In this document: one piece after another, positions 1 to 64,000 of the stretch
How the letters are laid out: the number at the start of each line of letters is the position of its first letter
How positions within the stretch are numbered: position 1 is the first letter of the stretch
From: Candidatus Borrarchaeum weybense
Lineage (GTDB): Archaea > Asgardarchaeota > Sifarchaeia > Borrarchaeales > Borrarchaeaceae
NCBI GenBank assembly: GCA_019057385.1
Contig: JAHQJS010000004.1
Location: 1,234,539-1,298,538 of the forward strand
Direction of reading: 5' to 3'
DNA: 64,000 nt
Position numbers and translations under genes: made by a program
The notes under the pieces: generated by a model
Seen by the model: only the letters and a program-made list of their open reading frames with translations
Told to the model about the DNA's origin: nothing
Database searches by the model: none

Positions 1-403
1 TCAAAATTCTTAATTTTATTGATTATTAAAAAAGTACGATCTCTATGCTGTTTTATGCATATATCACAAGATGCAAGGACCTTTGTTATTAGATGAAACC
101 AAATACGGCATGTTCCTTTTATTTTCATGTTTTATACATATTCTCCTTAAGTCTAATTATTGAATATAATATATTATTCTCGTAAGAGTGAAATTGGTAT
201 GGTTTGCGAGAGTCTACAAGATTTTGATATATATTGTAGACCCATTATTTTTGATATATGTGAATATTTTAGTATTAGCGATATTAAAACTCGAAAACCA
301 CTACTAGTAAACACAAGAATCCACATATCCACAGGAAACTACTATTATTCTCTCAAATTAATAATCTTACGCATCTCACATTCAAACAGATGAGGCTGAC
401 TGC

Positions 404-426
404 TACTTATTTTCGTAAAATAAGTA
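404..426. terminator. Perfect 10-bp hairpin downstream of treT (terminator or operator)
   Basis: TACTTATTTT-CGT-AAAATAAGTA, ~30 nt past the treT stop. Confidence 0.4.
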
Positions 427-457
427 TACGAGGGATGCAGAGGTTGTGGAAGAACCT

Positions 458-1666
458 TTAATCTAAGTAATTCTCAAATATATTAAGCCAATCAATCATT
501 AGTCTTGTAATCAAGAAATTATTTTTTACATGTTCTTTTCCATTTTTACCCATTTCATCTCGTAGTTTTTCATCTTTCAGAAGTTTTATTATGCTCTCAG
601 AAAATCCTTTGATATCCTTTGGTTCATGCAAAAATCCGTTCACGCCATTAATTACTTGTAATGGGATTCCTCCAACATTGGAAGCTACAACAGGTGTTTC
701 CTTCCAAAGGGCTTCAGAAACAACCAATCCAAAGCCTTCTCTTAAGGATTTTTGAATAACAACCGAAGAAGCGGTCTGTAAACAATTAACCATCAGATCT
801 GTTCCATTTAAAAGTAGCTTGATGTCCTTCTTATATTTACTCTTATTAACCTTTTTTCTAACCTTTTCATATATTTGCTGTCCCTCAGGGTCGTCTGTGG
901 CAAATGCGCCGAGTAAAACTAGCTGACAATCCAATTTTTGCCTTACCATTTCAAAAACTCTTATAACTCCAAGCGGGTCTTTCCACTTATCAAATCTTGA
1001 TACTTGCGAAATGATTGGTCTTTCTATATTTATTCCATGTTTAGTCAATGTGCTATCAATCATTTTATCAGAGATTTTTTTATTCTTTTGGTATAAAGGG
1101 TCTATTGCAGGATAAATAACACTTTGTGGAATATTTAACTCCTTTTTATATTTCTCCATTGAGATGACCAAATGATCATATTGCTCGATGAAGTTTTTTA
1201 AATAAGTCCAGTGTATTGTGTTGGGATGAGTTATATCAATGTGGGCCCTAAAAATCCACGGCTGTTTTTTTTCGTAGAAGTCAACTAATGCCAAAGGTTG
1301 CGGATCATGCACTATTACAAGGTCGTGATTGTTTATGTGTGTGAATTTTGAAAAGCGTTTATTTGTTTCGTAATAGATTTTTTTCCTTCGTTCTGACAAA
1401 TTTATTTTATCGCCTTGGAGTCCATTATGAAAACTTTTTGTAACTTTAAAGAAGTCAGGATTTCCATGCAGAATTCTCCAACCGAAATCAATCCCAAAGT
1501 CGTGAAACATCGGAATCATACTATTAAGCATCTCTGCAACACCGCCCCCTTGATAAGTCGAGTTAATACAAAGGATGTGATATTTAGAAAATTTTTCCGA
1601 CTTCATCTGAAGTTGTTCAAAGTGTTCTATTCCAACGATGCTTCGATAGTTTTTCAGAGATGCCAT
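458..1666 (-). CDS. treT: Trehalose synthase TreT (GT4 glycosyltransferase)
   Basis: NSTYQGGGVAEML, HDPQP, SRFDKWKDP and EGFGLVVSEALWK motifs typical of TreT. Confidence 0.88.
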   Translation of the reverse strand: MASLKNYRSIVGIEHFEQLQMKSEKFSKYHILCINSTYQGGGVAEMLNSMIPMFHDFGIDFGWRILHGNPDFFKVTKSFHNGLQGDKINLSERRKKIYYETNKRFSKFTHINNHDLVIVHDPQPLALVDFYEKKQPWIFRAHIDITHPNTIHWTYLKNFIEQYDHLVISMEKYKKELNIPQSVIYPAIDPLYQKNKKISDKMIDSTLTKHGINIERPIISQVSRFDKWKDPLGVIRVFEMVRQKLDCQLVLLGAFATDDPEGQQIYEKVRKKVNKSKYKKDIKLLLNGTDLMVNCLQTASSVVIQKSLREGFGLVVSEALWKETPVVASNVGGIPLQVINGVNGFLHEPKDIKGFSESIIKLLKDEKLRDEMGKNGKEHVKNNFLITRLMIDWLNIFENYLD

Positions 1667-1909
1667 TTCGGTTTACCTCACAGTGGGTTCATCGGGAAAA
1701 TATACAGGGAAAACCGTATATCTCATTTATAAATTTTTAGAATTGCTGAGAAATAGGTCGAGTGAAATACGAAGTATTTTTTCAATATTCATAAAAGATT
1801 TTTGAAAATACTGTTTTACAAAAACTTTAAGAACTTGTTATTAGTGTATTGGTTGTTCTCTAGGCAAACCGTTATGTCTGCGTATTATGGAGAATATCGA
1901 GGACAAAAT

Positions 1910-3157
1910 ATGAAAATAGCCTTTTTTGTCTGGGAATTTCCACCCAAGATTGTTGGTGGATTAGGAACATATGCTCTGGAGATAACACAACAGTTTATTA
2001 AAAGAGGACATGAAGTCACGGTCTTTACCCTTAATGATCCTTCTGGGAAACTCCTCACAAGAGATATTTGGCGTGGTGTTGAGGTCTACAGACCGACACC
2101 TATCGATTTTAGCGGTCTATTTCCAACTTTTGTTGATACCGAACTCAGAGAATGGGGATTAGGACTTCGTTTCTTTTCAGATGTTATAACCTATAATGTA
2201 TTTTCAGCTGCAAAACTTTGCAATCACCTCGTAAAAAAAGAGCGTAGAGAATTCGATATATTATCTGCTCACGATTGGCTATCAGTTCTTGGAGGAATTT
2301 CATCAAAAAGACATCTAGATCTGCCTCTGATATTCCATGTCCATTCTACTGAACGAGGGAGGGCACTCGGAGGAGGCTCATGCACTGTAGAAAACTTTGA
2401 AGCAAAGGGTGCTGAAGTTTCTGATGGAATAATTACAGTATCAAAGGTTATGCGCGAAGAACTCATCTCTGTAGGCTTTCCTGTCCATAAGATAAATGTC
2501 ATTTGGAATGGAGTTGACCCAGAAAACAAATATAATCCAAAAAATATCCCTGAAGAAAGTATTTTGACAATTAGAGAAAGATATGGAATTCAAGATGATG
2601 AATTCATGATTTTTTACGTTGGACGCTTAATTGCTGTTAAAGGAGTTGATTGTTTAATCAGAGCCATGCCTCAAGTTTTGGCTGATGTGCCAAACGCAAA
2701 GTTAGTCATTGTGGGTATGGGAAATTTGTACCAATACTTAGAAGATACTGTAAGCCAGTTAAATCTCCAAGATAAAGTAATTTTTCGTAATGAATTTATC
2801 TCGGAAGAGGAACGTATTCTAAGCATTGCAGCTTCAGATGTGTGTGTCTTTCCGTCTCATTACGAACCTTTCGGAATTGTTAGTCTAGAGGCGATGGCGA
2901 TGAAAAAACCTGTGGTAGTAGGAGCAATGGGAACTTCTGGATTCAAAGAACAAGTAATAGAAGCAGGAACAGACCAATGTGGTTATCTTATTGATCCAAA
3001 TGATCCAAATGATATCGCTAACGCAGTAACAACAATACTCCAAGATCCCGACCGTGCAAAAAAAATGGGAGAAAACGCAAGAAAAAGAGTATTAGCAGAA
3101 TTTACATGGGATCATGTAGCTGAGAATACAATATCTGTGTATGAAAGATTTCTTTAA
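1910..3157 (+). CDS. GT4 glycosyltransferase (glycogen synthase-like)
   Basis: WEFPPKIVGGLG, HDW, HSTE and YEPFGIVSLEAMA motifs; start moved to ATG 1910 (MKIAFF). Confidence 0.85.
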   Translation: MKIAFFVWEFPPKIVGGLGTYALEITQQFIKRGHEVTVFTLNDPSGKLLTRDIWRGVEVYRPTPIDFSGLFPTFVDTELREWGLGLRFFSDVITYNVFSAAKLCNHLVKKERREFDILSAHDWLSVLGGISSKRHLDLPLIFHVHSTERGRALGGGSCTVENFEAKGAEVSDGIITVSKVMREELISVGFPVHKINVIWNGVDPENKYNPKNIPEESILTIRERYGIQDDEFMIFYVGRLIAVKGVDCLIRAMPQVLADVPNAKLVIVGMGNLYQYLEDTVSQLNLQDKVIFRNEFISEEERILSIAASDVCVFPSHYEPFGIVSLEAMAMKKPVVVGAMGTSGFKEQVIEAGTDQCGYLIDPNDPNDIANAVTTILQDPDRAKKMGENARKRVLAEFTWDHVAENTISVYERFL

Positions 3158-3457
3158 AATTTATACGCGATTACAAGAGCTTTTCTCTCAATATTTTTGA
3201 AGATGGCATGAAAACACACATGAAAAGATATATAAGAAACTTAAATATGGATGTAAAGCTATATTATGCAGCTTTAGTGAAGCTTAAATTATCAATGGAG
3301 ATTAGAATTGATACTTATGACGCTGGCACTGGTCGTGTAGATGAACTGGCTACCTTTGAAAATTAAGTTAAAGATGTAGACTATTTTGTATTGTGTGGGT
3401 TAATTATGTGAACAAAAACATTTTAAAATTCTTTAATTTTAAAAAGGATGTGAATTC

Positions 3458-4678
3458 TTGAATTCTGCAAATAATGATAAATCAAATAATTGGATGTTGC
3501 CAATTAATATTGTAAATTTGCTCTTTAATACAGTAACAATAATACCCTTCGTTATAATTCCTCTTTATGCAACAACTGTATTAGGTGCCTCCCTTTTTCA
3601 AGCAAGCTTGATCGCCGGAACGTTCTTTGGAGTTAATGCAGTGACGGCCATAATTATGGGGTCACTGTCTGATATTATGGGGAAGCGAAAACCATTTCTG
3701 ATTTTTAGTCTGTTCGGATCTGCAGTCATCTTTCTCATAATCTCTTTTATTGCACTCCCAGTAACATTGATTTTATTAATGGGGCTCTTTGGATTCATAG
3801 CCGCAGGATTCTCACCCTGCGCGATGGGCATGGTCTCTGAATACTCAGAACCGGGAGAAAAAGGTAAAAACTTAGGATATTTAAATTCTGGAACCTCATT
3901 GGGGTGGGCAGTAGGCTCTTTTTCGAGCGGGACAATTACTGAACTTTTCAGTTTTGCGATGACCTTCTATTTTGGATGCATGCTTGCAGTTCTTGCTGCT
4001 GTCCTAACGATTATCTTCTTGAGAGAGACAAAAACCGACATTGTTAAAGAAAGAAACTTCAGCAAGATTATACTCGCTTTGAAAAATCGATTCATACCGA
4101 AAAGTGGCGAAAGCACATATTTAAAAGAAAAGGGCTTAAGTTGGTTTTATATCTCTTTATTCTTTAGATATAGTGCTTATTGGGGGTCATTTGCTTTATT
4201 ATCCATTTTCTTTGCGACAATAGTGTCGACAACATGGGTTGGTATCCTTATAGCTATCAACTTAGGGATTTCAGCTTTAATTATGTCCCCTGTGGGTAAA
4301 TTTTCCGATATGAAAGGCAGAAAAATAATCATTATGTTTGGATTAATTGGGACTAGTATTGTTTTAGTAATGTATGCGACATCCTACAGCCTTATTTTAC
4401 TCATTATCGCCCAAGTCCTTAATGCTTTTGTTTTTGCAAGCATTTATACTGGAGGAAGTGCCTTTGTATCAGATGTCGCGCCTTCTGCCAGCCACAACGA
4501 AGCTATGGGTTACCTCAATTCTGCTATAACCTTTGGAGCTGTGACTGGAACCCTAATAGCAGGTATAATGGCTGAAATATTTGGTTTAAGAATTATGTTT
4601 CTCATCTTGGCTATATTGCCTATTATTGGTGCTGTAATTGTTTTATCAAAAGTAAGCGAAACCATCTCATCATCATAA
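3458..4678 (+). CDS. MFS transporter
   Basis: ~12 hydrophobic helices, motif A GSLSDIMGKRK repeated as GKFSDMKGRK. Confidence 0.9.
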   Translation: MNSANNDKSNNWMLPINIVNLLFNTVTIIPFVIIPLYATTVLGASLFQASLIAGTFFGVNAVTAIIMGSLSDIMGKRKPFLIFSLFGSAVIFLIISFIALPVTLILLMGLFGFIAAGFSPCAMGMVSEYSEPGEKGKNLGYLNSGTSLGWAVGSFSSGTITELFSFAMTFYFGCMLAVLAAVLTIIFLRETKTDIVKERNFSKIILALKNRFIPKSGESTYLKEKGLSWFYISLFFRYSAYWGSFALLSIFFATIVSTTWVGILIAINLGISALIMSPVGKFSDMKGRKIIIMFGLIGTSIVLVMYATSYSLILLIIAQVLNAFVFASIYTGGSAFVSDVAPSASHNEAMGYLNSAITFGAVTGTLIAGIMAEIFGLRIMFLILAILPIIGAVIVLSKVSETISSS

Positions 4679-4759
4679 TTGTTGAGGATTAGGAGGTTTG
4701 GATGATGAGAGGGCATATAACAATAACATAATAGCCTAATTTAATGAGGGGTACAAAAA

Positions 4760-6325
4760 ATGAAGGTGAGTAGGGTACAAGAGATGAGGAATCTTGATAA
4801 ATGTGCTATTGAGGACTATGGTATCGTTGGGGATATCCTCATGGAGAATGCAGGTCAGGCAGCTTACTTCGTGATACTCGATCAGATAGGCATAAAGGGG
4901 AAGGATTTTATCATCCTTTGTGGTTCAGGCAATAACGGCGGTGATGGGCTTGTGGCAGCCAGGAAGATACATTCCCAGGGCGGCACTGCTCGGGTCTTCC
5001 TAATGAGCGATGAGGGTAAGTTTAAAGGATCCGCTAGAAAGAACTTCGAGATTGTTTCCAAATTGCCCATCGAGGTCCGGAAGGTAGAGGACCGAGAAAC
5101 GCTCAGATCTTATATCATGAATTGTGACGTTATTGTGGATGCCATCTTAGGGACTGGTATTACACGGGAGGTAAAGGGCAAATATAGAGATATAATCAAT
5201 CTAATAAACAAGAGTAAAAAATTGACTGTCAGCATAGACATCCCTTCGGGGATAAACGGTGACACCGGAAAGATTATGGGTGTAGCCGTGAGAGCCGATT
5301 ATACTATAACCTACGGTCTACCGAAGATTGGCAACGTCATCTATCCTGGCTTTGAATATTGTGGAAAACTCTACGTTACTCATATATCATTCCCTCCAGA
5401 ACTTTATAACAAACCCGAGTTAAAGATAGAGATAGGAATTCCTTCTCCGCTACCAAAGAACGGGCATAAGGGAGATATTGGAAAGGTCTTATTCATAGCA
5501 GGGGCCAAGGGATATCACGAGTCCCCATACTACTTGGTATCATCGTTCCTAAAAGCAGGAGGCGATTACTCACGCTTTGCTGCCCCTCGCTCGGTTATAC
5601 CTTTCATAGCCAACGAGGACAAAAAGATAGCTTTCGTTCACCTAACAGAAACGAAGAGCGGGAGCATCGCGATGCAAAACAAAGATCAACTTTTAGAGAT
5701 AGCAGAGCAAATGGATCTTGTGGTAATAGGTTCTGGCGTTTCACTAAACAAGGAAACTCAGGAACTGGTGAGGATCCTAGCTGAGGAGATTGAGCGCCCT
5801 CTTCTTTTTTATAATGATAGTATTACCGTCATATCAAAGAATATAGAAGTAATAAGGTCAAGAGCAGAACCCACAGTTCTTATTGCTAATCTAGGTGAGA
5901 TGTCCTCGATTGTATCTAAGGATACAGCAGAAATTGAAGAAACTATTATTGATATCTTACAAGAGATGGCAAAAACCCTTGATTCGATCATTGTACTAAA
6001 GGCTGCCCATTCTCTGATAAGCTACCCTGACAAAACTGTTCGCATCAATATGAGTGGCAATCCTGATATGATAACTGAAGGGTCTGGAGATGTACTTGTG
6101 GGCTGCATTGCTGCGATGTTTGGTCTTGGTCTTTCTATAGAGGAAGCGGTTGTGACTGGCGTCTTCATTCATGGTTTATCGGCAGATATAACTGCAGAAA
6201 ACAAGGAAACGGACGAAATCACGGCCCAGAATATCATCGACTACCTTCCTATAGCTCTCAAAAGATATAGAGAAAGGGGCAATGAGATACTTAACCACTT
6301 CTATCACAGCATATACTATGTATAG
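4760..6325 (+). CDS. nnr: Fused NAD(P)HX epimerase (YjeF_N) / dehydratase-like domain; dehydratase motifs degenerate
   Basis: LMENAG, GSGNNGGDG, DAILGTG and DIPSG in the N-domain; HKG and GSGDVL in the C-domain. Confidence 0.85.
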   Translation: MKVSRVQEMRNLDKCAIEDYGIVGDILMENAGQAAYFVILDQIGIKGKDFIILCGSGNNGGDGLVAARKIHSQGGTARVFLMSDEGKFKGSARKNFEIVSKLPIEVRKVEDRETLRSYIMNCDVIVDAILGTGITREVKGKYRDIINLINKSKKLTVSIDIPSGINGDTGKIMGVAVRADYTITYGLPKIGNVIYPGFEYCGKLYVTHISFPPELYNKPELKIEIGIPSPLPKNGHKGDIGKVLFIAGAKGYHESPYYLVSSFLKAGGDYSRFAAPRSVIPFIANEDKKIAFVHLTETKSGSIAMQNKDQLLEIAEQMDLVVIGSGVSLNKETQELVRILAEEIERPLLFYNDSITVISKNIEVIRSRAEPTVLIANLGEMSSIVSKDTAEIEETIIDILQEMAKTLDSIIVLKAAHSLISYPDKTVRINMSGNPDMITEGSGDVLVGCIAAMFGLGLSIEEAVVTGVFIHGLSADITAENKETDEITAQNIIDYLPIALKRYRERGNEILNHFYHSIYYV

Positions 6326-6335
6326 GTGGATAATT

Positions 6336-7355
6336 ATGAAAGCATGGATAGCAAGGAAACAGGCTAGTATCGAAGAAAAACCAATGGAGTTCACAAATCT
6401 CCCAACACCAATTCCAAAAGGAGATGAAATAAGGATAAAAATATCAGCCTGCGGTATTTGCAGGACGGACCTACATATTGTTGAGGGCGACCTTCCTTTG
6501 AAGAAATCTCCAATTGTTCCAGGACATGAGGTCGTCGGTGTGGTGGATGAAGTAGGGGATAAGGTTAAGAGGTTTAAAAGCGGAGACAAAGTGGGCGTAT
6601 CCTGGTTGCATAGCACCTGCAGAAGATGTAAGTACTGCCTCTCAGGAAGGGAGAATTACTGTCCTGAGTACAAATGCACGGGCTGGCATGTTAACGGCGG
6701 TTTCGCGGAATATATGACCATTAGGGAAGACTTTGCTCTTTCACTTCAGGGCGTAGATATGGATCCCGAGGACATAGCACCACTCTTATGCCCAGGGGTC
6801 GCTGGATATCTTTCCTTTAAACTTGCCTCCGTCAAGGAGGGTGATAAACTTGGTCTGTACGGGTTTGGGCCAACAGCTTACTATGTCTTAAAGGTTGCTA
6901 ATTACCTTGGAATAGAATGCTATGTGAGTACAAGATCAAAACATAATATAGAATCTGCAAGAAGGGAGGGCGCAGTATGGGCCAACGATACGATGAATGC
7001 CAAGATGCCTGAACGGCTAGATGCTGCGATACTCTTCCCGCCAGCGGGCAAGTTAGTTGAACCCACGCTTTCTCAGGTCAATCAGGGAGGAAGAGTGATC
7101 TTGGCCGCAGTGGACATGTCCCTGATAGAGATAAATGATTATTCCAATAATCTCTGGGGCAGAGACATCTTCACTCTTTATAATGTGAAGCATTCCGAAT
7201 CAGAGGAATTCTTAAGACTTGCCACAAAAATTGGTATAACTATAGATATCAAGGTATTTCCCTTCGAGAAGTTACAAGACGCCATGATCCAATTGAAGCA
7301 AAGGAAGATAAAGGAACCCAATGTAGTCATAAAGATGCCGACACCCGAGGGATAA
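6336..7355 (+). CDS. Zn-dependent alcohol dehydrogenase family protein
   Basis: CGICRTDLH, GHE, CxxCxxCx7C and GLYGFG; start at ATG 6336 behind AGGTGG. Confidence 0.88.
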   Translation: MKAWIARKQASIEEKPMEFTNLPTPIPKGDEIRIKISACGICRTDLHIVEGDLPLKKSPIVPGHEVVGVVDEVGDKVKRFKSGDKVGVSWLHSTCRRCKYCLSGRENYCPEYKCTGWHVNGGFAEYMTIREDFALSLQGVDMDPEDIAPLLCPGVAGYLSFKLASVKEGDKLGLYGFGPTAYYVLKVANYLGIECYVSTRSKHNIESARREGAVWANDTMNAKMPERLDAAILFPPAGKLVEPTLSQVNQGGRVILAAVDMSLIEINDYSNNLWGRDIFTLYNVKHSESEEFLRLATKIGITIDIKVFPFEKLQDAMIQLKQRKIKEPNVVIKMPTPEG

Positions 7356-7670
7356 CATTTTTTTGACTATTGTTCAAAATGGTACTAATCCCGAATTTAA
7401 TCATCCCTTATCTTTAGGAGGCAAATTAGCGACCAGAAGGCATTAATTGAGTGATGTTTAATCTGTTTTGGATCTGATTTTTAAGTTTTGAAAAGTGATA
7501 TCGTGCAGCAACTTAATCCAATGTATTTTTAAATGGAATTACGTGATGAAGGGTACAAAGGTTTGAATTAAATCAACAAAAATCATTGGAGACTCAAACC
7601 AGTTTGCATAAGATCTCTTTGTTATTAGGTCAAGACAAATAGGATTATTAGTACATAAAAAAGGAAATGC

Positions 7671-8918
7671 GTGATTTCTTTGAACTCTACAACAAGTGAT
7701 GGCGCTCCCTCATTAATATCAATTAATATTACAAATTGGCTTTCTTCTTTTGCAGCAATCGTTCCATTTGTTATTATTCCTCTTTATGCGAGGGCTTATC
7801 TGGGGGCAACGCTGTTTCAGGCTAGCATAATTATAGGAACTTTATTTGGTGTAACTTCAGTGAGTTCGGTAATTATGGGTTCGTTATCAGACGAACTGGG
7901 GCGAAGAAAACCCTTTCTTATCGTGAGCATGCTCGGATCTGCCATCATTTTTCTTGTGATCCCTCTTTTGGGCAGTTCACTGCACTTGATTTTACTCATG
8001 GCTGTTTTTGGCTTTATTTCCGCTGGATTTGTCCCCTGTATAATGGGGATGGTCTCTGAAATCTCCTCAAAAACTGAAAAAGGGAGAAATTTGGGACTTT
8101 TAAACTCGACAACCTCGCTAGGATGGGCCATAGGATCCTTTTTGAGCGGTTTAATTGCGGATTTATTTAATTTTACAATGTCTTTTTATTTAGGGAGTTT
8201 CCTTGCAGTGCTTACAGTTGTATTAACAATATTTTTCTTGAAGGAGACTAAAGCCGATGTTGGTAAAGACCGAGACTTCAAAAAGGCTTTAATCGCGTTA
8301 AAAAAACGCTTTAGTTTTTCAACTAGTGGAGAAGGTGCATATCTCAAAGAAAATGGCTTAAACTGGTTTTATGTCTCTGCATTTTTACGATATAGTGCTT
8401 ATTGGGGCTCATTTGCACTACTCACAATTTTCTTTGCGTCATTGGTCTCAACGACGTGGGTGGGTATACTACTGCTGATTAATATGGGTCTCCAGGGTTT
8501 ATTGATGACTCCTGTAGGAAAGTTGTCGGATGAAAGGCTAGGTAGAAAGCCTATTATTCTATTCGGTCTATTTGGCACGACTGTCGTACTTTCCCTTTAT
8601 GCGTTATCTTACAGTCTCTATTTGCTAATTATAGCCCAAACTCTTAATGCATTTGTGTTTGCATGTATTTATACTGGAGGTAGTGCTTTTGTATCAGATA
8701 TCTCACCGAAGGGTAAGCATAATGAGGCTATGGGTTATTTAAATTCTAGCATTACTCTCGGAGCAGTAACTGGGACAATTATAGCGGGCTTTATTGCTGA
8801 AATGTTCGGTTTAAGGAACATGTTCTTTATCTTAGCAGTTTTGCCTGTTATTGGTGCTATAGTCGTTCTTTTGAAAGTTAACGAAACTATTTTGATAACT
8901 GAAACTTTGAAAGACTAA
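7671..8918 (+). CDS. MFS transporter, paralogue of 3458..4678
   Basis: GSLSDELGRRK; shares blocks such as RYSAYWGSFALL and HNEAMGYLNS with 3458..4678. Confidence 0.9.
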   Translation: MISLNSTTSDGAPSLISINITNWLSSFAAIVPFVIIPLYARAYLGATLFQASIIIGTLFGVTSVSSVIMGSLSDELGRRKPFLIVSMLGSAIIFLVIPLLGSSLHLILLMAVFGFISAGFVPCIMGMVSEISSKTEKGRNLGLLNSTTSLGWAIGSFLSGLIADLFNFTMSFYLGSFLAVLTVVLTIFFLKETKADVGKDRDFKKALIALKKRFSFSTSGEGAYLKENGLNWFYVSAFLRYSAYWGSFALLTIFFASLVSTTWVGILLLINMGLQGLLMTPVGKLSDERLGRKPIILFGLFGTTVVLSLYALSYSLYLLIIAQTLNAFVFACIYTGGSAFVSDISPKGKHNEAMGYLNSSITLGAVTGTIIAGFIAEMFGLRNMFFILAVLPVIGAIVVLLKVNETILITETLKD

Positions 8919-9019
8919 TCCTTTTGATTTTAACTTTTTCACTTGTAAGAAAGGCATTTCTTCACCGAATTAGTTAAATGTAGGAAGAATCTAAGGACTA
9001 TCAAAAAGGTGGCGGAATT

Positions 9020-10228
9020 ATGATTACTTTAGAAAATTATCGAGAAATTGTCGGCGACACAGTAATCTCCGAGATTTATAAAAAAGCTAGAAGACTTTAT
9101 GGGAAGCACGTCGTACATATCAACTCGACATACGCAGGCGGGGGAGTAGCAGAAATGCTTGACTCCTTGGTACCTTTAATGAATGATGTTGGTTTAGAGG
9201 TAGGCTGGAGAATATTACATGGAAATCCTGATTTTTTTATAACCACAAAGAAATTTCATAACGCGCTTCAGGGAGAGGATATTAATTTTACTGAAATGAA
9301 ACAACATGTGTACACTAAAGCTAATGAGGATTTCTCTGTATTTACACACATAGATCATGATTGTGTAATTATACATGATCCACAGCCTCTGTCTCTTATA
9401 AAATATTATAAGAAAAGGCAGCCATGGGTTTGGAGATGTCATGTTGATCTGTCGAATCCTAATCAAGAGGTCTGGAATTATCTTAAGAACTTCATTCTAA
9501 GGTATGATTTGGTTATTGTTTCAAATAAGAAATACACAAAAGACGATTTACCAGTAGAACAGAAGATTGTACATCCCACCATTGATCCACTTTCTTCAAA
9601 AAATAAAGAACTCGATGATGAAACCATCGAGAAGTACATCACAAAATTCGACATACCCACTGATAAACCGCTCATAACACAGGTATCCAGATTCGATAAA
9701 TGGAAAAACCCGGAAGGGGCAATAGATGTCCTCCGGCGTGTCTGGGATAAAATAGATTGTAGATTAGTCTTATGCGGAAGTATGGCAGCAGATGACCCAG
9801 AAGGTTATCAAATTTATGAGAACGTAAAACAAAAGGCAGAAGATTTGGTTGAAAATAGGGATGTTATTCTCATAACTAGCGAAAATAATATTCTAGTAAA
9901 TGCATTACAGCGACGTTCCGATGTTGTACTACAAACCTCGATAAAAGAAGGCTTTGGACTTTCAGTAACTGAAGCTCTATGGAAGGAAACACCTGTTGTG
10001 GCTTCTAACGTTGGAGGAATCCCATTACAAGTAATTGATGGGGAAACTGGTTTTTTGGTAGATCCCCATGATACAGGAAGCTTTGCAGAAAAAGTTATAA
10101 GACTATTACAAGAGCCCGATTTAGCAGAAAAAATGGGTAAAAAAGGTAAAGAGCATATTAGAAGAAACTTTCTCATAACACGGCTTTTATCGGATTACTT
10201 GAGCGTTTTGAACGATATCATACATTGA
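9020..10228 (+). CDS. treT: Trehalose synthase TreT, second paralogue
   Basis: NSTYAGGGVAEML, HDPQP, SRFDKWK, EGFGLSVTEALWK. Confidence 0.88.
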   Translation: MITLENYREIVGDTVISEIYKKARRLYGKHVVHINSTYAGGGVAEMLDSLVPLMNDVGLEVGWRILHGNPDFFITTKKFHNALQGEDINFTEMKQHVYTKANEDFSVFTHIDHDCVIIHDPQPLSLIKYYKKRQPWVWRCHVDLSNPNQEVWNYLKNFILRYDLVIVSNKKYTKDDLPVEQKIVHPTIDPLSSKNKELDDETIEKYITKFDIPTDKPLITQVSRFDKWKNPEGAIDVLRRVWDKIDCRLVLCGSMAADDPEGYQIYENVKQKAEDLVENRDVILITSENNILVNALQRRSDVVLQTSIKEGFGLSVTEALWKETPVVASNVGGIPLQVIDGETGFLVDPHDTGSFAEKVIRLLQEPDLAEKMGKKGKEHIRRNFLITRLLSDYLSVLNDIIH

Positions 10229-10441
10229 GTAGCTCACTACTCTACAGTTCAGAGATTCAAGAGACAGTCTCTCATCATTATCTTCAAGGAATTAGTGATA
10301 AATTCATTCTATTTTCTATAACTTTATTTTTCTCAATGTGTGACGTCCTTATTGACTTTCTACCCATTTTCGCAACATTTATAAACTTCGCCGAAGAAAT
10401 TGCGCTTTCAATTAACTTTTATCGCGAAAGGTGAACTCGAA

Positions 10442-11584
10442 ATGGAAAGTGAAATAACAAAATACCTATCTGAAACAATTGGTGAGCGACTTGCAGGATC
10501 TGAAGCTGATCGAAAAGCAGCAGAGTATATCGCAGGGAAAATGAAAGAACTTGGGTTAGAGGTCGAATACCAAAAATTCAAGTTTGTTGGCTGGGAAATA
10601 ACTCGGAAAGCAAGATTAGAACTATTACAACCTGAGCAGAAGGAAATCCTCACAGGGAGTTTAATGTTTAGTGAGAGTACTCCTGAGGGAGGCATTATAG
10701 GAAAGATTAAGTACGTCGGAATCCAGTATGTAATCCCCAAGCTCTTCGAATGGCCCAAGTATGCCATAGTCGATGACAAGGGAAATCATCTTGGTTACAT
10801 TTTGGCTCATATAGATGGGCCTGCTATGAATTTCGTATTGACTGATATGGGAAAAGATTATGGATGTGCCCCTTACGTTATAGTTGGGCAAGAGATACAT
10901 ACTTATTTTCAAGAAAAATTAGCAGCTGGCGAAGAAATAAGTGTAAGAATGGATACCGCTGGAAAACATGCGCCAAGTCTTGAAACGCAGAACGTAATCG
11001 GTACGCTACGAGGTTCTGCTTTACCAGATGAAGAAATAATTGTATGTGGACACTATGATTGTGGTTTTGAATCTCATGGTGCTGATGATAATGCAAGCGG
11101 TATAGATGCTATGTTAAGAGCAGCTAAAGCGCTAGTTGAGAAGGGCGGAACTAAGAAAACAGTGAAATTTGTCGCATTCGGGGCTGAAGAATATCTCCTT
11201 TATGGGTCTTATTATTATGCTAAAACATTAAAAGAACAAGGACAGCTTGCTAGAGTAAAAAATGTTATCAATCTTGATATGGTGGGCTCAGGGGAATTCT
11301 TGTGGGTCTGGGTAGCTCCTGAAAGTTTTAAACAACAAGTTGCCGATGCCTTGGATCAATCTATTAAAGGTGAGTTTGATATCCAATGGAATCTAGAACT
11401 CCTCCCCGCAAGTGATCACTGGCCCTTCTTTGAAGAAGGGGTTCCGTCGGTACACCTCATTTTCTGGCCTTATGAATATCTGCATCAAGAACATGATAGT
11501 TACGATAAAATTGAAGTAGATAAAATCGAAAAGGCAGCAAAAGCGACAACAGCCATAGCTGAACGCCTAGCTGGTGTGAGCTAA
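10442..11584 (+). CDS. M28 family metallopeptidase (PA-like insert, no signal peptide)
   Basis: GHYD, GADDNASG, AEE, NLDMVG and SDH metal ligands; start ATG 10442 behind AGGTGA. Confidence 0.85.
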   Translation: MESEITKYLSETIGERLAGSEADRKAAEYIAGKMKELGLEVEYQKFKFVGWEITRKARLELLQPEQKEILTGSLMFSESTPEGGIIGKIKYVGIQYVIPKLFEWPKYAIVDDKGNHLGYILAHIDGPAMNFVLTDMGKDYGCAPYVIVGQEIHTYFQEKLAAGEEISVRMDTAGKHAPSLETQNVIGTLRGSALPDEEIIVCGHYDCGFESHGADDNASGIDAMLRAAKALVEKGGTKKTVKFVAFGAEEYLLYGSYYYAKTLKEQGQLARVKNVINLDMVGSGEFLWVWVAPESFKQQVADALDQSIKGEFDIQWNLELLPASDHWPFFEEGVPSVHLIFWPYEYLHQEHDSYDKIEVDKIEKAAKATTAIAERLAGVS

Positions 11585-11610
11585 GTCGTTTTTTTACTTT
11601 TTTTTCCATT
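11585..11610 (+). terminator. Oligo-T archaeal terminator
   Basis: T-runs (GTTTTTTTACTTTTTTTCC) directly after the stop codon. Confidence 0.5.
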
Positions 11611-11689
11611 TGTAACAAGACTATATTTATAATACGTCTTATATGAAAAGAAGATATCACTCTGATATTATTGAGAAGGTGAATTTAAA

Positions 11690-12838
11690 ATGGTAAGTGA
11701 AGTAACGAAATACTTATCTGAAACAATTGGTGAGCGACGGGCAGGAACTGAAGCTGATAAAAAAGCGACAGAATATATTGCTAGGAAAATGAAAGAGATT
11801 GGATTAGAAGTAGAGATCCAAAAATTCAAGTTTCTTGGTTGGGAAATGACTCGAAGACCGATGTTAGAATTAGTAGAACCTCAGCAAAAGGAATTACCCT
11901 CAGGCGTTTTTATGTTCAGTGAAAGTACTCCAGAAGGAGGCATCACGGGGAAATTAGAGTACATCGGGATCATGCCCTTCATACCTAAGCTTTTTGAATG
12001 GCCAAAATACGCTGTTGTTGATGACGCTGGAAATCATCTTGGCTATATCATAGGACATATTGATGGACCAGCTATCAATTTCACACTTATGGAAATCGGG
12101 AAGACATATGGATGTGCACCCTATATCATGACAGATCAGGAAACCCATGAATATTTTCAGGAGAAACTAGCTGCTGGTGAAGAAATCCGCGTGCGCATAG
12201 ATACCGCTGGAAAACTTGTACCTGGTCTTGAGACACAAAACGTAATCGGTACGCTACGAGGTTCTGCTTTACCAGATGAAGAAATAATTGTATGCGCTCA
12301 TCACGACAGTACTTATGAATCACATGGAGCTAATGATAACGCAAGCGGTGTAGATGCTGTATTAAGAGTCGCAAAAAATTTAATCGAGAAAGGGGGAACT
12401 AAGAAAACAGTGAAATTTATCACCTTTGCAGCCGAAGAATATCTCTTTTTTGGATCTTACTATTATGTAAAAACACTAAAAGAAAAAGACCCCTCCAGTA
12501 TTGCTAGAATAAAAAACGTCGTAAACCTGGATATGGTCGGCGTAGGAGAATATCTATGGGTATGGGTGGCTCCTGACAGTTTTAGACATCAAGTTGACGA
12601 GGCTTTGAAAGAGTCCATCAAAGATGAGTTTGATATTCAATGGAATCCCGAACTCCTTCCTGCGAGTGATCATTGGCCTTTCTTTGAACAAGGTATTCCC
12701 TCTGTAATGTTAATTTTCTGGCCTCACGAACAATATCATCTCTCGACCGATATGATCACTGAAATTGACGATGATAAAATCGAGAAGACAGCAAAAGCAG
12801 CGACAGCTATAGCCGAACGTCTAGCAGGTGTTAATTAG
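11690..12838 (+). CDS. M28 family metallopeptidase, tandem duplicate
   Basis: AHHD, GANDNASG, AEE, NLDMVG, SDH; collinear with 10442..11584. Confidence 0.85.
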   Translation: MVSEVTKYLSETIGERRAGTEADKKATEYIARKMKEIGLEVEIQKFKFLGWEMTRRPMLELVEPQQKELPSGVFMFSESTPEGGITGKLEYIGIMPFIPKLFEWPKYAVVDDAGNHLGYIIGHIDGPAINFTLMEIGKTYGCAPYIMTDQETHEYFQEKLAAGEEIRVRIDTAGKLVPGLETQNVIGTLRGSALPDEEIIVCAHHDSTYESHGANDNASGVDAVLRVAKNLIEKGGTKKTVKFITFAAEEYLFFGSYYYVKTLKEKDPSSIARIKNVVNLDMVGVGEYLWVWVAPDSFRHQVDEALKESIKDEFDIQWNPELLPASDHWPFFEQGIPSVMLIFWPHEQYHLSTDMITEIDDDKIEKTAKAATAIAERLAGVN

Positions 12839-12891
12839 TCTTATTTTAACTTCCTTCTTTTCTATAGTTTAGTCTTATTCTTCTTTTACAC

Positions 12892-14706
12892 TTAGGGATG
12901 AAATTTCTTGAAAATGTATGTTGCCACTGTATCAGAAATTGAGGGAATGCTTTCTAACTCTTCGATAGAAGCAGTCTTTATCTTTTCAAGCGATCCAAAA
13001 TAAGAAAGTAAATCTTGTTTTCGTTTTTTTCCAACTCCTGGAATTTCATCGAGTACAGAATGTGTAACTCTTTTTCTTTTGAGTTTTCGATGATAATTTA
13101 TAGCAAATCTGTGAGCTTCATCTCTGACATTCCTTAATAATAGTAATGCTATATTTTCTTCTGGGAGACTTATTGGTTCATCCTTTTCACGAATATAGAT
13201 TTCTTCATTTTCCTTAGCTAATGCTATGATATCAATTTTCTTCAGATCTAAATCATGGATTACCTCAACAGCTGTATGCAAGTGACCTTTTCCACCGTCA
13301 ATTAGAATTAAGTTTGGCAGGGTTTTTCCTTCTTTGATAACCCTCTTATATCGACGGTGCACTATTTCTTGCATCATGGCATAATCATCTTGCTGATATA
13401 CACTCTTGATTTTAAAATGACGATATTCTGATGGTTTAGGTTTGCCATTGATGAAAACTGCCATTGCGCCTACCGACGCTTCCCCCCTAATATTTGAAAT
13501 ATCAAAAGCCTCTATTCTGTAAGGTAATACTTGAAGTCCTAATACGTTCTTTGTTTCTTCAAGTATGCGTTTTGACGTTTCTGACGACTCTTCGATTTTT
13601 CCCTGAATCAATTGAATCTGGGCATTTTTGTTGACCAATTTAACGAGATTTAGTTCATTTTCCTGTTCTGCAACTCGAATGCTTACTGGTCGCTCCTTGT
13701 ATTTTTGCAACCATTGTTGAATTACTTGAACCTCGTCTTTGTCTATATTTTGCGGAAGGATTATTTCGTTGGGGACAGTCTTTCGCATGGCATAGTATTG
13801 TTTGATAAACCCGGTCAGTAATTCATTGTCATCATCTTTGAAAAATCGTAACAAGAAATGTTCATTCCCCATAATTCTTCCTTCTCTAATAAAAAACACC
13901 TGTACACCTGCACGTTTTCCTTTTTTCGCCAATCCGATTATATCTTGATCTACGGTCACGAGATCTGTTGAGACGACTCGTTGTCTTATTTGAATCTTTT
14001 TCAAGGCATTTATTTGATTCCGAATATGTGCGGCAGTTTCAAATTCTAACTTGTCTGAATGAACCTTCATCTTTCTTTCTAATTGAGCAAGAATTTCTTC
14101 GAAACGTCCCTCCAAAAAAAGAATCGCTTGACGAATCATTTCTTGATATTTTTCTTTTGTTACAGACCCATTACACGGAGCAGAACACAACTTTATACTA
14201 TAATCTAGACAAGGTTTGTATACCTTCTTTCCCAACTCTAGCGAACAGTTCGCAATCTGGAACAGTTTACGCATAGTTCTAAAGATTTTATTCAGATCCC
14301 ATAAGCTAGTAAATGGACCAAAATACTGTGTTCCATCACCTTCATCAACGTCTTTGGCTCGAACAAACAAGATTCTTGGCCATTCTTCATTGACTGTGAT
14401 TTTAATATAGAGATAACTCTTATCGTCAACAAAACGAATATTATAACGCGGTCGATAAATTTTAATGAAATTATTTTCCAAAATAAGTGCTTCTACGTCA
14501 TTATTTGCTACTACAAAGTCAAAATCCTCAATTTTTTCGGCAAGCAATCGAATTCTGGGTGATTGAATACTCTTACTGTGGACGTAGTATGCCAGTCTTT
14601 TTCTTAGTGAATTAGCCTTCCCCACATAAAGAACTTTGCCTTTTTTTCCCTTCAGTAAATAAGTTCCAGGAACATCTGGTACCGTTTGAAGTTTGTCTTT
14701 TAGCAA
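12892..14706 (-). CDS. uvrC: Excinuclease ABC subunit C
   Basis: GIY-YIG-type N-terminus (YVGKANSLRKR), RIEAFDISN, LIDGGKG, RDEAHRFA, HhH GVGKKR. Confidence 0.97.
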   Translation of the reverse strand: MLKDKLQTVPDVPGTYLLKGKKGKVLYVGKANSLRKRLAYYVHSKSIQSPRIRLLAEKIEDFDFVVANNDVEALILENNFIKIYRPRYNIRFVDDKSYLYIKITVNEEWPRILFVRAKDVDEGDGTQYFGPFTSLWDLNKIFRTMRKLFQIANCSLELGKKVYKPCLDYSIKLCSAPCNGSVTKEKYQEMIRQAILFLEGRFEEILAQLERKMKVHSDKLEFETAAHIRNQINALKKIQIRQRVVSTDLVTVDQDIIGLAKKGKRAGVQVFFIREGRIMGNEHFLLRFFKDDDNELLTGFIKQYYAMRKTVPNEIILPQNIDKDEVQVIQQWLQKYKERPVSIRVAEQENELNLVKLVNKNAQIQLIQGKIEESSETSKRILEETKNVLGLQVLPYRIEAFDISNIRGEASVGAMAVFINGKPKPSEYRHFKIKSVYQQDDYAMMQEIVHRRYKRVIKEGKTLPNLILIDGGKGHLHTAVEVIHDLDLKKIDIIALAKENEEIYIREKDEPISLPEENIALLLLRNVRDEAHRFAINYHRKLKRKRVTHSVLDEIPGVGKKRKQDLLSYFGSLEKIKTASIEELESIPSISDTVATYIFKKFHP

Positions 14707-14739
14707 CGGCTTTCAGCCTCGATAATAAATCTTCAATAT

Positions 14740-15744
14740 TCAACTAATTTTTAACACGGCTGCTCCATTAAATCGACTATATTTAAGGTCACTCAGAGCT
14801 TGATTTGCATTTTCCAATGAATAAGGGACAGTTTCCGTTTTTATTTCGATTTCCTGGGCTATTTTCAAGAATTCGATGGCATCTTGACGTGTAACATTTG
14901 CAACGCTCACAATCTTACGCTCATGCCATAAAAGATCCCAGGATATCGGCGGAATATCTGATAAATAGATCGCATTTATAGCTAAAGTGCCACCACGATC
15001 GAGTTGTTGAAGTATATCCAACACTAAAGGTCCGGATGGCGCAAATGAGATCGCTCTATCTATTTTTTTAGGAGGTATATCTTTAGAAGTTCCAACCCAA
15101 GCAGCATCAAGTTCTTTCGCGTGTTCTTGATGTTCTTTTGAGCGAGTGAAGACAAAAACCTCACAATCCCAATGGTTAGCAATCTGAATTACTATATGTG
15201 CAGAAGCTCCAAACCCAAACAACCCCAGTGTTTCGCCAGGTTTTACTTCTGACAGTCTAAGGGACCTATAACCAATGACTCCCGCACACATTAAAGGAGC
15301 GGCTTTAATATCATCAAAAGATTCTGGTAGAAGATAAATATAATCGCTGGGAGCGGTTACAAATTCTGCAAAACCGCCATTCTCACTAAATCCGGTGAAT
15401 TTGGCATGTGGACATAAGTTTTCTTGGCCTCGAACGCAATATTTACAAGTTTGGTCAGTAGAATAGAGCCATGCAACACCCACACGGTCTCCTTTCTTAA
15501 AATTCTTTACGTTTTCCCCTAATTCATCAACGACAGCCACAATTTCATGTCCAGGTACGATAGGTAATTTGGGTAGGGGATCTAATTCACCCTCAACGAT
15601 GTGTAAATCTGTGTGACACACGCCACAGGTTTTTAATTTAAGTAATACTTCATCCTCAGATAGTGGTCTTTTAATGGGAATGTCCTCCAATTCGAGTGGC
15701 GAGTTTTCGATACTATCAGGCTTTCTAAGAACCATAGCTTTCAT
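14740..15744 (-). CDS. Zn-dependent alcohol dehydrogenase family protein
   Basis: CGVCHTDLH, GHE, GLFGFGASAH; paralogue of 6336..7355. Confidence 0.9.
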   Translation of the reverse strand: MKAMVLRKPDSIENSPLELEDIPIKRPLSEDEVLLKLKTCGVCHTDLHIVEGELDPLPKLPIVPGHEIVAVVDELGENVKNFKKGDRVGVAWLYSTDQTCKYCVRGQENLCPHAKFTGFSENGGFAEFVTAPSDYIYLLPESFDDIKAAPLMCAGVIGYRSLRLSEVKPGETLGLFGFGASAHIVIQIANHWDCEVFVFTRSKEHQEHAKELDAAWVGTSKDIPPKKIDRAISFAPSGPLVLDILQQLDRGGTLAINAIYLSDIPPISWDLLWHERKIVSVANVTRQDAIEFLKIAQEIEIKTETVPYSLENANQALSDLKYSRFNGAAVLKIS

Positions 15745-15963
15745 AATCAAAACCACTTGCTTTTCTCTTCAATTATCTTGTTTATCATACTTTCACAGGA
15801 ATGCTCAATCAGTGTTTGGGATCAATTTACTTATAATGATATTCAAGTGAGCAGTAGTCATTTTGTCCCCTCTTCTTGTAGAGATCATAATTTTAAGAAG
15901 GGATATGAGCGAAAAAATGGTCACCGAAAAAATAGGAGAAAAATATATTCAATTTAACCATTA

Positions 15964-16396
15964 TTAAATAGAAAAACTCCATTCACAGCCTTCCATATAC
16001 GCTGGCGGAAGCCTTATTGGTCTTACTCTAATATTTGGATTTATTTCCTTCGCAAATGCTATAAAATAAGCTCCACTGACTGGTTCGCAAACGAATCTAG
16101 TTCTATCAGCCTTTTTCATTGCTTCAAGAGTTCGGCAATATTCAATATGAAGAATAGCCTCGCTATCAGTGAGCATCTCATAATGGCATTCTACTTGAAG
16201 CATGAATGGTGCACGAATCAATATTTCTAGAGCCGTTTCAAGTGAACTGTCCTGTACATTGAATAACGATCTCAATCGTTTTGCTTCTTTTCTTCCATAT
16301 TTTTTCCATACATCAACGTCTATTTTTAAAGCGCTTTCATAATCAGTCATTTTCTCTGTTGTCAGAAACCATAACGCATCCATAACAAAGAATAAA
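15964..16396 (-). pseudogene. DUF6125-like gene, 3' part (interrupted by tnpB element 1)
   Basis: Frame upstream of Met16383 reads DLFFV-MDALWFL; Cys pattern and C-terminal CEWSF; joins in frame to 17837..17904. Confidence 0.75.
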
Positions 16397-16404
16397 TCAC
16401 TATA

Positions 16405-17836
16405 GTTACTACTTTCGTAGAAAAATATTAAACTTCTTCCATACTAACCACAGGAACAAGTGGAAAGTAGTTAGAGGACTGGGGACCATATACTCCCAGG
16501 GATAGCCCGCGATCTCGTATGTTGCATGCGGCGTTATAGTCGGCGTCACCCTTATAACCGCAAGCTGGACATACGAATTTTTCATCTCGACGGATACCCC
16601 TGCTTCCACACTTGTGACAGACTTGACTCGACCAGTATGGGTACACCTCTATCAGGAAAACACGGTTTTCCTCGCAGAGCAACTCCAATTTGGTACAAGC
16701 ATGACGATAAGCCCAGTGTGAGAGCAGTCGGTTAGTGTAACGATTTCTTCGCTTCTTTTTATATTTTCGCGCTTTCTTACTTCGTCCTTTCTTCACATCT
16801 CGTAAGCGTTCGATCACTAGCACTCTTATTCTCGTGAAATCTATCTTCTTCAACTCACTATTGATGTGTTCTTTAATTATTAGGTGGCTTTTTTTCCTTC
16901 TGTAAAACCGCTCTATTTCCTGTTTCAATGTTCCTCCAACGATTTGACCATCAGATATCACTGCTAGTTTGCGAAAGCCCAGGTCCAGACCTACCATCTC
17001 TCCCAATTTTCTTATTGGGGGCAGTTGCTTCTCGAAGAAGACATCAAGGAAAAAGCCTTGTTTGGTTCTTCGTAGCCTACAGGACTTCAATAACTCCCAA
17101 CCCTTATTATAAAAAGAGTTAAAGTGATGATGTCGTTTGGTTGGCAGATAAATGGGTCTGCCACCTAAAATAGAGATTTTGATCCAGAGGTCAAAGGTGT
17201 TGTTGCCTTTTTTAATTTGCGCAAAGCGTTGGTCCAGTTCAAGTGTGGCTTTACAAATGACTGGTTTGGTTTTTTTGGTACGTTTACGCTGAGACTTGAC
17301 ATTCTGGAGTGCCTGTTTGGCGGCACATTGCTTGTATCGTTCTGTCAGTGATGTCCTTATGTGCAGGTAATATTTTTTAGGGACAAATGAGCCTTCGAAT
17401 ATATTATGATTCCAGAGGGTGTTGATGCATTTCTGCATAAAACTGAGATATTCATCAATTAAGTTATTCAGTATACTTTGTTTAAGTTTAGTCACATAGT
17501 TTAAGCTAAGGGTGGCCCGCCTAATCACGATATTCTCAAATCCTTTCGTATCTCGATATTAAACTATTAGTTACTAAGACACGTACTTAAGAAGAGTATT
17601 AGTCTTTATGATGCGGCTTTACAGAGTTAGTATATACAATCACCTTTTTTTAAGAACAGACTCCCCTTTGTATAAGTAAAATATCAAAAAAGAAAACCGC
17701 TTTCAGCGTTATGAAGTTAGGCAAATTGAGAGGAAACCTGATTGTATGATTACTTCTGATATAACCTCATTAAAACAAATTATGGCGATGTGTTTACGCG
17801 TTTTCTATGATTTCTATATTTTTACCTAAATCTCTT
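16405..17836 (-). mobile_element. Non-autonomous tnpB element 1 (IS607/IS200-605 superfamily, no transposase)
   Basis: Bounded by direct repeat TCACTATA at 16397-16404 and 17837-17844; removing 1440 bp restores a 166-aa ORF; TAGAAA-type subterminal repeats at both ends. Confidence 0.88.
16428..17528 (-). CDS. tnpB: RNA-guided endonuclease TnpB (366 aa, IS607-type)
   Basis: RuvC-I GLDLG, RuvC-II VIERL, Zn finger CHKC..CPAC, RuvC-III DADYNAACNI. Confidence 0.93.
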   Translation of the reverse strand: MIRRATLSLNYVTKLKQSILNNLIDEYLSFMQKCINTLWNHNIFEGSFVPKKYYLHIRTSLTERYKQCAAKQALQNVKSQRKRTKKTKPVICKATLELDQRFAQIKKGNNTFDLWIKISILGGRPIYLPTKRHHHFNSFYNKGWELLKSCRLRRTKQGFFLDVFFEKQLPPIRKLGEMVGLDLGFRKLAVISDGQIVGGTLKQEIERFYRRKKSHLIIKEHINSELKKIDFTRIRVLVIERLRDVKKGRSKKARKYKKKRRNRYTNRLLSHWAYRHACTKLELLCEENRVFLIEVYPYWSSQVCHKCGSRGIRRDEKFVCPACGYKGDADYNAACNIRDRGLSLGVYGPQSSNYFPLVPVVSMEEV

Positions 17837-17904
17837 TCACTATACATTTTAATTAGTTCAATTAAGTCGTGTTTCGAAAAATCCTTGAAGTCTGCTATTT
17901 TCAT
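17837..17904 (-). pseudogene. DUF6125-like gene, 5' part (MKIADFKDFSKHDLIELIKMYS)
   Basis: ATG at 17904 behind AGGTGA; continues in frame into 16396 once the element is removed. Confidence 0.8.
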
Positions 17905-17982
17905 AAGCTCACCTAATTTCGCCTCTTACTTGTTTCAGAACTTCAGATAGTACCAAAAAACGTAGATGAAGAGTAAAATAAT

Positions 17983-18390
17983 TCAAAAATTAAATCTGAC
18001 GGATAATATGTCTTTTATTTTAGTGATAAAAACTTCAGCATCATTTATAGCGCTTCTTGCGTCATCTTCTGATATAAAAGAGACTATTCCGTAATCCGCG
18101 CTTTCTCTAAATGAAAGTAATTTATTTAGAATTCTACCAAACTTTTCTTCTAAGAGGCCTTCTTTAATAACCCGGATTCCAAAAACAACTTGGAGACCTT
18201 TGTGTGTTCTTGTATCTTCTCCTAAAAGATATAAAAGTGCTTTTGAAGCATGAAAAACACTATAGTAGGCTCGACTGATCGCATCCTCGTAAAATTTATT
18301 TTTAAAGAGAAGCTGAGCTGCAGAAATTGCTTTATCTGATCGCTCTATATACTCTTTGGCAATCTTGAACGTGTTTTCTTTTTCACTCAT
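17983..18390 (-). CDS. HEPN domain protein (MNT-associated)
   Basis: AISRAYYSVFHASKALL, THKG, RESADY; true start ATG 18390. Confidence 0.88.
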   Translation of the reverse strand: MSEKENTFKIAKEYIERSDKAISAAQLLFKNKFYEDAISRAYYSVFHASKALLYLLGEDTRTHKGLQVVFGIRVIKEGLLEEKFGRILNKLLSFRESADYGIVSFISEDDARSAINDAEVFITKIKDILSVRFNF

Positions 18391-18791
18391 AATTACCACC
18401 TCAAGGAGACCCCCCAACATGTTGGGGGGAGGAATTGAGGTTGGGCGTTGCTCACACTACCCTTTCTGCGGAGACAGGGTTTGGTGTACCCAACCTCAGG
18501 TGGTGTGTTAATGACGGGTACTCGCAAGTCCCGCCGCTCCCCACACCAAGGGAGTAGGTTCTCTTCGCCAAAGTTATCAGTCAGTACTATACGATGATCA
18601 CTGAGAGTTTCCTCTCTGTTTAAACCACCGTTTACAGAGCAAAGGACTAGAGAAGCATCCTTTGGTGTGTTCTTGAACTCTCCTGATAACGTAGATACCG
18701 CCATAGACTATATGACCTCTCTTAGGCTAATCAACCAATTACTCTTGCTCCTCACGGAACAAGCCCTCTATTTTTTTGGAGGGTGATTGAC
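18391..18791 (-). mobile_element. Protein-less IscB-type (HEARO/omegaRNA) IS200/IS605 MITE, 401 bp
   Basis: Minus strand starts GTCAATCACCC..GGGCTTG..GTTGATTAG and ends AATTCCTCCCCCCAACATGTTGGGGGGTCTCCTTGAGG..; removal gives CGA-TTA-TGA with ATGA overlap of MNT stop and HEPN start. Confidence 0.87.
18520..18791 (-). ncRNA. IscB omegaRNA / HEARO-like RNA scaffold
   Basis: Ordered hallmark blocks CTACGTT, ACACC..GGATGCTTCTCTAGTCC..GCTCTG, TAAACAG..CAGTG, AACTTTGGCGAAGAGAAC; 3' boundary approximate. Confidence 0.8.
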
Positions 18792-19117
18792 AATCGAATG
18801 CCTTCCTTTAGAATGTTCTTAATTATAGGATCTCCTTTCTTATGACGATATTCTTCTTTGGAGAGAAAAACTAAAGAGACAGGCACAGAGTACTTAAGAT
18901 ATATTTCCGAAAGTTCATTTTGAAGAGCGTCCCTTTTATTGTTATCTCCTACAATTAGCAAATCAAGATCACTGTCTGGACGGTAATTACCAGTTGCAAA
19001 TGAACCATAAATAATTGCCAAGTCAATTGATTCTTCATTGTTCTTCAGGATTTTTTTCAGAAGATCAATTATTTCTTTTTCGTATAAATATAACACTCTG
19101 TTGACCTCATAAATCAC
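18752..19117 (-). CDS. Minimal nucleotidyltransferase (MNT); last 12 aa contributed by the MITE
   Basis: YGSFATGNYRPDSDLD (GS-x10-DxD) and ILKEGIRL end typical of MNTs. Confidence 0.88.
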   Translation of the reverse strand: MIYEVNRVLYLYEKEIIDLLKKILKNNEESIDLAIIYGSFATGNYRPDSDLDLLIVGDNNKRDALQNELSEIYLKYSVPVSLVFLSKEEYRHKKGDPIIKNILKEGIRLSITLQKNRGLVP

Positions 19118-19182
19118 AATGTTTTAATAAACAAAATAAAAAAAGTGAGATGACTTATTAATATTTTTCAGTTCCAGTGATC

Positions 19183-20292
19183 TTATCTATACAGATCGTC
19201 AAGGTCATCTCGGTTACTTTGAAATCTTTGTTCATCAAGATCTATTTCAACATTTCTAAATTCTTGAACTTGCATTGTGCTTCTATCTGTCTCGGGAAGC
19301 GCTGATTTTGCAACAATGTAAAACTGACATAACTTTTCTTTGTGCATGAGAGTTATCCCACTCCACTTTCCATCCTCTGTTCCGAATCGTATCACAGATC
19401 CAAGCCCTGCACCTTGTTTTTCCTCTTCAAAGGACATCTTTGCTTCTGCGAGAGCATCTGATACTTTTTTCCAGTAGTCTTCATTGCTTTTCAAAACGTC
19501 TTTAGATTCTTCTTTATCCATCCTTAAAATTGCTTCCATTATAAAGCCGTTCAAGGTCTCATTTCTGACTTCTTTCCAAGCTTTTTTATTCCCATAGAAC
19601 TCTAGCGCATTTAATTGCCCGTTAATGAATACGGCAACACCGCACTGTTTTTCTACATCTTCAAAATGAAGAGTATATTTTTCAACACGCTCTTTTTGGT
19701 CACTGGCTAATTTATTATAGGAACGTGATACGTTTTGATCTGTCGTTTGTCCAAATACTGCCATTTGTGCTTCAATTCCGCCCCAGATTGAACCTTGTGA
19801 ATCTACTTCCTCCTTCATGGCGTTAGACATGATAGACGGGTTCAGGCGGATCTTTGCTGATTTGAATTTACGGTGTTCTGTTCCTTTTGGTGCAATTTCA
19901 GTAGAATTTTCAAGTTCAAATGACCATCTTCCTGCTTCCACGCATCTTGAAGGAATTGGAATTGGTTTGCCTGTCTGAGTTGGCGGAACAAGCAATGGTT
20001 GGTAAATAACTCGATCCTGCTTGCCACCCGAGATTGTGTGCCCGAAGGGTATCAAAATCGGAATTTTCGATGAATTAACGACTTCCAACTCGCTCACGCT
20101 TGCCGATTCTTGTTCACTAATATGGCTTGCGTTTTGTAATTCGGCTTCCTTTATAGTCATGAACTCTGCTTCATCGCCTTCTAAAATAAGCGGGATTATA
20201 GTCATGTTCTTGTAGCTTTGTAAATTTCCAAATCTTATTATTTTGTTTATATCTCCTTCAAAGATATTTTTTAAATAATCTAAATGCTTCAG
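19183..20292 (-). CDS. ARPP-1 / DUF6569-like domain protein
   Basis: SVSELEVVN, GGKQDR, CVEAGRW, SQGSIW and GVAVFING blocks; frame open upstream of Met20205 to a CTG/ATA (start uncertain). Confidence 0.7.
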   Translation of the reverse strand: MKHLDYLKNIFEGDINKIIRFGNLQSYKNMTIIPLILEGDEAEFMTIKEAELQNASHISEQESASVSELEVVNSSKIPILIPFGHTISGGKQDRVIYQPLLVPPTQTGKPIPIPSRCVEAGRWSFELENSTEIAPKGTEHRKFKSAKIRLNPSIMSNAMKEEVDSQGSIWGGIEAQMAVFGQTTDQNVSRSYNKLASDQKERVEKYTLHFEDVEKQCGVAVFINGQLNALEFYGNKKAWKEVRNETLNGFIMEAILRMDKEESKDVLKSNEDYWKKVSDALAEAKMSFEEEKQGAGLGSVIRFGTEDGKWSGITLMHKEKLCQFYIVAKSALPETDRSTMQVQEFRNVEIDLDEQRFQSNRDDLDDLYR

Positions 20293-20298
20293 TCCTAT

Positions 20299-20727
20299 TC
20301 AATCCTCCTTTTTGGGTTTTTTGAGTTTAGTTTCCTCAAGGGGTTCAATGTTATCGTTCAAGATTTCTAATGCACGATTACCGTTAGTGGTTAGTGCAAA
20401 ACCAAATTCAAGGTCTTTACTTCCATTTTTATATTCCTTAATATTTCGCCAACCTCTATATTTCGGACTAGCTAATTCTTCAAATTCTACGTGCTCTCTA
20501 TGTTGTGTTATCAATTTCTGGGTTTTTAATCTCTTCAACTTATTTGAAATGGTTGATTTTGGAACAGGCGTAGGAGGCGTGTCATCATCACTCTCTGATA
20601 GTAAATATTGTAGCTCATTTATTCCTTTAGGCTCAGAAAGAGATGTGATGATTTTTTGCTCACGAAGTGCTTCAAGCAATTGTTTTGGTGATAGTTTCTT
20701 CTTTTCTTTCTCATTTTCTTTACCCAT
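20299..20727 (-). CDS. Winged-helix DNA-binding protein
   Basis: PKSTISNKLKRLKTQKLI recognition helix and FALTTNG wing. Confidence 0.65.
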   Translation of the reverse strand: MGKENEKEKKKLSPKQLLEALREQKIITSLSEPKGINELQYLLSESDDDTPPTPVPKSTISNKLKRLKTQKLITQHREHVEFEELASPKYRGWRNIKEYKNGSKDLEFGFALTTNGNRALEILNDNIEPLEETKLKKPKKED

Positions 20728-20748
20728 TAAATCACCCTTTTGGGACTA

Positions 20749-20771
20749 ATAGTTCTATTTTTTCGAACTAT
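20749..20771. promoter_or_regulatory. Candidate operator upstream of the wHTH gene
   Basis: ATAGTTC-N9-GAACTAT inverted repeat between a TATA-like GTTTATAAAC (~20796-20805) and the start codon. Confidence 0.45.
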
Positions 20772-21147
20772 CTATCCCATATAGTGAAATAATAGTTTAT
20801 AAACCTTTGTACGGATTCGATTAACTTCGAGTTAATTTCTTGTAGTTAATGCTCCATTCATTAGAAAAGCATTGAAAAAGAGTTCCCGCTTATAAAAAGC
20901 ATACAAAAGAAGCCAATTAAAGAATATCGTAAAGAAATACTGACGGTTAATTAAGAAACACTTTTTTAACCATAGTTGTTATCAAAGAGAGAACGATAAA
21001 TGCATTTTTGCTTTTGTGGACATTTTTCCATTTAGATATACCATAATGAACGATTATTAAGCCACAATATTTATATTATAAATCTATCTATGAAATAGTG
21101 TAAATATTTCCGTTTACGGATATTGTTCAATATGATTTGAGAAGGAG

Positions 21148-21924
21148 ATGAACATGAAATTCTCCGAAACTTTAACGGATAAGGATGCCAGAATAGTTAT
21201 CGGAGAGCTTACACTAAGAGAACTAGAGCAACTTTATTCCCAAAGGGAATGGAAACAGACCCTAAGCCCTAAAATCGTGACCACAATTCTTAAAGAAATT
21301 CTCAAAGAGGCGACTCTTGAAGATATTGAAATAAGAGAAGAAACTGAAAATAATGAACGGTATGCAAAACTGCTGCAATTTTTTGGAGATATTTTAAAGG
21401 ACTATGTATGTATCAACGGTAGCAGTATTTCTCCGATGTTAACAAAGGAAGAATGTGATGCTGAGGTAGAACACCTAAATCAAGTTGCTAGAGCACATCA
21501 TCTGTCTTTTCAACTCGCTTACGGGATGAAACATAAAATAGGAGAATGTATAAACAAAGAACTTGGTGTAATTGACGAAACCTACAGTAAATCGTGCAAA
21601 GCAAGGGAACAGGTAGAATGTATAGATTTTGACATTATTGTGAAAGAAATTAAGCCAAAATTACATGAAAACGTCCTAAAATTAGTAGAAAGATATCATC
21701 CGATTCTCCTTGAAGAAAAACAGAGTTTAATCGAAAATACTACTGATGAACAGCTTGACAGAATTTTAGAACTTTATGTTAAAAATGCAAAAAATTCTAT
21801 CGAATATGGATATCTCAAGCATGATCCTCAGAAGATCAAAGACTACATTTATAATGCTGTCTTAGAAAGTATAGAATGGTGGTTAAAAAACGTTTTTGAA
21901 GACCAACTTATAGATTTCATTTAG
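21148..21924 (+). CDS. Hypothetical helical acidic protein
   Basis: 258-aa ORF behind AAGGAG; no recognisable motif. Confidence 0.7.
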   Translation: MNMKFSETLTDKDARIVIGELTLRELEQLYSQREWKQTLSPKIVTTILKEILKEATLEDIEIREETENNERYAKLLQFFGDILKDYVCINGSSISPMLTKEECDAEVEHLNQVARAHHLSFQLAYGMKHKIGECINKELGVIDETYSKSCKAREQVECIDFDIIVKEIKPKLHENVLKLVERYHPILLEEKQSLIENTTDEQLDRILELYVKNAKNSIEYGYLKHDPQKIKDYIYNAVLESIEWWLKNVFEDQLIDFI

Positions 21925-22167
21925 ATAATCCCCTTTTTCATTGATAAGGGACGAGTTTAATCCACGGAATTTCCTGTAATAGAAAACCTCCTCTTTTTAG
22001 GTATTTAATTGTATATTAGGGAAGTAATAGGGAAGTAATAAAACCATCCAGTAGAAGTTCCACCAATTTTTGGCGCCATAAATATTTCTCTTAGAGTGAA
22101 AGCATATACTCCACGGTTTTGTGGTATACGTCAGTTTTGAAGCAGAAGTTTAGGTAACTCTTACATT

Positions 22168-22267
22168 TGTATCGATCAGCTTAGATACATATCGAAAATT
22201 TTAAATATGACATTGTCATTATCATACCCAAGTTCATCAATAGTTTTCCTGAATCGAATTGATGAAC
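22168..22267. promoter_or_regulatory. Candidate ArsR operators around the acr3 promoter
   Basis: TGTATC-N10-GATACA (22168-22189) and GTTCATCAAT-N16-ATTGATGAAC (22232-22267) flank TATA-like TTTTAAATA. Confidence 0.5.
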
Positions 22268-22352
22268 AAATCTTTAACGGGGGCGTGTGATCCTCTTATG
22301 ATATGAAATTAACAGAAAATTACATAGAGGTATTAAAGCAGGTGTAAACGAA

Positions 22353-23462
22353 ATGAATACACAACAAATACAAGGTCAAGTTGAAGTAAAGGAAGAAATG
22401 GGTCGATCAATTAATTATTTTGAAAGATATCTTACCGTCTGGGTAGGTCTTTGCATTGTTGCTGGCATTGTGCTTTCTCAAATAATTCCAGCGATAAGTA
22501 CAACCATTGATTCGTGGCAATTTGCTAGTATTAATATTCCGATTGGCATTTGCCTGTTCTTAATGATGTATCCTGCAATGCTCAATCTCCAAACTTCAGA
22601 GATTAAAAAACTAGGTAAAAATCCCAAACCGATAATTCTAACTCTGATTTCAAATTGGATTATTGCCCCTTTCGTTGGATTTCTAATGGCAAGGATATTT
22701 CTCGCTGGATTTGAGCAATTAATAGTAGCTGTAATCTTACTAGCGAGTTCACCTTGTACTGCTATGGTCTTAGTTTGGGGCTGGATGTGTGAGGGAAACC
22801 AAGAACAAAACGTGGTCAATACTAGCCTAAATACGGTCACTATAATGATCCTATTTGTTCCAATAGTTGCGCTTCTCACAGGAATCCAAAACATCCCAAT
22901 TAATTACTTGCTACTTATTCTGTCAGTGGTCTTGTTTATTGGATTACCTATGAGTCTGGGAATCATTAGCAAAAGAGCAATTGTTTCCTTAAAGGGATTA
23001 GAGTGGTTCGATAATATTTACCGCCCTTTTGTTGGAAAAGTATCTATTGTTGCACTATTAACTACTTTGGTGGTGCTGTTTTCTTTAAATGGAAATGTAT
23101 TGCTGCTTAATCCTGACCTTCTGGTCTTAGTGTCAATACCTTTGCTGCTAGGCTTTGCTATAGTCGTTGGTTTCAATACTTTGATTACGAAAATATTCAG
23201 TCTTAATTACAGGGAAGCAATTATCACGGTAATTATTGGATCTTCAAGTCACTTTGAAATTGCGATTGCTACGGCTGTTACAATGTATGGTGTCGGTTCA
23301 CTTGCCGCCTTAGGAACTACAATGGGATTATTCTGGGAAGTTCCCATTATGCTCGGTTTAGTTTATTTAGGAAAATATCTTGGCAAAAGAGGGTTCTGGA
23401 AATGGCCGGAATCAGCATTAGATGCATGTGAAATTGTTGATGATCCCTCTGTTACATTATAG
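22353..23462 (+). CDS. acr3: ACR3 family arsenite efflux transporter
   Basis: FERYLTVWV, MMYP, PCTAMVLVW, SSHFEIAIATA, EVP. Confidence 0.93.
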   Translation: MNTQQIQGQVEVKEEMGRSINYFERYLTVWVGLCIVAGIVLSQIIPAISTTIDSWQFASINIPIGICLFLMMYPAMLNLQTSEIKKLGKNPKPIILTLISNWIIAPFVGFLMARIFLAGFEQLIVAVILLASSPCTAMVLVWGWMCEGNQEQNVVNTSLNTVTIMILFVPIVALLTGIQNIPINYLLLILSVVLFIGLPMSLGIISKRAIVSLKGLEWFDNIYRPFVGKVSIVALLTTLVVLFSLNGNVLLLNPDLLVLVSIPLLLGFAIVVGFNTLITKIFSLNYREAIITVIIGSSSHFEIAIATAVTMYGVGSLAALGTTMGLFWEVPIMLGLVYLGKYLGKRGFWKWPESALDACEIVDDPSVTL

Positions 23463-23580
23463 GTTCGACAATTCCCTAACTTCATCCCTTTTTTATTTTA
23501 TCTACTTTAATAGAAAAATGAACGATTATATCTTGAAGCAAATAAAGTTTATACATCTCAAATGAAAGAAGTGAGTTAAC

Positions 23581-23994
23581 ATGCCGATAGAAAGTGAAAG
23601 ATTAGAAAGACTTATTGACTCGGGAGAATGCCCTTCAAAAAGTTCCGAAGTTTATGCAAAAGAGCTGAAAGCGTTAAATGATCAATTAGATAAAGAGGTT
23701 CCCGAAAAACTACTCCAATTGTTTAATGCATTATCGGATCATAAAAGATGGAAAATTGTTAAACTGTTACTCAATCGCAAATTGTGCGTCTGTGAGTTTA
23801 CTGAGGTGCTAGAGGTGACACAATCGACTGTGAGCCATCATCTGAGTATTTTAGAGAGCGCAGGACTAATAAGAGGCTTTAAGAAAGGAAAATGGACGTT
23901 TTATGAGGTAAAAAAACCAGATCACGTTGCCAAACTTTTTAAATTTGCTGAAGAATTAGTTAATTCCAAGGTTAGTGTTCTACCAGCCATTTAG
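23581..23994 (+). CDS. arsR: ArsR/SmtB metalloregulator
   Basis: FNALSD..R..I, LCVCE metal site, QSTVSHHL, GKWTFY. Confidence 0.9.
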   Translation: MPIESERLERLIDSGECPSKSSEVYAKELKALNDQLDKEVPEKLLQLFNALSDHKRWKIVKLLLNRKLCVCEFTEVLEVTQSTVSHHLSILESAGLIRGFKKGKWTFYEVKKPDHVAKLFKFAEELVNSKVSVLPAI

Positions 23995-23999
23995 GAAAT

Positions 24000-24584
24000 T
24001 TATCTTTGATGATTGACTTTTTGTAACTCCTGTTCTTTCTTTTGTCTTAAAAGTGCCTCCTTGTTTGGAACATCATCTTTTAATAGAAAGGATGCCCACG
24101 TTGTATCTACTTTGTCAATATTTGCTTCCCAGTATAGTAAACGGTCATACAACCAATTACATTCTTTAGCAATCACATCATCAGCGTCTTTTTGTTCAGC
24201 AGCATATACAAATGCAGTAATCGTGTACATAACAAAACCCATGGCGTGCGTTTCAATATGGACAGTTCCAACAACGTGTCCCATAGCGCGAGCAGCAGCA
24301 CAAGCAGCGGGATCTTCTTCGGCGACTGCGGTTGCGGCATTGTGTGTAGCATGGGCAGCCTTTTTGGCCACTGGCATTTTTATCTTTCCACGCGCCCATG
24401 CTTTTGCTGCTTCAACAGCTTCTCGTGGTCGCTCATCTTGGGGATACTTCTCTTCAAAAATCGGAAGTATGCGCTCGGCACATTCAATACTCCATACTAC
24501 CAACGTCCTATGCTTTTGCTTTTCAATCAGTTCCCTAATTGGCCGTAAGCAGGCGCTTTCTCTTGTAACCAAAAGTTTTTTCAT
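24000..24584 (-). CDS. Imm5-like putative immunity protein
   Basis: W..ECAE.ILP.FE...P.DERPREA..AA..W.RG and AARA.GH..GT.H...HA pattern. Confidence 0.75.
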   Translation of the reverse strand: MKKLLVTRESACLRPIRELIEKQKHRTLVVWSIECAERILPIFEEKYPQDERPREAVEAAKAWARGKIKMPVAKKAAHATHNAATAVAEEDPAACAAARAMGHVVGTVHIETHAMGFVMYTITAFVYAAEQKDADDVIAKECNWLYDRLLYWEANIDKVDTTWASFLLKDDVPNKEALLRQKKEQELQKVNHQR

Positions 24585-24691
24585 AATTTTTCTCCTTAAT
24601 TTTTAATTTTCTTTGCTGGGGAATTAGTTTAACCACTATTTCAATTAGAATTGTAGTAAAAAAAACTGAAGCGAAGAACTTCCAGTTTGAA

Positions 24692-25495
24692 TTAAAAGAA
24701 ATAATTCTCTTCTGTTCCCAGCATATATTCGAGGGTTGAATGGTAGACGTCAACAAACTGATCAAAAGCATCTATATTCGGATCCAGAACTGGATTGAGT
24801 TCAACTATGACATAATGAGATAAATTGTTCTTTTCAAATGTTATTAACTTCTTTTGTGCAACATCCAAAATTAGGCGTCCTTCAGGAACTCTAAGTTCTC
24901 CTGACTTAATTGCGTCCACGAAAAGGCGATATTTGTCACTGTGGAGACCTCCCAGACAAACTTTAGCGTTCTTAACTCCTGAAGTCGTCTTCACGGTAAA
25001 CGTTTTTTTCACCAAATTCCCCAATAATCTCTTAGGGATTAAGTGATTGTTTTGTACCTTTGTTAAGACTTCGTCTGCCATTTTTTGGCCTCTTGCTAAT
25101 TCTATGACTCGAATTTCCTTTGTGATCTTCTCCTCATCAGCTTTTGCAGTAGGATCAATAACATCAGGGCTTATAATATCAACAAGCGGGGTTGGTTTGT
25201 CTGGCCTAAGTTCAGTGCTATCAAAAATCACTCCGGAAATTGTCTTAACCTCTGGAATTGGTCGACCACCTACGGACATATTTCCATACATTACTGCAGG
25301 TCCTATAAGACAAGACCGAACTAATGTTTCTCCAGTCTCTTCATTGGTAGATATAAGGTTCCATACTTGTTTCGATGTAGCTAGGATATATCCTTCAAGT
25401 TGAAAGGATCCCATTTGACTCTCATAATCTGGAATATAAAGTTCAAGTATCCAGAAAAGAGTTGGAAATTCGAGGACATCTTGAATTTCAAACAC
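24692..25495 (-). CDS. Hypothetical protein
   Basis: 267-aa ORF with normal protein composition, no recognised motif. Confidence 0.7.
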   Translation of the reverse strand: MFEIQDVLEFPTLFWILELYIPDYESQMGSFQLEGYILATSKQVWNLISTNEETGETLVRSCLIGPAVMYGNMSVGGRPIPEVKTISGVIFDSTELRPDKPTPLVDIISPDVIDPTAKADEEKITKEIRVIELARGQKMADEVLTKVQNNHLIPKRLLGNLVKKTFTVKTTSGVKNAKVCLGGLHSDKYRLFVDAIKSGELRVPEGRLILDVAQKKLITFEKNNLSHYVIVELNPVLDPNIDAFDQFVDVYHSTLEYMLGTEENYFF

Positions 25496-25817
25496 ACCCC
25501 AGTAGCGCTCTAAATTGACGATAATTTCAGAAACTTTCTTTAAAATACATATAATTTGCTATCTGTATAACAATATTATACATTTGGAAAGTTTATCTCT
25601 CATATTTTTTTTATGAAATCATGAATTTAAAGTTTCTCAGAGATTTATACACAATTCTATTTCTATATGATATTGAGGTCTTCTATCTTTATTTTGTACA
25701 TGGATACAGAAACGAAAAAATTAAAGGACATTAGATCAATATATGAACAATGCGCAAAGATATCTTCCTCTAATAAGGGGAAATAAAAAATAGGGGTAAG
25801 TAGTTAAAGATAGTCTT

Positions 25818-27134
25818 CTATTTTTGTCTTTTCTTACGCAGAATCATCGTTACTAGCGTAATAAGGGGGATAAGTCCAAGAAGCAAAGTTCCAAAACAGA
25901 ATCCTGTACCGCCATCTCCAGCATCTCCAGTACCACCGCCTTCACCAGGGGACGTATCAATTGAAGATTCACCGCTTACTATTTCAGCATTTGACCAGTC
26001 GTACGCAAAAACATCGACGAAAAATCCTGCTACGCTTGTGTCAAAAATAATGACGCCTGCCTCTCTATTTTCATTCGCCGCTTCGTAGGACCAATTGATG
26101 CTTGAGATCAAAACAATTGAGTTATCTACGATAACGCCTTTGTTGTGACAATATTCAAAAACACTGCTAGAATATGCCACTTCGATTCCTTCAGATGCCA
26201 TATAACTTGCCGAATCTGCCGCACCAGATGGTTGTTTATCAATGATTACTTTAACGGTGACGCCACGATCCACAGCAGCTTCGAGTTCATCCAAAAACTC
26301 ATCTGAGCTGCCATCCCATTCAGTTTTAATATAAGCTTGTTGGACATAAATAGTGTCTGTGGCGGACTGCAAAAGCGATTTTATCGCAGAGACATCGTTA
26401 TCTGGTGAAACGATAGTTTGAATGGTCATGCTTCCTGTATATTTCTTTGAACTGAAAGACTTTGAATAACTGCCAGAAGACACACTTTCTGAAAAGGTTT
26501 TTTCATGATCAGCATCTTCAAAGTATGGTGTAGCTATACCCATATCGTTGTTAAAAACTTGTAGAAAGTAGTTGACGACATCACTGTTTTTGATCATCAC
26601 TCCCCATTCGCGATTACCGTAACTGGGATCTTTTGGAACGCTCGTCTTCGCCCAATTCGCACTCTGGACTAGTACAACTTCTTGATCTATGATAATGTAC
26701 TTCGCATGAGTGAAGTCATACGTATTTGAAGACTCAAACAAATTTACGTTTGTAGCACCTGCGTCATCTGCCGCTTGTGATAGATAATAGAGTGCGCCTC
26801 TTGTATTTGAGGTTTCAAATCCTGATGCATGACGGTATGAAACGATCACGTTAATTATAATGGAGGGATTTTCGTTCATTTTATCGACTAGAGCGTTTAG
26901 GAGGAATGTATTAGAAATGGCATAAATGCATAGGTCAATTTCTTCGTCTGCGCTATCCAACGCATCTATCGTTACGCCGTAAATTGAATCCGGGGATGTA
27001 TAGCATGTTACCTCCATATTACCAGAATGCTTTGTGGCAGAAAAGTTAGAAGCTGTAGCTAATTGTGTGAAAATAACTCCAGTGAATAGTAGCGTTAGTG
27101 TTAGTGTTGTTACAAATAGATATTTCCTTCGCAT
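25818..27134 (-). CDS. Secreted, C-terminally anchored phospholipase D / nuclease family protein
   Basis: Signal peptide, two HKD motifs (HAKYIIID, HNKGVIVD), NRE motifs, Gly-rich linker, C-terminal TM and basic tail. Confidence 0.9.
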   Translation of the reverse strand: MRRKYLFVTTLTLTLLFTGVIFTQLATASNFSATKHSGNMEVTCYTSPDSIYGVTIDALDSADEEIDLCIYAISNTFLLNALVDKMNENPSIIINVIVSYRHASGFETSNTRGALYYLSQAADDAGATNVNLFESSNTYDFTHAKYIIIDQEVVLVQSANWAKTSVPKDPSYGNREWGVMIKNSDVVNYFLQVFNNDMGIATPYFEDADHEKTFSESVSSGSYSKSFSSKKYTGSMTIQTIVSPDNDVSAIKSLLQSATDTIYVQQAYIKTEWDGSSDEFLDELEAAVDRGVTVKVIIDKQPSGAADSASYMASEGIEVAYSSSVFEYCHNKGVIVDNSIVLISSINWSYEAANENREAGVIIFDTSVAGFFVDVFAYDWSNAEIVSGESSIDTSPGEGGGTGDAGDGGTGFCFGTLLLGLIPLITLVTMILRKKRQK

Positions 27135-27424
27135 TAATTTTCACCTTTTTTAAGACTTAAATATTATGTATGAGCTGTGAATATTTAAGTCTGTATCAAT
27201 TGTTCTGAACGAATTTGCTATAAAAGACTGATGGAGGCAGAAATGTTAAGGCTAGAATGATAAATGGGTTAGCTAATAATTATCTGATCTTTCAAACGAC
27301 GCACCTTAAATCAGATAAACGACTGGATTATCATTTTCAATTAATTAAAGAAGATAAAGTATTGATCTATTGTTATTGTAATCTAATGCGTGCCTCAAAG
27401 GGTTCGCAGTTTTGAAAATGACTC

Positions 27425-28264
27425 TTATGCAAAATACCGTAGCACAAGAAGGCCTGCCAAAAGAATATACAAACCTGCAATAAAATATCGCAAGTTCGTA
27501 GCAGAGACTCTGTGAGAGAATCGTGCGCCCATTTGTGCACCTATCACTAAACTCGGTGCGATAAACACAAGATATACATAATTTACATGCCCCAGTGACG
27601 CATGAGTAAGAAACGCCGCGAAGGCGGTTATAGTAACCATAAGGCTTGAGGTTCCCGTGGCTAAATTCACAGGAAGTCCACCAGCAATTAATACAGGGAC
27701 TTTCAAAACACCGCCTGAAATGCCGAAAAACCCAGCAGCGAAACCGGCTAAAAAACTTGCGGGGAGTACGAGAGCTAAATTTACAATATATTCAACATTC
27801 TTATCATCGCTATTTATTAGAGTTCTTCTGACGTAAAAAAAACGGTGGTGTCCAGCCGTAATATGTTGTCCCGCGTCACTATTGATTTCGATTTCACAAG
27901 AGCTGTTGGCTTTCAAAACAATGACTGAATTGATAAGCAGGAGGAGTGCGAAAAGAATTTCCAAAAAGACCGTCGATATAAGAGTTGTTGTATACGCACC
28001 AAGAATTGCGCCTGGAACAGTTACTGATTCTAAAAGCAGCCCAAGTTTCCAGTCGACCCTCCTCTGTCTAAAATATTCAATAAAAGATGAAATTCCTGTG
28101 AACATTACTGCGCTGATACTAATTCCTACGGCTTGACGTGCATCAAAACCAAGAAATAGCAGAGTAGGCACCAATAAGATACCTCCACCAATACCAAGCA
28201 TAGCTGAAATGAAGCCGATTATTAGAGTGGTTATAACTAATAGCACATAGATAAGTAATCCCAT
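27425..28264 (-). CDS. TSUP (TauE/SafE) family transporter
   Basis: Duplicated GIGGG..VP / GISGG..VP, ATGTS. Confidence 0.9.
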   Translation of the reverse strand: MGLLIYVLLVITTLIIGFISAMLGIGGGILLVPTLLFLGFDARQAVGISISAVMFTGISSFIEYFRQRRVDWKLGLLLESVTVPGAILGAYTTTLISTVFLEILFALLLLINSVIVLKANSSCEIEINSDAGQHITAGHHRFFYVRRTLINSDDKNVEYIVNLALVLPASFLAGFAAGFFGISGGVLKVPVLIAGGLPVNLATGTSSLMVTITAFAAFLTHASLGHVNYVYLVFIAPSLVIGAQMGARFSHRVSATNLRYFIAGLYILLAGLLVLRYFA

Positions 28265-28341
28265 AATTTATCCCAGATTTTAATCAATACGCTGTAAGTC
28301 ATAATAATAGTTTTTATAGTTGTGGTATCTATATGGATTAC

Positions 28342-28440
28342 AATGCGAGGAATACCTCGCATTATGCGGAGAACACGTTCTTGTGCATGAGACCGAACCT
28401 GGGAGGTCCCACGCTTTCGACGATGGGGACGGATGACAGG
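28342..28440 (+). ncRNA. Candidate structured leader or small RNA (three hairpins)
   Basis: GC-rich island ~25 nt downstream of TTTTATA; stems AATGCGAGG/CCTCGCATT, ATGCG-GAGAAC/GTTCTT-G-TGCAT, CCTG..GTCCC/GGGAC..CAGG. Confidence 0.5.
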
Positions 28441-28464
28441 CAAAAGGAAGAAAAAGGTGAAAAA

Positions 28465-28941
28465 ATGAAAGAATTAAAATACGAATTTTCAACGCAAGAA
28501 GAAATTAACAAGGGTTTAAATTGTCTAAAGGACGTAACTGAAGTTACATCTGAAGAAATGGAGGAAACTGGTAGCCTCAAAATTAAATCTTCAGATAGAT
28601 CGCTAATAATGATAGTTCATTCTATATTTTCTAAAGAGCAAGAACTTACAATAGAAGTATATGCCACTACTACGACTGAAGATGCAGAGAATGTAGTGAA
28701 GGAGTGTTTTGGAACACCAAAGTCAGAAAGAAAACTAGCACCCTCAATATTGGAAGTGTCAAAAATCATTATCCAGTCTACTAGACAAAACCTAGATCTG
28801 TTGTCTGAAGATGTATGTGATATATTTGGACTGAAGGCAAAGCATTTTGAAAAATATAAAAAGATGATTATTCAGTCTGCCTCGATGCCTGGAGCGCTAC
28901 CTGAGGTAAAACAGGCCGCAGATAAAATAGAATCCTTATAA
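28465..28941 (+). CDS. Hypothetical protein
   Basis: Start ATG 28465 behind AGGTGA; the ORF-finder extension to 28333 runs through the structured RNA. Confidence 0.7.
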   Translation: MKELKYEFSTQEEINKGLNCLKDVTEVTSEEMEETGSLKIKSSDRSLIMIVHSIFSKEQELTIEVYATTTTEDAENVVKECFGTPKSERKLAPSILEVSKIIIQSTRQNLDLLSEDVCDIFGLKAKHFEKYKKMIIQSASMPGALPEVKQAADKIESL

Positions 28942-28994
28942 ATACCTCAAAAACTATCATATTCAACAAATTGCAAATACTTGGAGTTGAATTA

Positions 28995-29342
28995 ATGACG
29001 GAAAGGGAAAATAGTCTCGTTGTAGTTTGGAGTAGCGGAGATCGCGAAGTTGCACTTAAAATGGTCTTCATGTACACTTTGAATTCAAAATTGAAAGATT
29101 GGTGGGAAGATGTTCGCTTTATTGTTTGGGGTCCATCAGCAAAGTTATTGAGTGTTGATGTCGAACTACAAGAATACTTACAAAAAATGAGAGATGCTGG
29201 AGTGATATTAGAAGCATGCAAAAAGTGTTCAGACCTTTTTGGAGTTTCAGCAAAACTCGAAGACCTAGGCATCGATGTAAAATATATGGGAGTACCGTTA
29301 ACGACATATTTGAAGGAAGGTCGACACATAATCACTTTTTAA
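28995..29342 (+). CDS. DsrE-like protein
   Basis: WGPSAKL, ACKKC, YMGVPLT pattern. Confidence 0.8.
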   Translation: MTERENSLVVVWSSGDREVALKMVFMYTLNSKLKDWWEDVRFIVWGPSAKLLSVDVELQEYLQKMRDAGVILEACKKCSDLFGVSAKLEDLGIDVKYMGVPLTTYLKEGRHIITF

Positions 29343-29433
29343 TTAATCTATCATTCTTAAAGAGTTAGAACTCAAATAGAATGTTGCTCAATAGAGTAAA
29401 GTAGAATCATCTTTCATCAAAGGTATTTATTCT

Positions 29434-30414
29434 TTAATATTGTATGTATCGAGTTCTGAAGTTTGTAGCTTTACGTCTGACGAGCAGTCGTTTATTTTTA
29501 AAGACGAATGTATCTAAATCTCTTACAACTAGAATTGTCCTCACATGATTTTTCAATTCTAGAATAGCCTTTGTGGATTCTTTTGTTTGAAAGGGTATTG
29601 ATTCTAAAGTGAGTCTCTCAGCAGCCTGTTTTAATATCGCTTCTTCAGTCGTTTCAATGTCTTTAGGAGTCTTTTTAAATAATGATCTGTGACCAAATCG
29701 CATATCGGCAATATGTGTCAATGCAAGATGGTTTGAATTGCTTCTTAGAGCATCAATCACAGCAGTAGATGGTGTAGAATGCATACTCTTTTGCGCCCAT
29801 CGTTTATTTTTGTTAGGAAAGGTACTTTCATGAAAGAAAATACACGAGTTTTGTCCTAATTTCTGAATCGAAGGAAAACCCGCAATGGTATCTACTGGGA
29901 ATGTGATTTTTAAATTAGGATTTTTGAAGGCGTAACAAAGAGTAGGTGTTCTATGTGCTGCTCTACATGCCCAAACTTCGGTATTTTGAATTTCATCTAT
30001 TTTCTTAATTTCATCTGATTGAAAAAATAGTTGGTTTTTTTCATCGTCACTTAGAAATTCTATAAACCGTGGAATCCTTCCTAAAAAACAAGCTCTGATA
30101 AAAAGTCTTAAGAAACGTTCTTTCTCAGGCGGATAAAACAATTTCACCTTTGGATTATCAGAAGCTTTTTTAATCTTACGAAGAACCCAACCAAAATATA
30201 CGGGGTTGAGGTGATCTAAATGTGTATGAGTGATATAGATGCGGCGGATTTTTGAAAAATCGTCTTTTCTAAGAGAAAGTAAGTTTTTGGATCCACAATC
30301 AATTAATGCAATAGATTGATCGTCATCAGAATATAGTCTTACGACCATTGCGCTTTTTGCTCTATATTGAAGTATGTTCGCTGAACCGCTTCCCATCACC
30401 TGCACTGAAAGCAT
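29434..30414 (-). CDS. Metallo-beta-lactamase fold hydrolase, RNase Z-like
   Basis: DCG, THTHLDH, AH, DT, HESTF, HST, TH motifs. Confidence 0.8.
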   Translation of the reverse strand: MLSVQVMGSGSANILQYRAKSAMVVRLYSDDDQSIALIDCGSKNLLSLRKDDFSKIRRIYITHTHLDHLNPVYFGWVLRKIKKASDNPKVKLFYPPEKERFLRLFIRACFLGRIPRFIEFLSDDEKNQLFFQSDEIKKIDEIQNTEVWACRAAHRTPTLCYAFKNPNLKITFPVDTIAGFPSIQKLGQNSCIFFHESTFPNKNKRWAQKSMHSTPSTAVIDALRSNSNHLALTHIADMRFGHRSLFKKTPKDIETTEEAILKQAAERLTLESIPFQTKESTKAILELKNHVRTILVVRDLDTFVFKNKRLLVRRKATNFRTRYIQY

Positions 30415-30463
30415 TAGAACGCCTCGTGAAATATTTTAGATTAACTATAAGCTATTTGCCTGA

Positions 30464-30505
30464 TTATTCCAAGATTTCATAGGGACTTCTTGTTGGCCAA
30501 TCAGG
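30464..30505 (-). pseudogene. Displaced 3' end of the cupin gene (PDWPTRSPYEILE*)
   Basis: In frame with 32395..32760 after removal of tnpB element 2. Confidence 0.8.
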
Positions 30506-30513
30506 TACCAACC

Positions 30514-32394
30514 GTTCCTTTCATTATAGACATCTCTTAACAACTCTTTGCAGTTATTAACACTGTCTATCCACCCAACGTCTGAACAAGACGGTGAATG
30601 GAGTCCCCGCTAGGACGGTTGAGCGGGATACCCGTCGCCATATAGGGGACAGGCTTTGCCTGTTTTAAACTAAAGCGCTTCTTACGCTTTTCTTGATACA
30701 CTCGATAGATGTTCACCGCCGCGATGTAATCGCGGTCGGCTAAATATGAACACGCCCCACAGTAAAAGAATCGGCCGCGTTTTAACACCTGGTGGGCACG
30801 GGGGTCACTGATCTTCGCCCCTTTGGCACCACAGCGCGGACAAAAACTCGATGTCCAGCGCGGGTTTACCCGCACCAGCTTGATACCGTAACGCTGTGCC
30901 TTGTACTTGAGAATTTCGTAAAAGGCCCCCCGTAGCCAATTGGAGAGTTTACGTGAGATTTTACGCAGGTGTTTCGGCGGCTGGTAGTTGCGCAAGTCCT
31001 CCAGCACGATGGTCTTGCACCCCCATGTAAGGGCAGTCTCCAGCAGCTGGTTGCTCGCTAAATGCAGTATCTCCTCGCGATAGCGGTTCAGTTTACGGTA
31101 CAGCCGCTCCAGTTCCTCCCTACGTTTACCCTGCCCGTACCAGTTGACGGGATAGCGATCTAACTTGCGTTGCAGCCGGGAGATATGGTGGTAGAGAGCG
31201 TCTATTTTTTGCAACACGGTGGTAGAGGGCGACCAGAAAATGGGAGGGCTCAACTGCGACCCAGCTTCACAGATTACCGAGGTCGTCAGTTTGATCACCC
31301 CCAGATCGGTGGCCAGCACACGGTTCGCCCGTAACGGCGGATAGTGTGTCTGAGGCTGCGTCTGGTGTTGGGGGTTTGGGTCAAAAGACCATGCACATTC
31401 CAGAAAGGGGAGTGTCAAGCCGCCTTTCAGTGTGATATAGCGTAAGTTAGGGGGACACAATTTACTAGAGGGTGAGATCACCCGTGCTTGAAGTTTGGCC
31501 GGTATCGACAGGGTAAACTCCTGCCACCCCCAGTGGGAGCGTTTCGTAGGCTGTGGGCGGCAGGGGAGTTTCAGTCTGATGGCGATGATGCTTGGATCGG
31601 CTTGGTGCGGCTGCCAGTCGTACTGAAGGGCTTGCCCCTCATCGGGGCTGTAGGGCAGGCTAAACGAGTGAAGTCGTGGTTTCACGACTGCGGAGTAAGG
31701 AAACCGCAACAACAGGCTTAAATCCAAGCCGAGTTGATAATAATAACGCCTAAACATGCGTAAGGTCTGACGGATCAGCGCCCAGCGATAAAATATGCCT
31801 TCAAAATTCGCTAAGGTGAGGGCTACGGTGCGCACTAAATTATCCAGTTTGCCCTCTACACCCGTGAGTTGAACGATCCGTAACACATCATAATAACACT
31901 GTTTGCGGATGGCTTGCGAGCGAAGGATGCGTCCCACCTGTTCGGCGATACACCGCCTGATGCGAGAGGGCAGGTACACCGCCGTTCCCTGGCTAGTGGT
32001 TAAGTTGACGCGCCGTTCGTTGATGACTTTGTAGGCCTTTTTTGTGCGGGCGGAGTCCAGCGTATCGATCCAATGATCGGACCATAATTCGGCTAAGAGT
32101 TTTTGAGCAGCGTGCATCACAATATCTTGGAGCATATCCAGTTCGAGGCGTAAGGTGGCGTCTTGTGGGAGTTTGAGTGGATACGTGTGCGTCAGCGAGG
32201 TCATAGGTGTGAAGTTCTCCTGCAGTTAAGGTGATATGGTCGTTCAGGGAGTTACCGGCACTTGAGTATAGAGAAACTAGTTATAAAAAGACAACCTTTT
32301 TTTAAGTAGTAACAAGGAGGTAGTCATTTGACGCCTCAAGCCGTGAAATAAATGTCTATAAAACGATACATGTGTTAATAGATGTGTCAACTTT
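30514..32394 (-). mobile_element. Non-autonomous tnpB element 2 (IS607-like ends, no transposase)
   Basis: Direct repeat TACCAACC at 30506-30513 and 32395-32402; subterminal motifs TTATAGACAT, ACATCT(A/C)TTAACA and TATTAACAC inverted between ends; visibly GC-richer than host. Confidence 0.9.
30567..32204 (-). CDS. tnpB: Large TnpB / Cas12f-like RNA-guided endonuclease (545 aa)
   Basis: RuvC-I ATDLG, RuvC-II VLEDL, VNPRWTSSFCPRC..CGAC, RuvC-III DRDYIAAVNI; ~300-aa N-terminal region. Confidence 0.9.
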   Translation of the reverse strand: MTSLTHTYPLKLPQDATLRLELDMLQDIVMHAAQKLLAELWSDHWIDTLDSARTKKAYKVINERRVNLTTSQGTAVYLPSRIRRCIAEQVGRILRSQAIRKQCYYDVLRIVQLTGVEGKLDNLVRTVALTLANFEGIFYRWALIRQTLRMFRRYYYQLGLDLSLLLRFPYSAVVKPRLHSFSLPYSPDEGQALQYDWQPHQADPSIIAIRLKLPCRPQPTKRSHWGWQEFTLSIPAKLQARVISPSSKLCPPNLRYITLKGGLTLPFLECAWSFDPNPQHQTQPQTHYPPLRANRVLATDLGVIKLTTSVICEAGSQLSPPIFWSPSTTVLQKIDALYHHISRLQRKLDRYPVNWYGQGKRREELERLYRKLNRYREEILHLASNQLLETALTWGCKTIVLEDLRNYQPPKHLRKISRKLSNWLRGAFYEILKYKAQRYGIKLVRVNPRWTSSFCPRCGAKGAKISDPRAHQVLKRGRFFYCGACSYLADRDYIAAVNIYRVYQEKRKKRFSLKQAKPVPYMATGIPLNRPSGDSIHRLVQTLGG

Positions 32395-32760
32395 TACCAA
32401 CCCCACAAACATTATGCCTCCAACAACTAAGAGCCACAACAACTCGTTGCTCGTATTATATACTCTGTGATCCGTGTTTTCTTTATTATATATCGCATCT
32501 CCAGCCTCAAATTCATAATTGACTCCTTCGGATTCTATTGTTCCCCTTCCTTGAAGAACATAATATACTTCTTCACAATTATGTCTATGTAACGGAGAAT
32601 GAGAATTCGGTTCAATTTCAACAATGCCCATAATGAGTGTTTTAGTTTCTACACCAGTTTCAGGGTATAGTACTTTAAGATCCTTTACTCCTGGACGCGA
32701 CTCCATTGGAGCACCTGGGATATATTCAGATTTCTTCACAACAACCTTACTAGAAGGCAT
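32356..32760 (-). CDS. Cupin domain protein, C-terminus replaced by element sequence
   Basis: HRHNCEEVYYVLQGRG and H..YN cupin motifs; native tail lies at 30464..30505. Confidence 0.85.
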   Translation of the reverse strand: MPSSKVVVKKSEYIPGAPMESRPGVKDLKVLYPETGVETKTLIMGIVEIEPNSHSPLHRHNCEEVYYVLQGRGTIESEGVNYEFEAGDAIYNKENTDHRVYNTSNELLWLLVVGGIMFVGLVKVDTSINTCIVL

Positions 32761-32963
32761 GTCAACTCACCAAGTTTTCCTAATATAGACCTATCAAATT
32801 TATAATTATCGCGAGAGCAATCTGTGAACTATAAATCTCTAGAAATTATCTATCAAACGATCTCCTTATGTGACGAAAGTAACTTTAATATATTTGCTCG
32901 TACTTAAAGAGATCCTACTAAATAATTGTTTCAGAAGTTACTTATATCAAATAAAATGGGGAG

Positions 32964-33458
32964 TTGATTGATTTGACGTTACATCACATATTTTTGGTTG
33001 AGAAGACAGGTCTTCCAGTTTATTCCATGTGTATTGATCACCCTTCTGAAGAATGTGCGCTCGGAATGATAGATGACTCACTAGCAGCGGGATTCATAGC
33101 AGCAATAAAATCTTTCGGCGATGAAATAGGGTTTAAAGATATACAACGAATTGACTCTAATAACTTCAGACTTCTTTTCGATTTTTCAGATGACGCTATA
33201 CTAGTATTTGAGACTTCACCAAAAGATTCCGTTAGAAGATACAAAAAAATGATGAACAAGAGCACGACTTTTTTGAATGACGCCTATTATGAAGGCTTCA
33301 CAAGACTTGAGAGCCAAAAAATCAAATTTATAGGACGATTTAGCGGTTTCTTGGACAATTTTAAACAAATAAGAGATAAGGGATCTGATTATACTCTATC
33401 ACGTGCAGAATTATTTAAGAAATTCTTGGCAAAAATTAAAGAGAAATTAGGTCTCTAG
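32964..33458 (+). CDS. Longin-like domain protein (Asgard-type)
   Basis: IFLVEKTGLPVYS...LAAGFIAAIKSFGDEIG...IQRI pattern of Asgard longin-like domains. Confidence 0.65.
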   Translation: MIDLTLHHIFLVEKTGLPVYSMCIDHPSEECALGMIDDSLAAGFIAAIKSFGDEIGFKDIQRIDSNNFRLLFDFSDDAILVFETSPKDSVRRYKKMMNKSTTFLNDAYYEGFTRLESQKIKFIGRFSGFLDNFKQIRDKGSDYTLSRAELFKKFLAKIKEKLGL

Positions 33459-33686
33459 CACACTAATTTTTTGTACGGATTATGTGTGTCTTGGATTTTA
33501 ACAGATCAATGGATTTCAGACAGACATCTTAGAAGATCCTTCTTTACATTTCTAGCTTGTTGTATTCTTGTCTTTGAATACTTTCGATGACCTCTCTCTC
33601 TTTACATTGTGAAGATGAGAAAACCTAAAAATCACAACTACAATAACACGTTGAATTCACTACTTGAAAACAAGGTGTTCTAAAGT

Positions 33687-36557
33687 TTGCCAAAGAATGA
33701 AATTGTAGTAGTCGGAGCCCGGATGCACAATCTCAAGGATATCACAGTTAGGATACCCAGAGATAAATTTGTGGTTATTACGGGTATTAGTGGATCTGGC
33801 AAATCTTCTCTAGCTTTTGATACGATCTATGCCGAAGGACAACGTCGTTATATAGAATCTCTAAGCTCGTATGCTCGCCAATTTCTAGGACAAATGGATA
33901 AACCAGATGTAGACCACATTGATGGCTTATCACCAGCGATTTCGATTGAACAAAGGCCTGCGTCAGCTAATCCTCGTAGTACTGTAGGTACTGTAACCGA
34001 GATTTATGATTATTTAAGGCTCTTATTCGCCAGAATCGGAATCCCACACTGCCCAAAATGTGGAAAACTAATTGAAAAGCAAACAGTAGACCAAATGGTG
34101 GAGCATGTTCTAAAACTTTCCAAAGAAACACAAACAAAAATACTTGTTCTTACTCCTATAGTCAGTGGCAGAAAAGGAACTCACGAAAAGGTATTTAAGA
34201 ACGCGAAAAAAGAAGGCTTCGTTAGAGTACGAGTTGATGGCGAAATTCTGTCATTAGATGAAGATATTAAACTAGATAAGAACAAAAAGCATTCAATTGA
34301 GATAGTTGTAGATCGTCTTGTTCTGAAACCTGGCATACGCAAACGCCTTGCTGATTCAGTTGAAACAGCACTTAAGATGTCAGGAGGTACATTATTTATC
34401 CATACTATAGAAACTAATGAAACTATCCCATATAGCGAGGACTTAGCATGTCCTGCGTGTAATTTAAGTTTTCCCGAGATTTTAACACCCAGAATGTTTT
34501 CATTTAACTCTCCGTATGGAGCTTGCCATGAATGCGACGGGCTAGGCTTCAAAATGGAAATTGATCCTGATTTGGTTATTCCCGATAAAACCAAATCCAT
34601 TATGGAAGAAGGAATTCATGGGCCAGTAGCGGCTTCAAATGAAAACTCCTATGCAGTACAAATGATGAAATCAATAGGAGACAAATACGGGTTTGATCTA
34701 GATACACCGTTTAAGGATTTCTCCGAAAAACAGCTTCACGTTTTACTTTACGGCACAAAAGGTCGAAAAGTTAAGTTTAAAGTTTCGAGATATGATCGTG
34801 AGGTAGAATGGAATGGTATGTGGGAAGGAATCATCAATAACTTGGAAAGACGATATAGAGAAACACGATCTGATTGGATGAGGGAAGAAATTGAAAAGTA
34901 CATGAGTACTGCAGCATGCCCAGTTTGTAATGGCGATCGTCTTCGTCCTGAAGTATTAGCGGTTACAATCCAAGATAAGAATATTTCTGACGTTACAAAA
35001 CTGACAGTCAAGAGTGCAGCTATGTTTTTCGAAACTCTCAAACTTACAGAACGCGAACATCTAATTGCAGATCAAGTGCTAAGAGAAATCCAAGAACGTT
35101 TAGGATTCTTGAATAATGTTGGGATCGATTACTTGACCTTGGATCGTCAGGCAGGTACATTGTCAGTTGGAGAAGCACAACGAATCCATCTCGCAACACA
35201 GATAGGCAGTGCTCTCGTAGGAGTTTTATACGTGCTTGATGAACCTACAATCGGTCTTCATGCTCGCGATTGTTCTCGACTTATTAATACGTTGCTTCGC
35301 CTGAGAGATTTGGGTAATACAGTGCTTGTTGTTGAGCATGATCCAGAGACAATACTCTCTGCAGATTGGATAATCGATATAGGGCCAGGAGCTGGACTTC
35401 ATGGTGGTGAAATTGTTGCTGAAGGTCCTCCAGAGGCTATTCTTTCAAATAAAAACTCCTTAACTGGAAAATATCTGAGCGGAAAAAAAGTAATTCCAAC
35501 TCCTAAGAAAAGAAGAGAACCAAATGAAGAGTATTTATCAATAAAAGGGGCTCAGCAATTTAATTTGAAAAGCATAGATGTTAAGATTCCGTTACATGTA
35601 TTTACTTGCATTACTGGTGTTAGTGGCTCAGGAAAATCAACGTTAATCAACGAAATTCTTTATAAAACGCTCGCCAGACGAATTTATGGTTCAAAGGAGA
35701 AACCTGGAGTTCATAAAGGAATTGAGGGCATGGATTATATCGACAAAGTAATCCGTATAGATCAAAGCCCAATTGGACGGACACCTCGCTCAAATCCTTC
35801 GACATATACAGGAGTATTTACGCCAATTCGAGAATTATTTGCCAAAACGCCCGATTCACGAGTTAGAGGATATAAACCTGGAAGATTTTCTTTTAATGTC
35901 AAAGGAGGACGATGTGAATTTTGCAGAGGACATGGCATCATTAGAATAGAGATGCATTTCTTGCCAGACGTCTATGTACCCTGTGAAGTCTGTAAGGGTA
36001 AAAGATTTACACTTGAAACATTAGAAATAAAATATAAAGATAAGAACATCTCAGAAGTACTTGGCATGAGCGTTGAAGAAGCATTAGAATTCTTTGAGAA
36101 TATTCCTCAAATTCAAAGAAGACTGCAAACGCTCTACGATGTGGGACTCGGATACATTAAACTCGGTCAGCCTGCAACGACACTTTCCGGTGGAGAAGCA
36201 CAACGTGTCAAATTAGCGAAAGAACTTGGGAAGAAACCTACTGGTAAAACAATCTATATTCTCGATGAGCCAACAACAGGTCTTCATTTTGATGATATTA
36301 AAAAATTATTGAACGTCCTTAACAGATTAACAGATTCTGGCAATACGGTCATAGTCATTGAGCATAATCTCGATGTTATCAAAACTGCAGATTATATCAT
36401 TGACCTTGGTCTAGAAGGTGGAGATGGTGGAGGGATGATTGTAGCAGAGGGTACTCCTGAAGAGATCATAGGTGTGGAAGAATCGTATACGGGCCAATAT
36501 CTAAAAAAGTATTTAGAAAAACCTCAGGAATTAACAAAAACAGTAGTAAATCCTTAA
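33687..36557 (+). CDS. uvrA: Excinuclease ABC subunit A
   Basis: [23 protein letters not shown], Zn fingers, second [17 protein letters not shown]. Confidence 0.98.
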
Positions 36558-36794
36558 TTAATAGAGTTTTTATTTAAAGATAAGAAAAAAGACGCGTTTT
36601 GATTTCTTTCAAGCATTGTCATAAAAAAAGTCTTCTCTGCTCGTTTATTTTTTTTATACAAGAGAGTACATTTTATATAAAATAAGGAAAGCATATTGCA
36701 TTCTGACTGACTTAAATTTCTATTAATTTTAAAGAGAGTAAAACGTATAGAGGAAATAAAAATAGGATCTTCCGAAGAACTAGGATTCGCCGAA

Positions 36795-37649
36795 GTGCTT
36801 AAGCTAACTTTCACGTATTGGGCGAGGAAACTTCCATATTTCATGCTACCTTATCTCTTAATCTCTCTGATATCGACCTTAATTATTTTTGGGACACTTG
36901 CTGCTGTAGGATTTGATCTCGGATTCTTGTTGGGCGTATCTTATGCGACATTCCTTCACCACATTCCTTCACTACCAATAGACTGGGAAACACAATGGCA
37001 AACAATATTACCTACAATGTTTGCGGGAATTGCAACAGCAATTCTCATAACAGCGTTCTTTAAACTGATAATTCAGGGAATGCTTGTTAAATATACTGCA
37101 GATTTACACCAAGGAGTTGAGAAGCCAAGTCTAAAAGATAGTTTCTCACATGCTTTGTCACGATTTCTACCTTTGCTTGGCGCTACAATACTAATGATAT
37201 TGATTATCCTAGGTATAGTAGTAGCAGTTGGAATTGGAATTATGCATGTGCTTGCATTAATATTTACATCAGCAGGAACAGGTAACGTACTGTTAATTAT
37301 CGCCGGTGTTTTAATTGTCCTGCTGATAATGATAGTACTAATTATAATAATCACTACGTATTTCAGGGTAATCACTCAGAGTATTATGTTAGAAGATTCT
37401 GGAGCAGTTCAATCACTGAAGCGTAGCTGGTATTTGGTAAAAGGAAGATGGTGGCTAACATTTCTCTTAGGAATCGTGATTGCTATTGTTACTGGAATTA
37501 TCGTTGCGATTGGTGGTGCGATTGCTTCTCTCGCAGATATTTTTATAGTATCTATGGTCATTAGCACAATTATCAACGCAATTATCAGTCCAATCGAAAT
37601 TATCGCATTTACGCTGTGGTTCTTCGATCTAAAAGCAATAAAGGGCTGA
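36795..37649 (+). CDS. Multi-pass membrane protein (GPDPase membrane-domain/DUF7544-like)
   Basis: ~6 TM helices, IMLEDSGAVQSLKRSWYLVKGRWW motif; start may lie upstream. Confidence 0.75.
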   Translation: MLKLTFTYWARKLPYFMLPYLLISLISTLIIFGTLAAVGFDLGFLLGVSYATFLHHIPSLPIDWETQWQTILPTMFAGIATAILITAFFKLIIQGMLVKYTADLHQGVEKPSLKDSFSHALSRFLPLLGATILMILIILGIVVAVGIGIMHVLALIFTSAGTGNVLLIIAGVLIVLLIMIVLIIIITTYFRVITQSIMLEDSGAVQSLKRSWYLVKGRWWLTFLLGIVIAIVTGIIVAIGGAIASLADIFIVSMVISTIINAIISPIEIIAFTLWFFDLKAIKG

Positions 37650-37707
37650 AGCCCTCTTTTTCTATACAAAAATATATGTATTAGTTCTTCAGGTATAGCT
37701 GATGTTA

Positions 37708-37908
37708 GTGAGCTACCTCGCGCTAAAGCATCGAGGCTTCCTGCTTCTCAGACGGACTCGATCCCCTTGCGGGTTACGGAGGTCGTAGCTCCACAGGCTT
37801 AACATCCAACGCCCCGTAGGTACTCATAAACTTTATGAACAACAAATTATATAACTCCAACGCCATTCATCACCACGCAGAAGCGGTGGTGCTATCTTGC
37901 TTAGTTAC
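37708..37908 (-). mobile_element. IS200/IS605-derived MITE with TnpB-type guide scaffold, no ORF
   Basis: Minus strand: left-end hairpin CACCACCGCTTCTGCGTGGTGATGAATGGCG, then GCCTGTGGAG..GAAGCAGGAAGCCTCG..CTTTAGCGCGAGGTAGCTCAC right end; left boundary approximate. Confidence 0.8.
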
Positions 37909-37949
37909 CAGTAACATGTCGAAAAAATAACTCTTAAGGAGGGATTAAG

Positions 37950-38357
37950 ATGGTTAATTTGCCAAAAGAAGTAAAAGACTTATTAGTTCCAGGCGCTGGA
38001 GCTGGAATTGTAAAAGCAATAGGTACAGCTGATTCTGAAGGTTCACCCCATACAATCATTACTGGGTCATTAATGGCCATTGATGATGAAACCCTAGCCT
38101 TCGGTGTAGTAGCGGCTAAAACAACAGTAAATAATTTGAAAACCACAAATAAAGCTTCAATTGCAATTTACAAGCCGCCAATGACTGGCTATCGTATCGA
38201 GAGCACATACAACTCTTTCCAAGACTCGGGATCTTTATTCGATAGTTTCTCGGAAGCGCTTAAAAAAAGGAATCTTCCGTGCAGTGGAGTTATACTATTA
38301 AAGGTAGACGGCGTATATGCATTAGGTTCACCAGAGCCTGGCAAAAAAATTGCATAA
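37950..38357 (+). CDS. Pyridoxamine 5'-phosphate oxidase-like FMN-binding protein
   Basis: IGTADSEGSPH, KTTVNNLK, PGKKI. Confidence 0.8.
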   Translation: MVNLPKEVKDLLVPGAGAGIVKAIGTADSEGSPHTIITGSLMAIDDETLAFGVVAAKTTVNNLKTTNKASIAIYKPPMTGYRIESTYNSFQDSGSLFDSFSEALKKRNLPCSGVILLKVDGVYALGSPEPGKKIA

Positions 38358-38530
38358 CTACCAATTGTAAAGTATTTAAGAGAGGATTAAATGCGAAAAA
38401 ATATAAAAAAAATCAGAGGTAACACTCTAGTCTCTCTTACTATTAGATGGATGGATCTCACTGGTTAAAATTAAACTTGTTCGAATTTTTTTTCTAATTC
38501 TAGAAACCGCACATTCAATTTCTTTACTTT

Positions 38531-39523
<993 letters not shown>

Positions 39524-39551
39524 TCAAATTTTTTTACTTCATTTTCAAAAA

Positions 39552-40082
39552 TTATTTTTGCCATTTTTGTATCCATCTTTCGACTTCGCCTCTCGCATTT
39601 TTTGCACTTCCTCCATGAAAAGCAATTGCATTTACTACTTCTACTTTTGGGCAAAGCTTTGCAATAGCTCTTGCACTACTTCCAAGTCCGCTTCCTTCAT
39701 GTGTACAAAAAGGGATGATTGTTTTTCCTGAAAAATCATAAGATTCTAGGAAAGTGTATACTGCCATCGGCATAGTTCCCCACCAATTAGGGTAACCTAA
39801 AAATACAACTTTATATGCATCAATATCAACGACATAATCCAAAAGTTCTGGTCTTGCATTGCTATGCAATTCTTGTTTTGCCACCACAGTCGTTTCCGTA
39901 TAATCCTCAGGATATGGCTTTATCGTATCAATACGAAACAAATCTCCTCCTGTGATCTCCTTTATCATCTTTGCTATGACTTCGGTATTGCCAATTGGTA
40001 AATTTACAATTTTTCCACTTACGTAATTATTCCCTTTTCTTGAAAAATGCGCAATCAAATATTTCTTTTCTCTTGAATTCAT
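39552..40082 (-). CDS. Flavodoxin
   Basis: GNT, LGYPNWWG, PFCTHEGSG. Confidence 0.9.
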   Translation of the reverse strand: MNSREKKYLIAHFSRKGNNYVSGKIVNLPIGNTEVIAKMIKEITGGDLFRIDTIKPYPEDYTETTVVAKQELHSNARPELLDYVVDIDAYKVVFLGYPNWWGTMPMAVYTFLESYDFSGKTIIPFCTHEGSGLGSSARAIAKLCPKVEVVNAIAFHGGSAKNARGEVERWIQKWQK

Positions 40083-40109
40083 CCCTTTGCACCTCTATTC
40101 AGTCAATAT

Positions 40110-40232
40110 TTACTTGACTTGAAATGCGCCCAGATTTCCAAATTCAGTTGCCTTTTGTGCCAAATATTTCAGTTTATCCTTTTCAACACCTGCTTCTTTC
40201 AAATTTTTGGGTATTTTTAGACTTGAATAAAA
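40110..40232 (-). pseudogene. C-terminal remnant of an iron-containing alcohol dehydrogenase
   Basis: Start-less frame FYSSLKIPKNLKEAGVEKDKLKYLAQKATEFGNLGAF resembles Fe-ADH C-termini. Confidence 0.6.
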
Positions 40233-40367
40233 TCAATCAGCTTGGAAACACCTTTTTGAGGCATTATTATTCATTTTTTATTTTGAGCTAAAATAGAAAA
40301 GACTCTTTAAATTTTTTGAAGACAGTCATAAATAGTTATTCAGTTATTTAATTACTTTTTTTCTAAT

Positions 40368-40949
40368 TCAACCTTCATTTTGTTCGAATTTCTTCTCTAA
40401 TTCTAAGAACCTTACATTCAATTTCTGGATGAATTCATCAAGTTCCTTGTCGACGATCCTTATCCATTCAATCAGCTTATTTAATACTAAGAGCGCATGA
40501 TGCTCCCTCAAAGCTTCTTTAGACTTATCACTTAAAGTTTCACTCCAACGATTACGGATTCTTATCAATTCATCTAGCCTCGCACGTAACTTCATTGCAT
40601 TTTCTTCAAATTTTAGGACTAACAGTTCCAAAAACGAGGTGTCTTCAGCTTGAAACCGCCATTCACGGGAACCTGGTTCCCGACGCCTACCAATTAAACG
40701 CCAGTTTTCAAGTTCCTTAAGATTCCTTGAAATTGTTGAAGGATCGACATTAAATCTATCAGCGAGATCTTTTTGGAATAGAGGTTTATCAGGTGTTGTC
40801 AACACGCATAGCGCATAAATTCTACCTAGTAAAGGAGAACCACCCCAATCATACATTAAATCCTCAAAAAAATTAGAAATCTCTTCTTCTAACTTTATAA
40901 TATCTTCACTGTCAGCCTTCTCAGAACGAGACACCCAAAATTCCCCCAA
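40368..40949 (-). CDS. GbsR/MarR-like transcriptional regulator
   Basis: WGGSPLLGRIYA, STISRNLKELENWRLI, PGSR. Confidence 0.8.
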   Translation of the reverse strand: MGEFWVSRSEKADSEDIIKLEEEISNFFEDLMYDWGGSPLLGRIYALCVLTTPDKPLFQKDLADRFNVDPSTISRNLKELENWRLIGRRREPGSREWRFQAEDTSFLELLVLKFEENAMKLRARLDELIRIRNRWSETLSDKSKEALREHHALLVLNKLIEWIRIVDKELDEFIQKLNVRFLELEKKFEQNEG

Positions 40950-41091
40950 AACTTCGATTTTTTACACGTTATATATGGTGCCATTAATAACGTTTTGTTA
41001 GTTTCACAAATTTCGCAAATTTAAAATATTTGAAAATCTCCTATTTACTATTAGAAAAATCTTCGCGATTTTGTCCTCCTCCTAGAAATGA

Positions 41092-41919
41092 ATGATCGTG
41101 TTAATTATGAAGAATCAGATACTTGGTTTGCTGTCTGATTTTGGCACCAAAGATGGCTATGTTGCTGCGATGAAAGGCGTCATTTATGAGATCAGCAGTG
41201 CAATTACAATAGTGGATATTTCTCATGATATTGATAAGCAAGACGTCCGACATGGAGCGTTCGTACTAGCTACAGCAGCACCATTTTTTCCAGATGAAAC
41301 TGTTTTTGTTTGTGTTGTTGATCCTGGTGTGGGAACCATACGAAAAGGGATTGTGGTAGAGGGAAAAGAACATCTCTACGTTGGTCCAGACAATGGGATA
41401 TTAATGCTTGCTGCTGAACATGAGGGGATTCAGCATGTCTACGAAATAACCAATAGAAAATACATGAGGCACGAAATATCTGCCACCTTTCATGGAAGAG
41501 ATATATTTGCTCCAGTTGCAGCTTATCTAGCCACAGGAACCTGCCCTGAAGAGATTGGTAAAGAGATATTTGACTATATTGTTTTATCGTGGACAAAAGT
41601 GGAAATAAAAAATAAGAAAATCTCTGGAGGAGTATTGCATGTTGATGGATTCGGTAACATAATCACAAATATAACCTTAGATGATCTAAAACAAGAAGGA
41701 ATTGAGTTTGGTGACGTATTAAATGTTCAGATCAAAGAACAAGTCAATAAAATTGCTTTTTATGAAACGTATGGAAAAACTCAACCAGGCGAATTTCTAG
41801 GATTAATTGGTAGTACTGGATTTTTTGAATTAGCAATTAACCAATCAAACGCAGCACACAAATTAGATGTATCTACAGGTGACATCATTACGATTTCAAG
41901 GAATATGCTCTCTCCCTAG
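41092..41919 (+). CDS. SAM hydroxide adenosyltransferase (DUF62)
   Basis: SDFG, VVDPGVGT.R, GPDNG, TFHGRDIFAP, DGFGNIITN. Confidence 0.92.
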   Translation: MIVLIMKNQILGLLSDFGTKDGYVAAMKGVIYEISSAITIVDISHDIDKQDVRHGAFVLATAAPFFPDETVFVCVVDPGVGTIRKGIVVEGKEHLYVGPDNGILMLAAEHEGIQHVYEITNRKYMRHEISATFHGRDIFAPVAAYLATGTCPEEIGKEIFDYIVLSWTKVEIKNKKISGGVLHVDGFGNIITNITLDDLKQEGIEFGDVLNVQIKEQVNKIAFYETYGKTQPGEFLGLIGSTGFFELAINQSNAAHKLDVSTGDIITISRNMLSP

Positions 41920-41994
41920 AAAACAAACGCCTAGAAAACCTATTAAAACAGAGAGTAGGTAATTAGAATATAAGGAAACTCACAACGAGGATGA

Positions 41995-42261
41995 ATGTTC
42001 ATGAAAGCATATTATCAAATTAAAGACCCTAGTTTCCCTTTAAAAGCTGAGATTTCGCTTGAAGAGTATTATGATAAACTTAAAGAAGAAGGTATCAAAT
42101 TTAACGATATTTATAAAGCATTTATGTTAGATGTAATGGATAAAGGAATAGAAAATAAAGATCTCCAGATAACTAAGGAAAAATCTCTTGCCAAACTCAT
42201 AGAAACGGTCAAGCAGGTTCCACAGTTTGAGACCAGTCTCAGGAAATTTTGGCTAGAATGA
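41995..42261 (+). CDS. Small hypothetical protein
   Basis: 88-aa ORF behind GAGG. Confidence 0.6.
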   Translation: MFMKAYYQIKDPSFPLKAEISLEEYYDKLKEEGIKFNDIYKAFMLDVMDKGIENKDLQITKEKSLAKLIETVKQVPQFETSLRKFWLE

Positions 42262-42296
42262 AAGACTACTTTCTCAAGTTTTTGTGTAAAATGAGG

Positions 42297-43016
42297 TTAA
42301 TCTATCACCTGAACTAGGCGTGGAAGTTTTCCAGCACATCCTACATGCTCTCCACGAATAATTAAGACTCCTTTTATCTCTTTTATTGATTTCGCTACTT
42401 CTAGTCCGTTTTGTATGGATTTTTGAACAGATTCACCAATCACAGCATTGCATACTGCAGTGGCACAAGCATCAGCGATGGCTGCATTTTCAGCAAAGAC
42501 GCAGGCTGCATCTGCGCATCCAAAACTAAACGCATGTCCGACGGTAGCAGAACTTGTGCCAAGTCCAAAGGGAAAATCTTCAAACTCAAGTCGAAAGCCT
42601 ATTCGTCCTGAAATGGTCGAATTTTCACCAGCATAGATTCCTATTGTTATTGGAGTCGATACTGGTTCATTCATTCTCCCTATAATCTCGCCGCCGTTCT
42701 CAACAACAGCAATTTTACAGCCCTTTTTCGTCATCATTTCTTCGATAGCAAAATCAGCTAATGCTCCAGCAACTGCTGCCATAGGGCCTACATTAGCAAT
42801 TTTGGCGGCATGAGCCATTGCAAAAACTATTGGAGGTGCATTGTTACCGACTTCAACGGGAGAAAAAGAATGAAGAAATTCCTCGTGTTGTGCAATATAC
42901 GCTGATAGCTGCTCCCTGTGTGATCTAATCGCGGAAAATGCTAGATCAATAGCTTCGTGTGTATCAGTTTCTATGAAAAGATCTGATTCTCCGATTTGCC
43001 TTTTAACTTTCTTCAA
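42297..43016 (-). CDS. UPF0280 / COG2122 ApbE-like protein
   Basis: VGPMAAVAGA, ENGGEI, TSSATVGHAFSFG.ADA; TTG 43016 overlaps the upstream stop (TTGA). Confidence 0.88.
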   Translation of the reverse strand: MKKVKRQIGESDLFIETDTHEAIDLAFSAIRSHREQLSAYIAQHEEFLHSFSPVEVGNNAPPIVFAMAHAAKIANVGPMAAVAGALADFAIEEMMTKKGCKIAVVENGGEIIGRMNEPVSTPITIGIYAGENSTISGRIGFRLEFEDFPFGLGTSSATVGHAFSFGCADAACVFAENAAIADACATAVCNAVIGESVQKSIQNGLEVAKSIKEIKGVLIIRGEHVGCAGKLPRLVQVID

Positions 43017-43423
43017 AGAGAGCTGAATGAAATGCCACCTCCTTGCTTTAATATAATGGCAAATCGTGGGCAAGAATCAACGCATATCGCACATTGGATA
43101 CACTTACTTTGATTGATTGCGACTGAAAGATCCTCTTCATAGTGTATAGCTGTTGTAGGACAGACTGAAACACATGCTCCACAGTCAACACATAATTCGC
43201 TATCAAGTTCAATTAATGAGCCAGTGTGTACTTTGACGCCTCTGTTTTTGAAACTCTTAACAACATCATCTGCGACCTCATTAGGGACTTCAATAAGCAT
43301 TTCGCCACGGCGGCCATCTACATATGCACGCAGAATGTTGAGTAGAACTTTTTTTTCAAGAATCATAGATGCGAGAATTGGTTTTTCAAACAAATCAGTA
43401 GGATAATCAAGAAGAATTTTCAT
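43013..43423 (-). CDS. NIL-domain 2x[4Fe-4S] ferredoxin (homocysteine synthesis partner)
   Basis: NIL motif, CVDCGACVSVCP and CIQCAICVDSCP; start ATG 43423. Confidence 0.9.
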   Translation of the reverse strand: MKILLDYPTDLFEKPILASMILEKKVLLNILRAYVDGRRGEMLIEVPNEVADDVVKSFKNRGVKVHTGSLIELDSELCVDCGACVSVCPTTAIHYEEDLSVAINQSKCIQCAICVDSCPRFAIILKQGGGISFSSL

Positions 43424-43427
43424 ATTT

Positions 43428-44927
43428 TCACCTCCAGACTTTTCCAACAATTTTCGAGATATCCTCACTTGTGATAATCCCCTGTACTTCATTTTCCAAG
43501 TTAACGACAGGTGCAGCAGAGATATCATGTATTTCCAAAGTTCTGGCAACCTCACCAATAGATTGTTCTGGATAGGCCACAATCACTTTTTTCGTAACTA
43601 CATTTGCAAGCTCATGTCTATTCGATGCGACAGCTTTTGCGAGGTCATAGGAAGTAACAATTCCGATTAGATGATTGTGAGCGTCGACAACAACAATGTG
43701 GTTAACATTTTGTTCAATAATTTTCTTGGCGACATCCTGAAGAGAATCAGCAAGATTACAGGTTGCAGCAGATTTCATAACATCCTTAACCAAAGGTTCC
43801 TTCTTTGTCAATTTCATTGGTTTGAACACTCGTTCAGTGGACAGACGTTCAACATATTGAGTAAGAAAGAACGTACCTTGCTCTATCCACTCCTTTAATG
43901 TGGCGGCAATCTCTCTTGCGTCCTTTAAACTAGAAATGGACGAAGTTTTCACAGTCTTTCCGTTTATTTCGATTTTTCCAGATTTAAGTTCTGCATATGA
44001 AACTTCTCGGAGCGTTGGTTTATTTCGTGGTTTTCCGTAGTCAGCCACATTAGTGGTAATTTTTTCATCACTCATACCCGTTGTTCTAGCAAGGTCAGTG
44101 TTTAAGATTGGAATTGGAATGCCTAATCCGACATACATAGATGTGCCGTATTTCGTAAAGGCTGCACCTTGGAGATATTTAGCATCCATTTGCTTGAGGT
44201 CACCTTTAACCATTATAGTTCCTAAACGTTGAGAGGGGTTATGTTGGGTCCCTTCACCAATGATGTAACCTATACCTCCACCAAGAAAGATTCTTGTTCC
44301 AATACCGATCGTTTGATAAGAGGGATCGTTATCTAATGGACTAAGACATCCTGATCCTGAATAGATTGCATTTTGTAAGTTCGGTAGAAGTTTTCCCATA
44401 TAAGTATAAAGAGTACTGCCGGCACTATTTGTTGCACAAGTATATCGCTGATACGCATTACGAGGATTACACAAAATTGCTTGATTTAAATCATCAATTG
44501 TGATTTCAGTGTCGATCAACTGTCCAGGATAGCAGTCAGTTGGATTGAAGGTAGCTTCGAGATGAATTGTTTTGCCTTTGAGTAGATCTTCAATAACATG
44601 CCCTCCACCATACTCGAAGGGTCGTGTTCTACTCATTTGAGTGACCCCTATATAGCAATCGACGGCAGCATTACCGTGATACGCCTCAACATCATTGAGA
44701 AAAACTTTGTTTAACTTTGTAGGGGGATCGGCATGACCAAAGTTGAAAAATGCCCCAGAACTACACATTGCACCAAAAGTTCCAGTCGTGACAACATCAA
44801 CCTCTTGAGCTGCAGTTTCTACACCATTCTGCTCCACAACTTTTATCATTTCTTCGGCTGTAAAGACAACAGCATCGCCACGAGCAATTTTATCATTAAT
44901 TTCATCGATAGTTCGAATAGTTGTCAG
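43428..44927 (-). CDS. L-aspartate semialdehyde sulfurtransferase (DUF39 + CBS; homocysteine biosynthesis)
   Basis: VDVVTTGTFGAMCSSGA, YGGGHVIEDL, NPRNAYQ, GEGTQH, C-terminal CBS pair; conserved RTIDEINDKI N-terminus requires a CTG start at 44927. Confidence 0.9.
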   Translation of the reverse strand: MTTIRTIDEINDKIARGDAVVFTAEEMIKVVEQNGVETAAQEVDVVTTGTFGAMCSSGAFFNFGHADPPTKLNKVFLNDVEAYHGNAAVDCYIGVTQMSRTRPFEYGGGHVIEDLLKGKTIHLEATFNPTDCYPGQLIDTEITIDDLNQAILCNPRNAYQRYTCATNSAGSTLYTYMGKLLPNLQNAIYSGSGCLSPLDNDPSYQTIGIGTRIFLGGGIGYIIGEGTQHNPSQRLGTIMVKGDLKQMDAKYLQGAAFTKYGTSMYVGLGIPIPILNTDLARTTGMSDEKITTNVADYGKPRNKPTLREVSYAELKSGKIEINGKTVKTSSISSLKDAREIAATLKEWIEQGTFFLTQYVERLSTERVFKPMKLTKKEPLVKDVMKSAATCNLADSLQDVAKKIIEQNVNHIVVVDAHNHLIGIVTSYDLAKAVASNRHELANVVTKKVIVAYPEQSIGEVARTLEIHDISAAPVVNLENEVQGIITSEDISKIVGKVWR

Positions 44928-45117
44928 AAAAACACCTCTGTCATATATTTTATCAGTAATATTTTTTGAAAGTAGAATGCTTTACGGTAATATTTCTCTT
45001 TTAAATGTTTCGCTCTAAAAAAAAGATAGCACTCGCTCAAATAAATTATCAAGAAAACGTCGTATGGGCTATATGATCCACATATGACAAGAAATCCGCT
45101 ATAAGAAAGAGAATTTG

Positions 45118-45510
45118 CTAAAAAAGTGTTTTTATCATTCTTTCCAGGAGTTTTTTCAAAAATTCCCGTTCGTTAGGTTTGATATTGGTAAGCATATTTT
45201 TCCATTTAGTTACTAGGCTTTCGTCAATACTTCTTGGTGAACAAAATTCTTTCTTACTGAGCGACAGGATATCTTCTAGGCTTTGAACACCAAATCGAAT
45301 TAATTCCTGAAGATAGTCCATACCATGAATACAATAATCATATTCAAAGCAATCATAACAAACTTCTCGCCTGTAATCATCCACAAAAAGAAATGTTCGT
45401 TGACAGAAGCTTTTATCACCTATCTTTAGTAACTTTGGGCATGGTTCATTAGAGCCCACACCAGTCAACCACTTTATTCTAAAAGCAGTTAATTCTGCTT
45501 CTACCAGCAT
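45118..45510 (-). CDS. Hypothetical Cys-rich protein with possible HhH-like C-terminus
   Basis: Five Cys; LIRFGVQSLEDIL; start behind GAGGGG. Confidence 0.6.
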   Translation of the reverse strand: MLVEAELTAFRIKWLTGVGSNEPCPKLLKIGDKSFCQRTFLFVDDYRREVCYDCFEYDYCIHGMDYLQELIRFGVQSLEDILSLSKKEFCSPRSIDESLVTKWKNMLTNIKPNEREFLKKLLERMIKTLF

Positions 45511-45758
45511 TCTCCCCTCTGACCTTTCTAATAAAAAACTTCACAAACCTCTATATTATTGTATATTACATATTCGTAATTATTCAAAGATATGACAGTG
45601 TCGATATTTATACATATATTTCACGGCAGCCCCATCATTGATATATTGAGAGGATGATTTACAAATGTAAATTACCTGTTGGCTAAGAAAATGAGTTTAA
45701 AGAAACAGATCTGAAATTAAAAAAACAAACAAAAAAAAGTAGGACTTAAAAAAAGGAT

Positions 45759-46379
45759 TTATTCTTTCTTTTTCAGTTTTATAGTGCTATATGAAACCAG
45801 CCCTGCGACTGTGAATAACGCGATGAAGATCGTTCCTAGGCATCCTTTTGTTTTTAGTGTAGCATTTGTATAATCTAGTCTCGCAGTAGCGTCAATATTG
45901 TCTGAATTTGACTCGAAATCAAGTTCAAAAAGAATACCACAGCTCTTCTCGACCCAGACTTCAACATGACCATTTGAATCCGAACTATAACCATAAACCG
46001 CTTCGTAGGTGTTGCCTTTCCACTCGTAGTCTGTTGTACCCTGTCCTTTAAGTTTGGACGCTGGTAGGATCCAAGGAGAGATCTCGTCTTCATACACAAT
46101 TTTGTGCTCTTCTTCAGAGAACCCATAAAAACCACCAGCTAAGCCACTCGTGGACATGTTTATTGTTAACAATTTGCCCGTAATTTCGAGGACACGAATT
46201 TCTAAGTCTGCGTCAACCTGCACGCCATTGAGGATACCTGAGACTTCCCAAATCATCTTGTCGCCTACTACCAAGTCACCCCAGTAGTCATCTTGTGCCA
46301 TAACTGCGGTGTTTGCTGCCATGAATAATAAGCAAAAGCAAAGAAATCCCGTTGCGATCATTCGGTGTTTTTTATTCAT
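45759..46379 (-). CDS. Secreted/surface protein with C-terminal membrane anchor
   Basis: Signal peptide, beta-rich body, GCLGT + TM + KLKKKE. Confidence 0.8.
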   Translation of the reverse strand: MNKKHRMIATGFLCFCLLFMAANTAVMAQDDYWGDLVVGDKMIWEVSGILNGVQVDADLEIRVLEITGKLLTINMSTSGLAGGFYGFSEEEHKIVYEDEISPWILPASKLKGQGTTDYEWKGNTYEAVYGYSSDSNGHVEVWVEKSCGILFELDFESNSDNIDATARLDYTNATLKTKGCLGTIFIALFTVAGLVSYSTIKLKKKE

Positions 46380-46550
46380 AAGTCTCTCACCTTGGTAAAA
46401 ACCGCACTCTTCATAAAAAAACCTTTCTAGCTTTGTATGTTTGTCAGCATATTATTGTTGAAGTGATTTTCGAAAGAGTTATTGAACATGGTAATCTTTA
46501 TGAAAAAAAGAAACACTATTATGTACAAATCAAATTGAGGAGGACCAAAT

Positions 46551-47426
46551 TTGAGTGATGAATTTAGTGTAGATGATATTAAGGAAGAGGAGGATGAACC
46601 AGAAGAAGAAAAGTTCGAAGCCGAGGAGATTGTTATAAACCTTTGGCGGACTTCGCTGCATGGTGCTGAAATAGGCTTAAAAAGAGAAATAGAACGAGCG
46701 GCAAAAAGTCGCCAGTTTACAAAAGAAATGGAGGAAACAGGAGACATTACTTTTAAAGATAAGAATAGAAAAGAAATCGTAGGGATAAACTTAGGCTTCT
46801 TTAATACTGATGGAAATAGTCCTCTCGGAAAAAAATATGGCAAAGATGCGGATAAGAACCGTCGAATAGTTGTCAAGACCTTTTCAGCTCTTACAGAAGG
46901 CGGCGGTGGAAGATGGACTGGTAGTATCGAACAGTCTTTAACAGAGTCTCTGGTGTTATCAGCAGGAGAGCGTGATGCATTACCTGCGTTTATTGTCAAT
47001 ATTCCTGGTTACGATTTCCTGACGCGCATTGTTCGGTCTCACACAATGACAGGACAACGCTACGTATTCCCTTTAATAGACGAAAAAACAAACGAAACAC
47101 GAATATTCGAGATCAGTGCGGCTAGAATGGCTCTTGGTTCTGATTTTAAAGTTAAAGAGGTCGCCACAGGAAAAAAAGTTGCAGATATTGACGGAAAACT
47201 GCTTGATTTTGGTGGAAAGTGGAACATCAAACTGAAGGACAAAGAATTATATGCTAATAGAATATTTCGACGCATACTTATTCTATTTACTTGCGTCACC
47301 AAGTGGCTACCAGAAGCAAATGAAACACTTCAAAAACTTCTTAAAGCCCTTAAAAAAGGATACAAATTTGACCCTACAGGAAATGAGATTTCATTATTCC
47401 GTAATCCGCGTCGACTCAGAAGATAA
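46551..47426 (+). CDS. Tubby-C / LURP-one / scramblase-like protein (tentative)
   Basis: Repeated beta units such as GSDFKVKE..TGKKVADIDGKLLDFGGKWNI followed by a hydrophobic C-terminal helix. Confidence 0.5.
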   Translation: MSDEFSVDDIKEEEDEPEEEKFEAEEIVINLWRTSLHGAEIGLKREIERAAKSRQFTKEMEETGDITFKDKNRKEIVGINLGFFNTDGNSPLGKKYGKDADKNRRIVVKTFSALTEGGGGRWTGSIEQSLTESLVLSAGERDALPAFIVNIPGYDFLTRIVRSHTMTGQRYVFPLIDEKTNETRIFEISAARMALGSDFKVKEVATGKKVADIDGKLLDFGGKWNIKLKDKELYANRIFRRILILFTCVTKWLPEANETLQKLLKALKKGYKFDPTGNEISLFRNPRRLRR

Positions 47427-47469
47427 GTTGTATAGCTTTTTAGCACTACTCAAACCAAAGTTTGAGCCT

Positions 47470-47522
47470 TTCTATTCTTTTCTTTTCTATTCTTTTCTCT
47501 TCTATTCTTTTCTCTTCTATTC
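47470..47522 (+). repeat. 15-bp tandem repeat TTCTATTCTTTTCT(C/T) x3.5
   Basis: Units start at 47470, 47485, 47500 and 47515. Confidence 0.9.
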
Positions 47523-47695
47523 AATTTAACTTTGTTCCTAACACAACACAATGTAATGGTTAAGGGTTAATCTGCAGATTAGGCAGATATATGAGAAACT
47601 TGATAAGTGTTAAATCTTAAAACGAAACCACATCTATTTATTTTAAAATTCTAGAAAAATCAGTAAAATACAATGCTATGAATGGTTGCGTTTAA

Positions 47696-48793
47696 ATGAG
47701 TGAAAAGTGGCGATTAATAGATCTTGGAAAGGTTGAATATTTAACTTCCCAGACAGTATATCATGCTGTAGCGTTGGCAAGAAGTGAAGGCGTCGTTGAT
47801 GATACGCTTCTCTTTTGCTACCCTGACAGACCATTTGTTTGTTTAGGCTATCATCAAGAGATTGAAAAAGAAGTTCGAGTCGATTTTTGCAAGAAAACCA
47901 ATATTCCTATTGTGCGACGTGTAATTGGCGGAGGCACTGTTTTATTGGATGATGGGCAATTCTTTTTCCAAGTCATGGTCTCGCGAAAAAACCCAAAAAT
48001 TCCGCTTACAATTGCCGGAGCGTATAAAACGTTACTTGAAGCTCCAGTACTCACCTATCGCGATTTAGGGATATCTGCGGAATACAAACCCATTAATGAT
48101 ATAGAAGTCCACGATAAGAAAATTTCCGGGAATGGCGCAGGGCAAGTTGAAGAAACAACAGTTCTGACAGGTAACATCATCCTAGATTTCAATTATGATT
48201 TAATGACCCAGATCTTCAAAGTACCGAGCGAAAAATTTCGCGATAAGATCTCAAAGAGTCTACGAGAACGTCTTACAACGTGTAAGAAAGAGTTGGGAGA
48301 ATTCCCAGATAGGAATCTCGTCAAAGAACTTTTAATAAAGAATTTTGAAAAAACCCTTGACATTCAACTCATACCTGATGAATTAACAGAACGTGAAAAT
48401 GAACTGTTACAGAATTTAAACGAAGAATACAAAACGGAAGAATGGGTGTATGCACCGAGTCATAGACGTCCTGAATTGTACGAAAAGAGGAAGGTAAAAA
48501 TTAGCGGTGGAGTACATATCTTCGAAACTGTCTACAAGTCACCAGGAGGCTTGATTCGGATCACAGGAGAATTGACCGATGATGAGATAATTAAAGATAT
48601 TCTCATGTCAGGTGATTTTTGGTTTTTTCCCGCAGAACGTCTTCAAGATCTAGAAAACGCAATCATTGGGCATCCTGTAAACGAATCCAAGTTATTTGAG
48701 GTTATTTCACAATTCTTTACAAAGTATAGTATTGAGTCTCCTGGCACCTCCCCCGAAGATATTGTTAAGGCAATTATTCTAGGTACTAGCTAG
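47696..48793 (+). CDS. lplA: Lipoate-protein ligase A
   Basis: VRRVIGGGTV, NDI, KKISGNG, C-terminal K.PGGLIR / GDF domain. Confidence 0.88.
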   Translation: MSEKWRLIDLGKVEYLTSQTVYHAVALARSEGVVDDTLLFCYPDRPFVCLGYHQEIEKEVRVDFCKKTNIPIVRRVIGGGTVLLDDGQFFFQVMVSRKNPKIPLTIAGAYKTLLEAPVLTYRDLGISAEYKPINDIEVHDKKISGNGAGQVEETTVLTGNIILDFNYDLMTQIFKVPSEKFRDKISKSLRERLTTCKKELGEFPDRNLVKELLIKNFEKTLDIQLIPDELTERENELLQNLNEEYKTEEWVYAPSHRRPELYEKRKVKISGGVHIFETVYKSPGGLIRITGELTDDEIIKDILMSGDFWFFPAERLQDLENAIIGHPVNESKLFEVISQFFTKYSIESPGTSPEDIVKAIILGTS

Positions 48794-48830
48794 CTAGCTA
48801 CACAAGTCATAGAGTTATATGAAAAAAGGC

Positions 48831-49112
48831 TTAGTCCCCTTCTTCAGGATAAAACTCTAGCATGGATCGATAATAATCTTCCATTTCTTCTTTCATTAAC
48901 TCTTTATCCTTCTTTCCAAGTTTTTTTGGCCCTTCTACAACGATTATTTCATCTTTTGGAGTATGTTCTATTTTCCAAACTACCTTATAATCATTGGCTG
49001 TTTTTTTCTTTGGTTTCTGCTCAAATCCGCAATGAGGACAATAGAAAACTGTTTTACTTTTTTGTTTCTTTGGCATTAGGAGGCCTTCGCACTTTGGACA
49101 GAATTCCAACAT
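48831..49112 (-). CDS. TFS/RpoM paralogue with only the N-terminal Zn ribbon
   Basis: FCPKCEGLLMP..CPHCG; acidic helical tail instead of the C-terminal ribbon. Confidence 0.75.
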   Translation of the reverse strand: MLEFCPKCEGLLMPKKQKSKTVFYCPHCGFEQKPKKKTANDYKVVWKIEHTPKDEIIVVEGPKKLGKKDKELMKEEMEDYYRSMLEFYPEEGD

Positions 49113-49457
49113 TCCCCACTCCAAATTCTTCGTGATCCACGATATTTGAGTCGTCTTTTTGATGTCATTTTTTGGTGGAAATAATAGGAATAACTTGAAG
49201 TGAAAATATACATACATTCCGTGTATATATTTCTTTCTATTTCAAAAGAGCAATACAATGCATTCAAAAAGATATCGTCCCTTAGAGTGGTGGAGATAAT
49301 CACAGTTGAGATATATTGACTTCATTCATCGAAAAACATTCTCTGTGATATTGACAAAAAGATAATGATTACAAATCACTAAATTTAAAAACCTGATTTT
49401 TATCGCTGCGATCTGAAGTATAAGTGCCTTGTAGTAAACCGTAAATAAGCTATTTTG

Positions 49458-50381
49458 TTACTTGTTTTTACAAGTTGTTTTAAGATAGGATAGCAGCAGT
49501 GGCATTACCATCGTAGCATCTGCTGTTACAGTTGTGTATTCAGCGGTTTTATTGACCTTTCCCCATGAAATCGCCTCGTCTAGTGAGGCACCCGATAAAC
49601 CTCCAGGCTCAGGTCGATCCATTGTTATTTGAATAGCATAACTTAGACTACTTGGAGAAAACTGCATTGCTTGGAATAAATAATTCTTTGGAACTCCTCC
49701 TCCGATAATACAGCAACCTGCAACCTTTGCATCCCAGGCAGTGTCAATCATATTTTTTAAGTCTTGAAATTGATTGAAATTGGTTTCTGGGAAAGCAAAT
49801 AAAACTTGTATCGCAAGTCCACAATCGGTAAAGGCAGGGCAATAAATAGGTATCTTTTTCTTTGCACAGACTTTTAAGATTGAATGAGGATGATTTGGTA
49901 ATTGATCACCAAGATACCAAAGGAAATCTTTAACGGAAATAATAGGCTCAAAACTTAGAGTTTTTATGAACTCCTCCATTGATTCATAAACCTTAGTGGG
50001 CATATAAACATCGTAGATTCTGCTTATTTTCTTATTAAAAAGGTCTTCATCTCGTTGTTTAGTATCTCCTTGAAGATGAGGAAATCCCAATGTTTCTGCT
50101 ATATCATGAGTTAAATTGGCACCGGTTGTAATAAGAATGTCAATAAATCCCAAATTAAGCATATCATGAATGATTTTTTGCATTCCTGCGGGAACCATTG
50201 CCCCTGCAAGCGAAAAAAACTTGACACATCCCTCTGTTTTAACCATTTTTTCATATATTTTACAGGCTCTCGCTAATCTCCTAGCATTAAATGCAGTTTC
50301 ATCTAGATTATCCATTAATTCCTTCAAAGTTTGATCTTGCTTAACATCAACTTGTTTGACTTTCTTATACATTTTTTTCAT
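49458..50381 (-). CDS. dys: Deoxyhypusine synthase
   Basis: TTGANLTHD, GGGVPKN, GGLSGA..EAISWGK. Confidence 0.92.
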   Translation of the reverse strand: MKKMYKKVKQVDVKQDQTLKELMDNLDETAFNARRLARACKIYEKMVKTEGCVKFFSLAGAMVPAGMQKIIHDMLNLGFIDILITTGANLTHDIAETLGFPHLQGDTKQRDEDLFNKKISRIYDVYMPTKVYESMEEFIKTLSFEPIISVKDFLWYLGDQLPNHPHSILKVCAKKKIPIYCPAFTDCGLAIQVLFAFPETNFNQFQDLKNMIDTAWDAKVAGCCIIGGGVPKNYLFQAMQFSPSSLSYAIQITMDRPEPGGLSGASLDEAISWGKVNKTAEYTTVTADATMVMPLLLSYLKTTCKNK

Positions 50382-50592
50382 TCCTTTTTCGGTTTTTATA
50401 AGTCAACGTCTGGATAAAGAATTCAATAATTCAATTTTCAGAGTTGTTAGACATAAGTTTAAGTTTATCGGCGGGAAATATGGCAAAAAATATGTACTAA
50501 GATTTAAGTACAAGTCCATTGATACTAGTGCAAAAACTTGCTTAACATTCAGAAATTCAACATATAGGAAAATAAATTTGGTATGAGGAAAA

Positions 50593-51006
50593 ATGAATTG
50601 GTCAAATATAGGAAGAATCGGTTTTGGGTTAGGTTATCTTGTTGCAGCAATCTTCAATCTTATTGTAACTCTTCGCACCCATCAAATACTCTGGGATTTT
50701 TTCATTGAGAATGCACACCTCTCCTTTTACAAAGATATTCTAGTAAACTTTATAATCCCAAATGGAATCCTCGTCATTATAATTACTGTTATTTTTGAAA
50801 TAATTTTAGGAGTTTTAGTTCTTAACAAATTGGTATTAGTAAGGATAGGTCTAATATTCGGCATACTTTGGGTCATATTTCTTATACCAATCCTACCCTT
50901 AGGCCCAGAAATGTTAACTAATATAATCCTAGCTGCAGTACAAGCTATTCTTCTCAGAAAAGAATATGAGACCACTTTTCTTGAGATGCTACGCGAACGT
51001 TTCTAG
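50593..51006 (+). CDS. Small 4-TM membrane protein (DoxX-like)
   Basis: Four hydrophobic segments, FEIILGVL. Confidence 0.65.
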   Translation: MNWSNIGRIGFGLGYLVAAIFNLIVTLRTHQILWDFFIENAHLSFYKDILVNFIIPNGILVIIITVIFEIILGVLVLNKLVLVRIGLIFGILWVIFLIPILPLGPEMLTNIILAAVQAILLRKEYETTFLEMLRERF

Positions 51007-51081
51007 CCATATAAGCACAAAAATATGCCACTTGCACGGCATTTTCTTAGAAAATATCATTTGTACAGTTTATGTATTATA

Positions 51082-52137
51082 CTAGTGTTTTCGATCCAAA
51101 AGAGTATCAGCTAAAGTGAAAAGTGTTTTTTTCGCATGTGAATCAGGAAAAAATTTCAGGCTATCTTTAGCCAAATTTACAAATTTAGTAACTTTATATT
51201 TTGCCACTTTAGGTGCATCAGTCATTTGAATGATATGACCTGCTTCTGTTATCTCTTCTTCGCTAATTTTATCTGTTTGGAGTATTTCTAATAATCTGCG
51301 TTTGTATGGCTCAGATAGTTGGTTTAAAGCATATAAAATTACAAAATTGCCCAACTTGTGTTCGATAATATCTTTTCTATGTTCTTTTCCAAATTGTTGA
51401 CTATTTCCAAATATATCAAGATAGTCGTCAGAAATCTGAAGAGCAATTCCCGCGTTCATTCCAAATTGCTTTGCTGCCGCAACATATTCATTATTTCCAT
51501 TTACGCAAACTACTCCTGCTTCACATGCTGCACTAACCAATGCGCCCGTTTTGTTTTTACATAAAGTAAAATAGTCATCTATGGTTGCATCTTGAAGGCG
51601 ATTTTTTATTAGATATTCATTATTTCGTCCAGTCTGTTCAAGAAGGATATCTAGTCGTTCACCAATAAGCATTCTCTGCATAGCACGAGAGAAAACCTTC
51701 TGAATTTTAGTTGGATATTCGGTTTTTTGAGCGGCTAAAACTATCGCTTCTCGATATTTCATGGCAATTAATACGGCGATAGGCATACCAAATTTGACCC
51801 ATGAAGTGGGCTGGTTTCGTCTAAGAATAGATCGATCAATAATATCATCAATTATTAGTGAATGAGTATGAATTAATTCTATTCCAGCCGCAGCATAAAT
51901 TGTAGACTCAAGTTTGCCACCTGCGGCATCACTAAAAGTCATAGTTAATAATGGGCGTAGGCGTTTCCCTCCTGTCTGAACCTGATATTTAACAGCATCA
52001 TAAAAATCTGGATTCGTTTCTTTTTGTAATAAATCTAACATAACCTCGCCAATGAGGTTTCTCCATTCCTCCATGGTATCACTCGATACTGTATCTAATA
52101 TCTCGCTATCGTTTTTTCCTTCGATTATTCCTTGCAA
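51082..52137 (-). CDS. Trans-polyprenyl diphosphate synthase
   Basis: GGKRLRP, DDIID..RR, KTG, QISDDYLD. Confidence 0.93.
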   Translation of the reverse strand: MQGIIEGKNDSEILDTVSSDTMEEWRNLIGEVMLDLLQKETNPDFYDAVKYQVQTGGKRLRPLLTMTFSDAAGGKLESTIYAAAGIELIHTHSLIIDDIIDRSILRRNQPTSWVKFGMPIAVLIAMKYREAIVLAAQKTEYPTKIQKVFSRAMQRMLIGERLDILLEQTGRNNEYLIKNRLQDATIDDYFTLCKNKTGALVSAACEAGVVCVNGNNEYVAAAKQFGMNAGIALQISDDYLDIFGNSQQFGKEHRKDIIEHKLGNFVILYALNQLSEPYKRRLLEILQTDKISEEEITEAGHIIQMTDAPKVAKYKVTKFVNLAKDSLKFFPDSHAKKTLFTLADTLLDRKH

Positions 52138-52183
52138 TGCTATCGAAACCTCTATGTTAGCCCTTATTTTAATATTATATAGT

Positions 52184-53368
52184 TTAGGACAGACTTTTTA
52201 CTTTATTTTTCAAATTTAGGTAAAAATTGAATAATCTTAGAGAAACAGGGAACTCGCAGCGGATTAGATGATCAAAATATTGTTGTGCTCGTTCATTAAA
52301 AAACGAAGAGATTGATCCATTGAGAAGCAATGAATCTGTGAATTTTCTGATTCTGAGACTATTCTTCATCCTGTTCCCAATTTCCTTTCTCCACAATCTT
52401 TCAAAGTTAGACAGTTCACTTTCACCTCGTAAATGTTTTAATATTGCTTCAGCGCCTATTCTTCCAGTAAGTAATGCACTAGGGATTCCTGCTCCGACAT
52501 GTGGCATTACGAAACCTCCCGCATCACCGATACATATCATATTCCCTCGTCTAGTTGCAGTATCCGAAAATGGTCCTTCAATTGGTACCAGCTTTGAGGA
52601 AGAACTTATGATCCGCCCTCCATCTAATAGATTTGAAGCTGTAGGATGCTCTTTAACAAACTTCCGAAAGTATTTTTTTATTTTTAAATTGTTAGTAAAA
52701 CGCTTTCGTATGCCTAAACCTACATTTGCTATGTGGTCTCCTTTAGGTATAATCCAGGCATATGCGCCTGGCGCGTATTCTTTACCAAAGTACATTTGAA
52801 CGGTGTCTGCATCAACATTTACATTGTCCATAATTGTAGTAAAGCATATAGCAAATTCATAATTTTTCCTACGAACCCCCTCAGTGAGTATTGATCTTGG
52901 ACCGTCAGCCCCAACAATCACTCGGGCTTTAACTTGCTTAATAGTGCCCATATGTTTCACATGGACGCTTCCATTTCCAGAGACACTTATAACAGGCGAA
53001 TCACATTTTATAATTGCGCCCGCATCCATCGCTCTTTCAACTAGGGCTTGGTCATATTTATCTCGAAAGACAATGTTGCTTTTAAATCTGGATTTTATCT
53101 TGTTGCCCATTGAATCGATAAGTTCTGTATATTCCGTAATATTTGCGAGCGTATTCTGGGGCGGCTCTATTAATTTTTCCGCATCTTTGGCTTTAGGAAA
53201 CAAACGACGCATTTCGGAGGGATGTGGTAACAATTCTCCACATCTAACTGGAAGTCCAATAGTTTTCTTTTTCTCAAAAAGTTGTACCTCCACATCCTTT
53301 TCAGCTAATATTCTAGAAATGGTTGCACCTGCTGGACCTCCTCCTATCACGATCACATCAGCAACCAT
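52184..53368 (-). CDS. Geranylgeranyl reductase family flavoprotein
   Basis: GGGPAG, GADG, YAWIIPKG, GDAGG..P..GAGI. Confidence 0.9.
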   Translation of the reverse strand: MVADVIVIGGGPAGATISRILAEKDVEVQLFEKKKTIGLPVRCGELLPHPSEMRRLFPKAKDAEKLIEPPQNTLANITEYTELIDSMGNKIKSRFKSNIVFRDKYDQALVERAMDAGAIIKCDSPVISVSGNGSVHVKHMGTIKQVKARVIVGADGPRSILTEGVRRKNYEFAICFTTIMDNVNVDADTVQMYFGKEYAPGAYAWIIPKGDHIANVGLGIRKRFTNNLKIKKYFRKFVKEHPTASNLLDGGRIISSSSKLVPIEGPFSDTATRRGNMICIGDAGGFVMPHVGAGIPSALLTGRIGAEAILKHLRGESELSNFERLWRKEIGNRMKNSLRIRKFTDSLLLNGSISSFFNERAQQYFDHLIRCEFPVSLRLFNFYLNLKNKVKSLS

Positions 53369-53372
53369 TCTA

Positions 53373-54320
53373 TCACAACACAATTAGAACAATGTAACGG
53401 ATTAGGAATCCTACAATGAGCAAGATTCCGGTAAATAAGTGCGTCATAACCGTCATAGCTTGCGCTGGTATTAGCTTAGGTGTATTCAGATAGTTTTTAT
53501 GGGCTATCTTCATTCCAGGGATTGCAAACAGCGGTAAAGTAATGAAACTAATAAGACAAAACAGCGGTAAGAACGAGAAAACAATACCCAAAGCTATAGC
53601 TGCATATGTGCCCAGAATCAAACCGTGATACACGCGTACCGCTGATAAGGAACGGCCGAGTCTGACAACTAAATGGTCTTTACCAACCTCTTTGTCGGCA
53701 ACATAATCGGGAAATTGATTGATCCAAATTACCGCTGTGATTAAAAATGCGACCGGAATTGATGCGATCAAAGGAACAAGCGTTATTTTCACCGTTTGTA
53801 CGTAATATGCGCCAAGGACACAAAGAGGACCGAAGTTGATACCTATAGCAACTTCTCCAAGTCCTTTAGAAGCAAGTGCTACATAAAAAAAGCCACATAA
53901 TGCGCCAATAAGTCCAAGTACAAGCAGAAACCAACCAATTACAAACGTGAAATACAGACCAATAGCGATACCTATGCCTAGCAAAATGAGTGATGCAACA
54001 AGGACATCACGAGGCTTTAGAATTCCCTCACGTAAAAAGTCGCTTCCTCCGCTGAATGGAGTAACTTCTTTGTTAATTATATCCGTACCGCTTTTAAAGT
54101 CAAAATAATCGTTGGCTATATTTGTACCTGCGTGGAGTGCGATTCCTCCAATTAACGCCAAGACAAAATAAAGTGGATAGAACGCATTTTCGTAAACAAA
54201 TGCAATAACAGATCCTAGGATTATCGGAATAATTACTGCGGTAAGGAATTTTGGTCTTGTAGCGTTAAACCAAAGTTTTATTGAGCTATATTTTATATGA
54301 GATACTTCAGTCATTCTCAT
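53373..54320 (-). CDS. menA: MenA-like UbiA prenyltransferase
   Basis: TRP, NIANDYFDFKSGTD, FSGGS, GLGE, NQFPDYVADKEVGK. Confidence 0.8.
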   Translation of the reverse strand: MRMTEVSHIKYSSIKLWFNATRPKFLTAVIIPIILGSVIAFVYENAFYPLYFVLALIGGIALHAGTNIANDYFDFKSGTDIINKEVTPFSGGSDFLREGILKPRDVLVASLILLGIGIAIGLYFTFVIGWFLLVLGLIGALCGFFYVALASKGLGEVAIGINFGPLCVLGAYYVQTVKITLVPLIASIPVAFLITAVIWINQFPDYVADKEVGKDHLVVRLGRSLSAVRVYHGLILGTYAAIALGIVFSFLPLFCLISFITLPLFAIPGMKIAHKNYLNTPKLIPAQAMTVMTHLFTGILLIVGFLIRYIVLIVL

Positions 54321-54443
54321 TACCCATTTTTTAGTTAGAACTCAGTTTATCATTAAATTTGTAATGAATTTGCCAAACTTAAGTTAAAAGCTAGTAAATG
54401 GTATAGGCATAATTGATTGTAAGTTGTATATATATTTCACAAA

Positions 54444-55796
54444 CTAGCGAACTAACAGCACTTTAGCATCGTGTTCGATTAATTTTGCACAATTACGTCC
54501 AGATCTTGCAGCACCTTCTATAGATGAATGCCAATTATCGTTATTTGCATAATTTCCAGCAATATAAAGCCCTTCAATCGGAGTTCTATTTGTATCTAGT
54601 TTTAATGACATAATCCCAGGGTATTGTGCCTCTATAGCATTCTTGATCTTCAAAACTTTCGTCCAGAGAAGATGCTTTTCAATTTCAGGAAAAAGATCTT
54701 TTAGATCCTCAATGAGAATGTCTACTATTTCCTCATCAGTCTTGTTCTGTAAAGATGGTTCAATGCAGGTTCCAGCAAGAAGGCTCTTCCCTGGAGGGGC
54801 AATAATTCCATATGGAGGCAGAATCTGCGCAACTGCAGTGATTAACTTGTTTGGTGTTAGGATCACGGATCTGTGATCTGTTAGTGACTTGTCTAGTCCG
54901 ATTTGTATTGCTAAGGCGGATGTATACTTAACTTCTTTAATTCGTTCACGGAAGTCGCTTGGGAAGTGTTTTTCAGAGACTAAATTAAATAGATTGATAA
55001 TAGGTCCTGTAAAAACGACAAAGGGCATTTCAAGAAATTCTTCAACGCCTTCACGGATATATTCAATTCCTTTTACTCGTTCATCCTCTATGACTACTCG
55101 TTTGACTGTACTATTTGTCCAAACTTCGCTCCCCATCCGTTCGCAATACCATTTCAAAGCTTTGGATATTACGCTTAGGCCAGCAGTCTCAACACCTTTT
55201 TCTGGATAATATACAGCCAAACTTTCTCTTTCTTTGACCCTCAGTTTTTCAGCATGTAGCCAAAGCCCACTAGATACTTGTTCAGGTGGTAGAAATGTTA
55301 TTGATTTGATGAGTGGGGCGTAAAAAAGTTCCAATGCTTTCTTGCTAAGATTTGTTTCACACCATGAGGCAAAATTATCCTCATCGTACTTCATAAAATA
55401 GTCTATATCGCTTTTTAAAATCCTGTTTGAATTTGTTAGAATTTTTACTCGATCGGCAAAATCGAGTAAACCAAATTTTAAAATACTAGAAATTTTTCGC
55501 TCTAATCTAAAGAATTTTTTGTTGTGATAAAATACAGCGCCTTCTCCAATATATCTCATACGAACGGCGGCCTTTTTCAGGAACGGTATAATGTATGAGT
55601 AACCTCCTAAGAAAAGGTGTAACCCTACATCATATGTATATCCCTTTTCTATAAAAGAGCGGACATGTCCACCCACTTCCGGCTCTTTTTCTAATATTAC
55701 ACTACGAGGCCTTAAGCGTTCCAATTCACAGGCACATAATAATCCAGAAATCCCCGCACCAATTATCCCTGCTTTTATTCGATGAGTTTTCAACAA
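54444..55796 (-). CDS. FAD-dependent oxidoreductase, phytoene desaturase/HpnE/amine oxidase superfamily
   Basis: GAGISGL, E....VGG, DVGLHLF, SIEGAARSG. Confidence 0.8.
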   Translation of the reverse strand: MLKTHRIKAGIIGAGISGLLCACELERLRPRSVILEKEPEVGGHVRSFIEKGYTYDVGLHLFLGGYSYIIPFLKKAAVRMRYIGEGAVFYHNKKFFRLERKISSILKFGLLDFADRVKILTNSNRILKSDIDYFMKYDEDNFASWCETNLSKKALELFYAPLIKSITFLPPEQVSSGLWLHAEKLRVKERESLAVYYPEKGVETAGLSVISKALKWYCERMGSEVWTNSTVKRVVIEDERVKGIEYIREGVEEFLEMPFVVFTGPIINLFNLVSEKHFPSDFRERIKEVKYTSALAIQIGLDKSLTDHRSVILTPNKLITAVAQILPPYGIIAPPGKSLLAGTCIEPSLQNKTDEEIVDILIEDLKDLFPEIEKHLLWTKVLKIKNAIEAQYPGIMSLKLDTNRTPIEGLYIAGNYANNDNWHSSIEGAARSGRNCAKLIEHDAKVLLVR

Positions 55797-55827
55797 AGCC
55801 CTCCTTCATATCTTTTAACGTACTTTT

Positions 55828-57009
55828 CTACAGGTCAAGTGCTTGCGCAACAATTTGAGTGATGTCAAGCATTTTTACTTTGGAATTTTTTTCTCTTATG
55901 GCTTCTTCCATATTCAAATAACATGCTGGGCATGCAGAAACGACACTATCTACTCCAAGGCTCTCAACTTCTTCAATCTTCTTCAAACCCATTTTTAAAG
56001 CGAGTTCAGGGTTTGTTATTTTTAAGACACCGCCACCACCACAGCACTTGCAATCTTGCTTTACTTTTGGAAGTTCAATAAAATCGAGATGCAGAATGCT
56101 TCGCAATATCTTTCGAGGTGCTTCATAGACACCACTTAATCTTCCTATCTCACATGGATCGTGATAAGTCGCTTTAATATCTTGAACTCTCTTAAATTTC
56201 AATTTTTTTGTATCAATTAATTCTGCAAGGTATTCTACTGCATGCTTCACTTCAAAAGGTAATTCTAGTCCTAAATGGGAATACTCTTCTTTCCAGCCTC
56301 TGTAACAGCCAGCACATGTAGTAATAAGTGTTTTAACGCCTAATTGTTCAAATTTTTTTATATTATGCTCTGCTAACTCTTTTGCAAGTGGAAATGCTCC
56401 TGATAGGAAGTATGGGCTACCACAGCACCATTCTTCTTCCCCTAATAGTGTGAAATCAATCGATAAATTATCTAAAATTTTGATAAAAGCTTCAGGGATT
56501 GACGCTAACCTCCCTGTGAAACTGCTTACACATCCTACAAAGAACCCTATCTCTGCATCACTGTTAAGATGCTCTTCTACTAGATCTTCAACCTCAAAAC
56601 TCCAAATAGTCCGATCTTCGTTTGGCATGTTATATACATTATGTTCCTCTTGCATAGATGCCTTAAGATCATGTAGAGGAGTTGGCCAGAGATTGTTTCT
56701 GAAAACCTCTGCTCTTACGGATTGCCAAAACGTGACCAAATCAATAGAAACCTGACAAACTTCTTTACAGTAGCCGCATAGACTACACTTAAAGACATTT
56801 TCTGCAAAGGTTTTGTTGATGTTATCCTTTCCTAAGAACAAATTTTTCGTAAAAAGAAGTTTACCTCTTGGACCAGCGGATTCCCATCTTGCTGTTAATT
56901 CTTTAAAGGCTGGGCAGACAGCAGAACAGTATCCGCATTGTGAACAAATAAATAATTCATCATCCATATTAAAGCGTCTAATTTCAGGTAACTTCATTGC
57001 TTTCTTCAC
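55828..57009 (-). CDS. Fe-S oxidoreductase, GlcF/HdrD-like (2x4Fe-4S + 2 CCG)
   Basis: CSQCGYC..VCP, CSLCGYC..VC, CCG, YHDPC, CCGGGG, ACPAC. Confidence 0.9.
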   Translation of the reverse strand: MKKAMKLPEIRRFNMDDELFICSQCGYCSAVCPAFKELTARWESAGPRGKLLFTKNLFLGKDNINKTFAENVFKCSLCGYCKEVCQVSIDLVTFWQSVRAEVFRNNLWPTPLHDLKASMQEEHNVYNMPNEDRTIWSFEVEDLVEEHLNSDAEIGFFVGCVSSFTGRLASIPEAFIKILDNLSIDFTLLGEEEWCCGSPYFLSGAFPLAKELAEHNIKKFEQLGVKTLITTCAGCYRGWKEEYSHLGLELPFEVKHAVEYLAELIDTKKLKFKRVQDIKATYHDPCEIGRLSGVYEAPRKILRSILHLDFIELPKVKQDCKCCGGGGVLKITNPELALKMGLKKIEEVESLGVDSVVSACPACYLNMEEAIREKNSKVKMLDITQIVAQALDL

Positions 57010-57010
57010 C

Positions 57011-58594
57011 TCAGAATAGAATTGCTGTTAAATCAATTAGTTCAATATCACAGAAAATAGAAAGAACCCAGAAAATTCCAAATGTAATGACGAAAATTAT
57101 AACAAGAAGGAAAAGAATGCCGAAGATTGGATGTCTGGTTGGTGGAAAGAATTTCCGTCCTATGCGTAGGAATGGTACTGACATCGAAAGTAAGGGCGAG
57201 AGAGGCATTCCAAAGCGAGTTGATACGTTAATTATCTTTTTTGGATTCATTATGTTATCTGGATCAAGATTTCTCTTTAGGGTTTTTATTTCTGCAAACT
57301 GTTTCTTGCCGAAAAGTTGTTCCGCAAATTTGGCAAGCCAAATTCCTATTCCGTATATTGTGCCTCCAAATTCAGTAGCAGTTGTTACAACTTCAAAAGA
57401 TCTGTAGAATCCCATAAGGAAGGAAATCTGTTTTCTTTCGTCATCCAAAAAAAAGGTCATTACAACTGCTTGACTATTGCTACTAACAATCCCTTCAATT
57501 CCCAATCGCTCGTTTTTTGATATTTTCCTCAGTCTTAGAATAAAATCTTTAAGATTTGATAACGGTACATACACCTCACTAGGCACGAGACTTGGTCCCA
57601 CTCGTTTCAAACGCATAGGATAAAAGCGTTCTCTCCATTCAGTCTCAGCTATTTCTTTATCTAATATTTTGCCCTTATTTCGCGCTACTATTTCTTTGAA
57701 GCTCATAACATTATGGCCGAGATCGGAATCCTCTTCATAGACTATCATGCTGATATAATGGTCGCTAGGTATGTTTTCTTCTTTCACGGATGTTTTGAAG
57801 TTCACATACTCTTTATCCATGAAATGAAGGTGATAAGGGGTTGTCAAATCAACTAGCTCTACCAAACAAGAAAATAACGCTTCTAATGATTCAAAAGCAG
57901 TAACAAATTTTTTTAGAGATGTTTTCGCTTTGATACGTAATTCAATCTTCGTAATTATCCCTAGAATGCCTTCGCTCTCAATGAAGTACTGCGTTACATC
58001 ATCTAAGATATCTAGTGAATGAATTCCATTAGCAGTATTTATTACCTCTCCACTAGGCAATACTATTTCCAATGACTTTACCTGAGCTTTAACATCGCCA
58101 TATTTTAAACTACCGATACCTGAACCTCCCTCTGCAACCCATCCCCCAAGGGTAGAAGATCTGGCTGAAGTGGGGTAACTACGGAGTGTAAATTTTCTTT
58201 TCTCTAAATATTCAAGCAGATCCTCCCAAATTACCCCTGATTCAACTAGAATCGTTAAATTTTTTTCATCAAACTCAAGAATTCTATTCAATCCTCTTGT
58301 ATCGATAATTATTCCTTCTGTTACTGGAATTGCACCACCATATCCTGAGGTTGCAGCTCCACGCGGAATAATTGGAATTTTATGATCTGCGCAATATTTA
58401 ATTAGCAAACTAATTTCTTCAGCAGAATTCGGTAATACTACTGCTGAAGGTTTCATTTTAAATAATAAATGTGTCATTCCAGGTAATTCGGCTATATCGC
58501 GAATATAGTGGGCCAGTTCGTATGGATCAACTGAAACTCTGTCTTCTCCAAAAATTTGTGCTAAATCAACTTCTAGTTGTTTTTTTGGAATCAA
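57011..58594 (-). CDS. FAD-binding oxidoreductase, GlcD/VAO family, with C-terminal TM helix
   Basis: PRGAATSGYGGA, STLGGW, SEGILGIIT, DPDNIMNP; lacks the EHG motif. Confidence 0.85.
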   Translation of the reverse strand: MIPKKQLEVDLAQIFGEDRVSVDPYELAHYIRDIAELPGMTHLLFKMKPSAVVLPNSAEEISLLIKYCADHKIPIIPRGAATSGYGGAIPVTEGIIIDTRGLNRILEFDEKNLTILVESGVIWEDLLEYLEKRKFTLRSYPTSARSSTLGGWVAEGGSGIGSLKYGDVKAQVKSLEIVLPSGEVINTANGIHSLDILDDVTQYFIESEGILGIITKIELRIKAKTSLKKFVTAFESLEALFSCLVELVDLTTPYHLHFMDKEYVNFKTSVKEENIPSDHYISMIVYEEDSDLGHNVMSFKEIVARNKGKILDKEIAETEWRERFYPMRLKRVGPSLVPSEVYVPLSNLKDFILRLRKISKNERLGIEGIVSSNSQAVVMTFFLDDERKQISFLMGFYRSFEVVTTATEFGGTIYGIGIWLAKFAEQLFGKKQFAEIKTLKRNLDPDNIMNPKKIINVSTRFGMPLSPLLSMSVPFLRIGRKFFPPTRHPIFGILFLLVIIFVITFGIFWVLSIFCDIELIDLTAILF

Positions 58595-58738
58595 ATGGCA
58601 ACACCTTTAATCTCTACAGATGGGGTTAAACCAAGAAAACTATATTAAAAAATTCATGGTCTTAAAAAATAAGGTGGGGAATGATATAAGGCATTGTAAA
58701 CGGCATGAGAGTTCTCTGCCATCATACTAAGCCTTTTT

Positions 58739-59209
58739 TCACTTTCTTAATAAAGTGATCAGAATATTAATCACTCCGATGATAGTGCCTAGTGCGAGCA
58801 ACCCAATGAGAATGCCGCTTGGCACTGACGACCACACTATTGTTGGATGAACCGCAGCAGGGTTTCCTTGTAATATAAGAGTTCCACCTTGAATTCCTGC
58901 TGTGAAAATCAGCAAGGGTGCAATGACACCTAAATTGTGTAAAATCAAATGTGCCAAAGAAAGCCAATCGTTAGGCTCTCCGCTAACATAATAGACAAAA
59001 GCCCAAGCGCTCAATCCAATGAATCCAGCGAGTAGATACATCGAATAGCCTACAAACACCCATGTGCCAGCACTGCCACCTGCGACCATCCGCGATAAAT
59101 CTAACCCTTCGCCACCTGGAGGAAATATAAAAAACACTGTTATGATTGCTGCGATTACGGCATGAATTAATGCGAACCATACAAATCGCTTAGCCCATTT
59201 TTCCGCCAA
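58739..59209 (-). CDS. 4-TM membrane protein with intramembrane His residues
   Basis: Four hydrophobic helices; LIHA, AHLILHN, VHP; TTG behind AGGTGA. Confidence 0.75.
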   Translation of the reverse strand: MAEKWAKRFVWFALIHAVIAAIITVFFIFPPGGEGLDLSRMVAGGSAGTWVFVGYSMYLLAGFIGLSAWAFVYYVSGEPNDWLSLAHLILHNLGVIAPLLIFTAGIQGGTLILQGNPAAVHPTIVWSSVPSGILIGLLALGTIIGVINILITLLRK

Positions 59210-59253
59210 TTTTTACTCACCTTTACTTTTTAGTAATGACACTGGAATATGAC

Positions 59254-59347
59254 TTAAGCAATGTGCTTCTTATTCTTTTGTGCTTAATTGTCGCTTTGAA
59301 AAGGTTAAAATAGTGCAAAGATTATAACTCTTTGCAAGAAAATTGCA
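59254..59347. promoter_or_regulatory. Divergent promoter with palindromic Lrp-type sites
   Basis: TGCAAAGA-TTATAAC-TCTTTGCA (59314-59336), TGCAA-N5-TTGCA (59333-59347), TTAAGCA..TGCTTAA. Confidence 0.55.
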
Positions 59348-59366
59348 CTGCGTTGTAGGGAGCAAA

Positions 59367-59996
59367 TTGAAATTTGATGATTTAGATATCAAAATCTTAT
59401 TCTATCTCACAAAAGATTCTAGGATTTCTTTTCGAAAAATTGCAGAAAAAATTGCTCATAACAACAATGAATATAAGAATATAAACTCTAGCACCGTATT
59501 TCGGCGGTTTAAACGTCTGAAAAAGTATTTGTCATTTAACACAAGATTTGAGAAAGATTTAATTTATCACTTTAACCTTATAGGTGTGGTTGTGAATATC
59601 GACGATATTATTAAAGTTATAAATGACTATAAGAATTGTCCTCGCGTAATAGAAATGTATCGGTTATCTGGAAAATTTAATCTGTTATTTAAAGGGGTTT
59701 TCGAAGACCCAATGATCTTTTCTTCATTTATTGATGAATTAAGAAGCGACCCAAGAATTAAAAGTGTTGAACTCTGCGTCAACTGTCAACAAGTTGCACC
59801 AGAGCCAATCGCAATTAAAGAAGTATTTGACGGTAATTCTAATGTTGTAGTTGCTCCTTGTGGTAGGAACTGTGATGAATGCGCTGATTATAAGGATGCG
59901 TGTCTAGGATGCCCTGCAACAAAATGGTATTGTAAGACGATCTTTCCAATTAAGGAGAAAGTCTTAAAAAACCCGACAAGAAATAGAAAAGATTGA
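59367..59996 (+). CDS. Lrp/AsnC regulator with C-terminal Cys-rich domain
   Basis: DDLDIKIL..L.KDSRISF HTH, RAM-like SGKFNL, PCGRNCDEC..CLGCP. Confidence 0.82.
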   Translation: MKFDDLDIKILFYLTKDSRISFRKIAEKIAHNNNEYKNINSSTVFRRFKRLKKYLSFNTRFEKDLIYHFNLIGVVVNIDDIIKVINDYKNCPRVIEMYRLSGKFNLLFKGVFEDPMIFSSFIDELRSDPRIKSVELCVNCQQVAPEPIAIKEVFDGNSNVVVAPCGRNCDECADYKDACLGCPATKWYCKTIFPIKEKVLKNPTRNRKD

Positions 59997-60041
59997 TCTA
60001 TGGCTTAAGGCAGTCCTCTTAAATTCAGGAGCTTTTTGTAC

Positions 60042-60371
60042 TCATGCACCGACTCGCTCTAAATATCGAGTGCAACAAGTTTCTTCATCTGATAAATGCA
60101 TGATTTCAACACATCCAAGTGGTTTTAGAACCGCGGAACAAACAAGTGGACGTTCATCGTCCAAGCTCTTACAAATAGCGATGGCTTCCATGTGATACTG
60201 GCAGAGTTGATTCCAGAGTTGAAGGATTTCAGAATCCGTCCTTGTTGTAATCACATTCCTGTTTAGACTTTTAGCACGATTTATCATTTTTTGTGAAATT
60301 TCATCTATTCTTGTTTTCAAATCATGCACTCTTTGCTCTCTTCTTCTTTTCTTATCGATTTCTTCTAGCAA
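60042..60371 (-). CDS. Hypothetical protein (coiled coil, Cys-rich tail)
   Basis: 109-aa ORF behind AGGTGA. Confidence 0.6.
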   Translation of the reverse strand: MLEEIDKKRRREQRVHDLKTRIDEISQKMINRAKSLNRNVITTRTDSEILQLWNQLCQYHMEAIAICKSLDDERPLVCSAVLKPLGCVEIMHLSDEETCCTRYLERVGA

Positions 60372-60533
60372 TGTTGTTATATTTTTTCACCTTCCCTATG
60401 ATTTTTTAAACTATCACAATAGATGATGATAGTTTTAGCAAATAAATGACATTGTCATATTTAAGAATACGTTTTGTGCATTTTGTTTTTTAGCAAAAAA
60501 AATGCGTTTTTCACAAAATTTTTCACAAAATTT

Positions 60534-61988
60534 TCATAACGTCTGAATACTAGTTATAATAAACTCAAGGATGGGCGCTGAGAAAATCCCTGTAACTATT
60601 ATCAAAATAGACGCTATTACCAAAACAAAAGTACAAGATATAGGCTCTTTTATCACGTTAAAATCTTTTGGTTCATCAATATACATTCGTTTAATGATCC
60701 ACGCATAGTATGCGAGGGAAAATGCTGTATTTAAGACACCAGCAATACCCAACCAAAGTAAACCTGCGTCTATAGCTGCAGTAAACAGAATTAATTTGCT
60801 GAAAAATCCGTTTGTTGGCGGTATTCCAGTTAATGCTACTAAGATGATAGTTAAAGTGAATGCAGTGATCGGCATATGCTTTGACAAGCCGTTATATGAT
60901 TCTAAATCTGCTGACTTCATTTTCAAAAGGACGGCTGTCGCTGCAACGAAAGCCGCACTAGTCATTATTGTATGATTCAAAATATGATATAGCACTCCTG
61001 CAATCCCTAGATAAGTTGAAGCTGCAAGACCAATGAGTATATATCCTGCATGAGCGATGCTGGAATATGCGAGCAATCGAGTAAATGTTTTTTGCATGAG
61101 AGCAGAAATGTTTCCATAGGTCATAGTGACTAATGCCAATATTGCGAACGCAAACCCCCAGTCTACTCTTAAAACTGTCATTCCGATGATGATAACCCTA
61201 ATTATGGCTGCGAAACCTGCTTTTTTGCTACCACCTGCTAAAAATCCGCTAACAGGGGTAGGCGCTCCTTCATATGTATCTGGAGCCCACATGTGGAAGG
61301 GAACAGCAGCTATTTTTATGCCAAACCCTGCAACAAACGAAATCAGTGAAAGTAAGGCAAATGGGTTTATCGAAGAGTCCATAGTGGAAAGATAATCTGC
61401 AATTAGACTAATTCGAGTCGTGCCTGTAATGCCGTAGATTAATGAGATTCCAAACAAAAGGATGGCAGAAGATATAGCTCCAAATATAAAATACTTCACT
61501 GCAGCCTCATTAGCGAGGGGATCATTTTTTCGAATGCATACGAGCACGTAGGTGGGTATTGACATTAATTCCCATGCAAGATAAAGCACCACAAGATCTA
61601 CTGAAAAAGCTACAAGAATCATACCGAGTGTAGACAAAGGCAACAAAGTGTAGTATATTTCTTGATTTGGATCGTCAGCCATATATCTGATAGATGCGAT
61701 CGATATGAAAATAGCTACCATTAAGAAGACAAAGATAAAGAAAAGAGAAAATAGATCGATCTTTAAGACATCTCCAATGAGAGTAGGTGTGTCAATGTAC
61801 TTGGGCATCTCGAATATCGTTATAGCTAAAGCAAATAAGAGATTAAATATACTCCAGCCTGCAGAAACTTCTCGTTTTAGTACCCTAATTCCAAGGCGGT
61901 TCATTGCAGGGGTCATAATGGAGAAGATCGCTAGTGTATATATCGGAAGAAATGGTTCTAATCCGAACGAAAGCAATTCAAGTTGCAT
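60534..61988 (-). CDS. nuoN: NADH/ferredoxin:quinone oxidoreductase subunit N
   Basis: EAAVKYF, KIAAVPFHMWAPDTYEGAP, RLLAYSSIAHAGY. Confidence 0.93.
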   Translation of the reverse strand: MQLELLSFGLEPFLPIYTLAIFSIMTPAMNRLGIRVLKREVSAGWSIFNLLFALAITIFEMPKYIDTPTLIGDVLKIDLFSLFFIFVFLMVAIFISIASIRYMADDPNQEIYYTLLPLSTLGMILVAFSVDLVVLYLAWELMSIPTYVLVCIRKNDPLANEAAVKYFIFGAISSAILLFGISLIYGITGTTRISLIADYLSTMDSSINPFALLSLISFVAGFGIKIAAVPFHMWAPDTYEGAPTPVSGFLAGGSKKAGFAAIIRVIIIGMTVLRVDWGFAFAILALVTMTYGNISALMQKTFTRLLAYSSIAHAGYILIGLAASTYLGIAGVLYHILNHTIMTSAAFVAATAVLLKMKSADLESYNGLSKHMPITAFTLTIILVALTGIPPTNGFFSKLILFTAAIDAGLLWLGIAGVLNTAFSLAYYAWIIKRMYIDEPKDFNVIKEPISCTFVLVIASILIIVTGIFSAPILEFIITSIQTL

Positions 61989-62008
61989 TTGAATTCCTCA
62001 TATATTCT

Positions 62009-63478
62009 CTAAATGTTTTCTAGAAGTTTTTGGCAAGATGGAACAATCGTTTGAAGCATAAGGGACGGAAATAATCCTAGTATGACTATCGGGATTACAA
62101 ATAGGGCTACAGAAATGAGTTCGATCAATTTCCCTTCGTGAGGTTCGTGATTTGCTATTTGCACTTGATTTTTTGGTCTCAGTACAATTCTGTCTATAGT
62201 CCAGACAAAATAGGCTGTAACGATTCCAGGCGCCAACACTACTATTGCAGTGAAAGAGAATGCGTTAATAGCCCCCATGAAAATCATAAATTCACTTACA
62301 AAGCTGCTGAGAAATGGAAAGCCCAGAGCAGCAAGAGCACCAAATACAAACAAAGCAGTTGTTCTTGGCATTGTATGCAGCATGTCGCTGAGTTTATCGA
62401 TCTCTCTGGTCCCAGCATTATGTTGTATTACCCCGGAAAGGAGAAAGAGAAGACCTACAGCACATGCATGATTAAACATTTGGAACACAGCGCCAGATAA
62501 TCCCAGAAGATTACCAGTAAATGCACCTAATAGCACAAACCCCATATGATTTATGGACGTAAGTGCAATCATCATCTTTAAATCACGTTGAACTAATGCA
62601 ACACCTGCGCCGTAAAAAATCGTCAATAGAGCCAAACCTATGAAGAAGTAAGCATATTCAAATGAAATCTCTGGGAACAGTGATAAATTAATTCGAATAA
62701 AGCCATATCCCCCCATTTTCAGCAATACACCTGCTAACAAAACACTGATTGGTGCAGGTGCTTCTACATGAGCATCTAACAGCCATGTGTGTAGGGGTAC
62801 GACAGGAAGTTTCACAGCGAAGCCAAAGAACGTGGTAATCATTATTATCAGTTGAAGTGGTTTTGCGATTTTGGTGTCCATGAGAATTAAAAAATCAAAA
62901 GTGTGCGGCGTTGCTGCCAGGAAGAGCAAAATGAATCCAATGAACATTAAAGAGCTTCCAGCATTAGTAAAAATTATAAACTTCATGGCGGCATATTTGC
63001 GGTTAGGTCCGCCCCATATCCCGATTAGGAGAAACATAGGTACAAGAACTAGCTCCCAGAATAAGAAAAACACGATTAAATTGAGAGAAACGAAAACACC
63101 GAGAAGTCCCATTTCAAGTATGAGGAGAAGTCCGTAGTATTGTGCTATCCTTGAAGAGATCATACTCCATGAGCCTAGTGCGGCAAGCATAGTTAGGAGG
63201 GTTGTTGCAAGTACTAATGGCAAACTAATGCCATCGACACCCACACTGTAATTTATGCCTACGGACGGTATCCATGTGATATTCTCTGAGAAGAGAAAGC
63301 CATCTCCAATAGGGTTGGCAGATATCCATAAATAGAGCGCGAGAACAAACAATACGATCGTAAATCCAATTCCAATACTCTTCCCAACTAATTCATCTTT
63401 CTTTCCAAAGCCATAAGTAAGAATTGCACCAATAAGTGCGATAATGAGCATCCATGAAATTATTCCTATTCCTAGCAT
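62009..63478 (-). CDS. nuoM: NADH/ferredoxin:quinone oxidoreductase subunit M
   Basis: GVDGIS, FWELVLVP, PLHTWLLDAHVEAP, LLKMGGYG. Confidence 0.94.
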   Translation of the reverse strand: MLGIGIISWMLIIALIGAILTYGFGKKDELVGKSIGIGFTIVLFVLALYLWISANPIGDGFLFSENITWIPSVGINYSVGVDGISLPLVLATTLLTMLAALGSWSMISSRIAQYYGLLLILEMGLLGVFVSLNLIVFFLFWELVLVPMFLLIGIWGGPNRKYAAMKFIIFTNAGSSLMFIGFILLFLAATPHTFDFLILMDTKIAKPLQLIIMITTFFGFAVKLPVVPLHTWLLDAHVEAPAPISVLLAGVLLKMGGYGFIRINLSLFPEISFEYAYFFIGLALLTIFYGAGVALVQRDLKMMIALTSINHMGFVLLGAFTGNLLGLSGAVFQMFNHACAVGLLFLLSGVIQHNAGTREIDKLSDMLHTMPRTTALFVFGALAALGFPFLSSFVSEFMIFMGAINAFSFTAIVVLAPGIVTAYFVWTIDRIVLRPKNQVQIANHEPHEGKLIELISVALFVIPIVILGLFPSLMLQTIVPSCQKLLENI

Positions 63479-64000
63479 CTATGGAAACCCTCCTAGGACA
63501 AATAATACAATAATAACAATCACAACAACTCCTGTGGTCAGAAGTGTTACATACTGTTCAATTATTCCTGTCTGGAGCTGTCCAAAAGCTTTAGAAAGTT
63601 TTTTGCCAGTTCCAGCAACTCCGTTGACGAATCCATCAACTATTCGTTGATCAATAAATTCGTTAGCTTTTGAGAGTGCTATTCCGAGCTTTGCAATAAA
63701 GTAACTCAAGGAGTTGAAGCCTCGTGTTTCGAGTCCTGTAGAACTGAAACGTGCACCGTCTATTGCCTTTTCCGCAAAAACATAATGAGATTTATCAATG
63801 ATTCCAAGTTCGAACTTATCTAGTAATGCCTTGAACATCCTTATTGTTCCGTAAACGAATACTTTGTAATAGAAGGCGTTGATATACCATCGATTTGTTA
63901 GGAACTTATGGAGACTTGCAATAATTGGATTTCTGGCTATAGTTATGGCAGAATACTTCTGTTTAATGTAGATGTAGTAACTGGGGATCAGTCCCAGAAA
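63479..64000 (-). CDS. nuoL: NuoL C-terminal part (runs off window), with extended lateral helix
   Basis: Frame open to the window edge; NRWYINAFY..IVDGFVNG..LQTG..Y + final TM. Confidence 0.88.
   Translation of the reverse strand, partial: FLGLIPSYYIYIKQKYSAITIARNPIIASLHKFLTNRWYINAFYYKVFVYGTIRMFKALLDKFELGIIDKSHYVFAEKAIDGARFSSTGLETRGFNSLSYFIAKLGIALSKANEFIDQRIVDGFVNGVAGTGKKLSKAFGQLQTGIIEQYVTLLTTGVVVIVIIVLFVLGGFP

Follow-up and report, generated by a model that had tools for sequence, protein, structure and literature searches.

In the genome of the archaeon Candidatus Borrarchaeum weybense, a gene of the DUF6125 family is split by a precise insertion of exactly 1,440 bp that carries a tnpB gene as its only protein-coding component. 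Very probably this is a non-autonomous element of the IS607 family, with TAT as its core and a right end finishing ..AACTAT, whose left-end start AGTGA is not a target duplication and which is now stranded. It is an ordinary IS607 member, new only as a member of its family, in its archaeal hosts and with its TAT core. The window, i.e. the whole stretch of DNA analysed here, comprises 64,000 nucleotides; all positions refer to it, and those of the features are collected in Table 1.

The 8-mer TCACTATA described previously at the two borders was re-found at 16397-16404 and 17837-17844, both on the plus strand. Read along the tnpB (minus) strand it is TATAGTGA, the left junction being ..AAAATG TATAGTGA AAGAG.. 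and the right junction ..AGTAAC TATAGTGA TTTATTC... With four occurrences in the window versus 2.5 expected, the 8-mer is no rarity, so that its significance rests on its position. Excision of the 1,440 bp, joining 17904..17837 to 16396..15964, yields an ORF of 166 aa (MKIADF..LIKMYS, continued by DLFFVMDALWFL..) with an AGGTGA ribosome-binding site 7 nt upstream of its ATG. The ORF downstream of tnpB as annotated (15964..16383) matches Pfam DUF6125 from profile position 23 onward only. In two congeneric genomes we identified alleles with an empty site (L018, 92% nucleotide identity; L019, 84%), which align without a gap across the junction and hold the 8-mer once, as TATAGCGA in the context ..AATTAAAATGTATAGCGACTTATTC... 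Their ORFs, 165 and 166 aa long, are intact, contain ..LIKMYSDLFFVMD.. and match the DUF6125 profile from position 2 to 163. As both alleles lack the element, the insertion is real, precise and younger than the split from these two congeners. The preliminary description of a tnpB-only element dividing a DUF6125-like gene is thereby borne out, the host-gene homologues running straight through the reconstructed junction. The element is oriented in sense with respect to the DUF6125 gene and is present as a single copy in the 4.18-Mb genome, in which no further copy of the element or of its left end was found.

Table 1. Features of the interrupted DUF6125 locus and the second tnpB element (window coordinates).
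Feature	Position	Strand	Description and basis
Inserted DNA	16402..17841	-	1,440 bp by IS607 convention, left end from AGTGAAAG.. to right end ..GTAACTAT, shared TAT counted once; colinear empty alleles L018/L019 and family right end at AACTAT
Host DUF6125 gene, 5' fragment	17842..17904	-	Frame continues 14 codons into the element, stop at 17794
Host DUF6125 gene, 3' fragment	15964..16401	-	Pfam PF19620 match from profile position 23; orthologues
tnpB	16428..17528	-	366 aa, GTG start; RuvC D182/E240/D330 and zinc finger intact
Non-coding left end	17529..17841	-	313 bp; AAAG(A)GATTT motif, TATAGAAAT (17810-17818), CATAGAAAA (17801-17809)
First 5 nt of left end (AGTGA)	17837..17841	-	Same 5 nt open the right flank; the portion of the 8-mer that varies
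23-nt echo of right-end terminal segment 16412-16434	17543..17565	-	78% identity; lies shortly before the tnpB start (direct repeat D1)
Right end / predicted omega-RNA scaffold	16402..16548	-	Overlaps 3' end of tnpB, finishes ..GTAACTAT; profile of 27 relatives' right ends
Conserved scaffold hairpin CTGGGAG..CCCCAG	16479..16499	-	RNAalifold
Predicted guide-encoding flank AGTGATTTATTCTTTG	16386..16401	-	Host DUF6125 codons; predicted from the stop of conservation and IS607 analogy
Left flank ATG-TAT	17842..17847	-	Host codons Met-Tyr; proposed TAM/target motif (A)NG plus TAT core
Second tnpB-only element	30506-32402	-	1,889 bp, large TnpB, flanked by GGTTGGTA

Judged by its conserved residues, the encoded TnpB looks functional. 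The ORF has a Cas12f1-like TNB domain (Pfam PF07282, 59 bits), and the D/E/D RuvC residues, already noticed as retained, are invariant in an alignment of 22 family sequences, as is the CxxC..CxxC zinc finger (C304/C307/C320/C323). The score on the NCBIfam model guided_TnpB (NF040570) is 96.2 bits, just below the cut-off of 100, and the NCBIfam models of IS200 and IS607 TnpB both give only weak, partial matches. Other TnpB genes of the same genome are at most 30% identical, and in 400 genomes of the phylum no close relative was detected at E <= 1e-40 among the five candidates scored per genome. A search of 5.8 billion proteins returned 56 TnpB relatives, the best being 65% identical. Few of them are named: these belong to metagenome-derived archaeal bins (Hodarchaeota, Freyarchaeota and Altiarchaeota by name), and a weaker match (42% identical) is labelled Nitrospirae. 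Named genome contigs carrying relatives belong to Methanomicrobia, Methanophagales and Altiarchaeota, in addition to 63 metagenome contigs without a taxon label.

The family assignment derives from the neighbourhood of these relatives. At 36-65% TnpB identity, they have a gene for an IS607-type serine recombinase directly upstream of tnpB. This tnpA encodes ~190 aa with an N-terminal DNA-binding region and the catalytic motif YARVSS, and at many loci its stop overlaps the tnpB start. The complete tnpA of L051, L059 and L083 reach 161-173 bits on NCBIfam transpos_IS607 (NF033518; cut-off 110), the gene upstream of tnpB in the complete element L127 has a Pfam Resolvase domain, and truncated tnpA copies occur in about ten further loci. 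Because serine recombinases, and no Y1 transposase, were seen beside the relatives in the loci inspected, the TnpB clade is IS607 and not IS200/605; the preliminary description had left both families open. The present element is a non-autonomous IS607 derivative, consisting of tnpB and a guide-RNA scaffold without the serine-recombinase tnpA. Its non-coding left end, previously put at ~310 bp and now measured at 313 bp, contains no tnpA or remnant of it: tblastn with the TnpA of five relatives gave nothing better than E ~1, by which a degenerate tnpA was rejected. For an IS607 transposase anywhere in the genome, tblastn came back empty and the best NF033518 match had 24.8 bits, compared with the cut-off of 110. 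The lack of tnpA noted earlier thus holds for the element, its left end and the whole genome, and in a genome without a cognate transposase the copy is now stranded.

The ends of the element could be placed by comparison with its family. About 25 distinct right ends finish [G/T][G/T/C]AAC TAT, including those beside TnpBs that are only 36-40% identical, and conservation is absent from position +1 after AACTAT. The profile of 27 relatives' right ends has a single match on our element, ending exactly at 16402 (E = 4.4e-25). As no family member departs from AACTAT, TAT is part of the conserved end; by this alignment the right end is ..AACTAT, and the end at ..GTAAC that had been favoured before is not supported. 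Left ends were fixed without assuming any repeat, by means of elements known from two insertion sites each. L037 and L040 are one such pair, their common sequence running from TAT-CATTAAAG / TAT-CATTAAAGC.. inward while both flanks differ, and the same relationship was found for L083 and L099 (common sequence from TAT-TAAATAT.. inward). As both pairs keep their post-TAT bases at different sites, the bases after TAT are the element's own wherever this comparison can be made. L049, L044, L043, L125, L127 and L130 have homologous left ends that start with TAT-NNNN-AAAG or TAT-NATCAAAG. The left end of our element starts with TAT-AGTG-AAAG-AGATTT, after which comes TATAGAAAT, the family left-end motif. 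In relatives, a naive search for 8-mer repeats to mark the left boundary had given the misleading TATAGA (L049) and TATTGT (L043) and was superseded by the sibling-pair boundaries. In the L041/L045/L087 subgroup the left-end boundary is uncertain; only L045 was scored, with a provisional value.

TAT is preceded by G at each of the 13 defined left junctions, whereas every right end has C (AAC) there; in addition, an A was found at position -3 in 8 of the 10 first-defined left junctions. TAT is therefore the fixed shared core, the counterpart of GG in classical IS607 elements, and we infer that the exchanged core dinucleotide lies within it.

No terminal inverted repeats abut the 8-mer. The right-end motif TTTCTA has its inverse in the left end in the form of both TATAGAAAT and CATAGAAAA (inverted pair I3). 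Across the relatives, left ends contain TATAGAAA and right ends TTTCTATA, TATAGAAAT being the inverse of the latter. The 23-nt echo upstream of tnpB is probably a repeated subterminal motif of the kind typical of IS607 ends; it was rejected as a second, degenerate right end or omega-RNA, as the profile of 27 right ends matches the true right end only. Elsewhere, no DNA relative of the left end was found, and Rfam gave no match to it. Two further observations concern the region before tnpB. CTTAAAAAAAGGT occurs in both tnpB elements of the window (17650-17675, and in the left end of element 2), closely preceding a TATA-like box (by a few bases) and ~110-130 nt before tnpB; together they may constitute an archaeal promoter (BRE/TATA) for tnpB. 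In L043, L044, L049 and L125, the short left ends (~100 nt upstream of tnpB) have a copy of the tnpB start region (..GTCAAGATGATAAGA..), then an inverted match (TCATCACTCCCTAC), then the real start, a conserved hairpin-like duplication in tnpB-only relatives.

The second tnpB-only element of the window has a comparable architecture. Right ends of its family read GAAAGGAAC GGT in 12 copies across the genus, followed by variable flanks, and G precedes GGT at all seven left junctions. A congener copy (L107) has a serine-recombinase C-terminus upstream. From these ends and junctions, and from the recombinase of L107, element 2 is also IS607-type, with a 3-nt fixed block and five matching bases: its window copy shares TGGTA beyond GGT, compared with 0-1 bases in five sibling insertions. 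In this genome and its congeners the family is represented by full, internally deleted (~350-580 bp) and solo-right-end copies.

As to the bases following TAT, we counted how far the identity between left-end start and target extends in the family of the first element. There are no extra identical bases in L037, L040, L049, L044 and L130, one in L043, L083, L125 and (provisionally) L045, two in L127, five in our element and seven in the metagenomic L055 (10-mer TATTAAATAT), whose left-end start is the same as in L083 and L099. The preliminary description had proposed to distinguish between a target duplication that varies with the site and a fixed recombination core. Part of the 8-mer is such a fixed core, namely the 3-nt TAT, whereas the other 5 nt are site-specific; the possibility, raised at the same time, that other copies would show only a short core applies to a large extent, the identity ending 0-2 nt beyond TAT in 10 of 12 insertions, but L055 shares ten. 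The chance of a 5-nt extension is ~0.3^5, i.e. ~0.2% per insertion. For the two families together, at least five extra bases were found in 3 of 18 scored insertions (none has three or four) versus ~0.04 expected at an assumed per-base match probability of 0.3, two of the three cases, namely both window elements, having been ascertained by their repeats and L055 not. Plain IS607 recombination, with a 2-bp core only, does not predict extensions of 5-7 nt, and no relationship beyond (G)GG was seen among IS607 targets (Chen et al. 2018, eLife 7:e39611; PMC6188088). This excess of 5-7 nt is probably not random, its cause being uncertain.

Pure coincidence, with the five extra bases being noticed because readers seek flanking repeats, is an improbable explanation. 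It would accord with the way in which the two window elements were ascertained, with the lack of an extension in most family insertions and with the 8-mer being common in the window, but the 7-nt extension of L055 falls outside this ascertainment (~0.3^7 per site, ~0.003 over 12 insertions), and the overall excess given above likewise argues against it. Even less do we favour a true 8-bp target-site duplication, made by a trans-acting transposase with an 8-nt stagger at TAT-starting sites, in which case the element would run from AAGAG.. to ..GTAAC. Two unrelated tnpB-only elements of the window are both flanked by exactly 8 bp, and family members differ from one another in the stretch that separates the core from the conserved left-end AAAG (CATT, TATT, TCTA or TATA in relatives at the positions of AGTGA). 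However, L037/L040 and L083/L099 retain their post-TAT bases at different sites, ten other insertions of the first family and five of the second share the 3-nt core plus 0-2 nt only, no terminal inverted repeats adjoin the repeat, and TAT and GGT follow AAC in solo right ends as well. Moreover, the relatives' transposases are all serine recombinases, a class without duplications in characterised IS607 elements (PMC6188088). We thus prefer not to read AGTGA as a target duplication, bearing in mind that this copy has no sibling and that the first four bases of AGTGA differ from those of the relatives at the same positions.

The conserved right end is predicted to encode an omega-RNA scaffold. 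Its hairpin comprises six pairs, of which four show compensatory changes and none is broken (RNAalifold, 12 sequences); Rfam omega-RNA families gave no match at the element. In the IS607 element of Clostridium botulinum, the core closes the scaffold and is directly followed by the guide (Zedaveinyte et al., bioRxiv 10.1101/2023.11.20.567912). By analogy, the scaffold would here end with ..AACUAU and, as TAT lies in the conserved end, the guide would begin at AGTGA, i.e. at AGTGATTTATTC / AGUGAUUUAUUC (RNA AGUGAUUU), and not with TATAG as in the guide TATAGTGATTTATTC (RNA UAUAGUGA) proposed previously. The left-flank consensus points to (A)NG-TAT as the probable TAM, in place of the A-rich ..AAATG suggested before. 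An end at ..CTATAG had been considered to carry a risk of self-cleavage. The TAT context is indeed shared between both sites, but C precedes the core in the right end and G in the target, so that C-TAT instead of G-TAT would protect the occupied site; the C. botulinum element was shown experimentally to avoid self-cleavage by a difference of this kind, its TAM being TGGG and its right end TCGG (10.1101/2023.11.20.567912). At two loci of metagenomic relatives (L058:2150-2311 and L065:3459-3734) the right end/scaffold is present twice in tandem, each copy ending in AACTAT with a different sequence following, which looks like stacked right ends or guide cassettes.

According to our proposal, which draws on the analogy to characterised IS607 elements, a serine recombinase would move the elements of this clade, exchanging DNA at a short core common to the joined transposon ends and the target. 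With TAT as the conserved shared block, TAT would come to stand at both borders without duplication. A guide RNA would read out of the right end into AGTGATTTATTC.., and TnpB would recognise the empty site via a TAM including G-TAT, sparing the occupied site with its C-TAT. The five further bases would be the element's own left-end start, matching the target either by chance or by preference; one candidate reading is that the recombinase prefers target half-sites resembling the left-end start. A speculative variant, to which we assign very little likelihood, is that base identity running from the TAM/core 5-7 nt into the guide position steers a minority of IS607 insertions through a primitive form of RNA-assisted target choice. 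The excised circle would join the right end to the left end and so give rise to an omega-RNA with the left-end start as guide; TnpB loaded with it would seed at G-TAT plus a short match and bias integration of the circle. The evidence does not speak specifically for such RNA assistance over a half-site preference of the recombinase at the DNA level. If real, the excess bears on target choice by IS607 recombinases or TnpB.

Elements with tnpB only are classically filed under IS1341. Such IS1341-type elements of the IS200/IS605 family, which are common in archaea, are non-autonomous and have a stand-alone tnpB with a guide scaffold at the 3' end, and our element resembles them in these respects. 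An IS200/IS605-type origin would mean that a Y1 HUH transposase mobilised it in single-stranded form, with insertion 3' of a tetra- or pentanucleotide, and the weak partial matches to IS200 as well as IS607 TnpB models would be compatible with this. We nevertheless consider it most unlikely: this clade is associated with a serine recombinase and not with a Y1 HUH enzyme, the transposase being IS607-type wherever its gene was seen in the loci inspected, and the core common to both borders as well as the repeated subterminal motifs fit IS607. Next to negligible is the idea that the DUF6125 gene still works because an IStron-like or archaeal-intron-like element is spliced from its mRNA; although the element lies in sense orientation within coding sequence, its removal restores the frame and bacterial IS607 IStrons exist (10.1101/2023.11.20.567912), a group I intron/IStron was rejected for want of any Rfam match (group I intron included) in 15500-18800 at E <= 1, and archaeal bulge-helix-bulge splicing because the pairing gain between the two junction RNAs (-6.2 kcal/mol) equals that of shuffles (-6.1 +/- 2.9 kcal/mol).

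Compared with the C. botulinum IStron (10.1101/2023.11.20.567912), the IS607 elements described here agree in having the serine recombinase tnpA directly upstream of tnpB (in the relatives), a short core common to borders and target, a scaffold predicted here to end with the core and to be followed immediately by the guide, tnpA-less copies, and G versus C directly upstream of the core (TGGG/TCGG there, G-TAT/C-TAT here). They differ in that the block is TAT instead of GG, the hosts are archaeal, a group I intron is absent, and neither the copy nor its genome has a tnpA; a 5-nt extra identity between left end and target is not described there. With IS607, IS1535 and ISC1926 (eLife 7:e39611; PMC6188088) they have in common the lack of terminal inverted repeats, the absence of a target duplication in most copies, subterminal motifs repeated at both ends (here TATAGAAA on the left and TTTCTATA on the right) and a recombinase composed of a MerR-like domain followed by a serine-recombinase domain. 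The target is (G)GG in those elements, whereas it is G followed by TAT here, with a minority matching the left-end start over 5-7 further bases.

The locus offers an archaeal TnpB element of IS607 type whose boundaries are clear-cut and for which empty-site controls are available. Its right end, predicted guide start and candidate TAM (G-TAT) were defined from ~25 relatives, which is useful for testing this clade of compact (~355 aa) TnpBs. Points made for clostridial IS607 are extended to archaea, namely the shared-core architecture (TAT, and GGT in the second family) and the contrast of G in the target with C in the right end, which may likewise serve to avoid self-cleavage in the archaeal families.

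Close to the interrupted gene, a HEARO RNA (Rfam RF02033; 132 bits, gathering score 83) was found at 18554-18791 on the minus strand, between an MNT gene (18752-19117) and a HEPN gene (17983-18420). HEARO is an IscB-type omega-RNA, and no full iscB ORF lies beside it. In one of the two congeners (L018) the whole HEPN/MNT module is absent. In the other (L019) the HEPN and MNT genes abut, from which it follows that ~398 bp at 18394-18791 of the window are an insertion.

Follow-up and report, generated by a model that had tools for sequence, protein, structure and literature searches.

Two transposase-less tnpB inserts in a Borrarchaeum genome and a probable IS607 origin of their 8-bp flanking repeats

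In a 64,000-nucleotide stretch of the Candidatus Borrarchaeum weybense genome (the whole stretch analysed, hereafter the window), two inserts with very different tnpB genes lie inside protein-coding genes between 8-bp direct repeats. How did they move, and what do the repeats represent? A sequence-only reading of this DNA had proposed an undescribed mode of mobilisation, in which one shared trans-acting enzyme either uses an 8-bp overlap or makes 8-bp target-site duplications (TSDs). It named IS607 TnpA selecting junction-like targets as another option, and regarded the sense orientation of the inserts as compatible with removal at the RNA level. The IS607 family combines a serine-recombinase transposase, TnpA, with the RNA-guided nuclease TnpB. 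Our analysis indicates that both inserts are very probably IS607 elements without tnpA, and that each 8-mer consists of a core followed by a target match to the element's left end.

The two inserts and their empty sites

The features of element 1 are:
16405..17841, minus strand: element 1 body, a probable non-autonomous IS607-family element without tnpA
17841, minus strand: start of the left end, which begins AGTGAAAG
16405, minus strand: finish of the right end, ...GTAGTAAC
17837..17844, minus strand: left 8-mer TATAGTGA, TAT core (17844-17842) plus the element's first 5 left-end nt
16397..16404, minus strand: right 8-mer TATAGTGA, TAT core (16404-16402) followed by 5 target nt
16428..17528, minus strand: tnpB, 366 aa, GTG start
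17529..17841, minus strand: non-coding left end, 313 nt
17792-17810: subterminal inverted motif in the left end
17543-17565: 23-nt echo of the right end, inside the left end
15964..16404 (3' part) and 17842-17904 (5' part), minus strand: interrupted DUF6125 gene

Those of element 2 are:
30514..32399, minus strand: element 2 body, a probable non-autonomous IS607-family element without tnpA
32399, minus strand: start of the left end, which begins TGGTAAAAGTTGAC
30514, minus strand: finish of the right end, ...ATGAAAGGAAC
32395..32402, minus strand: left 8-mer GGTTGGTA, GGT core (32402-32400) plus the left end's first 5 nt
30506..30513, minus strand: right 8-mer GGTTGGTA, GGT core (30513-30511) followed by 5 target nt
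30567..32204, minus strand: tnpB, 545 aa
30511..30670, minus strand: predicted right-end RNA scaffold, omega-RNA-like, overlapping the 3' end of tnpB
32294..32306, minus strand: second copy of a 13-mer, CTTAAAAAAAGGT, with a TATA-like box after it and tnpB 90 nt downstream
30464..30513 (3' tail) and 32400-32760 (5' part), minus strand: interrupted cupin (Cupin_2) gene

The descriptive observations of the sequence-only reading were confirmed. The flanking repeats are exact, reading TCACTATA on the plus strand at 16397-16404 and 17837-17844 for element 1 and TACCAACC on the plus strand at 30506-30513 and 32395-32402 for element 2, and the empty sites hold one copy. On the tnpB strand both inserts begin with AA and end with AAC; the AAC is kept in both families, and the starting AA falls within an AAAG that only the element 1 family conserves. 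Neither element holds a transposase ORF or remnant, and the left-end spacers gave no tnpA remnants at E <= 10. Both inserts do lie in sense orientation within a CDS, DUF6125 for element 1 and Cupin_2 for element 2, and excising the insert together with one repeat restores the host ORF at both loci. In the sister species G308 (93% identity) both sites are empty with a single 8-mer each (ATGTATAGCGACTTATTC at the element 1 site and GTTGGTTTGGTACCTGATTGG at the element 2 site), and G305 has the same empty element 1 site with a single 8-mer copy. Both insertions are present in two independent assemblies. Public-run contigs (four DNA runs, Logan) covering 15900-33000 were of low depth and contained no empty-site or circle joints, and are uninformative on their absence.

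Each element has a single core in common with its flank, TAT for element 1 and GGT for element 2. A G at 17845 is the TAM-like base at the left junction of element 1, and a G at 32403 makes the left flank of element 2 GGGT. Terminal inverted repeats reaching the ends are absent from both elements, and subterminal motifs occur at both ends, of the ATAGAA type in element 1 and the ATAGAC type in element 2.

The identical 13-mer that had been pointed out in both elements is indeed present at 17642-17654 and 32294-32306. There are three exact copies in the 4.18-Mb genome, and the window has four matches at <=1 mismatch, a number that window shuffles never reached. The 11-nt core of the 13-mer was absent in 85/85 of the relatives' loci searched, so neither element has the 13-mer as a conserved component, and we rejected it as a shared transposition signal. 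It may be a chance occurrence or a local promoter-like element.

Relatives, ends and transposases

Both encoded proteins are TnpBs, with PF07282 matches at 59 and 66.6 bits and NF040570 matches at 96.2 bits (just below its 100-bit cut-off) and 114.6 bits. The RuvC residues D182, E240 and D330 of the element 1 protein fall in invariant alignment columns, as do D300, E402 and D492 of the element 2 protein. Against 400 genomes of the phylum, the element 1 TnpB matched its own genome alone at E <= 1e-40, and its relatives were drawn from metagenome contigs. In one of these relatives (L006) an IS607 transposase adjoins tnpB upstream (NF033518, 125.6 bits against a cut-off of 110). IS607-type tnpA was matched by tblastn in >15 loci of element 1 relatives, and the resolvase ORFs of two loci (L101 and L106) agree with IS607 tnpA in this lineage. 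For element 2, the relative L067, whose 26,410-bp contig is also that of G306, a genome within the genus, has a full-length 187-aa TnpA (199 bits) overlapping a 76%-identical tnpB, and IS607 tnpA is also found in the relatives L070, L071, L072 and L076. Because tnpA is present in relatives of both lineages, we class the window copies as non-autonomous derivatives.

No IS607 tnpA was found in the 8-contig assembly of this genome. The sole resolvase-domain ORF (C6:664611-665000) was rejected as a candidate, being not IS607-type (22.9 bits against the cut-off of 110) and having no adjoining tnpB. A point against our explanation is that the inserts would depend on two different TnpAs acting in trans, neither of which was found in the assembly.

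The ends of the inserts are those of their families. A right end ...AAC followed by TAT is kept in ~30 loci of element 1 relatives, and ...GGAAC followed by GGT in ~25 element 2-family copies. Element 1 relatives that likewise lack tnpA keep G|TAT-N4-AAAG at the left end. Every copy carries its core, TAT or GGT, without variation at both the right end and the left junction, and the base before the core in the left flank is always G in both families. The leading 3 nt of each 8-mer are thus fixed throughout the family and do not represent a free duplication. Two element 2-family copies at different sites have GGTCAAC in common, which indicates that an element brings along the 7 nt that follow GGT at its left end. 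These patterns do not fit IS200/IS605 with its Y1 transposase and free right flank, as the relatives have a serine TnpA and the first right-flank nucleotides are fixed, nor do they fit a TSD-forming transposon, as the flank identity runs from 3 to 10 bp with the leading 3 bp invariant and terminal inverted repeats are absent.

The inserts belong to two separate IS607 lineages common in Asgard archaea, where both window families are mostly found. The idea of one shared trans-acting enzyme was not upheld, as the cores (TAT and GGT) and the end motifs differ and the relatives' IS607-type tnpA genes are separate; judged from these sequences, the two elements appear not to be mobilised by one enzyme. 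The GC content of element 2 tnpB is 54% against 37% for the genome. We dropped this as a sign of recent transfer because tnpB GC is above the host flanks family-wide, in 12/12 loci checked, with an excess of 2-17 points, mostly 5-17.

An IS607 element leaves as a double-stranded circle, which a serine-recombinase TnpA integrates by strand exchange at a short core identical in the circle junction and the target. No target-site duplication is made, but the core stands at both junctions. In the mechanism that we propose for the two inserts, this core would be the shared TAT in element 1 and the shared GGT in element 2. The left flank, with G before the core (GTAT, GGGT), would hold the likely TAM of the cognate TnpB, and the right end has C in that place (ACTAT in element 1, ACGGT in element 2). 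The right end would encode the guide-RNA scaffold and the flank past the core would be the guide, in which case TnpB would cut the empty site. The guides are predicted at ~16401 down to 16386 for element 1, as placed by the published IS607 layout, and at ~30510 down to 30495 for element 2. For element 2 the predicted scaffold has four helices and then a single-stranded AATGAAAGGAACGGT at its end; of its 27 pairs, 8 have compensatory changes among 15 family members, and the scaffold region is kept in short derivative copies. The other 5 nt of each 8-mer would likewise not be duplicated: on the left they would be the element's first 5 nt and on the right a target that already matched, with integration favoured at targets whose sequence past the core is like the start of the element's left end. 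We infer that TnpA is supplied in trans to both elements, and we assign the crossover dinucleotide, the TAM and the guide on the same footing.

Target choice beyond the core

An exact search of the genome for 8-bp repeats flanking further copies of the families found none, and across 16 element 2-family and 13 element 1-family copies the identity beyond the invariant 3-nt core was 0-7 nt, mostly 0-2. The left ends of relatives were set by motif, because DNA homology between the left ends of distant relatives was too weak for BLAST; that of L016 was set by its repeat. With the window elements excluded, the summed identity run after the core in these 29 insertions was 31 against 13.4 expected (permutation p = 8e-5), in what is a small sample of 29 pairs with some relatives being kin. 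When L016 was also excluded, the summed run was 24 against 11.3 expected (p = 4.5e-4). L016 itself has a 10-bp repeat and an ORF is restored there, and repeats of 7 and 6 bp occur at L076 and L110. These results support reading the extra 5 nt of each 8-mer as a target that matches the start of the element's own left end, through a graded, element-specific bias. The option of IS607 TnpA selecting junction-like targets gains support from this match and from the IS607-type membership of both families.

The molecule behind the bias can be assigned in more than one way. In the more ordinary reading, each TnpA would recognise its own core-proximal sequence. Alternatively, target choice could be helped by homology, each base that matches between the DNA past the TAM and core and the opening of the left end favouring integration, and the boldest version of this, which we rate as distinctly improbable, is that a circle-derived guide RNA steers TnpB and thereby biases TnpA integration. 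As the right end abuts the left end in the circle, a guide RNA transcribed there would begin with left-end nucleotides, and TnpB carrying it might linger at TAM sites that offer a short seed match. If true, this RNA-based reading would describe a primitive form of RNA-assisted transposition.

It could also be argued that the core suffices for IS607 integration and that both window elements owe their extra 5 nt to coincidence, since most relatives have little extra identity and published IS607 and CboIStron insertion maps show no downstream preference (PMC6188088; bioRxiv 10.1101/2023.11.20.567912). We consider this unlikely, because 5 extra matches would arise by chance at ~0.0014 per element and ~2e-6 for both, and because the same graded excess is seen in independent insertions, with and without L016.

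TnpA might instead have had no part in integrating the circles, which could have entered through microhomology recombination of the host or through a tyrosine recombinase that depends on overlap and uses the 8-bp identity. Such a route would account for their arrival in a genome whose assembly has no cognate tnpA, and 7-10 bp of identity does occur at some junctions. We nevertheless find it very improbable, as the crossover is always exactly at the core of the right-end/left-end junction, which a host pathway would not select, and only 3-4 nt are common in most copies. Moreover, an assembly in 8 contigs may have missed a repeat copy with tnpA or a source outside the chromosome, and an autonomous element is present in the genome of the same genus.

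The new mode of the sequence-only reading, a trans-acting transposase that makes staggered cuts and true 8-bp TSDs for tnpB-only elements, draws on the exact 8-bp repeats at two unrelated elements, the empty alleles with one copy, and the genome without tnpA. It was not borne out and now seems highly implausible: the leading 3 nt of the repeat are invariant in all family copies, the identity in 29 other copies is variable, the left-end nucleotides after the core are inherited with the element, no terminal inverted repeats reach the ends, and autonomous relatives carry IS607 tnpA. The tabulation of flank repeats and orientation on which that reading had staked its proposal gave variable, short homology and one full-length copy (C6:738229-739896) antisense in a CDS. 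We also looked for a bias towards sense orientation; of the copies inside ORFs, ~5-6 are sense and 1-2 antisense, which is too few to call.

Removal of the elements from host mRNA, as in an IStron or another intron, is barely credible as the explanation of sense insertion, even with the window copies, L016, L020 and L076 in sense to the host ORF and with IS607-type IStrons in existence (bioRxiv 10.1101/2023.11.20.567912). No Rfam intron family matched in 15000-34000 at E <= 1, the sole hit being a HEARO RNA that lies outside the elements. In addition, the occupied alleles are cut short, element 2 has a left end of just 190 nt, the full-length antisense copy and many intergenic copies do not fit it, and splicing is not signalled by direct repeats.

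Relation to known systems

Published IS607 elements use GG as their core, make no TSD and have the first nucleotide of the right flank fixed (PMC6188088; PMC10711439; bioRxiv 10.1101/2023.11.20.567912), and IS607 has been described as nearly without target specificity past a dinucleotide. The inserts resemble members of the family such as H. pylori IS607, ISC1904, IS1535 and ISXfa1 in TnpB, in the right-end guide RNA (here predicted), in the same short core at the junctions and in the target, in the lack of a TSD and of terminal inverted repeats, and in their subterminal repeated motifs. In their autonomous relatives, tnpA, with MerR-type DNA-binding and serine catalytic domains, overlaps the start of tnpB. 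They differ in that the window copies have no tnpA, in that the element 1 lineage has a TAT core compared with GG in described members, and in the likeness of the target to the start of the left end past the core, which is not reported for IS607 (PMC6188088). This bias in target choice is the one result here that goes beyond the literature. If it holds, it constrains models of how a serine transposase captures target DNA, and it would account for tandem and nested copies.

In CboIStron, the IS607-type IStron of Clostridium botulinum, the target/TAM is TGGG while the right end has TCGG, and mini-elements without TnpA can be mobilised in trans, with TnpB aimed at the empty site (bioRxiv 10.1101/2023.11.20.567912). 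The same contrast of G in the target/TAM with C in the right end is seen here, as GGGT against CGGT and GTAT against CTAT. Unlike CboIStron, the window elements are in archaeal hosts and have no group I intron, so that there is no evidence of splicing. The Fanzor2/IS607 elements of eukaryotes and viruses descend from IS607 TnpB lineages, with Fanzor ancestors placed mainly in cyanobacterial IS607 TnpBs (PMC10711439); the window families are likewise IS607 and mostly from Asgard archaea. We believe that Asgard tnpB-only inserts between neat flanking repeats are very probably stripped-down IS607 elements, and that they call for no new mode of tnpB movement. The ends and cores given here, with the likely TAMs (GTAT, GGGT), should aid the annotation and mining of compact Asgard TnpBs.

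This genome also has five families, ~30 copies in all, of IS200/IS605-IS1341-type tnpB-only elements, which are like the two inserts in having TnpB and a right-end guide RNA (predicted for the inserts), in often having lost tnpA and in occurring also as short derivatives. They differ in that they end in GGTAGTTCAC, have hairpin left ends beside TTAC- or TTTAT-type flanks, and have nothing in common between the two flanks. One of these elements adjoins the single Y1 tnpA of the genome.

The two inserts and their host genes

The two tnpB inserts, element 1 (16405-17841, minus strand) and element 2 (30514-32399, minus strand), are each bounded by an 8-bp flank repeat.

tnpB genes and flank repeats of the two inserts (repeats read on the tnpB strand)
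16428-17528, minus strand: tnpB of element 1, 366 aa, matches TnpB/Cas12f nuclease domain
30567-32204, minus strand: tnpB of element 2, 545 aa, matches TnpB/Cas12f nuclease domain
17844-17837 and 16404-16397: flank repeat of element 1, TATAGTGA
32402-32395 and 30513-30506: flank repeat of element 2, GGTTGGTA

Deleting element 1 together with one repeat makes a DUF6125 gene whole again, and the same operation on element 2 restores a cupin gene, each host gene having the orientation of its tnpB. Both sites are empty in the sister species G308 (93% identity across the flanks), which reads ...AAAATGTATAGCGACTTATTC... at the element 1 site and ...GTTGGTTTGGTACCTGATTGG... at the element 2 site, with one copy of the 8-mer each, and the empty site of element 1 was confirmed in the further outgroup G305. 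As both insertions were also found in two other assemblies of this organism, they are not assembly artefacts. The restored ORFs, the empty sites, and the other assemblies show that the sequence-only reading was correct about the 8-bp repeats and the sense insertion inside coding sequences, and it was also right that neither element carries a transposase, with tnpA and any trace of it absent from both. At the target of element 1 (16396-16404), the sequence is TATAGCGAC in G308 and G305 but TATAGTGAT in the window's genome, and the C-to-T substitution by which the 8-mer becomes perfect is restricted to the insertion-bearing lineage.

Conserved ends and IS607 membership

In the window's own genome, the element 2 family has a second full-length member at C6:738229-739896, 78% identical, plus eight or more short derivatives that range from 61 to ~580 bp. 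In these derivatives, the left end and the final portion of the right-end RNA are retained.

Short derivatives of the element 2 family (genome G000; contig and position)
C6:83565-83926
C6:284193-284767
C8:190140-190347
C5 ~218257-218379
C5 ~370003
C3 ~90935-91064
C7 ~245134-245208
C6 ~71922-71982

In every copy of this family in the genome the right end is ...ATGAAAGGAAC followed by GGT, with flanks that diverge only beyond GGT, and the left end, wherever identifiable, has the form G-GGT-N7-[A/T]GTTRAY; the 8-bp repeat is absent from all of these other copies. Two copies at different sites carry the same 7 nt (GGTCAAC) after the GGT of the left end, so these bases belong to the element and move with it, and do not come from the target. 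Element 1 is a single copy in the genome, and the right end in ~30 of its metagenomic relatives is ...AAC followed by TAT, with left ends of the form G-TAT, 4 variable nt, and AAAG. The conserved ends of both families therefore divide each 8-mer into an invariant 3-nt core and 5 further nt. Subterminal motifs were found in the window elements, and the right end of the element 2 family has a conserved multi-helix RNA fold with 8 compensatory pairs. We considered high GC as a mark of the recent arrival of element 2 and rejected it, as tnpB lies 2-17 GC points (mostly 5-17) above host flanks at 12 of 12 loci of the family (L066-L081 and window 30567-32204), making the excess a family trait.

Many relatives of element 1 have an IS607-family transposase ORF directly upstream of tnpB. 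The ORF at locus L006 scores 125.6 bits (cut-off 110), tblastn matches this transposase at more than 15 loci, and called Resolvase genes are present at L101 and L106. For element 2, the relative L067 (tnpB 76% identical) encodes a full-length 187-aa TnpA (199 bits) overlapping the tnpB start, between the ends G-GGT-GTCCAAC-TGATAAC (left) and GGAAC-GGT (right). It shares one 26,410-bp contig, recorded as a Borrarchaeota (Asgard) MAG, with G306, a genome from the same genus as the window, and both TnpB families come mostly from Asgard archaea. Excised IS607 elements are double-stranded circles, which integrate through exchange by a serine recombinase at matching dinucleotides (PMC6188088); these elements make no target-site duplication, lack terminal inverted repeats, and have short repeated motifs within both ends (PMC6188088; PMC4058570). 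Their TAM, the motif flanking the TnpB target, overlaps the core, and the first right-flank nucleotide is fixed (PMC10711439). In CboIStron, the target and TAM read TGGG and the right end TCGG, so that the element is spared by its own nuclease (bioRxiv 10.1101/2023.11.20.567912); likewise, in both window families the base preceding the core is G on the left-flank side (GGGT, GTAT) and C within the right end (ACGGT, ACTAT). In contrast, the other tnpB families of the genome (~30 copies) are of IS605/IS1341 type, end in GGTAGTTCAC, and have two unrelated flanks.

Judged by sequence, both inserts are ordinary non-autonomous IS607-family derivatives, and the new mobilisation mode that had been proposed for them is not supported. 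RNA-level removal found no backing, as no intron family was detected. One enzyme common to both elements is not supported, as cores, end motifs, and TnpA lineages all differ, nor is a fixed 8-bp overlap or TSD, with identity lengths of 3 to 10 bp among copies. Sense orientation is not strict: the full copy at C6:738229-739896 lies antisense to a 207-codon ORF, close to the end of that ORF, and many copies lie between genes. The 13-mer common to both elements is real and rare (3 genome copies) but absent from relatives, so it is not a family feature. Contigs from four public DNA runs aligned to 15900-33000 were of low depth, so the lack of empty-site or circle joints among them is no sign of absence, and no RNA run was listed. 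IS607 tnpA was not found in the genome assembly (8 contigs); the transposase for the two recent insertions and the many short derivatives could have come from a copy since lost, from a repeat missing in the assembly, or from an extrachromosomal element.

Resemblance of targets to the left end

The further 5 nt of each 8-mer are the element's first bases in the left copy and target DNA in the right copy. In 29 other insertions (13 of the element 1 family and 16 of the element 2 family), a small sample in which left ends in relatives were assigned by motif, we measured how far the right flank agrees with the left-end start. Identity runs after the core were 0,0,1,1,0,0,2,7,1,1,1,2,0 in the element 1 family and 0,0,0,1,0,0,1,0,1,2,0,0,4,1,3,2 in the element 2 family. 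The repeat is 10 bp at L016, where its removal restores an ORF, 7 bp at L076, and 6 bp at L110. When right flanks were shuffled among elements inside each family, which preserves family-wide base preference, the summed run of 31 exceeded the 13.4 expected (p = 8e-5; window elements left out), and did so without L016 (24 vs 11.3, p = 4.5e-4). The joint chance of the extra match in both window elements is ~2e-6 under simple composition. Insertion in both families is thus biased, in a graded and element-specific way, towards targets similar to the core plus left-end start. The fallback suggestion of an IS607 TnpA choosing "junction-like targets" is therefore supported as a target bias, with TnpA or something else possibly reading the match. 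Published work on IS607 and CboIStron reports no such downstream preference (PMC6188088; PMC4058570; bioRxiv 10.1101/2023.11.20.567912), making the bias a modest new point of this analysis. In the Boocock-Rice model, the junction-bound tetramer has DNA-binding parts left free to hold the target, so a left-end-like bias would be allowed.

Nested and neighbouring features

Just upstream of the tnpB start of element 1 (17543-17590, minus strand), a right-end-like TAGTAAC and a degenerate core TAAT are followed by a left-end-like start AGTTTAAT and then by 23 nt that echo the right end; a head-to-tail tandem or nested insertion may have left this sequence as a scar. At L019 (~2210-2330), an element 1-type relative has two tandem right ends ~60 nt apart, each ...AACTAT, which fits a tiny derivative inserted at an existing junction. 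An autonomous element 1-type IS607 (Resolvase ORF and tnpB) lies in sense inside another tnpB gene at L106 (942-2600). Contigs from a mangrove metagenome of an unrelated study (run X5) carry the element 1 body (16400-17430) at ~99% identity without the DUF6125 flank or the left flank, so this copy may occupy another site or another host there. Element 2-family tnpB genes of 45-78% identity (L065, L078, and L079) occur on short contigs assigned to a Desulfobacterales MAG; the study that produced this MAG also yielded a Sifarchaeum MAG, and the assignment could be a binning error or the genes could have passed to a bacterium. A full-length HEARO RNA (the IscB guide RNA; RF02033, 132 bits) lies at 18554-18791 on the minus strand, flanked by a small ORF on one side and a HEPN ORF on the other, and no full-size iscB adjoins it; metagenome contig depth there is ~10x that of neighbouring DNA, and the element is therefore multi-copy.

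Follow-up and report, generated by a model that had tools for sequence, protein, structure and literature searches.

The closest described systems to the locus reported here are ISXfa1 of Xylella and IS607 of H. pylori, in which a serine-recombinase TnpA is encoded directly upstream of tnpB; the target motif of ISXfa1 is GGG, and CGG stands ahead of the guide at its right end (bioRxiv 10.1101/2023.08.09.552727). These elements insert without duplication at a GGG-containing site, their CGG right end means that the occupied site is not a target, and the guide RNA overlaps the 3′ end of tnpB and takes its guide from the right flank. Bacterial IS607 TnpBs average 390 aa and have G-rich target motifs (AGGAG or GAGGG), and ISFba1 (PDB 8IAZ) and others among them have guide RNAs derived from RAGATH-18 (PMC11061315). 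IS1341-type elements are TnpB-only, and miniature guide-RNA cassettes are known from both the IS200/IS605 and the IS607 families (PMC10691335).

A 1.9-kb insert that cuts a small Cupin_2 gene in two in the Asgard archaeon Candidatus Borrarchaeum weybense, within the 64-kb stretch of DNA that was analysed (the window), is very likely a non-autonomous, TnpB-only IS607-family member of an Asgard-archaeal lineage. So placed, it is an ordinary, transposase-less member that follows the published IS607 rules. It resembles ISXfa1 and IS607 in the serine-recombinase gene directly upstream of tnpB in its autonomous relatives, in the GGG-containing insertion site and CGG right end, and in a guide RNA predicted to overlap the tnpB 3′ end with its guide in the right flank. 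It differs from them in several ways: tnpA is lost from this copy, it resides in an Asgard archaeon, each junction has a further conserved T after GG (GGGT and CGGT), its TnpB exceeds theirs by about 150 aa, and the target motif is a predicted one. With ISFba1-type TnpBs it shares the IS607 association, a G-rich (here predicted) target motif and the fold, but its TnpB is 545 aa long and its scaffold has four hairpins, an invariant AGGAACGGU tail and no match to RAGATH-18 or another Rfam guide-RNA family by cmscan. As in IS1341-type elements, tnpB and both ends are kept with no transposase; in contrast to those elements, the ancestry here is IS607-type and not Y1-type, because the transposase-bearing relatives carry an IS607 serine transposase.

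The interrupted gene lies in two parts:

32400 to 32760, minus strand: 5′ part of the Cupin_2 gene (Pfam Cupin_2, 4e-16)
30464 to 30510, minus strand: detached 3′ end of the cupin gene (..PDWPTRSPYEILE plus stop), by comparison with the intact orthologue

It had been predicted that removal of 1889 bp would restore the cupin gene, and the deletion does yield a protein of 135 aa ending in ...GGIMFVGLVPDWPTRSPYEILE*; in the occupied allele the protein has 134 aa, the last 12 of which, KVDTSINTCIVL, come from the element, the reading frame continuing into the left end up to 32356. An uninterrupted cupin gene was found in a same-genus genome (locus L094 of genome G004), 94% identical over 712 bp and 95% identical as protein, and it is collinear with the interrupted gene with no gap over the junction. 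The tail of this intact gene reads PDWPTRRPYEILEESGK, and because it is the same tail, the doubt that cupin homologues might be without the restored tail is answered. The same occupied allele is present in GCA_019058535.1, with a TnpB 99% identical. The insertion is precise.

The ends of the element, its flanks and the direct repeat were placed as follows:

32400 to 32404, minus strand: left flank GGGGT, host-derived (cupin codons), predicted insertion target and TAM for TnpB
32205 to 32399, minus strand: left end (LE), 195 bp, non-coding, from LE alignments of own-genome and metagenome copies
30511 to 30675, minus strand: right end (RE) and guide-RNA (omegaRNA) scaffold, covariance model R1, 133 bits
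30491 to 30510, minus strand: predicted guide, the first 20 nt of host DNA past the right end (TGGTACCTGATTGGCCAACA), also the 3′ remainder of the cupin reading frame
30506 to 30513, no strand assigned: left copy of TACCAACC, the terminal GGT of the RE (30511-30513) plus 5 bp of host DNA
32395 to 32402, no strand assigned: right copy of TACCAACC, GGT from the host flank (3 bp) and TGGTA, with which the LE begins (5 bp)

At the left flank, 18 of 21 insertions have (G)GGGT and the rest GGAGT or AGGT; position by position, T at −1 and G at −2 occur in 21/21, G at −3 in 19/21 and G at −4 in 20/21. Right ends all finish AGGAAYGGT in 10 own-genome copies and 21 from other genomes, with A(C/T)GGT in 31/31, and similarity among all copies stops directly after this GGT; the right flanks of about 30 copies have no consensus. 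A GGG insertion site together with a CGG right end is the self-avoidance pattern of the IS607 family, and GG or GT would be the candidate crossover dinucleotide. The original prediction of an IS607-like element with a GG-containing core and a G-rich target motif is borne out by the transposase-bearing relatives, which, where both ends are mapped, share these ends, (G)GGGT on the left and CGGT on the right. The inverted subterminal motifs that it named are also present: on the tnpB strand the LE contains ACATCTATTAACA (32385-32373) and TTATAGACAT (32361-32352), and the right end holds their reverse complements, overlapping each other. A conserved LE box, TTTTTATA, at 32282-32289, 85 nt ahead of the tnpB ATG, may be an archaeal promoter. 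The start of the predicted guide (TGGTACC..., from 30510 downwards) comes one base later than in the guide first proposed, because right-end conservation runs through GGT. Its location 3′ of the scaffold would follow from established TnpB biology.

The insert carries a single large nuclease gene:

30567 to 32204, minus strand: tnpB, 545 aa, predicted RNA-guided RuvC nuclease, one of a clade of large TnpBs from Asgard archaea (Pfam, NCBIfam and fold)

The protein matches Pfam Cas12f1-like_TNB (PF07282, 2e-18) and OrfB_IS605, and it scores 114.6 bits on NCBIfam guided_TnpB (NF040570), above the cut-off of 100. Its RuvC motifs are intact, as had been read from the sequence, with D300, E402 and D492 invariant in an alignment of 41 homologues, and in the same alignment the two CxxC pairs of the zinc ribbon (C455/C458/C482/C485) are invariant. 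The first catalytic Asp is residue 300, in agreement with the N-terminal region of about 300 aa noted earlier, and the size is indeed larger than typical for IS607 TnpBs. Values of dN/dS of 0.12-0.18 show that tnpB is under purifying selection. An AlphaFold model (mean pLDDT 85.5), which supplied the structure prediction proposed for the N-terminal region, has the WED-REC-RuvC-TNB fold; its large N-terminal part corresponds to a WED/REC region that is expanded and folds like that of Cas12f and TnpB. Over the full length it matches AsCas12f (Z 17.9, 376 residues aligned) and Fanzor2 (Z 15.9), followed by ISDra2 TnpB (Z 15.3, 348 of 362 residues) and the IS607 TnpB ISFba1 (Z 14.5, 353 residues aligned). 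Cas12f (type V-F; AsCas12f, PDB 8DZJ and 8J12), which is similar in size, was the best whole-length structural match and the best PDB sequence match (profile E 7e-19), this closeness being judged from PDB profile and fold rankings; unlike Cas12f, however, the gene has no CRISPR array or adaptation genes and lies inside a transposon with IS607 ends, and the protein scores 80 bits on the NCBIfam Cas12f2 model, for which the cut-off is 450.

The insert was described from the outset as GC-rich, and the tnpB reading frame is 54% GC with a GC3 of 0.63, compared to 0.26-0.30 for three host genes of the window, namely uvrA, the interrupted cupin gene and the MBL-fold gene that lies downstream. The difference from the host value of about 0.28 exists despite the residence of the family in the genus, and we counted it against the IS607 assignment.

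At the right end, a structured RNA scaffold overlaps the 3′ end of tnpB and terminates at the transposon boundary, as expected of a TnpB system. Its parts are:

30631 to 30653, minus strand: hairpin H1
30605 to 30628, minus strand: hairpin H2
30571 to 30601, minus strand: hairpin H3
30526 to 30570, minus strand: hairpin H4
30511 to 30525, minus strand: single-stranded tail, ending AGGAACGGT

Hairpins H1-H3 overlap the final ~36 tnpB codons, and the TAG stop is inside the 5′ arm of H4. With a plain MAFFT alignment, in which indels put H3 and H4 out of register, RNAalifold recovered just the first two hairpins; all four were obtained with a structure drawn by hand, the covariance model and re-alignment. 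Over 34 sequences, 92.6% of cells pair, compared to about 41% when the partners are slid, a control that stayed this low even though the alignment had been fitted to the model. Compensatory changes were found at 22 of the 34 scaffold pairs, a level that 0/500 shuffles reached. No Rfam family matched the element (cmscan of 30300-32600, E up to 10; its single hit, to a miRNA, is a chance one). The H2 loop, ACYGU(U)CC, can pair with the tail GGAACGGU in 98.6% of cells, but this pairing has no compensatory changes, its five variable pairs are all one-sided, to wobble, and shuffles score equal; a pseudoknot of the H2 loop and tail is compatible with the sequences and not demonstrated.

The 8-bp direct repeat was confirmed at 30506-30513 and 32395-32402, with a spacing of exactly 1889 bp. 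In 13 of 15 independent insertions no more than 2-5 bp, usually GGT, are common to the two junctions. Past GGT, nine insertions have no further match, three match by 1 bp and one by 2 bp, and only locus L048 (4 bp) and the cupin copy (5 bp) match for longer. Repeat lengths across the mapped insertions are therefore 2, 3, 4, 5, 7 and 8 bp, the 8 bp of the cupin copy being the outlier, and the first LE bases differ between lineages. Because 13 of the 15 insertions share only 2-5 bp, the repeat is best read, from the junction sequences, as the conserved core GGT plus 5 bp of chance or weak target similarity, and not as a target-site duplication. It is an accident of one copy and no hallmark of a new way of moving, and the proposal that it was a meaningful or shared architecture is not supported. 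Nor is the proposal that the nuclease-RNA complex could bind its own left end, as this rests on the same extra bases, which are absent from other copies; by the boundary used here, the guide match kept at the left junction is 5 extra bases and not 6.

As to chance, TACCAACC occurs three times on the plus strand and twice on the minus strand of the window, where any 8-mer is expected about once per strand. Given the conserved GGT, an extra 5-bp match at the exact junctions would arise by chance at about 1/1000 for one copy, and the copy under study was chosen because of its repeat. The excess of 7-8-bp junctions (the cupin copy and L048, 2/15) gives p ~0.002-0.007 when the pre-selected copy is counted and p ~0.06-0.11 when it is left out.

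Two other readings make more of these identities. In the broader one, which we consider unlikely, the element would belong to an uncharacterised clade of large (520-545 aa) IS607 TnpBs, so far found almost only in Asgard archaea, with its own class of guide RNA (four hairpins, an invariant AGGAACGGU tail perhaps pseudoknotted with the H2 loop, and no Rfam match) and a predicted GGGT target; the 7-8-bp identities would be a real preference for left-end-like targets, and the GC-rich coding sequence in AT-rich hosts would be the footprint of repeated gene conversion in nuclease-driven homing. Slightly less probable again is the narrower reading that the element is of IS607 type but that the five extra bases are not due to chance, the transposase or an RNA-guided step preferring targets that resemble the left end, in which case long junction identities would mark a real target-choice rule. 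At least four extra matching bases in 2/15 insertions speak for it, as does GG at positions 2-3 of 4/10 own-genome right flanks, like the left-end start GGTCAAC; nine of the 15 insertions have no extra match at all, however, the excess is not significant without the pre-selected copy, and the right flanks lack a consensus.

The source of mobility is indicated by the relatives of the element. At least 11 related loci, from other Asgard genomes and metagenomes, have an IS607 serine transposase gene immediately ahead of tnpB. In L039, which lies on a contig of a same-genus genome and has a TnpB 76% identical, a 187-aa IS607 transposase (NF033518, 199 bits, cut-off 110) abuts tnpB; the transposase was also found in L042, L044, L048, L145 and L149 and in L133-L138, a subgroup of 43% identity, while in L043, L128 and L129 its copies are partial or truncated at the N terminus. 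The four transposase-bearing relatives with both ends mapped (L039, L042, L044 and L048) have the same end sequences as the cupin copy. Besides the cupin copy, the host genome has a second one of full length, 78% identical, at C6:738227-740111, together with three intact mini-copies with internal deletions, a further copy that has decayed and four right ends standing alone, dispersed in the manner of the miniature guide-RNA cassettes known for IS200/IS605 and IS607 elements. A single genus has copies with a transposase, copies with TnpB only and miniature copies.

The genome was searched for transposases that might act in trans, as had been suggested. No IS607 transposase was found in the cupin-splitting element or in its genome (an assembly of 8 contigs, 100% complete by marker genes), so the element is classed as a non-autonomous IS607 derivative, the serine TnpA (N-terminal HTH plus catalytic domain) being encoded in relatives with like ends, and its mobility therefore cannot be current in this genome unless a helper arrives. 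In the sole serine recombinase of the genome (258 aa, C6:664.6 kb), the catalytic domain comes first, at the N terminus, and a C-terminal extension follows it; the protein was rejected as a helper because of this domain order and its score of 24.8 bits on the IS607 model, for which the cut-off is 110.

The search also returned one Y1 TnpA gene, at C7:194221-194586. Single-stranded movement by an IS200/IS605-type Y1 transposase, inserting 3′ of GGGT with this TnpA acting in trans, would agree with the fixed tetranucleotide at the left flank, the similar one at the right end and the hairpin near the right end. We regard it as very improbable: tblastn with the genome's own Y1 TnpA as query found no Y1 gene in about 75 related loci, of which at least 11 carry the IS607 serine transposase, the Y1 gene lies ~670 bp upstream of a different TnpB of ~400 aa, and the GGG/CGG logic is the published IS607 pattern. 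Least probable of all, and largely refuted, is a true target-site duplication made by a staggered-cut transposase (DDE-type or Cas1-like) in a new TnpB-only mode of mobilisation shared with element 1 of the window (16397-17844, a single copy in the genome by BLAST), which the exact 8-bp repeat, the 7-bp repeat in L048 and the missing transposase might suggest, but such a transposase gives a direct repeat of fixed length at every insertion and not the short, variable identities described above, the conserved core of the family accounts for 3 of the 8 bp, the ends are asymmetric and are not terminal inverted repeats as in DDE-type or casposon-like elements, and the autonomous relatives have an IS607 serine transposase upstream of tnpB and the same mapped ends.

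For the IS607 assignment, we infer the following course of events. An IS607-type serine TnpA, acting in trans and no longer found in the genome, would have recombined the double-stranded element conservatively into a GGGT site of the cupin gene. By this route no target bases are duplicated, and just the short core GGT is shared by the junctions; the remaining 5 bp of the repeat would be the first bases of the element, which happen to match host DNA past the insertion point. The four-hairpin scaffold, ending AGGAACGGU, would read out from the right end into host DNA, which would serve as the guide. As an analogy with ISDra2, ISFba1 and ISXfa1 suggests, TnpB in complex with its RNA would probably cut the empty site, in which GGGT is followed by the guide match, and repair from the occupied copy would then restore the element, giving TnpB a probable role in homing. 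The occupied site would escape cutting because CGGT, not GGGT, precedes the guide match there.

The value of these results for the field is modest but real. For an Asgard lineage whose IS607 TnpBs are unusually large, they record the end sequences, the GGGT motif predicted as target and a scaffold supported by covariation. They also point to a candidate compact nuclease with a new, predicted target motif, and with the three kinds of copies in one genus, the TnpA-TnpB pair of an archaeal IS607 element could readily be tested.

The insertion also altered the surroundings of the gene downstream of the cupin:

29434 to 30414, minus strand: MBL-fold gene, 326 aa, first labelled RNase Z-like (its sole Pfam match, Lactamase_B_2 at E 4e-4, falls below the cut-off)

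In the empty allele, 50 bp lie between the cupin stop and the start of this gene; with the insertion, the element now stands between the gene and the cupin promoter.

The 1.9-kb TnpB-only insert, with tnpB on the minus strand of the window, splits a Cupin_2 gene as follows:

30506-30513 and 32395-32402: TACCAACC direct repeat, spaced by exactly 1889 bp
30567-32204, minus strand: tnpB, 545 aa (Pfam Cas12f1-like_TNB and OrfB_IS605)
32760 (start), minus strand: Cupin_2 gene (Pfam 4e-16)

It was found that TACCAACC is present at both junctions, as the original prediction had it, and the predicted consequences for the cupin were likewise reproduced: deletion of 1889 bp gives a protein of 135 aa with the C-terminal sequence PDWPTRSPYEILE, and in the occupied allele (134 aa) the frame enters the insert and stops after 12 foreign residues. 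A natural empty site exists at locus L094 of genome G004, from the same genus, where an uninterrupted cupin gene aligns gap-free with the restored allele across 712 bp at 94% identity. This gene keeps the tail that cupin homologues had been expected to share (PDWPTRRPYEILEESGK). The assembly GCA_019058535.1 has the same occupied allele and a 99% identical TnpB. The cupin insertion is thus both precise and polymorphic. At the target, the empty allele (L094, G004:C120, ~1855-1870) reads GTTGGTT compared to GTGGGGT in the window genome (32400-32406), and because of these two synonymous differences L094 lacks the GGGT insertion/cleavage motif. The element sits between the cupin promoter and an MBL-fold gene located 50 bp downstream of the cupin.

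The ends of the element, the left end being 5′ of tnpB and the right end 3′ of it, were mapped by comparison with the other copies in the same genome (contigs C3 to C8):

C6:738227-740111: second full copy, 78% identity
C8:189922-190349; C6:83558-83928; C6:284186-284769: three intact, internally deleted mini-copies, 371-584 bp
C4:~1154400-1154825: decayed mini-copy
C3:90933-91077; C5:218240-218381; C7:245085-245210; C6:71920-72033: four solo right ends

All ten right ends in this genome terminate in ...ATGTCTATnATGAAAGGAACGGT, with divergence immediately beyond, and the left flank ends in GGGT throughout. The right-end terminus AGGAAYGGT was also found in 21 loci of other genomes, at protein identities down to 39%. 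These ends are of the IS607 type. The mini-copies, whose flanks differ from one copy to another, retain the left end, TTTTTATA box included, ~100 nt from the 5′ part of the ORF and the terminal ~112 nt of the right end (scaffold hairpins H2-H4 plus the tail), and may possibly be stand-alone guide-RNA cassettes of the IS607 type.

The proposed IS607 affiliation was borne out by related loci, several of which have a 187-aa gene adjoining tnpB that matches the NCBIfam IS607 transposase at 199 bits (cut-off 110). At L039, L042, L044 and L048, this transposase is bracketed by a left end preceded by GGGT and by the same right end; tblastn found complete copies at L145 and L149, more diverged ones at L133-L138, and truncated or partial ones at L043, L128 and L129. 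No Y1 transposase was found in any related locus. We infer that the genome carrying L039 is of the window's genus, on the basis that match coordinates in genomes G001, G002 and G003 coincide with those of L039, L040 and L038 (labelled Borrarchaeota, Promethearchaeota and Ca. Sifarchaeum, respectively). The search for an IS607 serine recombinase in the window's own genome, which the original prediction had suggested, found none. The sole resolvase-domain gene there (C6:664611-665000, L035; 258 aa, an N-terminal catalytic domain with a C-terminal extension) is of a different type; it adjoins small unannotated ORFs and may encode an integrated-element recombinase. Therefore, given IS607-type ends, a transposase in relatives and none in its own genome, the element is a transposase-less IS607 derivative.

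A subgroup at 39-40% identity from Heimdallarchaeota (L055, L056, L057, L064, L075) has conserved divergent sequence on the strand opposite to tnpB, ~290 bp upstream of it. At L056, the one locus of the subgroup checked, this sequence is an ORF of 512 aa, weakly matching LAGLIDADG_3 and HTH_3, that takes the place of a serine transposase; it is a different partner gene beside the same type of TnpB and right end.

A transposase that duplicates its target produces repeats of constant length, whereas conservative serine recombination produces no duplication. Both junctions were mapped for 15 independent insertions; past the shared GGT, the match extended for 0 bp in nine, 1 bp in three, 2 bp in one, 4 bp in one (L048) and 5 bp in the present copy. 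The 8-bp repeat consists of the 3-bp core plus the first five bases of the element, TGGTA, which equal the host bases past the insertion point. The variable repeat length argues strongly against a target-site duplication and fits conservative serine recombination. A minor alternative is a weak preference for targets resembling the element's first bases: two long matches in 15 have a chance probability of p ~0.002-0.007 when the pre-selected window copy is counted, but without it the excess is non-significant (p ~0.06-0.11). Two earlier proposals are not supported for this element: binding of the TnpB-RNA complex to its own left end, which depends on the same five extra bases and is no family feature, and the 8-bp repeat as an architecture shared with another tnpB element of the window. 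That other element (16397-17844) encodes a different, ~376-aa TnpB and has its own 8-bp repeat, TCACTATA; it is single-copy at the DNA level, so copy comparison within this genome cannot judge its repeat. L048 (Heimdallarchaeota MAG_8, DXJL01000090.1), the only other long repeat among the 15, is an autonomous copy carrying both tnpA and tnpB, and its two junctions share 7 bp, GGTAGAC.

A G-rich motif fitting the predicted TAM recurs at the left flank, where the bases from -5 to -1 in 21 insertions are not-C, G (20/21), G (19/21), G and T; the last five bases of the right end are A, C/T, G, G and T. The TnpB of the bacterial IS607 element ISXfa1 cuts GGG-flanked targets and spares CGG-flanked ones, and CGG precedes the guide in the intact element (bioRxiv 10.1101/2023.08.09.552727). 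Position -4 of the present family shows this contrast too, with G at the left-end flank versus C/T at the right end. By analogy with ISDra2, ISFba1 and ISXfa1, a serine transposase acting in trans would insert the element, empty GGGT sites would be cut under guidance by the flanking 16-20 nt, and repair would retain the element.

The 545-aa product is a TnpB (NCBIfam guided_TnpB, 114.6 bits, cut-off 100) and, as noted originally, is larger than typical, bacterial IS607 TnpBs averaging 390 aa (PMC11061315). A database search gave >140 homologues, most of them 520-545 aa long; nearly all come from metagenome-assembled Asgard genomes (Promethearchaeota, Heimdall-, Hod-, Thor-, Hermod-, Borr-, Sif- and Njordarchaeota), with haloarchaeal relatives at ~28% identity. 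"Bacterial" matches are probably binning errors, since a CR_Bin_060 contig binned as Desulfobacterales shares 99.9% identity across 1118 bp with a contig of Ca. Sifarchaeum that the same study produced (L049/L050, L037/L038). The RuvC motifs are intact as stated, D300, E402 and D492 being invariant, together with four zinc-ribbon cysteines, in a 41-sequence alignment, and dN/dS against nine relatives is 0.12-0.18; the nuclease is intact by its active-site residues and under selection. Structure prediction, proposed as a check on the ~300-residue N-terminal part, gave an AlphaFold model (mean pLDDT 85.5) with helices at 16-173 followed by a beta domain to ~275. The model aligned over its full length with AsCas12f (Z 17.9, 376 residues), Fanzor2 (15.9), ISDra2 TnpB (15.3) and the IS607 TnpB ISFba1 (14.5), which excludes a new domain and identifies this part, as modelled, as an ordinary, enlarged WED/REC module.

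The last 165 bp of the element contain four predicted hairpins (H1-H4) followed by a 15-nt tail; H1-H3 lie within the last ~36 tnpB codons, and the 5′ arm of H4 carries the stop codon. Searching with a covariance model made from 14 sequences yielded 34 instances, and in their alignment 92.6% of cells pair, compared to ~41% with partners slid by 1-3 columns, a large margin even with the favourable bias of an alignment fitted to the model. Compensatory changes occur in 22 of 34 pairs, and none of 500 shuffles reached the observed values. The right end encodes a conserved structured RNA. The H2 loop is able to pair with the scaffold tail, a pairing that cannot be demonstrated because both are nearly invariant. 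An Rfam scan of the element matched no family, RAGATH-18 included.

The insert is GC-rich, as first noticed, and compositionally foreign: the tnpB ORF has 54% GC and a GC3 of 0.63, versus 0.26-0.30 in three host genes of the window (the split cupin, MBL-fold and uvrA). This high GC3 contrasts with the residence of the TnpB family in the window's genus. The GC excess could possibly stem from recent transfer, from biased gene conversion during homing, or from selection against T-rich archaeal terminators ahead of the 3′ guide RNA. The tnpB ORFs of the family (30567-32204; L038-L053, L105-L122) are always GC-richer than their hosts, at 0.39-0.55 compared to 0.30-0.47 (mostly 0.33-0.39) in the flanks.

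Follow-up and report, generated by a model that had tools for sequence, protein, structure and literature searches.

The DNA analyzed here, a 64,000-nucleotide stretch of the Candidatus Borrarchaeum weybense genome (referred to below as the window), contains a compact 8.1-kb block of seven co-oriented genes at the 3′ end of a nuo operon (Table 1). All seven open reading frames are on the minus strand at the coordinates first given for them, and Pfam and NCBIfam searches confirmed the gene types named in an earlier note on this locus. From the TM4 gene to the prenyl synthase (IDS) gene, the intergenic distances are 144, 1, 31, 123, −11 (an overlap) and 46 nucleotides. Since TATA-like boxes are present in both the 144- and the 123-nucleotide gaps, the cluster may consist of two or three transcription units; the term “operon” used previously was thus too strong. 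The terminator-like hairpin located right after the IDS stop codon is likely the 3′ end of the cluster. On the other side, an Lrp-type regulator with a Cys-rich tail is indeed transcribed divergently, and the nuoN stop codon lies 538 bp past the end of its gene (ca. 0.5 kb had been noted), with a 109-amino-acid open reading frame in between. The window showed no block of multihaem cytochrome genes.

Table 1. Positions of the cluster genes and flanking elements in the window.
Feature	Coordinates	Strand	Family match or remark
Terminator-like hairpin with T run	51025..51042	-	right after IDS stop
Short-chain trans-isoprenyl diphosphate synthase (IDS), IdsA/GGPPS-like	51082..52137	-	polyprenyl_synt, 184 bits
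Geranylgeranyl-reductase family flavoprotein (GGR)	52184..53383	-	GGR_cat, 71.7 bits; TIGR02032
MenA-related UbiA prenyltransferase, “clade X”	53373..54320	-	UbiA PF01040, 100.7 bits
FAD amine-oxidase-fold enzyme (AOX), nearest plant phytoene desaturase (PDS) and HpnE	54444..55796	-	PF01593 Amino_oxidase, 122 bits
Iron-sulfur protein (CCG), 2x[4Fe-4S] motif and two CCG domains	55828..57009	-	Fer4_8, 42.7 bits; CCG, 120.9 bits, two stretches
Atypical VAO/GlcD-family flavoprotein (GlcD-like)	57011..58594	-	FAD_binding_4, 134.3 bits; FAD-oxidase_C, 60.4 bits
TM4, 156-aa four-helix membrane protein	58739..59209	-	no Pfam/NCBIfam family
Divergent control region	59210..59342		palindrome TGCAAAG-N9-CTTTGCA around TATA-like TTATAA
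Lrp/AsnC-type regulator, Cys-rich C-terminal tail	59343..59996	+	
nuoN, nuoM, C-terminal part of nuoL	60534..64000	-	

The flavoprotein has the FAD_binding_4 plus FAD-oxidase_C fold and the CCG iron-sulfur partner that are characteristic of GlcDEF and D-lactate dehydrogenases, and its best PDB sequence matches are LctD (7qh2) and LDHD (8jdb). Its C-terminus is predicted from the sequence to form an amphipathic segment followed by a hydrophobic TM helix. The family assignment and the TM tail reported earlier therefore stand. However, alignments to LctD and LDHD revealed that, unlike in these dehydrogenases, the H-x6-H and S-G-E-H-G motifs are missing (there is a 3-residue deletion and Tyr replaces His), and the score against TIGR00387 is 199 at a cut-off of 568. 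The His/His/Glu metal site and the catalytic His are also missing from relatives in Asgard archaea, Hydrothermarchaeota and Bacillota, and GEHG is kept by five GlcD paralogues of the same genome. Since both the catalytic and the metal site are absent, the protein does not qualify as an ordinary GlcD/GlcF-type dehydrogenase, the type with which the earlier note compared the pair.

The CCG protein, which has no TM domain, corresponds to the soluble portion of both mycobacterial EtfD and HdrD; its residues 72–392 match EtfD with an E-value of 7.6e-33. With two [4Fe-4S] motifs, two CCG domains, and a flavoprotein and a membrane protein as possible partners, it resembles methanogen HdrDE and mycobacterial EtfD (Rv0338c; PDB 9ojn), by which a flavoprotein is wired to menaquinone (PMC13083937). 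Unlike in these systems, a fused five-helix haem-b domain is missing, and a search of the genome revealed no gene of the NarI/HdrE family (PF02665). The flavoprotein is of the VAO type rather than an ETF, and if TM4 is the membrane partner, its four-helix fold resembles that of haem-copper oxidases but has no haem ligands. About ten further GlcD/CCG pairs are encoded in the genome, so that one such pair adjoining anything is not rare in itself. Comparison of genome lists placed UbiA in 86 of the 95 genomes that encode the GlcD-like protein.

The AOX gene is unique in the genome. The models nearest to its product are HpnE, PDS and PRK07233, and it matches PDS 5mog with an E-value of 3.5e-17, but its scores stay under the equivalog cut-offs (HpnE, 107.7 vs. 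283; PDS, 89 vs. 569). Phytoene/squalene synthase (PF00494) was not found in the same genome and is present in two genus mates.

TM4 belongs to a small family (70 representatives) and is predicted to fold into four long helices (pLDDT 96), with histidines at positions 16, 87, 91 and 121, as expected from its description as a His-bearing 4-TM protein. The fold is that of the last four helices (IX–XII) of haem-copper oxidase subunit I: 144 of 156 residues superimpose on residues 303–462 of cbb3 CcoN (Z 14.6, rmsd 2.2 Å), although unrelated helical bundles also give Z near 14. TM4 homologues show weak precomputed matches to PF00115, and no PF00115 protein was found in the genome itself. Only four helices are present, not the full 12 of the oxidase, and TM4 has no His in the helix aligned with helix X; the haem ligands seen in structurally related proteins are absent, and so are the CuB ligands. 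A cytochrome-b-type anchor was rejected because of the different fold and the lack of haem ligands.

Turning to the prenyl genes, the IDS protein has a His at position −5 before its DDIID motif and is one of three such synthases in the genome. Its product is presumably a short chain, about C20–C25. The GGR passes TIGR02032 (213.8 vs. a cut-off of 158.8), scores far under the cut-offs of the MenJ and DGGGPL-reductase equivalogs, and is a dedicated paralogue, sharing no more than 28% identity with any further GGR protein of the genome, of which there are five.

The UbiA protein has the UbiA fold and both Asp-rich motifs (N-D-Y-x-D and D-x3-D-x4-K) in common with MenA and UBIAD1; N70-D71-x2-D74 and D205-x3-D209 were invariant in two alignments. 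UBIAD1 is its sole solved relative (8djk, E 3.5e-21), and all of its NCBIfam matches are MenA models; the TIGR00751 cut-off is narrowly passed (106.7 vs. 102.15), and the score is below cut-off in all eight NF00475x/NF009926 models (e.g., 163.8 vs. 264). In a tree built by a quick method with few references, E. coli MenA and five sequences from the MenB-bearing Asgard family f14 formed a clade of their own (SH-aLRT 99), while the window protein fell into a separate 43-row clade (SH-aLRT 89), far from the two other UbiA paralogues of the genome and from E. coli UbiA and CyoE. Within the family, the enzyme thus falls on the MenA side, not with DGGGPS, in agreement with the earlier note, but outside the true-MenA clade. 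This separate and widespread “clade X”, of which the cluster gene is the sole member in the genome, is marked by PF-x-GGSR-x-IQ just behind the first Asp-rich motif; the loop contains a 6-residue insertion, and PF-x-GGSR replaces the R-x-GP-x-R of true MenA. Some members (in families f5 and f25 and in Thorarchaea) are fused to an N-terminal PNPOx-like reductase domain.

As had been stated for the cluster, ring-synthesis genes are missing, and this holds for the whole genome: no MenB/C/D/F/H, MqnA/C/D, UbiE or UbiC was found in this 100%-complete assembly (for UbiE/MenG, none above cut-off). Among 301 sampled Asgard genomes, MqnA/D was present in one and MenB above cut-off in only nine, all from f14; the Asgard families that have clade-X UbiA lack MenB and MqnA/D. 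No Men or futalosine ring pathway was detected in five non-Asgard clade-X carriers either. Unlike MenA, window-type UbiA thus occurs where men and mqn genes are lacking.

A synteny survey showed conserved linkage of the prenyl and redox genes, both across Asgard families and in archaea of other groups, which bears out the coupling proposed for this locus. The seven-gene order is identical in three MAGs of the same genus. In Thorarchaea (f7), the UbiA, IDS and GGR genes and GlcD-like/CCG pairs occur together, spread over an island, and in 11 Thorarchaeal genomes the AOX gene is on the contig of UbiA, mostly 13–16 kb away (range 0.5–35 kb). A MAG of an unrelated lineage (locus L168) has a compact cluster of UbiA, IDS, TM4, GlcD-like, CCG, Lrp and AOX genes; a partial set (GlcD-like, CCG, Lrp and AOX) is found in Bathyarchaeia (L167), and in both loci a homologous Lrp-type regulator is located between the CCG and AOX genes. 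HdrCB-like genes accompany IDS and UbiA in two further loci (L125 and L126). The linkage is not due to chance.

The location next to complex I likewise proved to be more than proximity. The nuoLMN genes of the window join contig C7 (positions 1–8492), the start of C7 and the end of C4 meeting inside nuoL. The joined operon, which ends just upstream of the cluster, comprises 13 genes (nuoABCDHIJK, two extra antiporter-like genes and nuoLMN), lacks NuoEFG and is preceded by three PNPOx-like genes before nuoA. Cluster genes adjoin nuo genes in families f1, f7 and f12, in the last case as GGR-IDS-UbiA next to nuoA. Thorarchaeal counterparts of the GlcD-like protein occur as fusions to NuoB; one complete Thorarchaeal genome has only three NuoB-family genes, among them the fusion, which is the sole one at the island, and in Thorarchaeal locus L048 the stretch from nuoA to nuoC holds no separate nuoB. 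The Thorarchaeal island thus shares with our locus clade-X UbiA, IDS, GGR, AOX, an atypical GlcD-like/CCG pair and the tie to a NuoEFG-less complex I; unlike the island, the locus described here is a compact block with a free-standing flavoprotein bearing its own TM tail and with TM4 and divergent Lrp genes. In Methanomassiliicoccales, an Fpo-like (complex I-like) pump of 11 subunits that lacks the NADH module is proposed to cooperate directly with a CCG protein of the HdrD type, and that system reduces CoM-S-S-CoB; here, by contrast, a VAO-type flavoprotein and genes for carrier biosynthesis belong to the partner.

These data lead us to lean towards a two-part respiratory module, carrier-making and carrier-using, located directly downstream of the complex I operon. 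A quinone-like electron carrier of the membrane is the probable product of the conserved gene set, and the unusual flavin/iron-sulfur enzyme probably works with it. In the first part, IDS and GGR would make and saturate the short prenyl chain, which the MenA-related prenyltransferase would attach to an aromatic or quinoid head group, either taken up or made by an undescribed route. The second part (TM4, GlcD-like, CCG and AOX, under the Lrp-type regulator) would be a membrane-attached oxidoreductase with wiring like that of EtfD or HdrDE, in which electrons from a substrate other than a 2-hydroxyacid might pass from FAD through two CCG clusters and two [4Fe-4S] clusters to the membrane, and then into the carrier or straight into complex I. 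The module put forward in the earlier note is therefore supported as regards gene coupling, the complex I tie, the kinship of the UbiA protein with MenA and the lack of men/mqn genes, but not as a single operon with a true MenA and an ordinary GlcD. The checks that the note had named as able to refute it, on conserved gene order and on enzyme grouping, were carried out and did not do so. A CydA-like gene shows that a quinol user is present in the genome.

Several observations weigh against this module. To our knowledge, no head-group pathway or carrier chemistry is known in any Asgard archaeon. NuoD of the adjacent operon has Leu in place of Tyr87 of quinone-reducing complex I, and a preprint argues that Heimdall complexes are unable to admit quinone. 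With neither a NarI/HdrE gene nor haem ligands in TM4, there is no cytochrome-b-type anchor, and the abundance of GlcD/CCG pairs in the genome has to be borne in mind. Finally, clade X is also found in DPANN archaea and in many bacteria, there without nuo, GlcD or CCG neighbours.

A bolder version, which we regard as doubtful, is that the carrier is of an undescribed type, its non-naphthoquinone head group being made by an undescribed route, possibly with help from the VAO flavoprotein, CCG and PDS-like proteins. It would be the partner of the NuoEFG-less complex I in Sif/Borr-, Thor- and Heimdall-group Asgard archaea, with the flavoprotein docking on NuoB or fused to it in some lineages. If so, the docked or fused flavoprotein would constitute a new electron-input module.

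It is unlikely that the GlcD-like, CCG, AOX and TM4 proteins are biosynthetic enzymes that make or tailor the head group or prenyl chain of the UbiA product, instead of a respiratory dehydrogenase using it. In favour of such a role, the flavoprotein lacks the dehydrogenase metal site, AOX accompanies the GlcD-like, CCG and Lrp genes even when UbiA is not adjacent (L167), and an Anaerolineae locus has the order AOX-UbiA-UbiE. TM4 homologues adjoin a GGR gene and a UbiE-type methyltransferase gene. Moreover, in the absence of a known ring pathway, the head group has to be either imported or supplied by some of the genes. Yet the NuoB fusion is more readily explained by a respiratory partner than by an enzyme of biosynthesis, those CCG/2x[4Fe-4S] proteins whose role has been solved or is known (EtfD, HdrD, GlpC and GlcF) act as electron wires, and most clade-X genes outside archaea lack these neighbours.

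Less likely still is an ordinary (demethyl)menaquinone whose short side chain is saturated, made from imported 1,4-dihydroxy-2-naphthoate or naphthoquinone and served by GlcD-like/CCG as one more membrane dehydrogenase. Known quinone auxotrophs take up these compounds from neighbouring organisms. One publication (PMC5738691) describes the sharing of quinones in microbial communities, and in Sifarchaeia menaquinone was already assumed by Sun et al. (2021). The narrow TIGR00751 match, UBIAD1 as sole solved relative and UbiE-type methyltransferase genes adjoining clade X in six loci fit this explanation, and the PNPOx-like domains, both those fused to UbiA and those encoded before nuoA, could reduce an imported quinone prior to prenylation. 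However, clade X stands apart from true MenA in the tree and in its loop, the genome has no UbiE/MenG above cut-off, and head-group import is a strong assumption for the 148 of 301 Asgard genomes with a UbiA homologue, free-living sediment lineages included.

An isoprenoid membrane-lipid pathway without a redox carrier, or a fortuitous grouping of archaeol-type lipid genes with a lactate/glycolate dehydrogenase, is very improbable: clade X does occur in DPANN archaea, organisms lacking a respiratory chain, B12-radical-SAM genes adjoin it in 14 loci, IDS and GGR double as lipid enzymes and GlcD/CCG pairs are many, but the UbiA protein is remote in the tree from its two paralogues in the genome and from E. 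coli UbiA and CyoE, the GlcD-like protein lacks residues typical of lactate/glycolate dehydrogenases, separate IDS and GGR paralogues are available for lipids, and the linkage is kept across phyla, the NuoB fusion included.

Seven open reading frames on the minus strand cover positions 51082-59209 of the window, and the gene types that an earlier note had assigned to them were confirmed by the ORF coordinates and by Pfam and NCBIfam searches; the divergent Lrp gene with its Cys-rich tail was likewise borne out. The term operon, used in the same note, agrees with the co-orientation of the genes but extends less well to a single transcription unit, given the TATA-like boxes within both long gaps of the cluster (intergenic spacing from IDS to TM4 is 46, -11, 123, 31, 1 and 144 nt). 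Three blocks, TM4, GlcD-like-CCG-AOX and UbiA-GGR-IDS, are as possible as one operon. A terminator-like hairpin is located 3' of IDS. A scan for bacterial-type promoters retrieved nothing; bacterial models are uninformative for an archaeal host. Two small ORFs without family assignment flank the region: a 137-aa membrane protein (50593-51006, plus strand), convergent with IDS and found at the same position in same-genus MAGs (85-94% identity), and a 109-aa protein with a Cys-rich C-terminus (60042-60371, minus strand), located between nuoN and the Lrp gene and kept only within the genus (74-77% identity). The sole Rfam match in the window is a HEARO RNA (132 bits, 18554-18791, minus strand), part of TnpB elements.

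Coordinates and assignments of the cluster genes, their neighbours and related loci (G000, the genome under study; C, its contigs; L, compared loci, L156 being a region of contig C7)
Feature	Position	Strand	Assignment
IDS	window 51082-52137	-	short-chain trans-prenyl diphosphate synthase (Pfam, NCBIfam)
GGR	window 52184-53383	-	geranylgeranyl-reductase family flavoprotein; TIGR02032 passes cut-off (Pfam, NCBIfam)
UbiA	window 53373-54320	-	UbiA-family prenyltransferase; 10/10 NCBIfam matches are MenA-type models
AOX	window 54444-55796	-	amine-oxidase-fold flavoenzyme; nearest models HpnE, phytoene desaturase, PRK07233
CCG	window 55828-57009	-	2x[4Fe-4S] motif and two CCG domains (Pfam, NCBIfam)
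GlcD-like	window 57011-58594	-	FAD_binding_4/FAD-oxidase_C flavoprotein (Pfam, NCBIfam)
TM4	window 58739-59209	-	156-aa membrane protein; no family match (Pfam, NCBIfam)
Lrp/AsnC regulator	window 59343-59996	divergent from cluster	Cys-rich tail
nuoN, nuoM, part of nuoL	window 60534-64000		beyond the Lrp/AsnC gene
GlcD-like::NuoB fusion (Thorarchaeia)	L048:6404-8344	-	646 aa; proteins P0066-P0096
PNPOx-like genes before nuoA	L156:8711-9193; 9482-10717; 10730-11326	-; +; +
GlcD/CCG and HdrCB-like pairs	G000: C2:2473-8613; C6:372276-374152; C6:687102-688903; C5:414426-419223; C7:815025-826730
B12-radical-SAM neighbours of UbiA	L069, L084, L086, L096, L098, L103, L106, L108, L110, L117, L121, L123, L124, L138

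A synteny survey of Asgard and other archaea, which the earlier note had proposed as a check, revealed that the linkage is conserved from the same genus through to non-Asgard contigs. Gene order is the same in three same-genus MAGs. In Thorarchaeia, UbiA adjoins IDS, GGR and one to four GlcD-like/CCG pairs, and an AOX homologue (35-40% identity) is present on the UbiA contig, mostly 13-16 kb apart (range 0.5-35 kb; coordinates compared in 11 genomes); in a further Asgard family (f12), GGR-IDS-UbiA are divergent from nuoA. Outside Asgard, 9.3 kb of a MAG contig (L168) house UbiA, IDS, a TM4 homologue, a split HdrCB-like pair, GlcD-like, CCG, an AsnC-type regulator and AOX, with 29-52% identity to the window genes. 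A Bathyarchaeia contig (L167) carries GlcD-like-CCG, a regulator and AOX, interspersed with three other genes, within 7.5 kb, and two more Bathyarchaeia loci (L125, L126) combine HdrCB-like genes with IDS and UbiA. GlcD-CCG genes located 3 kb from UbiA in a Heimdall-type family were left uncounted, being canonical 988-aa YdiJ-like fusions with SGEH.

Among the 301 Asgard genomes sampled, 148 contain a UbiA homologue, a count that takes in the ca. 30%-identical true MenA of family f14 and a third clade (f3). The GlcD-like subfamily occurs in 95 genomes (families f1, f5, f7 and f21 and single genomes of f20 and f24) and AOX in 40 (f1, f2 and f7); f10, the largest family without UbiA, has none of the three in its 68 genomes. 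Comparison of genome lists showed UbiA in 86 of the 95 GlcD-like carriers, which is given as a count only, with no statistic claimed, related genomes not being independent; the remaining nine are 74-87% complete.

The reading that we favour, and hold to be somewhat better than an even call, is that the cluster makes a membrane carrier and encodes a redox enzyme using it, tied to complex I. UbiA, together with IDS and GGR as dedicated partners, would yield a saturated short-chain prenylated head group serving as the carrier, GlcD-like and CCG may act as an EtfD/HdrD-like electron wire to the carrier or to complex I, and AOX and TM4 would either be part of the redox enzyme or serve in tailoring the carrier. 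In kind, the module would combine the synthesis of a prenylquinone-type carrier with an EtfD/HdrD-like oxidoreductase; that the carrier itself is new is possible but less likely than not.

The best solved matches of the GlcD-like protein are LctD and LDHD. It has no H-x6-H pair, and at the S-G-E-H-G position of both it carries a three-residue deletion and a Tyr. The same motifs are missing from all module-linked relatives, from Hydrothermarchaeota homologues and from fused GlcD-CCG proteins of Bacillota; GEHG is retained in five other GlcD paralogues of the genome. An ordinary D-lactate/glycolate dehydrogenase was rejected because these catalytic motifs are missing; the earlier note had named lactate dehydrogenase components as a refuting outcome. 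An amphipathic segment follows the catalytic domain in the GlcD-like protein and all its relatives, the window protein having a TM helix besides. In Thorarchaeia, this segment continues into a complete NuoB domain with the N2-cluster cysteines. The fusion gene is followed by a gene for a conserved 160-aa membrane protein and then by nuoA, and in the nuo operon of the Thorarchaeial locus L048, nuoA and nuoC have no separate nuoB between them; a complete Thorarchaeial genome contains three NuoB-family genes, the fusion being one of them.

The best solved match of CCG is mycobacterial EtfD (E 7.6e-33), whose two CCG clusters, two [4Fe-4S] clusters and haem b form a wire from ETF to menaquinone (PMC13083937). 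In contrast to EtfD with its haem b, the window module has no cytochrome-b anchor, which speaks against the favoured reading, as does the presence in the genome of ca. 10 GlcD/CCG pairs. Several HdrCB-like pairs are also encoded, and many of the pairs adjoin GcvH-like (lipoyl-carrier) genes; such genes also lie close to the module in L167 and L168, and a lipoate-protein ligase gene is located at positions 47696-48793 of the window. This is a possible hint at lipoyl proteins as partners for the CCG enzymes.

The predicted structure of TM4 (pLDDT 96) superposes on helices IX-XII of the catalytic subunits of haem-copper oxidases and NOR with a Z of 14.6 (rmsd 2.2 Å, 144 residues), though values near 14 are possible by chance for helical bundles; weak precomputed COX1 matches of TM4 homologues agree with the superposition, and the helix-X histidines are absent. 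Neither the fold nor a search of the genome for NarI/HdrE-type proteins supported a cytochrome b of that type, and no similarity was found to the small membrane protein that follows the Thorarchaeial fusion gene. The family has 70 representatives in 1.84 billion proteins. The nearest solved match of AOX is the phytoene desaturase of plants, which donates its electrons to plastoquinone. The phytoene synthase gene, which the earlier note had reported as absent from the cluster, is absent genome-wide, as is squalene synthase, and a role of AOX in a carotenoid or hopanoid pathway was therefore rejected for this genome. Two genus mates, unlike this 100%-complete genome, do carry a phytoene/squalene synthase gene (G050:C70:8101-8841; G020:C211:3439-4176). 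That all four redox genes (GlcD-like, CCG, AOX and TM4) are biosynthetic would suit two TM4 homologues, one found 17 nt 3' of a GGR gene and another next to a UbiE-type methyltransferase gene; given the EtfD likeness of CCG and the NuoB fusion, we consider this unlikely.

A UbiA tree was built with E. coli MenA, UbiA and CyoE, the two other UbiA paralogues of the genome, and Asgard and non-Asgard homologues. With characterised references all from E. coli, the window UbiA falls on the MenA side of the family (support 94) but outside the clade of E. coli MenA and f14 (support 99), in a separate 43-row clade, here clade X (support 89). Clade X differs from true MenA by a six-residue insertion in the loop after the first Asp-rich motif, which reads PF-x-GGSR-x-IQ. 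Its members (44-53% identity) come from Asgard families, Bathyarchaeia, Hydrothermarchaeota, Methanomassiliicoccales, DPANN lineages and many bacterial phyla. Standard archaeol synthesis, which the earlier note had weighed, was rejected: UbiA is remote from the two paralogues in the tree, and the genome has IDS and GGR paralogues apart from those of the cluster. The occurrence of clade X in DPANN archaea and many bacteria without these neighbours counts against the favoured reading; the DPANN occurrence would also suit a lipid pathway without redox function, or genes neighbouring by chance, a reading that is very improbable beside the linkage retained between Asgard and Bathyarchaeia.

The absence of ring-synthesis genes, noted earlier for the cluster, holds genome-wide: MqnA/D, MqnC, MenB and UbiE gave nothing above cut-off, and tblastn with E. 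coli MenC, MenD, MenF, MenH and UbiC found no match. MqnA/D occurs in one of the 301 Asgard genomes, and MenB passes the cut-off in nine, all of f14, the only such Asgard family. Ring pathways were also absent from five diverse non-Asgard clade-X carriers, including two complete chromosomes. Methanophenazine was considered as an analogue; no biosynthetic route to it is known. Menaquinone was assumed as the Nuo acceptor by Sun et al. (2021), who listed menA in two Sifarchaeia MAGs; this cluster and its missing ring pathway are undescribed there. That the product is ordinary demethylmenaquinone made from an imported head group appears improbable, with UbiA outside the true MenA clade. Recurrent clade-X neighbours outside archaea are a UbiE-type methyltransferase gene (6 loci) and a B12-binding radical SAM gene (14 loci); the latter, of ca. 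590 aa, adjoins UbiA in both bacterial and archaeal loci. Several members (f5, f25 and one Thorarchaeial genome) carry an N-terminal PNPOx-like domain on UbiA; a search for fused long forms gave none.

The genome, whose nearest public records are Candidatus Borrarchaeum yapensis (UbiA 92% identity) and Candidatus Sifarchaeum, comprises 4.18 Mb in 8 contigs and is rated 100% complete. The window ends with contig C4 inside nuoL (63479-64000). Contig C7 opens with 585 bases coding, on the same strand, for a typical NuoL N-terminus, and C4 and C7 are thus probably contiguous. Joined inside nuoL, they give a nuo operon of 13 genes that lacks nuoEFG, and the cluster lies directly 3' of it: upstream of nuoL, C7 (1-8492) carries nuoA, B, C, D, H, I, J and K and two extra antiporter-like genes (495 and 526 aa), which with L, M and N makes five. 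The adjacent NuoD is not a NiFe-hydrogenase subunit, as the Cys pairs are absent. In the alignment it retains the quinone-site His; the altered quinone-site Tyr (Leu at the E. coli Tyr273 position, Met in a Thorarchaeial homologue) argues against the favoured reading. Pfam found three PNPOx/Pyridox_ox_2-like genes immediately 5' of nuoA, one fused to DUF7530, which tblastn with the UbiA-fused PNPOx domains did not match. The genome also encodes a CydA-like protein, of a family of quinol oxidases.

Asgard energy conservation, and whether complex I-like pumps reduce any quinone, are actively debated, with direct bearing on models of eukaryote origin. The cluster offers two handles: an orphan prenyltransferase related to MenA, which is accompanied by a prenyl synthase and a reductase of its own and occurs in roughly half of the Asgard genomes sampled, in families that lack both known routes to the naphthoquinone ring, and a flavo-iron-sulfur enzyme physically fused to NuoB in Thorarchaeia. 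A literature search found no description of the cluster, the orphan clade or the fusion. Once identified, the carrier and the flavoprotein substrate would together reveal the electron donor and acceptor of these pumps. The acceptor of clade X is of interest outside Asgard too, as uncultured bacteria and archaea widely carry the clade. Elsewhere in the genome (C6:921458-921781), a NuoB-family domain lies within a 669-aa open frame in a nuoC-I-B-D-like cluster, which may represent a further subunit fusion, in a second enzyme resembling complex I or a hydrogenase.

Follow-up and report, generated by a model that had tools for sequence, protein, structure and literature searches.

A 109-residue NuoL lateral helix and a probable five-pump complex I-like operon in the Asgard archaeon Candidatus Borrarchaeum weybense

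The window, a 64,000-nucleotide stretch of Candidatus Borrarchaeum weybense (assembly GCA_019057385.1, contig JAHQJS010000004.1), ended inside a nuoL gene whose product carried a lateral helix (HL) two modules longer than that of ordinary NuoL; this gene was probably part of a 13-gene complex I-like operon with five antiporter-like subunits, all five of which would be arranged in one membrane arm. The window corresponded to G000:C4:1234539-1298538, with G000 being the source genome (4.18 Mb, estimated 100% complete, 7% estimated contamination). Contig C4 stopped at the last base of the window, and thus nuoL was cut by the assembly and the 5' end of its ORF was open. The window contained the following components of the operon:

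63479..64000, minus strand: 3' end of nuoL, encoding the C-terminal 173 aa (P0001) with the end of TM15, HL, and TM16
63566..63892, minus strand: HL span from RWYINAFY to LQTG, 109 aa
63662..63820, minus strand: 53 extra residues (P0001 residues 61-113), placed by comparison with a short-helix paralogue
63488..63553, minus strand: TM16, the hydrophobic anchor after QTG, YVTLLTTGVVVIVIIVLFVLGG, mean hydrophobicity 0.91
62009..63478, minus strand: nuoM, 489 aa, a canonical NuoM (PF00361, E 6e-68) abutting the nuoL stop codon
60534..61988, minus strand: nuoN, 484 aa, the last gene of the operon (PF00361, E 9e-76), 20 nt past nuoM

The nuoL C-terminus of the window had 87% and 80% identity to same-genus NuoL C-termini, and P0001 aligned with the full-length NuoL of relatives (alignment A1). 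The window nuoM product displayed Glu in TM5, Lys in TM7 and TM8, and Glu in TM12, and it was placed in trees with E. coli NuoM and other NuoM; the nuoN product displayed the NuoN pattern (Lys in TM12) and fell within the NuoN clade. The region past nuoN (window 52000-60400) harbored genes for an AsnC-type regulator, a GlcD-like FAD oxidase with an Fe-S/CCG partner, an amine-oxidase-like flavoprotein, a UbiA prenyltransferase, a geranylgeranyl reductase, and a polyprenyl synthase, with these gene names being taken from the annotation of the identical contig L011.

The earlier note on this DNA had counted 109 aa at 63566-63892 and had placed three motifs 27 and 26 aa apart within this span, and both counts were exact: RWYINAFY started at residue 37 and LQTG at residue 142 of P0001, while KFELGIID, GLETRGFN, and FIDQRIVD started at residues 62, 89, and 115, respectively. 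Its figure of about 55 aa for ordinary NuoL agreed with the 52-57 aa found in E. coli and ordinary archaeal NuoL; in E. coli NuoL, which the note had proposed for comparison, the same span occupied 52 aa versus 109 aa here. Compared to the paralogous NuoL of the same genome and genus, the excess of HL was one gap of 53 aa (alignment A1); it lay between VFVYG.IR.. and.IDQ.I.D and corresponded to one gap of 53 columns in both short paralogues, that of G000 and that of Candidatus Borrarchaeum yapensis (G004) (alignments A1 and A2), with the exact position of the insert inside a repeat being arbitrary. The HL spans among relatives fell into three discrete classes, namely about 53-61, 81-87, and 109-114 aa.

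The three units had also been described as alignable with one another; their motif spacing was confirmed, while the window sequence itself was too diverged to prove their repeat nature. The similarity of P0001 to itself at lags 26 and 27 was no higher than in shuffles (BLOSUM autocorrelation), no DNA tandem repeat of period 78-81 was found, and an HMM of the module built from other lineages was significant only for unit 3 (iE 1e-5), with iE about 1 for units 1 and 2. A profile of nine diverged 109-aa helices peaked at lags 27, 53, and 26 (z 2.7-2.9), which was weakly significant given that its maximum was reached by 190/1000 shuffles over 55 lags. Proteins from other lineages (for example P0110, P0073, P0071, and P0179) contained near-perfect 26-27 aa tandem copies at the corresponding place, and thus module duplication was the natural reading of how HL has grown. 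On this comparative basis, the 53 extra residues may reasonably be taken as about two modules of 26-27 aa. A 268-aa metagenomic fragment of a NuoL C-terminus (P0161) displayed a different kind of lateral-helix elaboration, in which two helix modules were separated by about 60 hydrophobic residues that looked like a pair of membrane helices.

The AlphaFold2 model of the orthologue P0005, used for secondary structure, had helices at residues 602-674 and 686-708 followed by TM16 at 712-733, with pLDDT values of 41-72 across HL. The helix was amphipathic, with a mean moment of 0.31 versus 0.22 +/- 0.04 in shuffles (22/1000 as high). The model and the moment test together gave the NuoL hallmark of a C-terminal amphipathic lateral helix plus one TM anchor.

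The genes that probably make up the rest of the operon were found at the head of contig C7 of the same genome, which carried nuoA, B, C, D, H, I, J, K, M', and M'' followed by the 5' half of a nuoL, with gaps of 0-8 nt around M' and M''. The whole operon had the 13-gene layout nuoA-B-C-D-H-I-J-K-M'-M''-L-M-N without the NADH module NuoEFG, and a search of the entire 4.18-Mb G000 genome for NuoF (PF01512) gave no match. Three genes of the C7 head were of particular relevance:

G000 C7:2160-3647: M', 495 aa, full-length PF00361 plus PF00662
G000 C7:579-2159: M'', 526 aa, full-length PF00361 plus PF00662
G000 C7:6041-7117: nuoD, Complex1_49kDa

Pfam families detected across C7:1-8102 were Oxidored_q6 (B), Complex1_30kDa (C), Complex1_49kDa (D), NADHdh (H), Fer4 (I), Oxidored_q3 (J), Oxidored_q2 (K), and PF00361; Oxidored_q4 (NuoA) was detected in the identical operon of L037, and all eleven core subunit families were thereby encoded together. 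The genome-wide count suggested in the earlier note yielded ten PF00361 matches in G000, and the extra antiporter-like genes, which it had expected upstream or elsewhere, were located as two NuoM-type genes between nuoK and nuoL. The operon thus encoded five antiporter-like subunits: NuoL, three of the NuoM type, and NuoN. The fit that the note had drawn between a double insertion and two extra antiporter-like genes was matched by the C7 head of G000, by Candidatus Borrarchaeota Yap75.bin3.45 (G002), and by a JGI contig, each of which carried M' plus M''.

M' and M'' both retained the TM5 Glu, TM7 Lys, TM8 Lys, and TM12 Glu that make up the NuoM signature, with NuoN and NuoL having Lys in TM12; the closest solved structures to both proteins were NdhD, MbhH, and NuoM. 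Both fell in the NuoM-type superclade. The L-proximal extra genes of other lineages were the partners of M'' in the trees (support 98-99), and M'' was also related to the lone additional gene found in Asgard four-pump operons. M' and the distal extras of L029 and of the type I clusters of a second Asgard family, f14, formed a separate clade (support 100). Since M' and M'' each formed well-supported clades across lineages, the layout appeared to be old and conserved. The product of the long-helix nuoL grouped in trees with E. coli and archaeal NuoL, and it had PF00662 plus PF00361, HL, and TM16.

NuoD of the five-pump operon had no CxxC pair and three Cys in total; it lacked the Ni-Fe ligands, indicating a complex I-like enzyme rather than a hydrogenase. 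A group 4 [NiFe] hydrogenase was ruled out on this ground, and an Mrp antiporter was ruled out because nuoA-K was complete and the operon had no other genes. A His of NuoD stood beside the column of E. coli H224, in a loop gapped in the alignment, and the position of the quinone-site Tyr (E. coli Y273) was occupied by Leu within ERQCLPD, as was likewise the case in related archaeal operons.

The source genome contained two further clusters of related genes outside the window. The second cluster was split between C2:25306-37101 (L024) and C7:903400-905039 (L023): its C2 part had the 3' end of a short-helix nuoL' (116 aa), two PF00361 genes, and the A-type ATPase membrane genes I, AC39, and c, followed by NuoD', H', I', A', and B'. 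NuoD' kept both Ni-Fe CxxC pairs (CGIC and CFSC, the latter within DPCFSC), and this cluster was therefore assigned as a group 4 [NiFe] hydrogenase with a complex I-type arm. A-type ATP synthase membrane genes (I, AC39/d, and c) were found in or beside nuo-like clusters of several Asgard genomes:

G000 C2:29617-33187: A-type ATPase membrane genes
L018:3605-7154 (G002): A-type ATPase membrane genes
L020:671-4238 (G004): A-type ATPase membrane genes
L033:2189-5538: A-type ATPase membrane genes

The V_ATPase_I gene on C2 was the only one in G000, with the catalytic A and B genes on contigs C3 and C5. The third cluster (C7:245948-249450, L025) was composed of a NuoL-like gene (652 aa), in which the TM5 Glu was replaced by Lys, and an antiporter-like gene (547 aa) whose product had no TM7 or TM8 Lys.

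Four contig ends carried nuoL sequence. The tails of C4 and C2 were both nuoL 3' parts, with their last 55 bases in common and 80% likeness over 155 nt; the head and the tail of C7 were both outward-reading nuoL 5' parts, 80.7% alike over 570 nt, and the C7 tail additionally carried nuoC', a split nuoJ', nuoK', and the 5' half of nuoL'. Four contig ends inside nuoL indicated two nuoL genes whose middle was too similar to assemble. The two paralogues were near-identical in this genome over a core of about 1.1 kb, a stretch lying between the window's end and C7:1 that the G000 assembly lacks and that was read from L037, L038, and L011, and they were only about 80% alike in same-genus G004; the HL plus TM16 regions of the two were only 23-47% identical. 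This pattern suggests a recent gene conversion confined to the core; it interrupts the G000 assembly and renders other assemblies mosaic.

Same-genus genomes served for pairing the halves. G002 carried on a single contig nuoA-K (A, B, C, D, H, I, J, K), M', M'' (531 aa), nuoL, nuoM, and nuoN, and its nuoL product was 738 aa with the long helix; the JGI contig carried nuoA-K, two genes for proteins of 494 aa and 532 aa, and a long nuoL (741 aa), followed by the next gene; the nuoK'-linked nuoL of G004 was of the short type (676 aa). M' of G002 (L018:13072-14561) was split into ORFs of 149 aa and 347 aa, by either a frameshift error of the MAG or pseudogene formation; G000, L037, the JGI contig, and L029 each had an unbroken M' of 494-495 aa. 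The NuoL N-terminus of the C7 head had 83% identity to the long NuoL of G002 and 73% to the short NuoL of G004, while that of the C7 tail had 77% and 83%, respectively; likewise, the head nuoK was 89% identical to nuoK of the long operon in G002 and the tail nuoK' 95% identical to that of the short cluster in G004. Across independent assemblies, all five full-length long-helix NuoL had the C7-head-type N-terminus and all three short ones the tail-type. From these pairings, we infer that the long-helix 3' half presumably belonged to the five-gene operon at the C7 head in G000.

Two rival readings concern the assembly. The long 3' half might instead be joined to the nuoK'-linked 5' half of the C7 tail, as a product of recombination between the two near-identical nuoL cores, which would give a K'-L-M-N cluster without extra pumps and leave the five-gene head with a short helix. 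Such an exchange would agree with L037 (JAHPYX010000188.1, GCA_019058535.1, same population), in which nuoA-K-M'-M'' was joined to a 688-aa NuoL with the short C-terminus and hydrogenase-cluster genes came after it, and an inversion is conceivable because the two 5' halves lay inverted at the two ends of C7. However, the assemblies disagreed with each other through the repeat: L037 and the Logan contig L038 differed at five sites (nt 1097-1213), L011 with the long C-terminus differed from both of them at seven sites (nt 1575-1705), and L038 ended exactly at the shared 55-mer; the collapsed repeat had therefore been threaded arbitrarily, and the L037 join was unreliable. The contigs with exact protein matches (L011, L037, L038, L039, and L040) either stopped in the repeat or threaded it inconsistently and so did not phase the nuoL halves of G000, and a comparison of the nuoL core with relatives gave no phasing signal. 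Given also the N-terminus types and nuoK identities above, and given that swapped halves would leave one cluster with two nuoA/B/D/H/I sets and the other with none, this exchange was considered improbable. Still far less probable was an assembly or annotation artefact behind the long helix: the gene ran into a contig end and the genome had some estimated contamination, but the same 109-aa span, in an open and conserved reading frame, was present in independent NCBI, JGI, ENA, and Logan assemblies, and near-identical long-helix sequence occurred in sediment metagenomes of about 10 studies. A search of sequencing runs for this sequence returned 20 DNA data sets, all of them Logan contigs or short reads, with no RNA set listed and no long raw reads among them.

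Helix length was compared with the number of pump genes in a survey of uncut loci of species-representative genomes, with the query covering NuoL with the NRW[YF]IN motif and with antiporter-like ORFs beside nuoL being counted by an HMM built from our own set. The counts, which were not independent because many of the loci came from related Thaumarchaeota, were as follows:

HL of 50-62 aa: three antiporter-like genes in 18/18 loci
HL of 72-90 aa (about 83 aa): four genes, one upstream and two downstream of nuoL, in 19/21 loci
HL of 109 aa: five genes, two upstream and two downstream of nuoL, in 1/1 locus

The earlier note had linked one insertion of about 26 aa to one extra NuoM, and the middle class thereby bore this out. 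The note had also considered that relatives with plain L-M-N arms might have equally long helices; none did among the 18 three-gene loci with about 55 aa, although two other three-gene loci (L034 and L035) reached about 85 aa. Five genes plus a 109-aa helix were additionally found in (i) the second Asgard family f14 (L029, which equals L107, and L111, L113, and L114) and (ii) Candidatus Geothermarchaeales (L031 and L032). These comparisons strongly suggest that helix length tracks pump-gene number in this NuoL family, as a rule that is not absolute.

The exceptions bear on a third rival, in which helix length and pump number are mechanically unlinked: M' and M'' would be alternatives to NuoM, as are the NdhD/NdhF isoforms of cyanobacterial NDH-1, or would act outside the complex, and the extra 53 residues would be surplus strap or a cover for lipid or a small subunit. 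It would account for the f14 type II clusters, which had a 109-aa helix but four pump genes within 16-19 kb and thus one unmatched module in a three-module helix:

L108:3016-9776: f14 type II cluster
L110:5448-12175: f14 type II cluster
L112:6955-13715: f14 type II cluster

These clusters occurred in the same f14 genomes as five-gene clusters. The same rival would also account for L034 and L035, and for L053 and L093, which had fewer genes than their helices would call for. Against it, helix class matched gene number in 38/40 uncut species-representative loci of this family and in every locus with orthologues of both M' and M''; moreover, M' and M'' were embedded in the operon, with nuoK on one side and nuoL on the other, their frames abutting and their charge sets complete. 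An unlinked helix was accordingly judged unlikely, though it carries more weight than either of the assembly-based rivals.

Under the preferred five-pump reading, the five antiporter-like subunits would line up in one membrane arm; as inferred from complex I structures, HL would start at NuoL and run along the other four subunits, with TM16 anchoring it at the proximal end. A span of about 55 aa covers two subunits, and thus 109 aa would cover four, each subunit taking up about 27 residues or about 40 A of helix. More speculatively, such an enzyme might move about six instead of four ions per two electrons. With reduced ferredoxin as the driver, it might then conserve more energy; in the reverse direction, the membrane potential might push electrons from quinol up to ferredoxin. 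The span from ferredoxin to menaquinone is about 0.4 V by standard potentials, which would barely suffice for six ions if the membrane potential were modest.

A wider interpretation is held with less confidence and is favored only by a narrow balance: a five-pump, probably ferredoxin-linked enzyme would be an old archaeal design (present in at least two Asgard families and in Geothermarchaeales), its strap helix would serve as a modular ruler, adding about 27 residues for each pump, so that one, two, or three sequence modules would correspond to three, four, or five pumps, and the enzyme would have the highest ion/electron ratio of any complex I relative and represent a second independent route to five pumps besides that of the bacterial Manganitrophaceae enzyme. 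The number of ions per electron pair in complex I sets the energy yield of respiration, and the same ratio decides whether the enzyme can run backwards to make low-potential reductant. If the interpretation is true, nature would provide a graded series of three, four, and five pumps with helix steps of about 27 residues, suited to testing coupling and the role of the strap helix, and also an archaeal five-pump enzyme differently built from the bacterial one that was published as unique. The hosts include Asgard archaea, whose energy metabolism is debated with regard to eukaryote origins, and these Asgard archaea are anaerobic sediment organisms living near the thermodynamic limit, where stoichiometry counts most.

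For complex I of Sifarchaeia, ferredoxin has been suggested as the donor and menaquinone as the acceptor (PMC9723677), and papers on complex I of Sifarchaeia and other Asgard archaea made no mention of extra pumps in this lineage (PMC9723677; bioRxiv 10.1101/2024.07.04.601786). Literature on a '3M' design or on two additional NuoM was confined to the Manganitrophaceae paper (see below) among the sources consulted, in which Chadwick et al. 2018 was covered through papers citing it. The '2M' complex I was thus already known, and what appears to be new here is a '3M' arrangement that several archaeal lineages have conserved and in which HL carries a double insertion.

The '2M' complex I was reportedly described by Chadwick, Hemp, Fischer and Orphan in 2018 (ISME J 12:2668). 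According to three citing papers, it has an extra NuoM-type gene plus an insertion of about 26 aa in the NuoL HL, in a NuoEFG-independent cluster (PMC9040806, PMC7300363, PMC6606698), and two of these place an archaeal clade of it in Thaumarchaeota (PMC9040806, PMC7300363). The present operon and '2M' complex I shared a NuoEFG-less cluster with additional NuoM-type genes and a lengthened HL, and M'' was related to the extra gene of Asgard four-pump operons; however, '2M' has one extra and one insert, while the present operon had two extras, a 53-aa insert, and five pumps, and its M' formed a separate clade.

Complex_I_3 of Candidatus Manganitrophaceae (Yu et al. 2022, mBio) has five predicted ion-pumping subunits, a number that its authors called unique (PMC9040806). 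In this bacterial complex, two MrpD-like subunits replace NuoL and are accompanied by two NuoM plus NuoN, the helix of MrpD2 has one 26-aa insertion, and reverse electron flow to a low-potential carrier was proposed as its function (PMC9040806). In the present operon, one cluster likewise encoded five antiporter-like subunits (M', M'', L, M, and N), but it was archaeal and displayed a different composition, namely a single NuoL with a double insertion plus three NuoM-type subunits in addition to NuoN.

Cyanobacterial NDH-1, the Methanothrix Fpo-like complex, and the present operon all contained NuoA, B, C, D, H, I, J, K, L, M, and N and lacked NuoEFG, but only three antiporter-like subunits are present in NDH-1 and Fpo-like enzymes, whose HL spans about 55 aa, compared to five and 109 aa here. 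The group 4 [NiFe] hydrogenase cluster on C2 of the same genome had a NuoL' core 83-97% identical to that of the window NuoL, and thus the two were recent paralogues or had been gene-converted; the C2 cluster nevertheless differed from the window operon in having NuoD' with the Ni-Fe CxxC pairs, a 56-aa NuoL' helix, and three pump genes.
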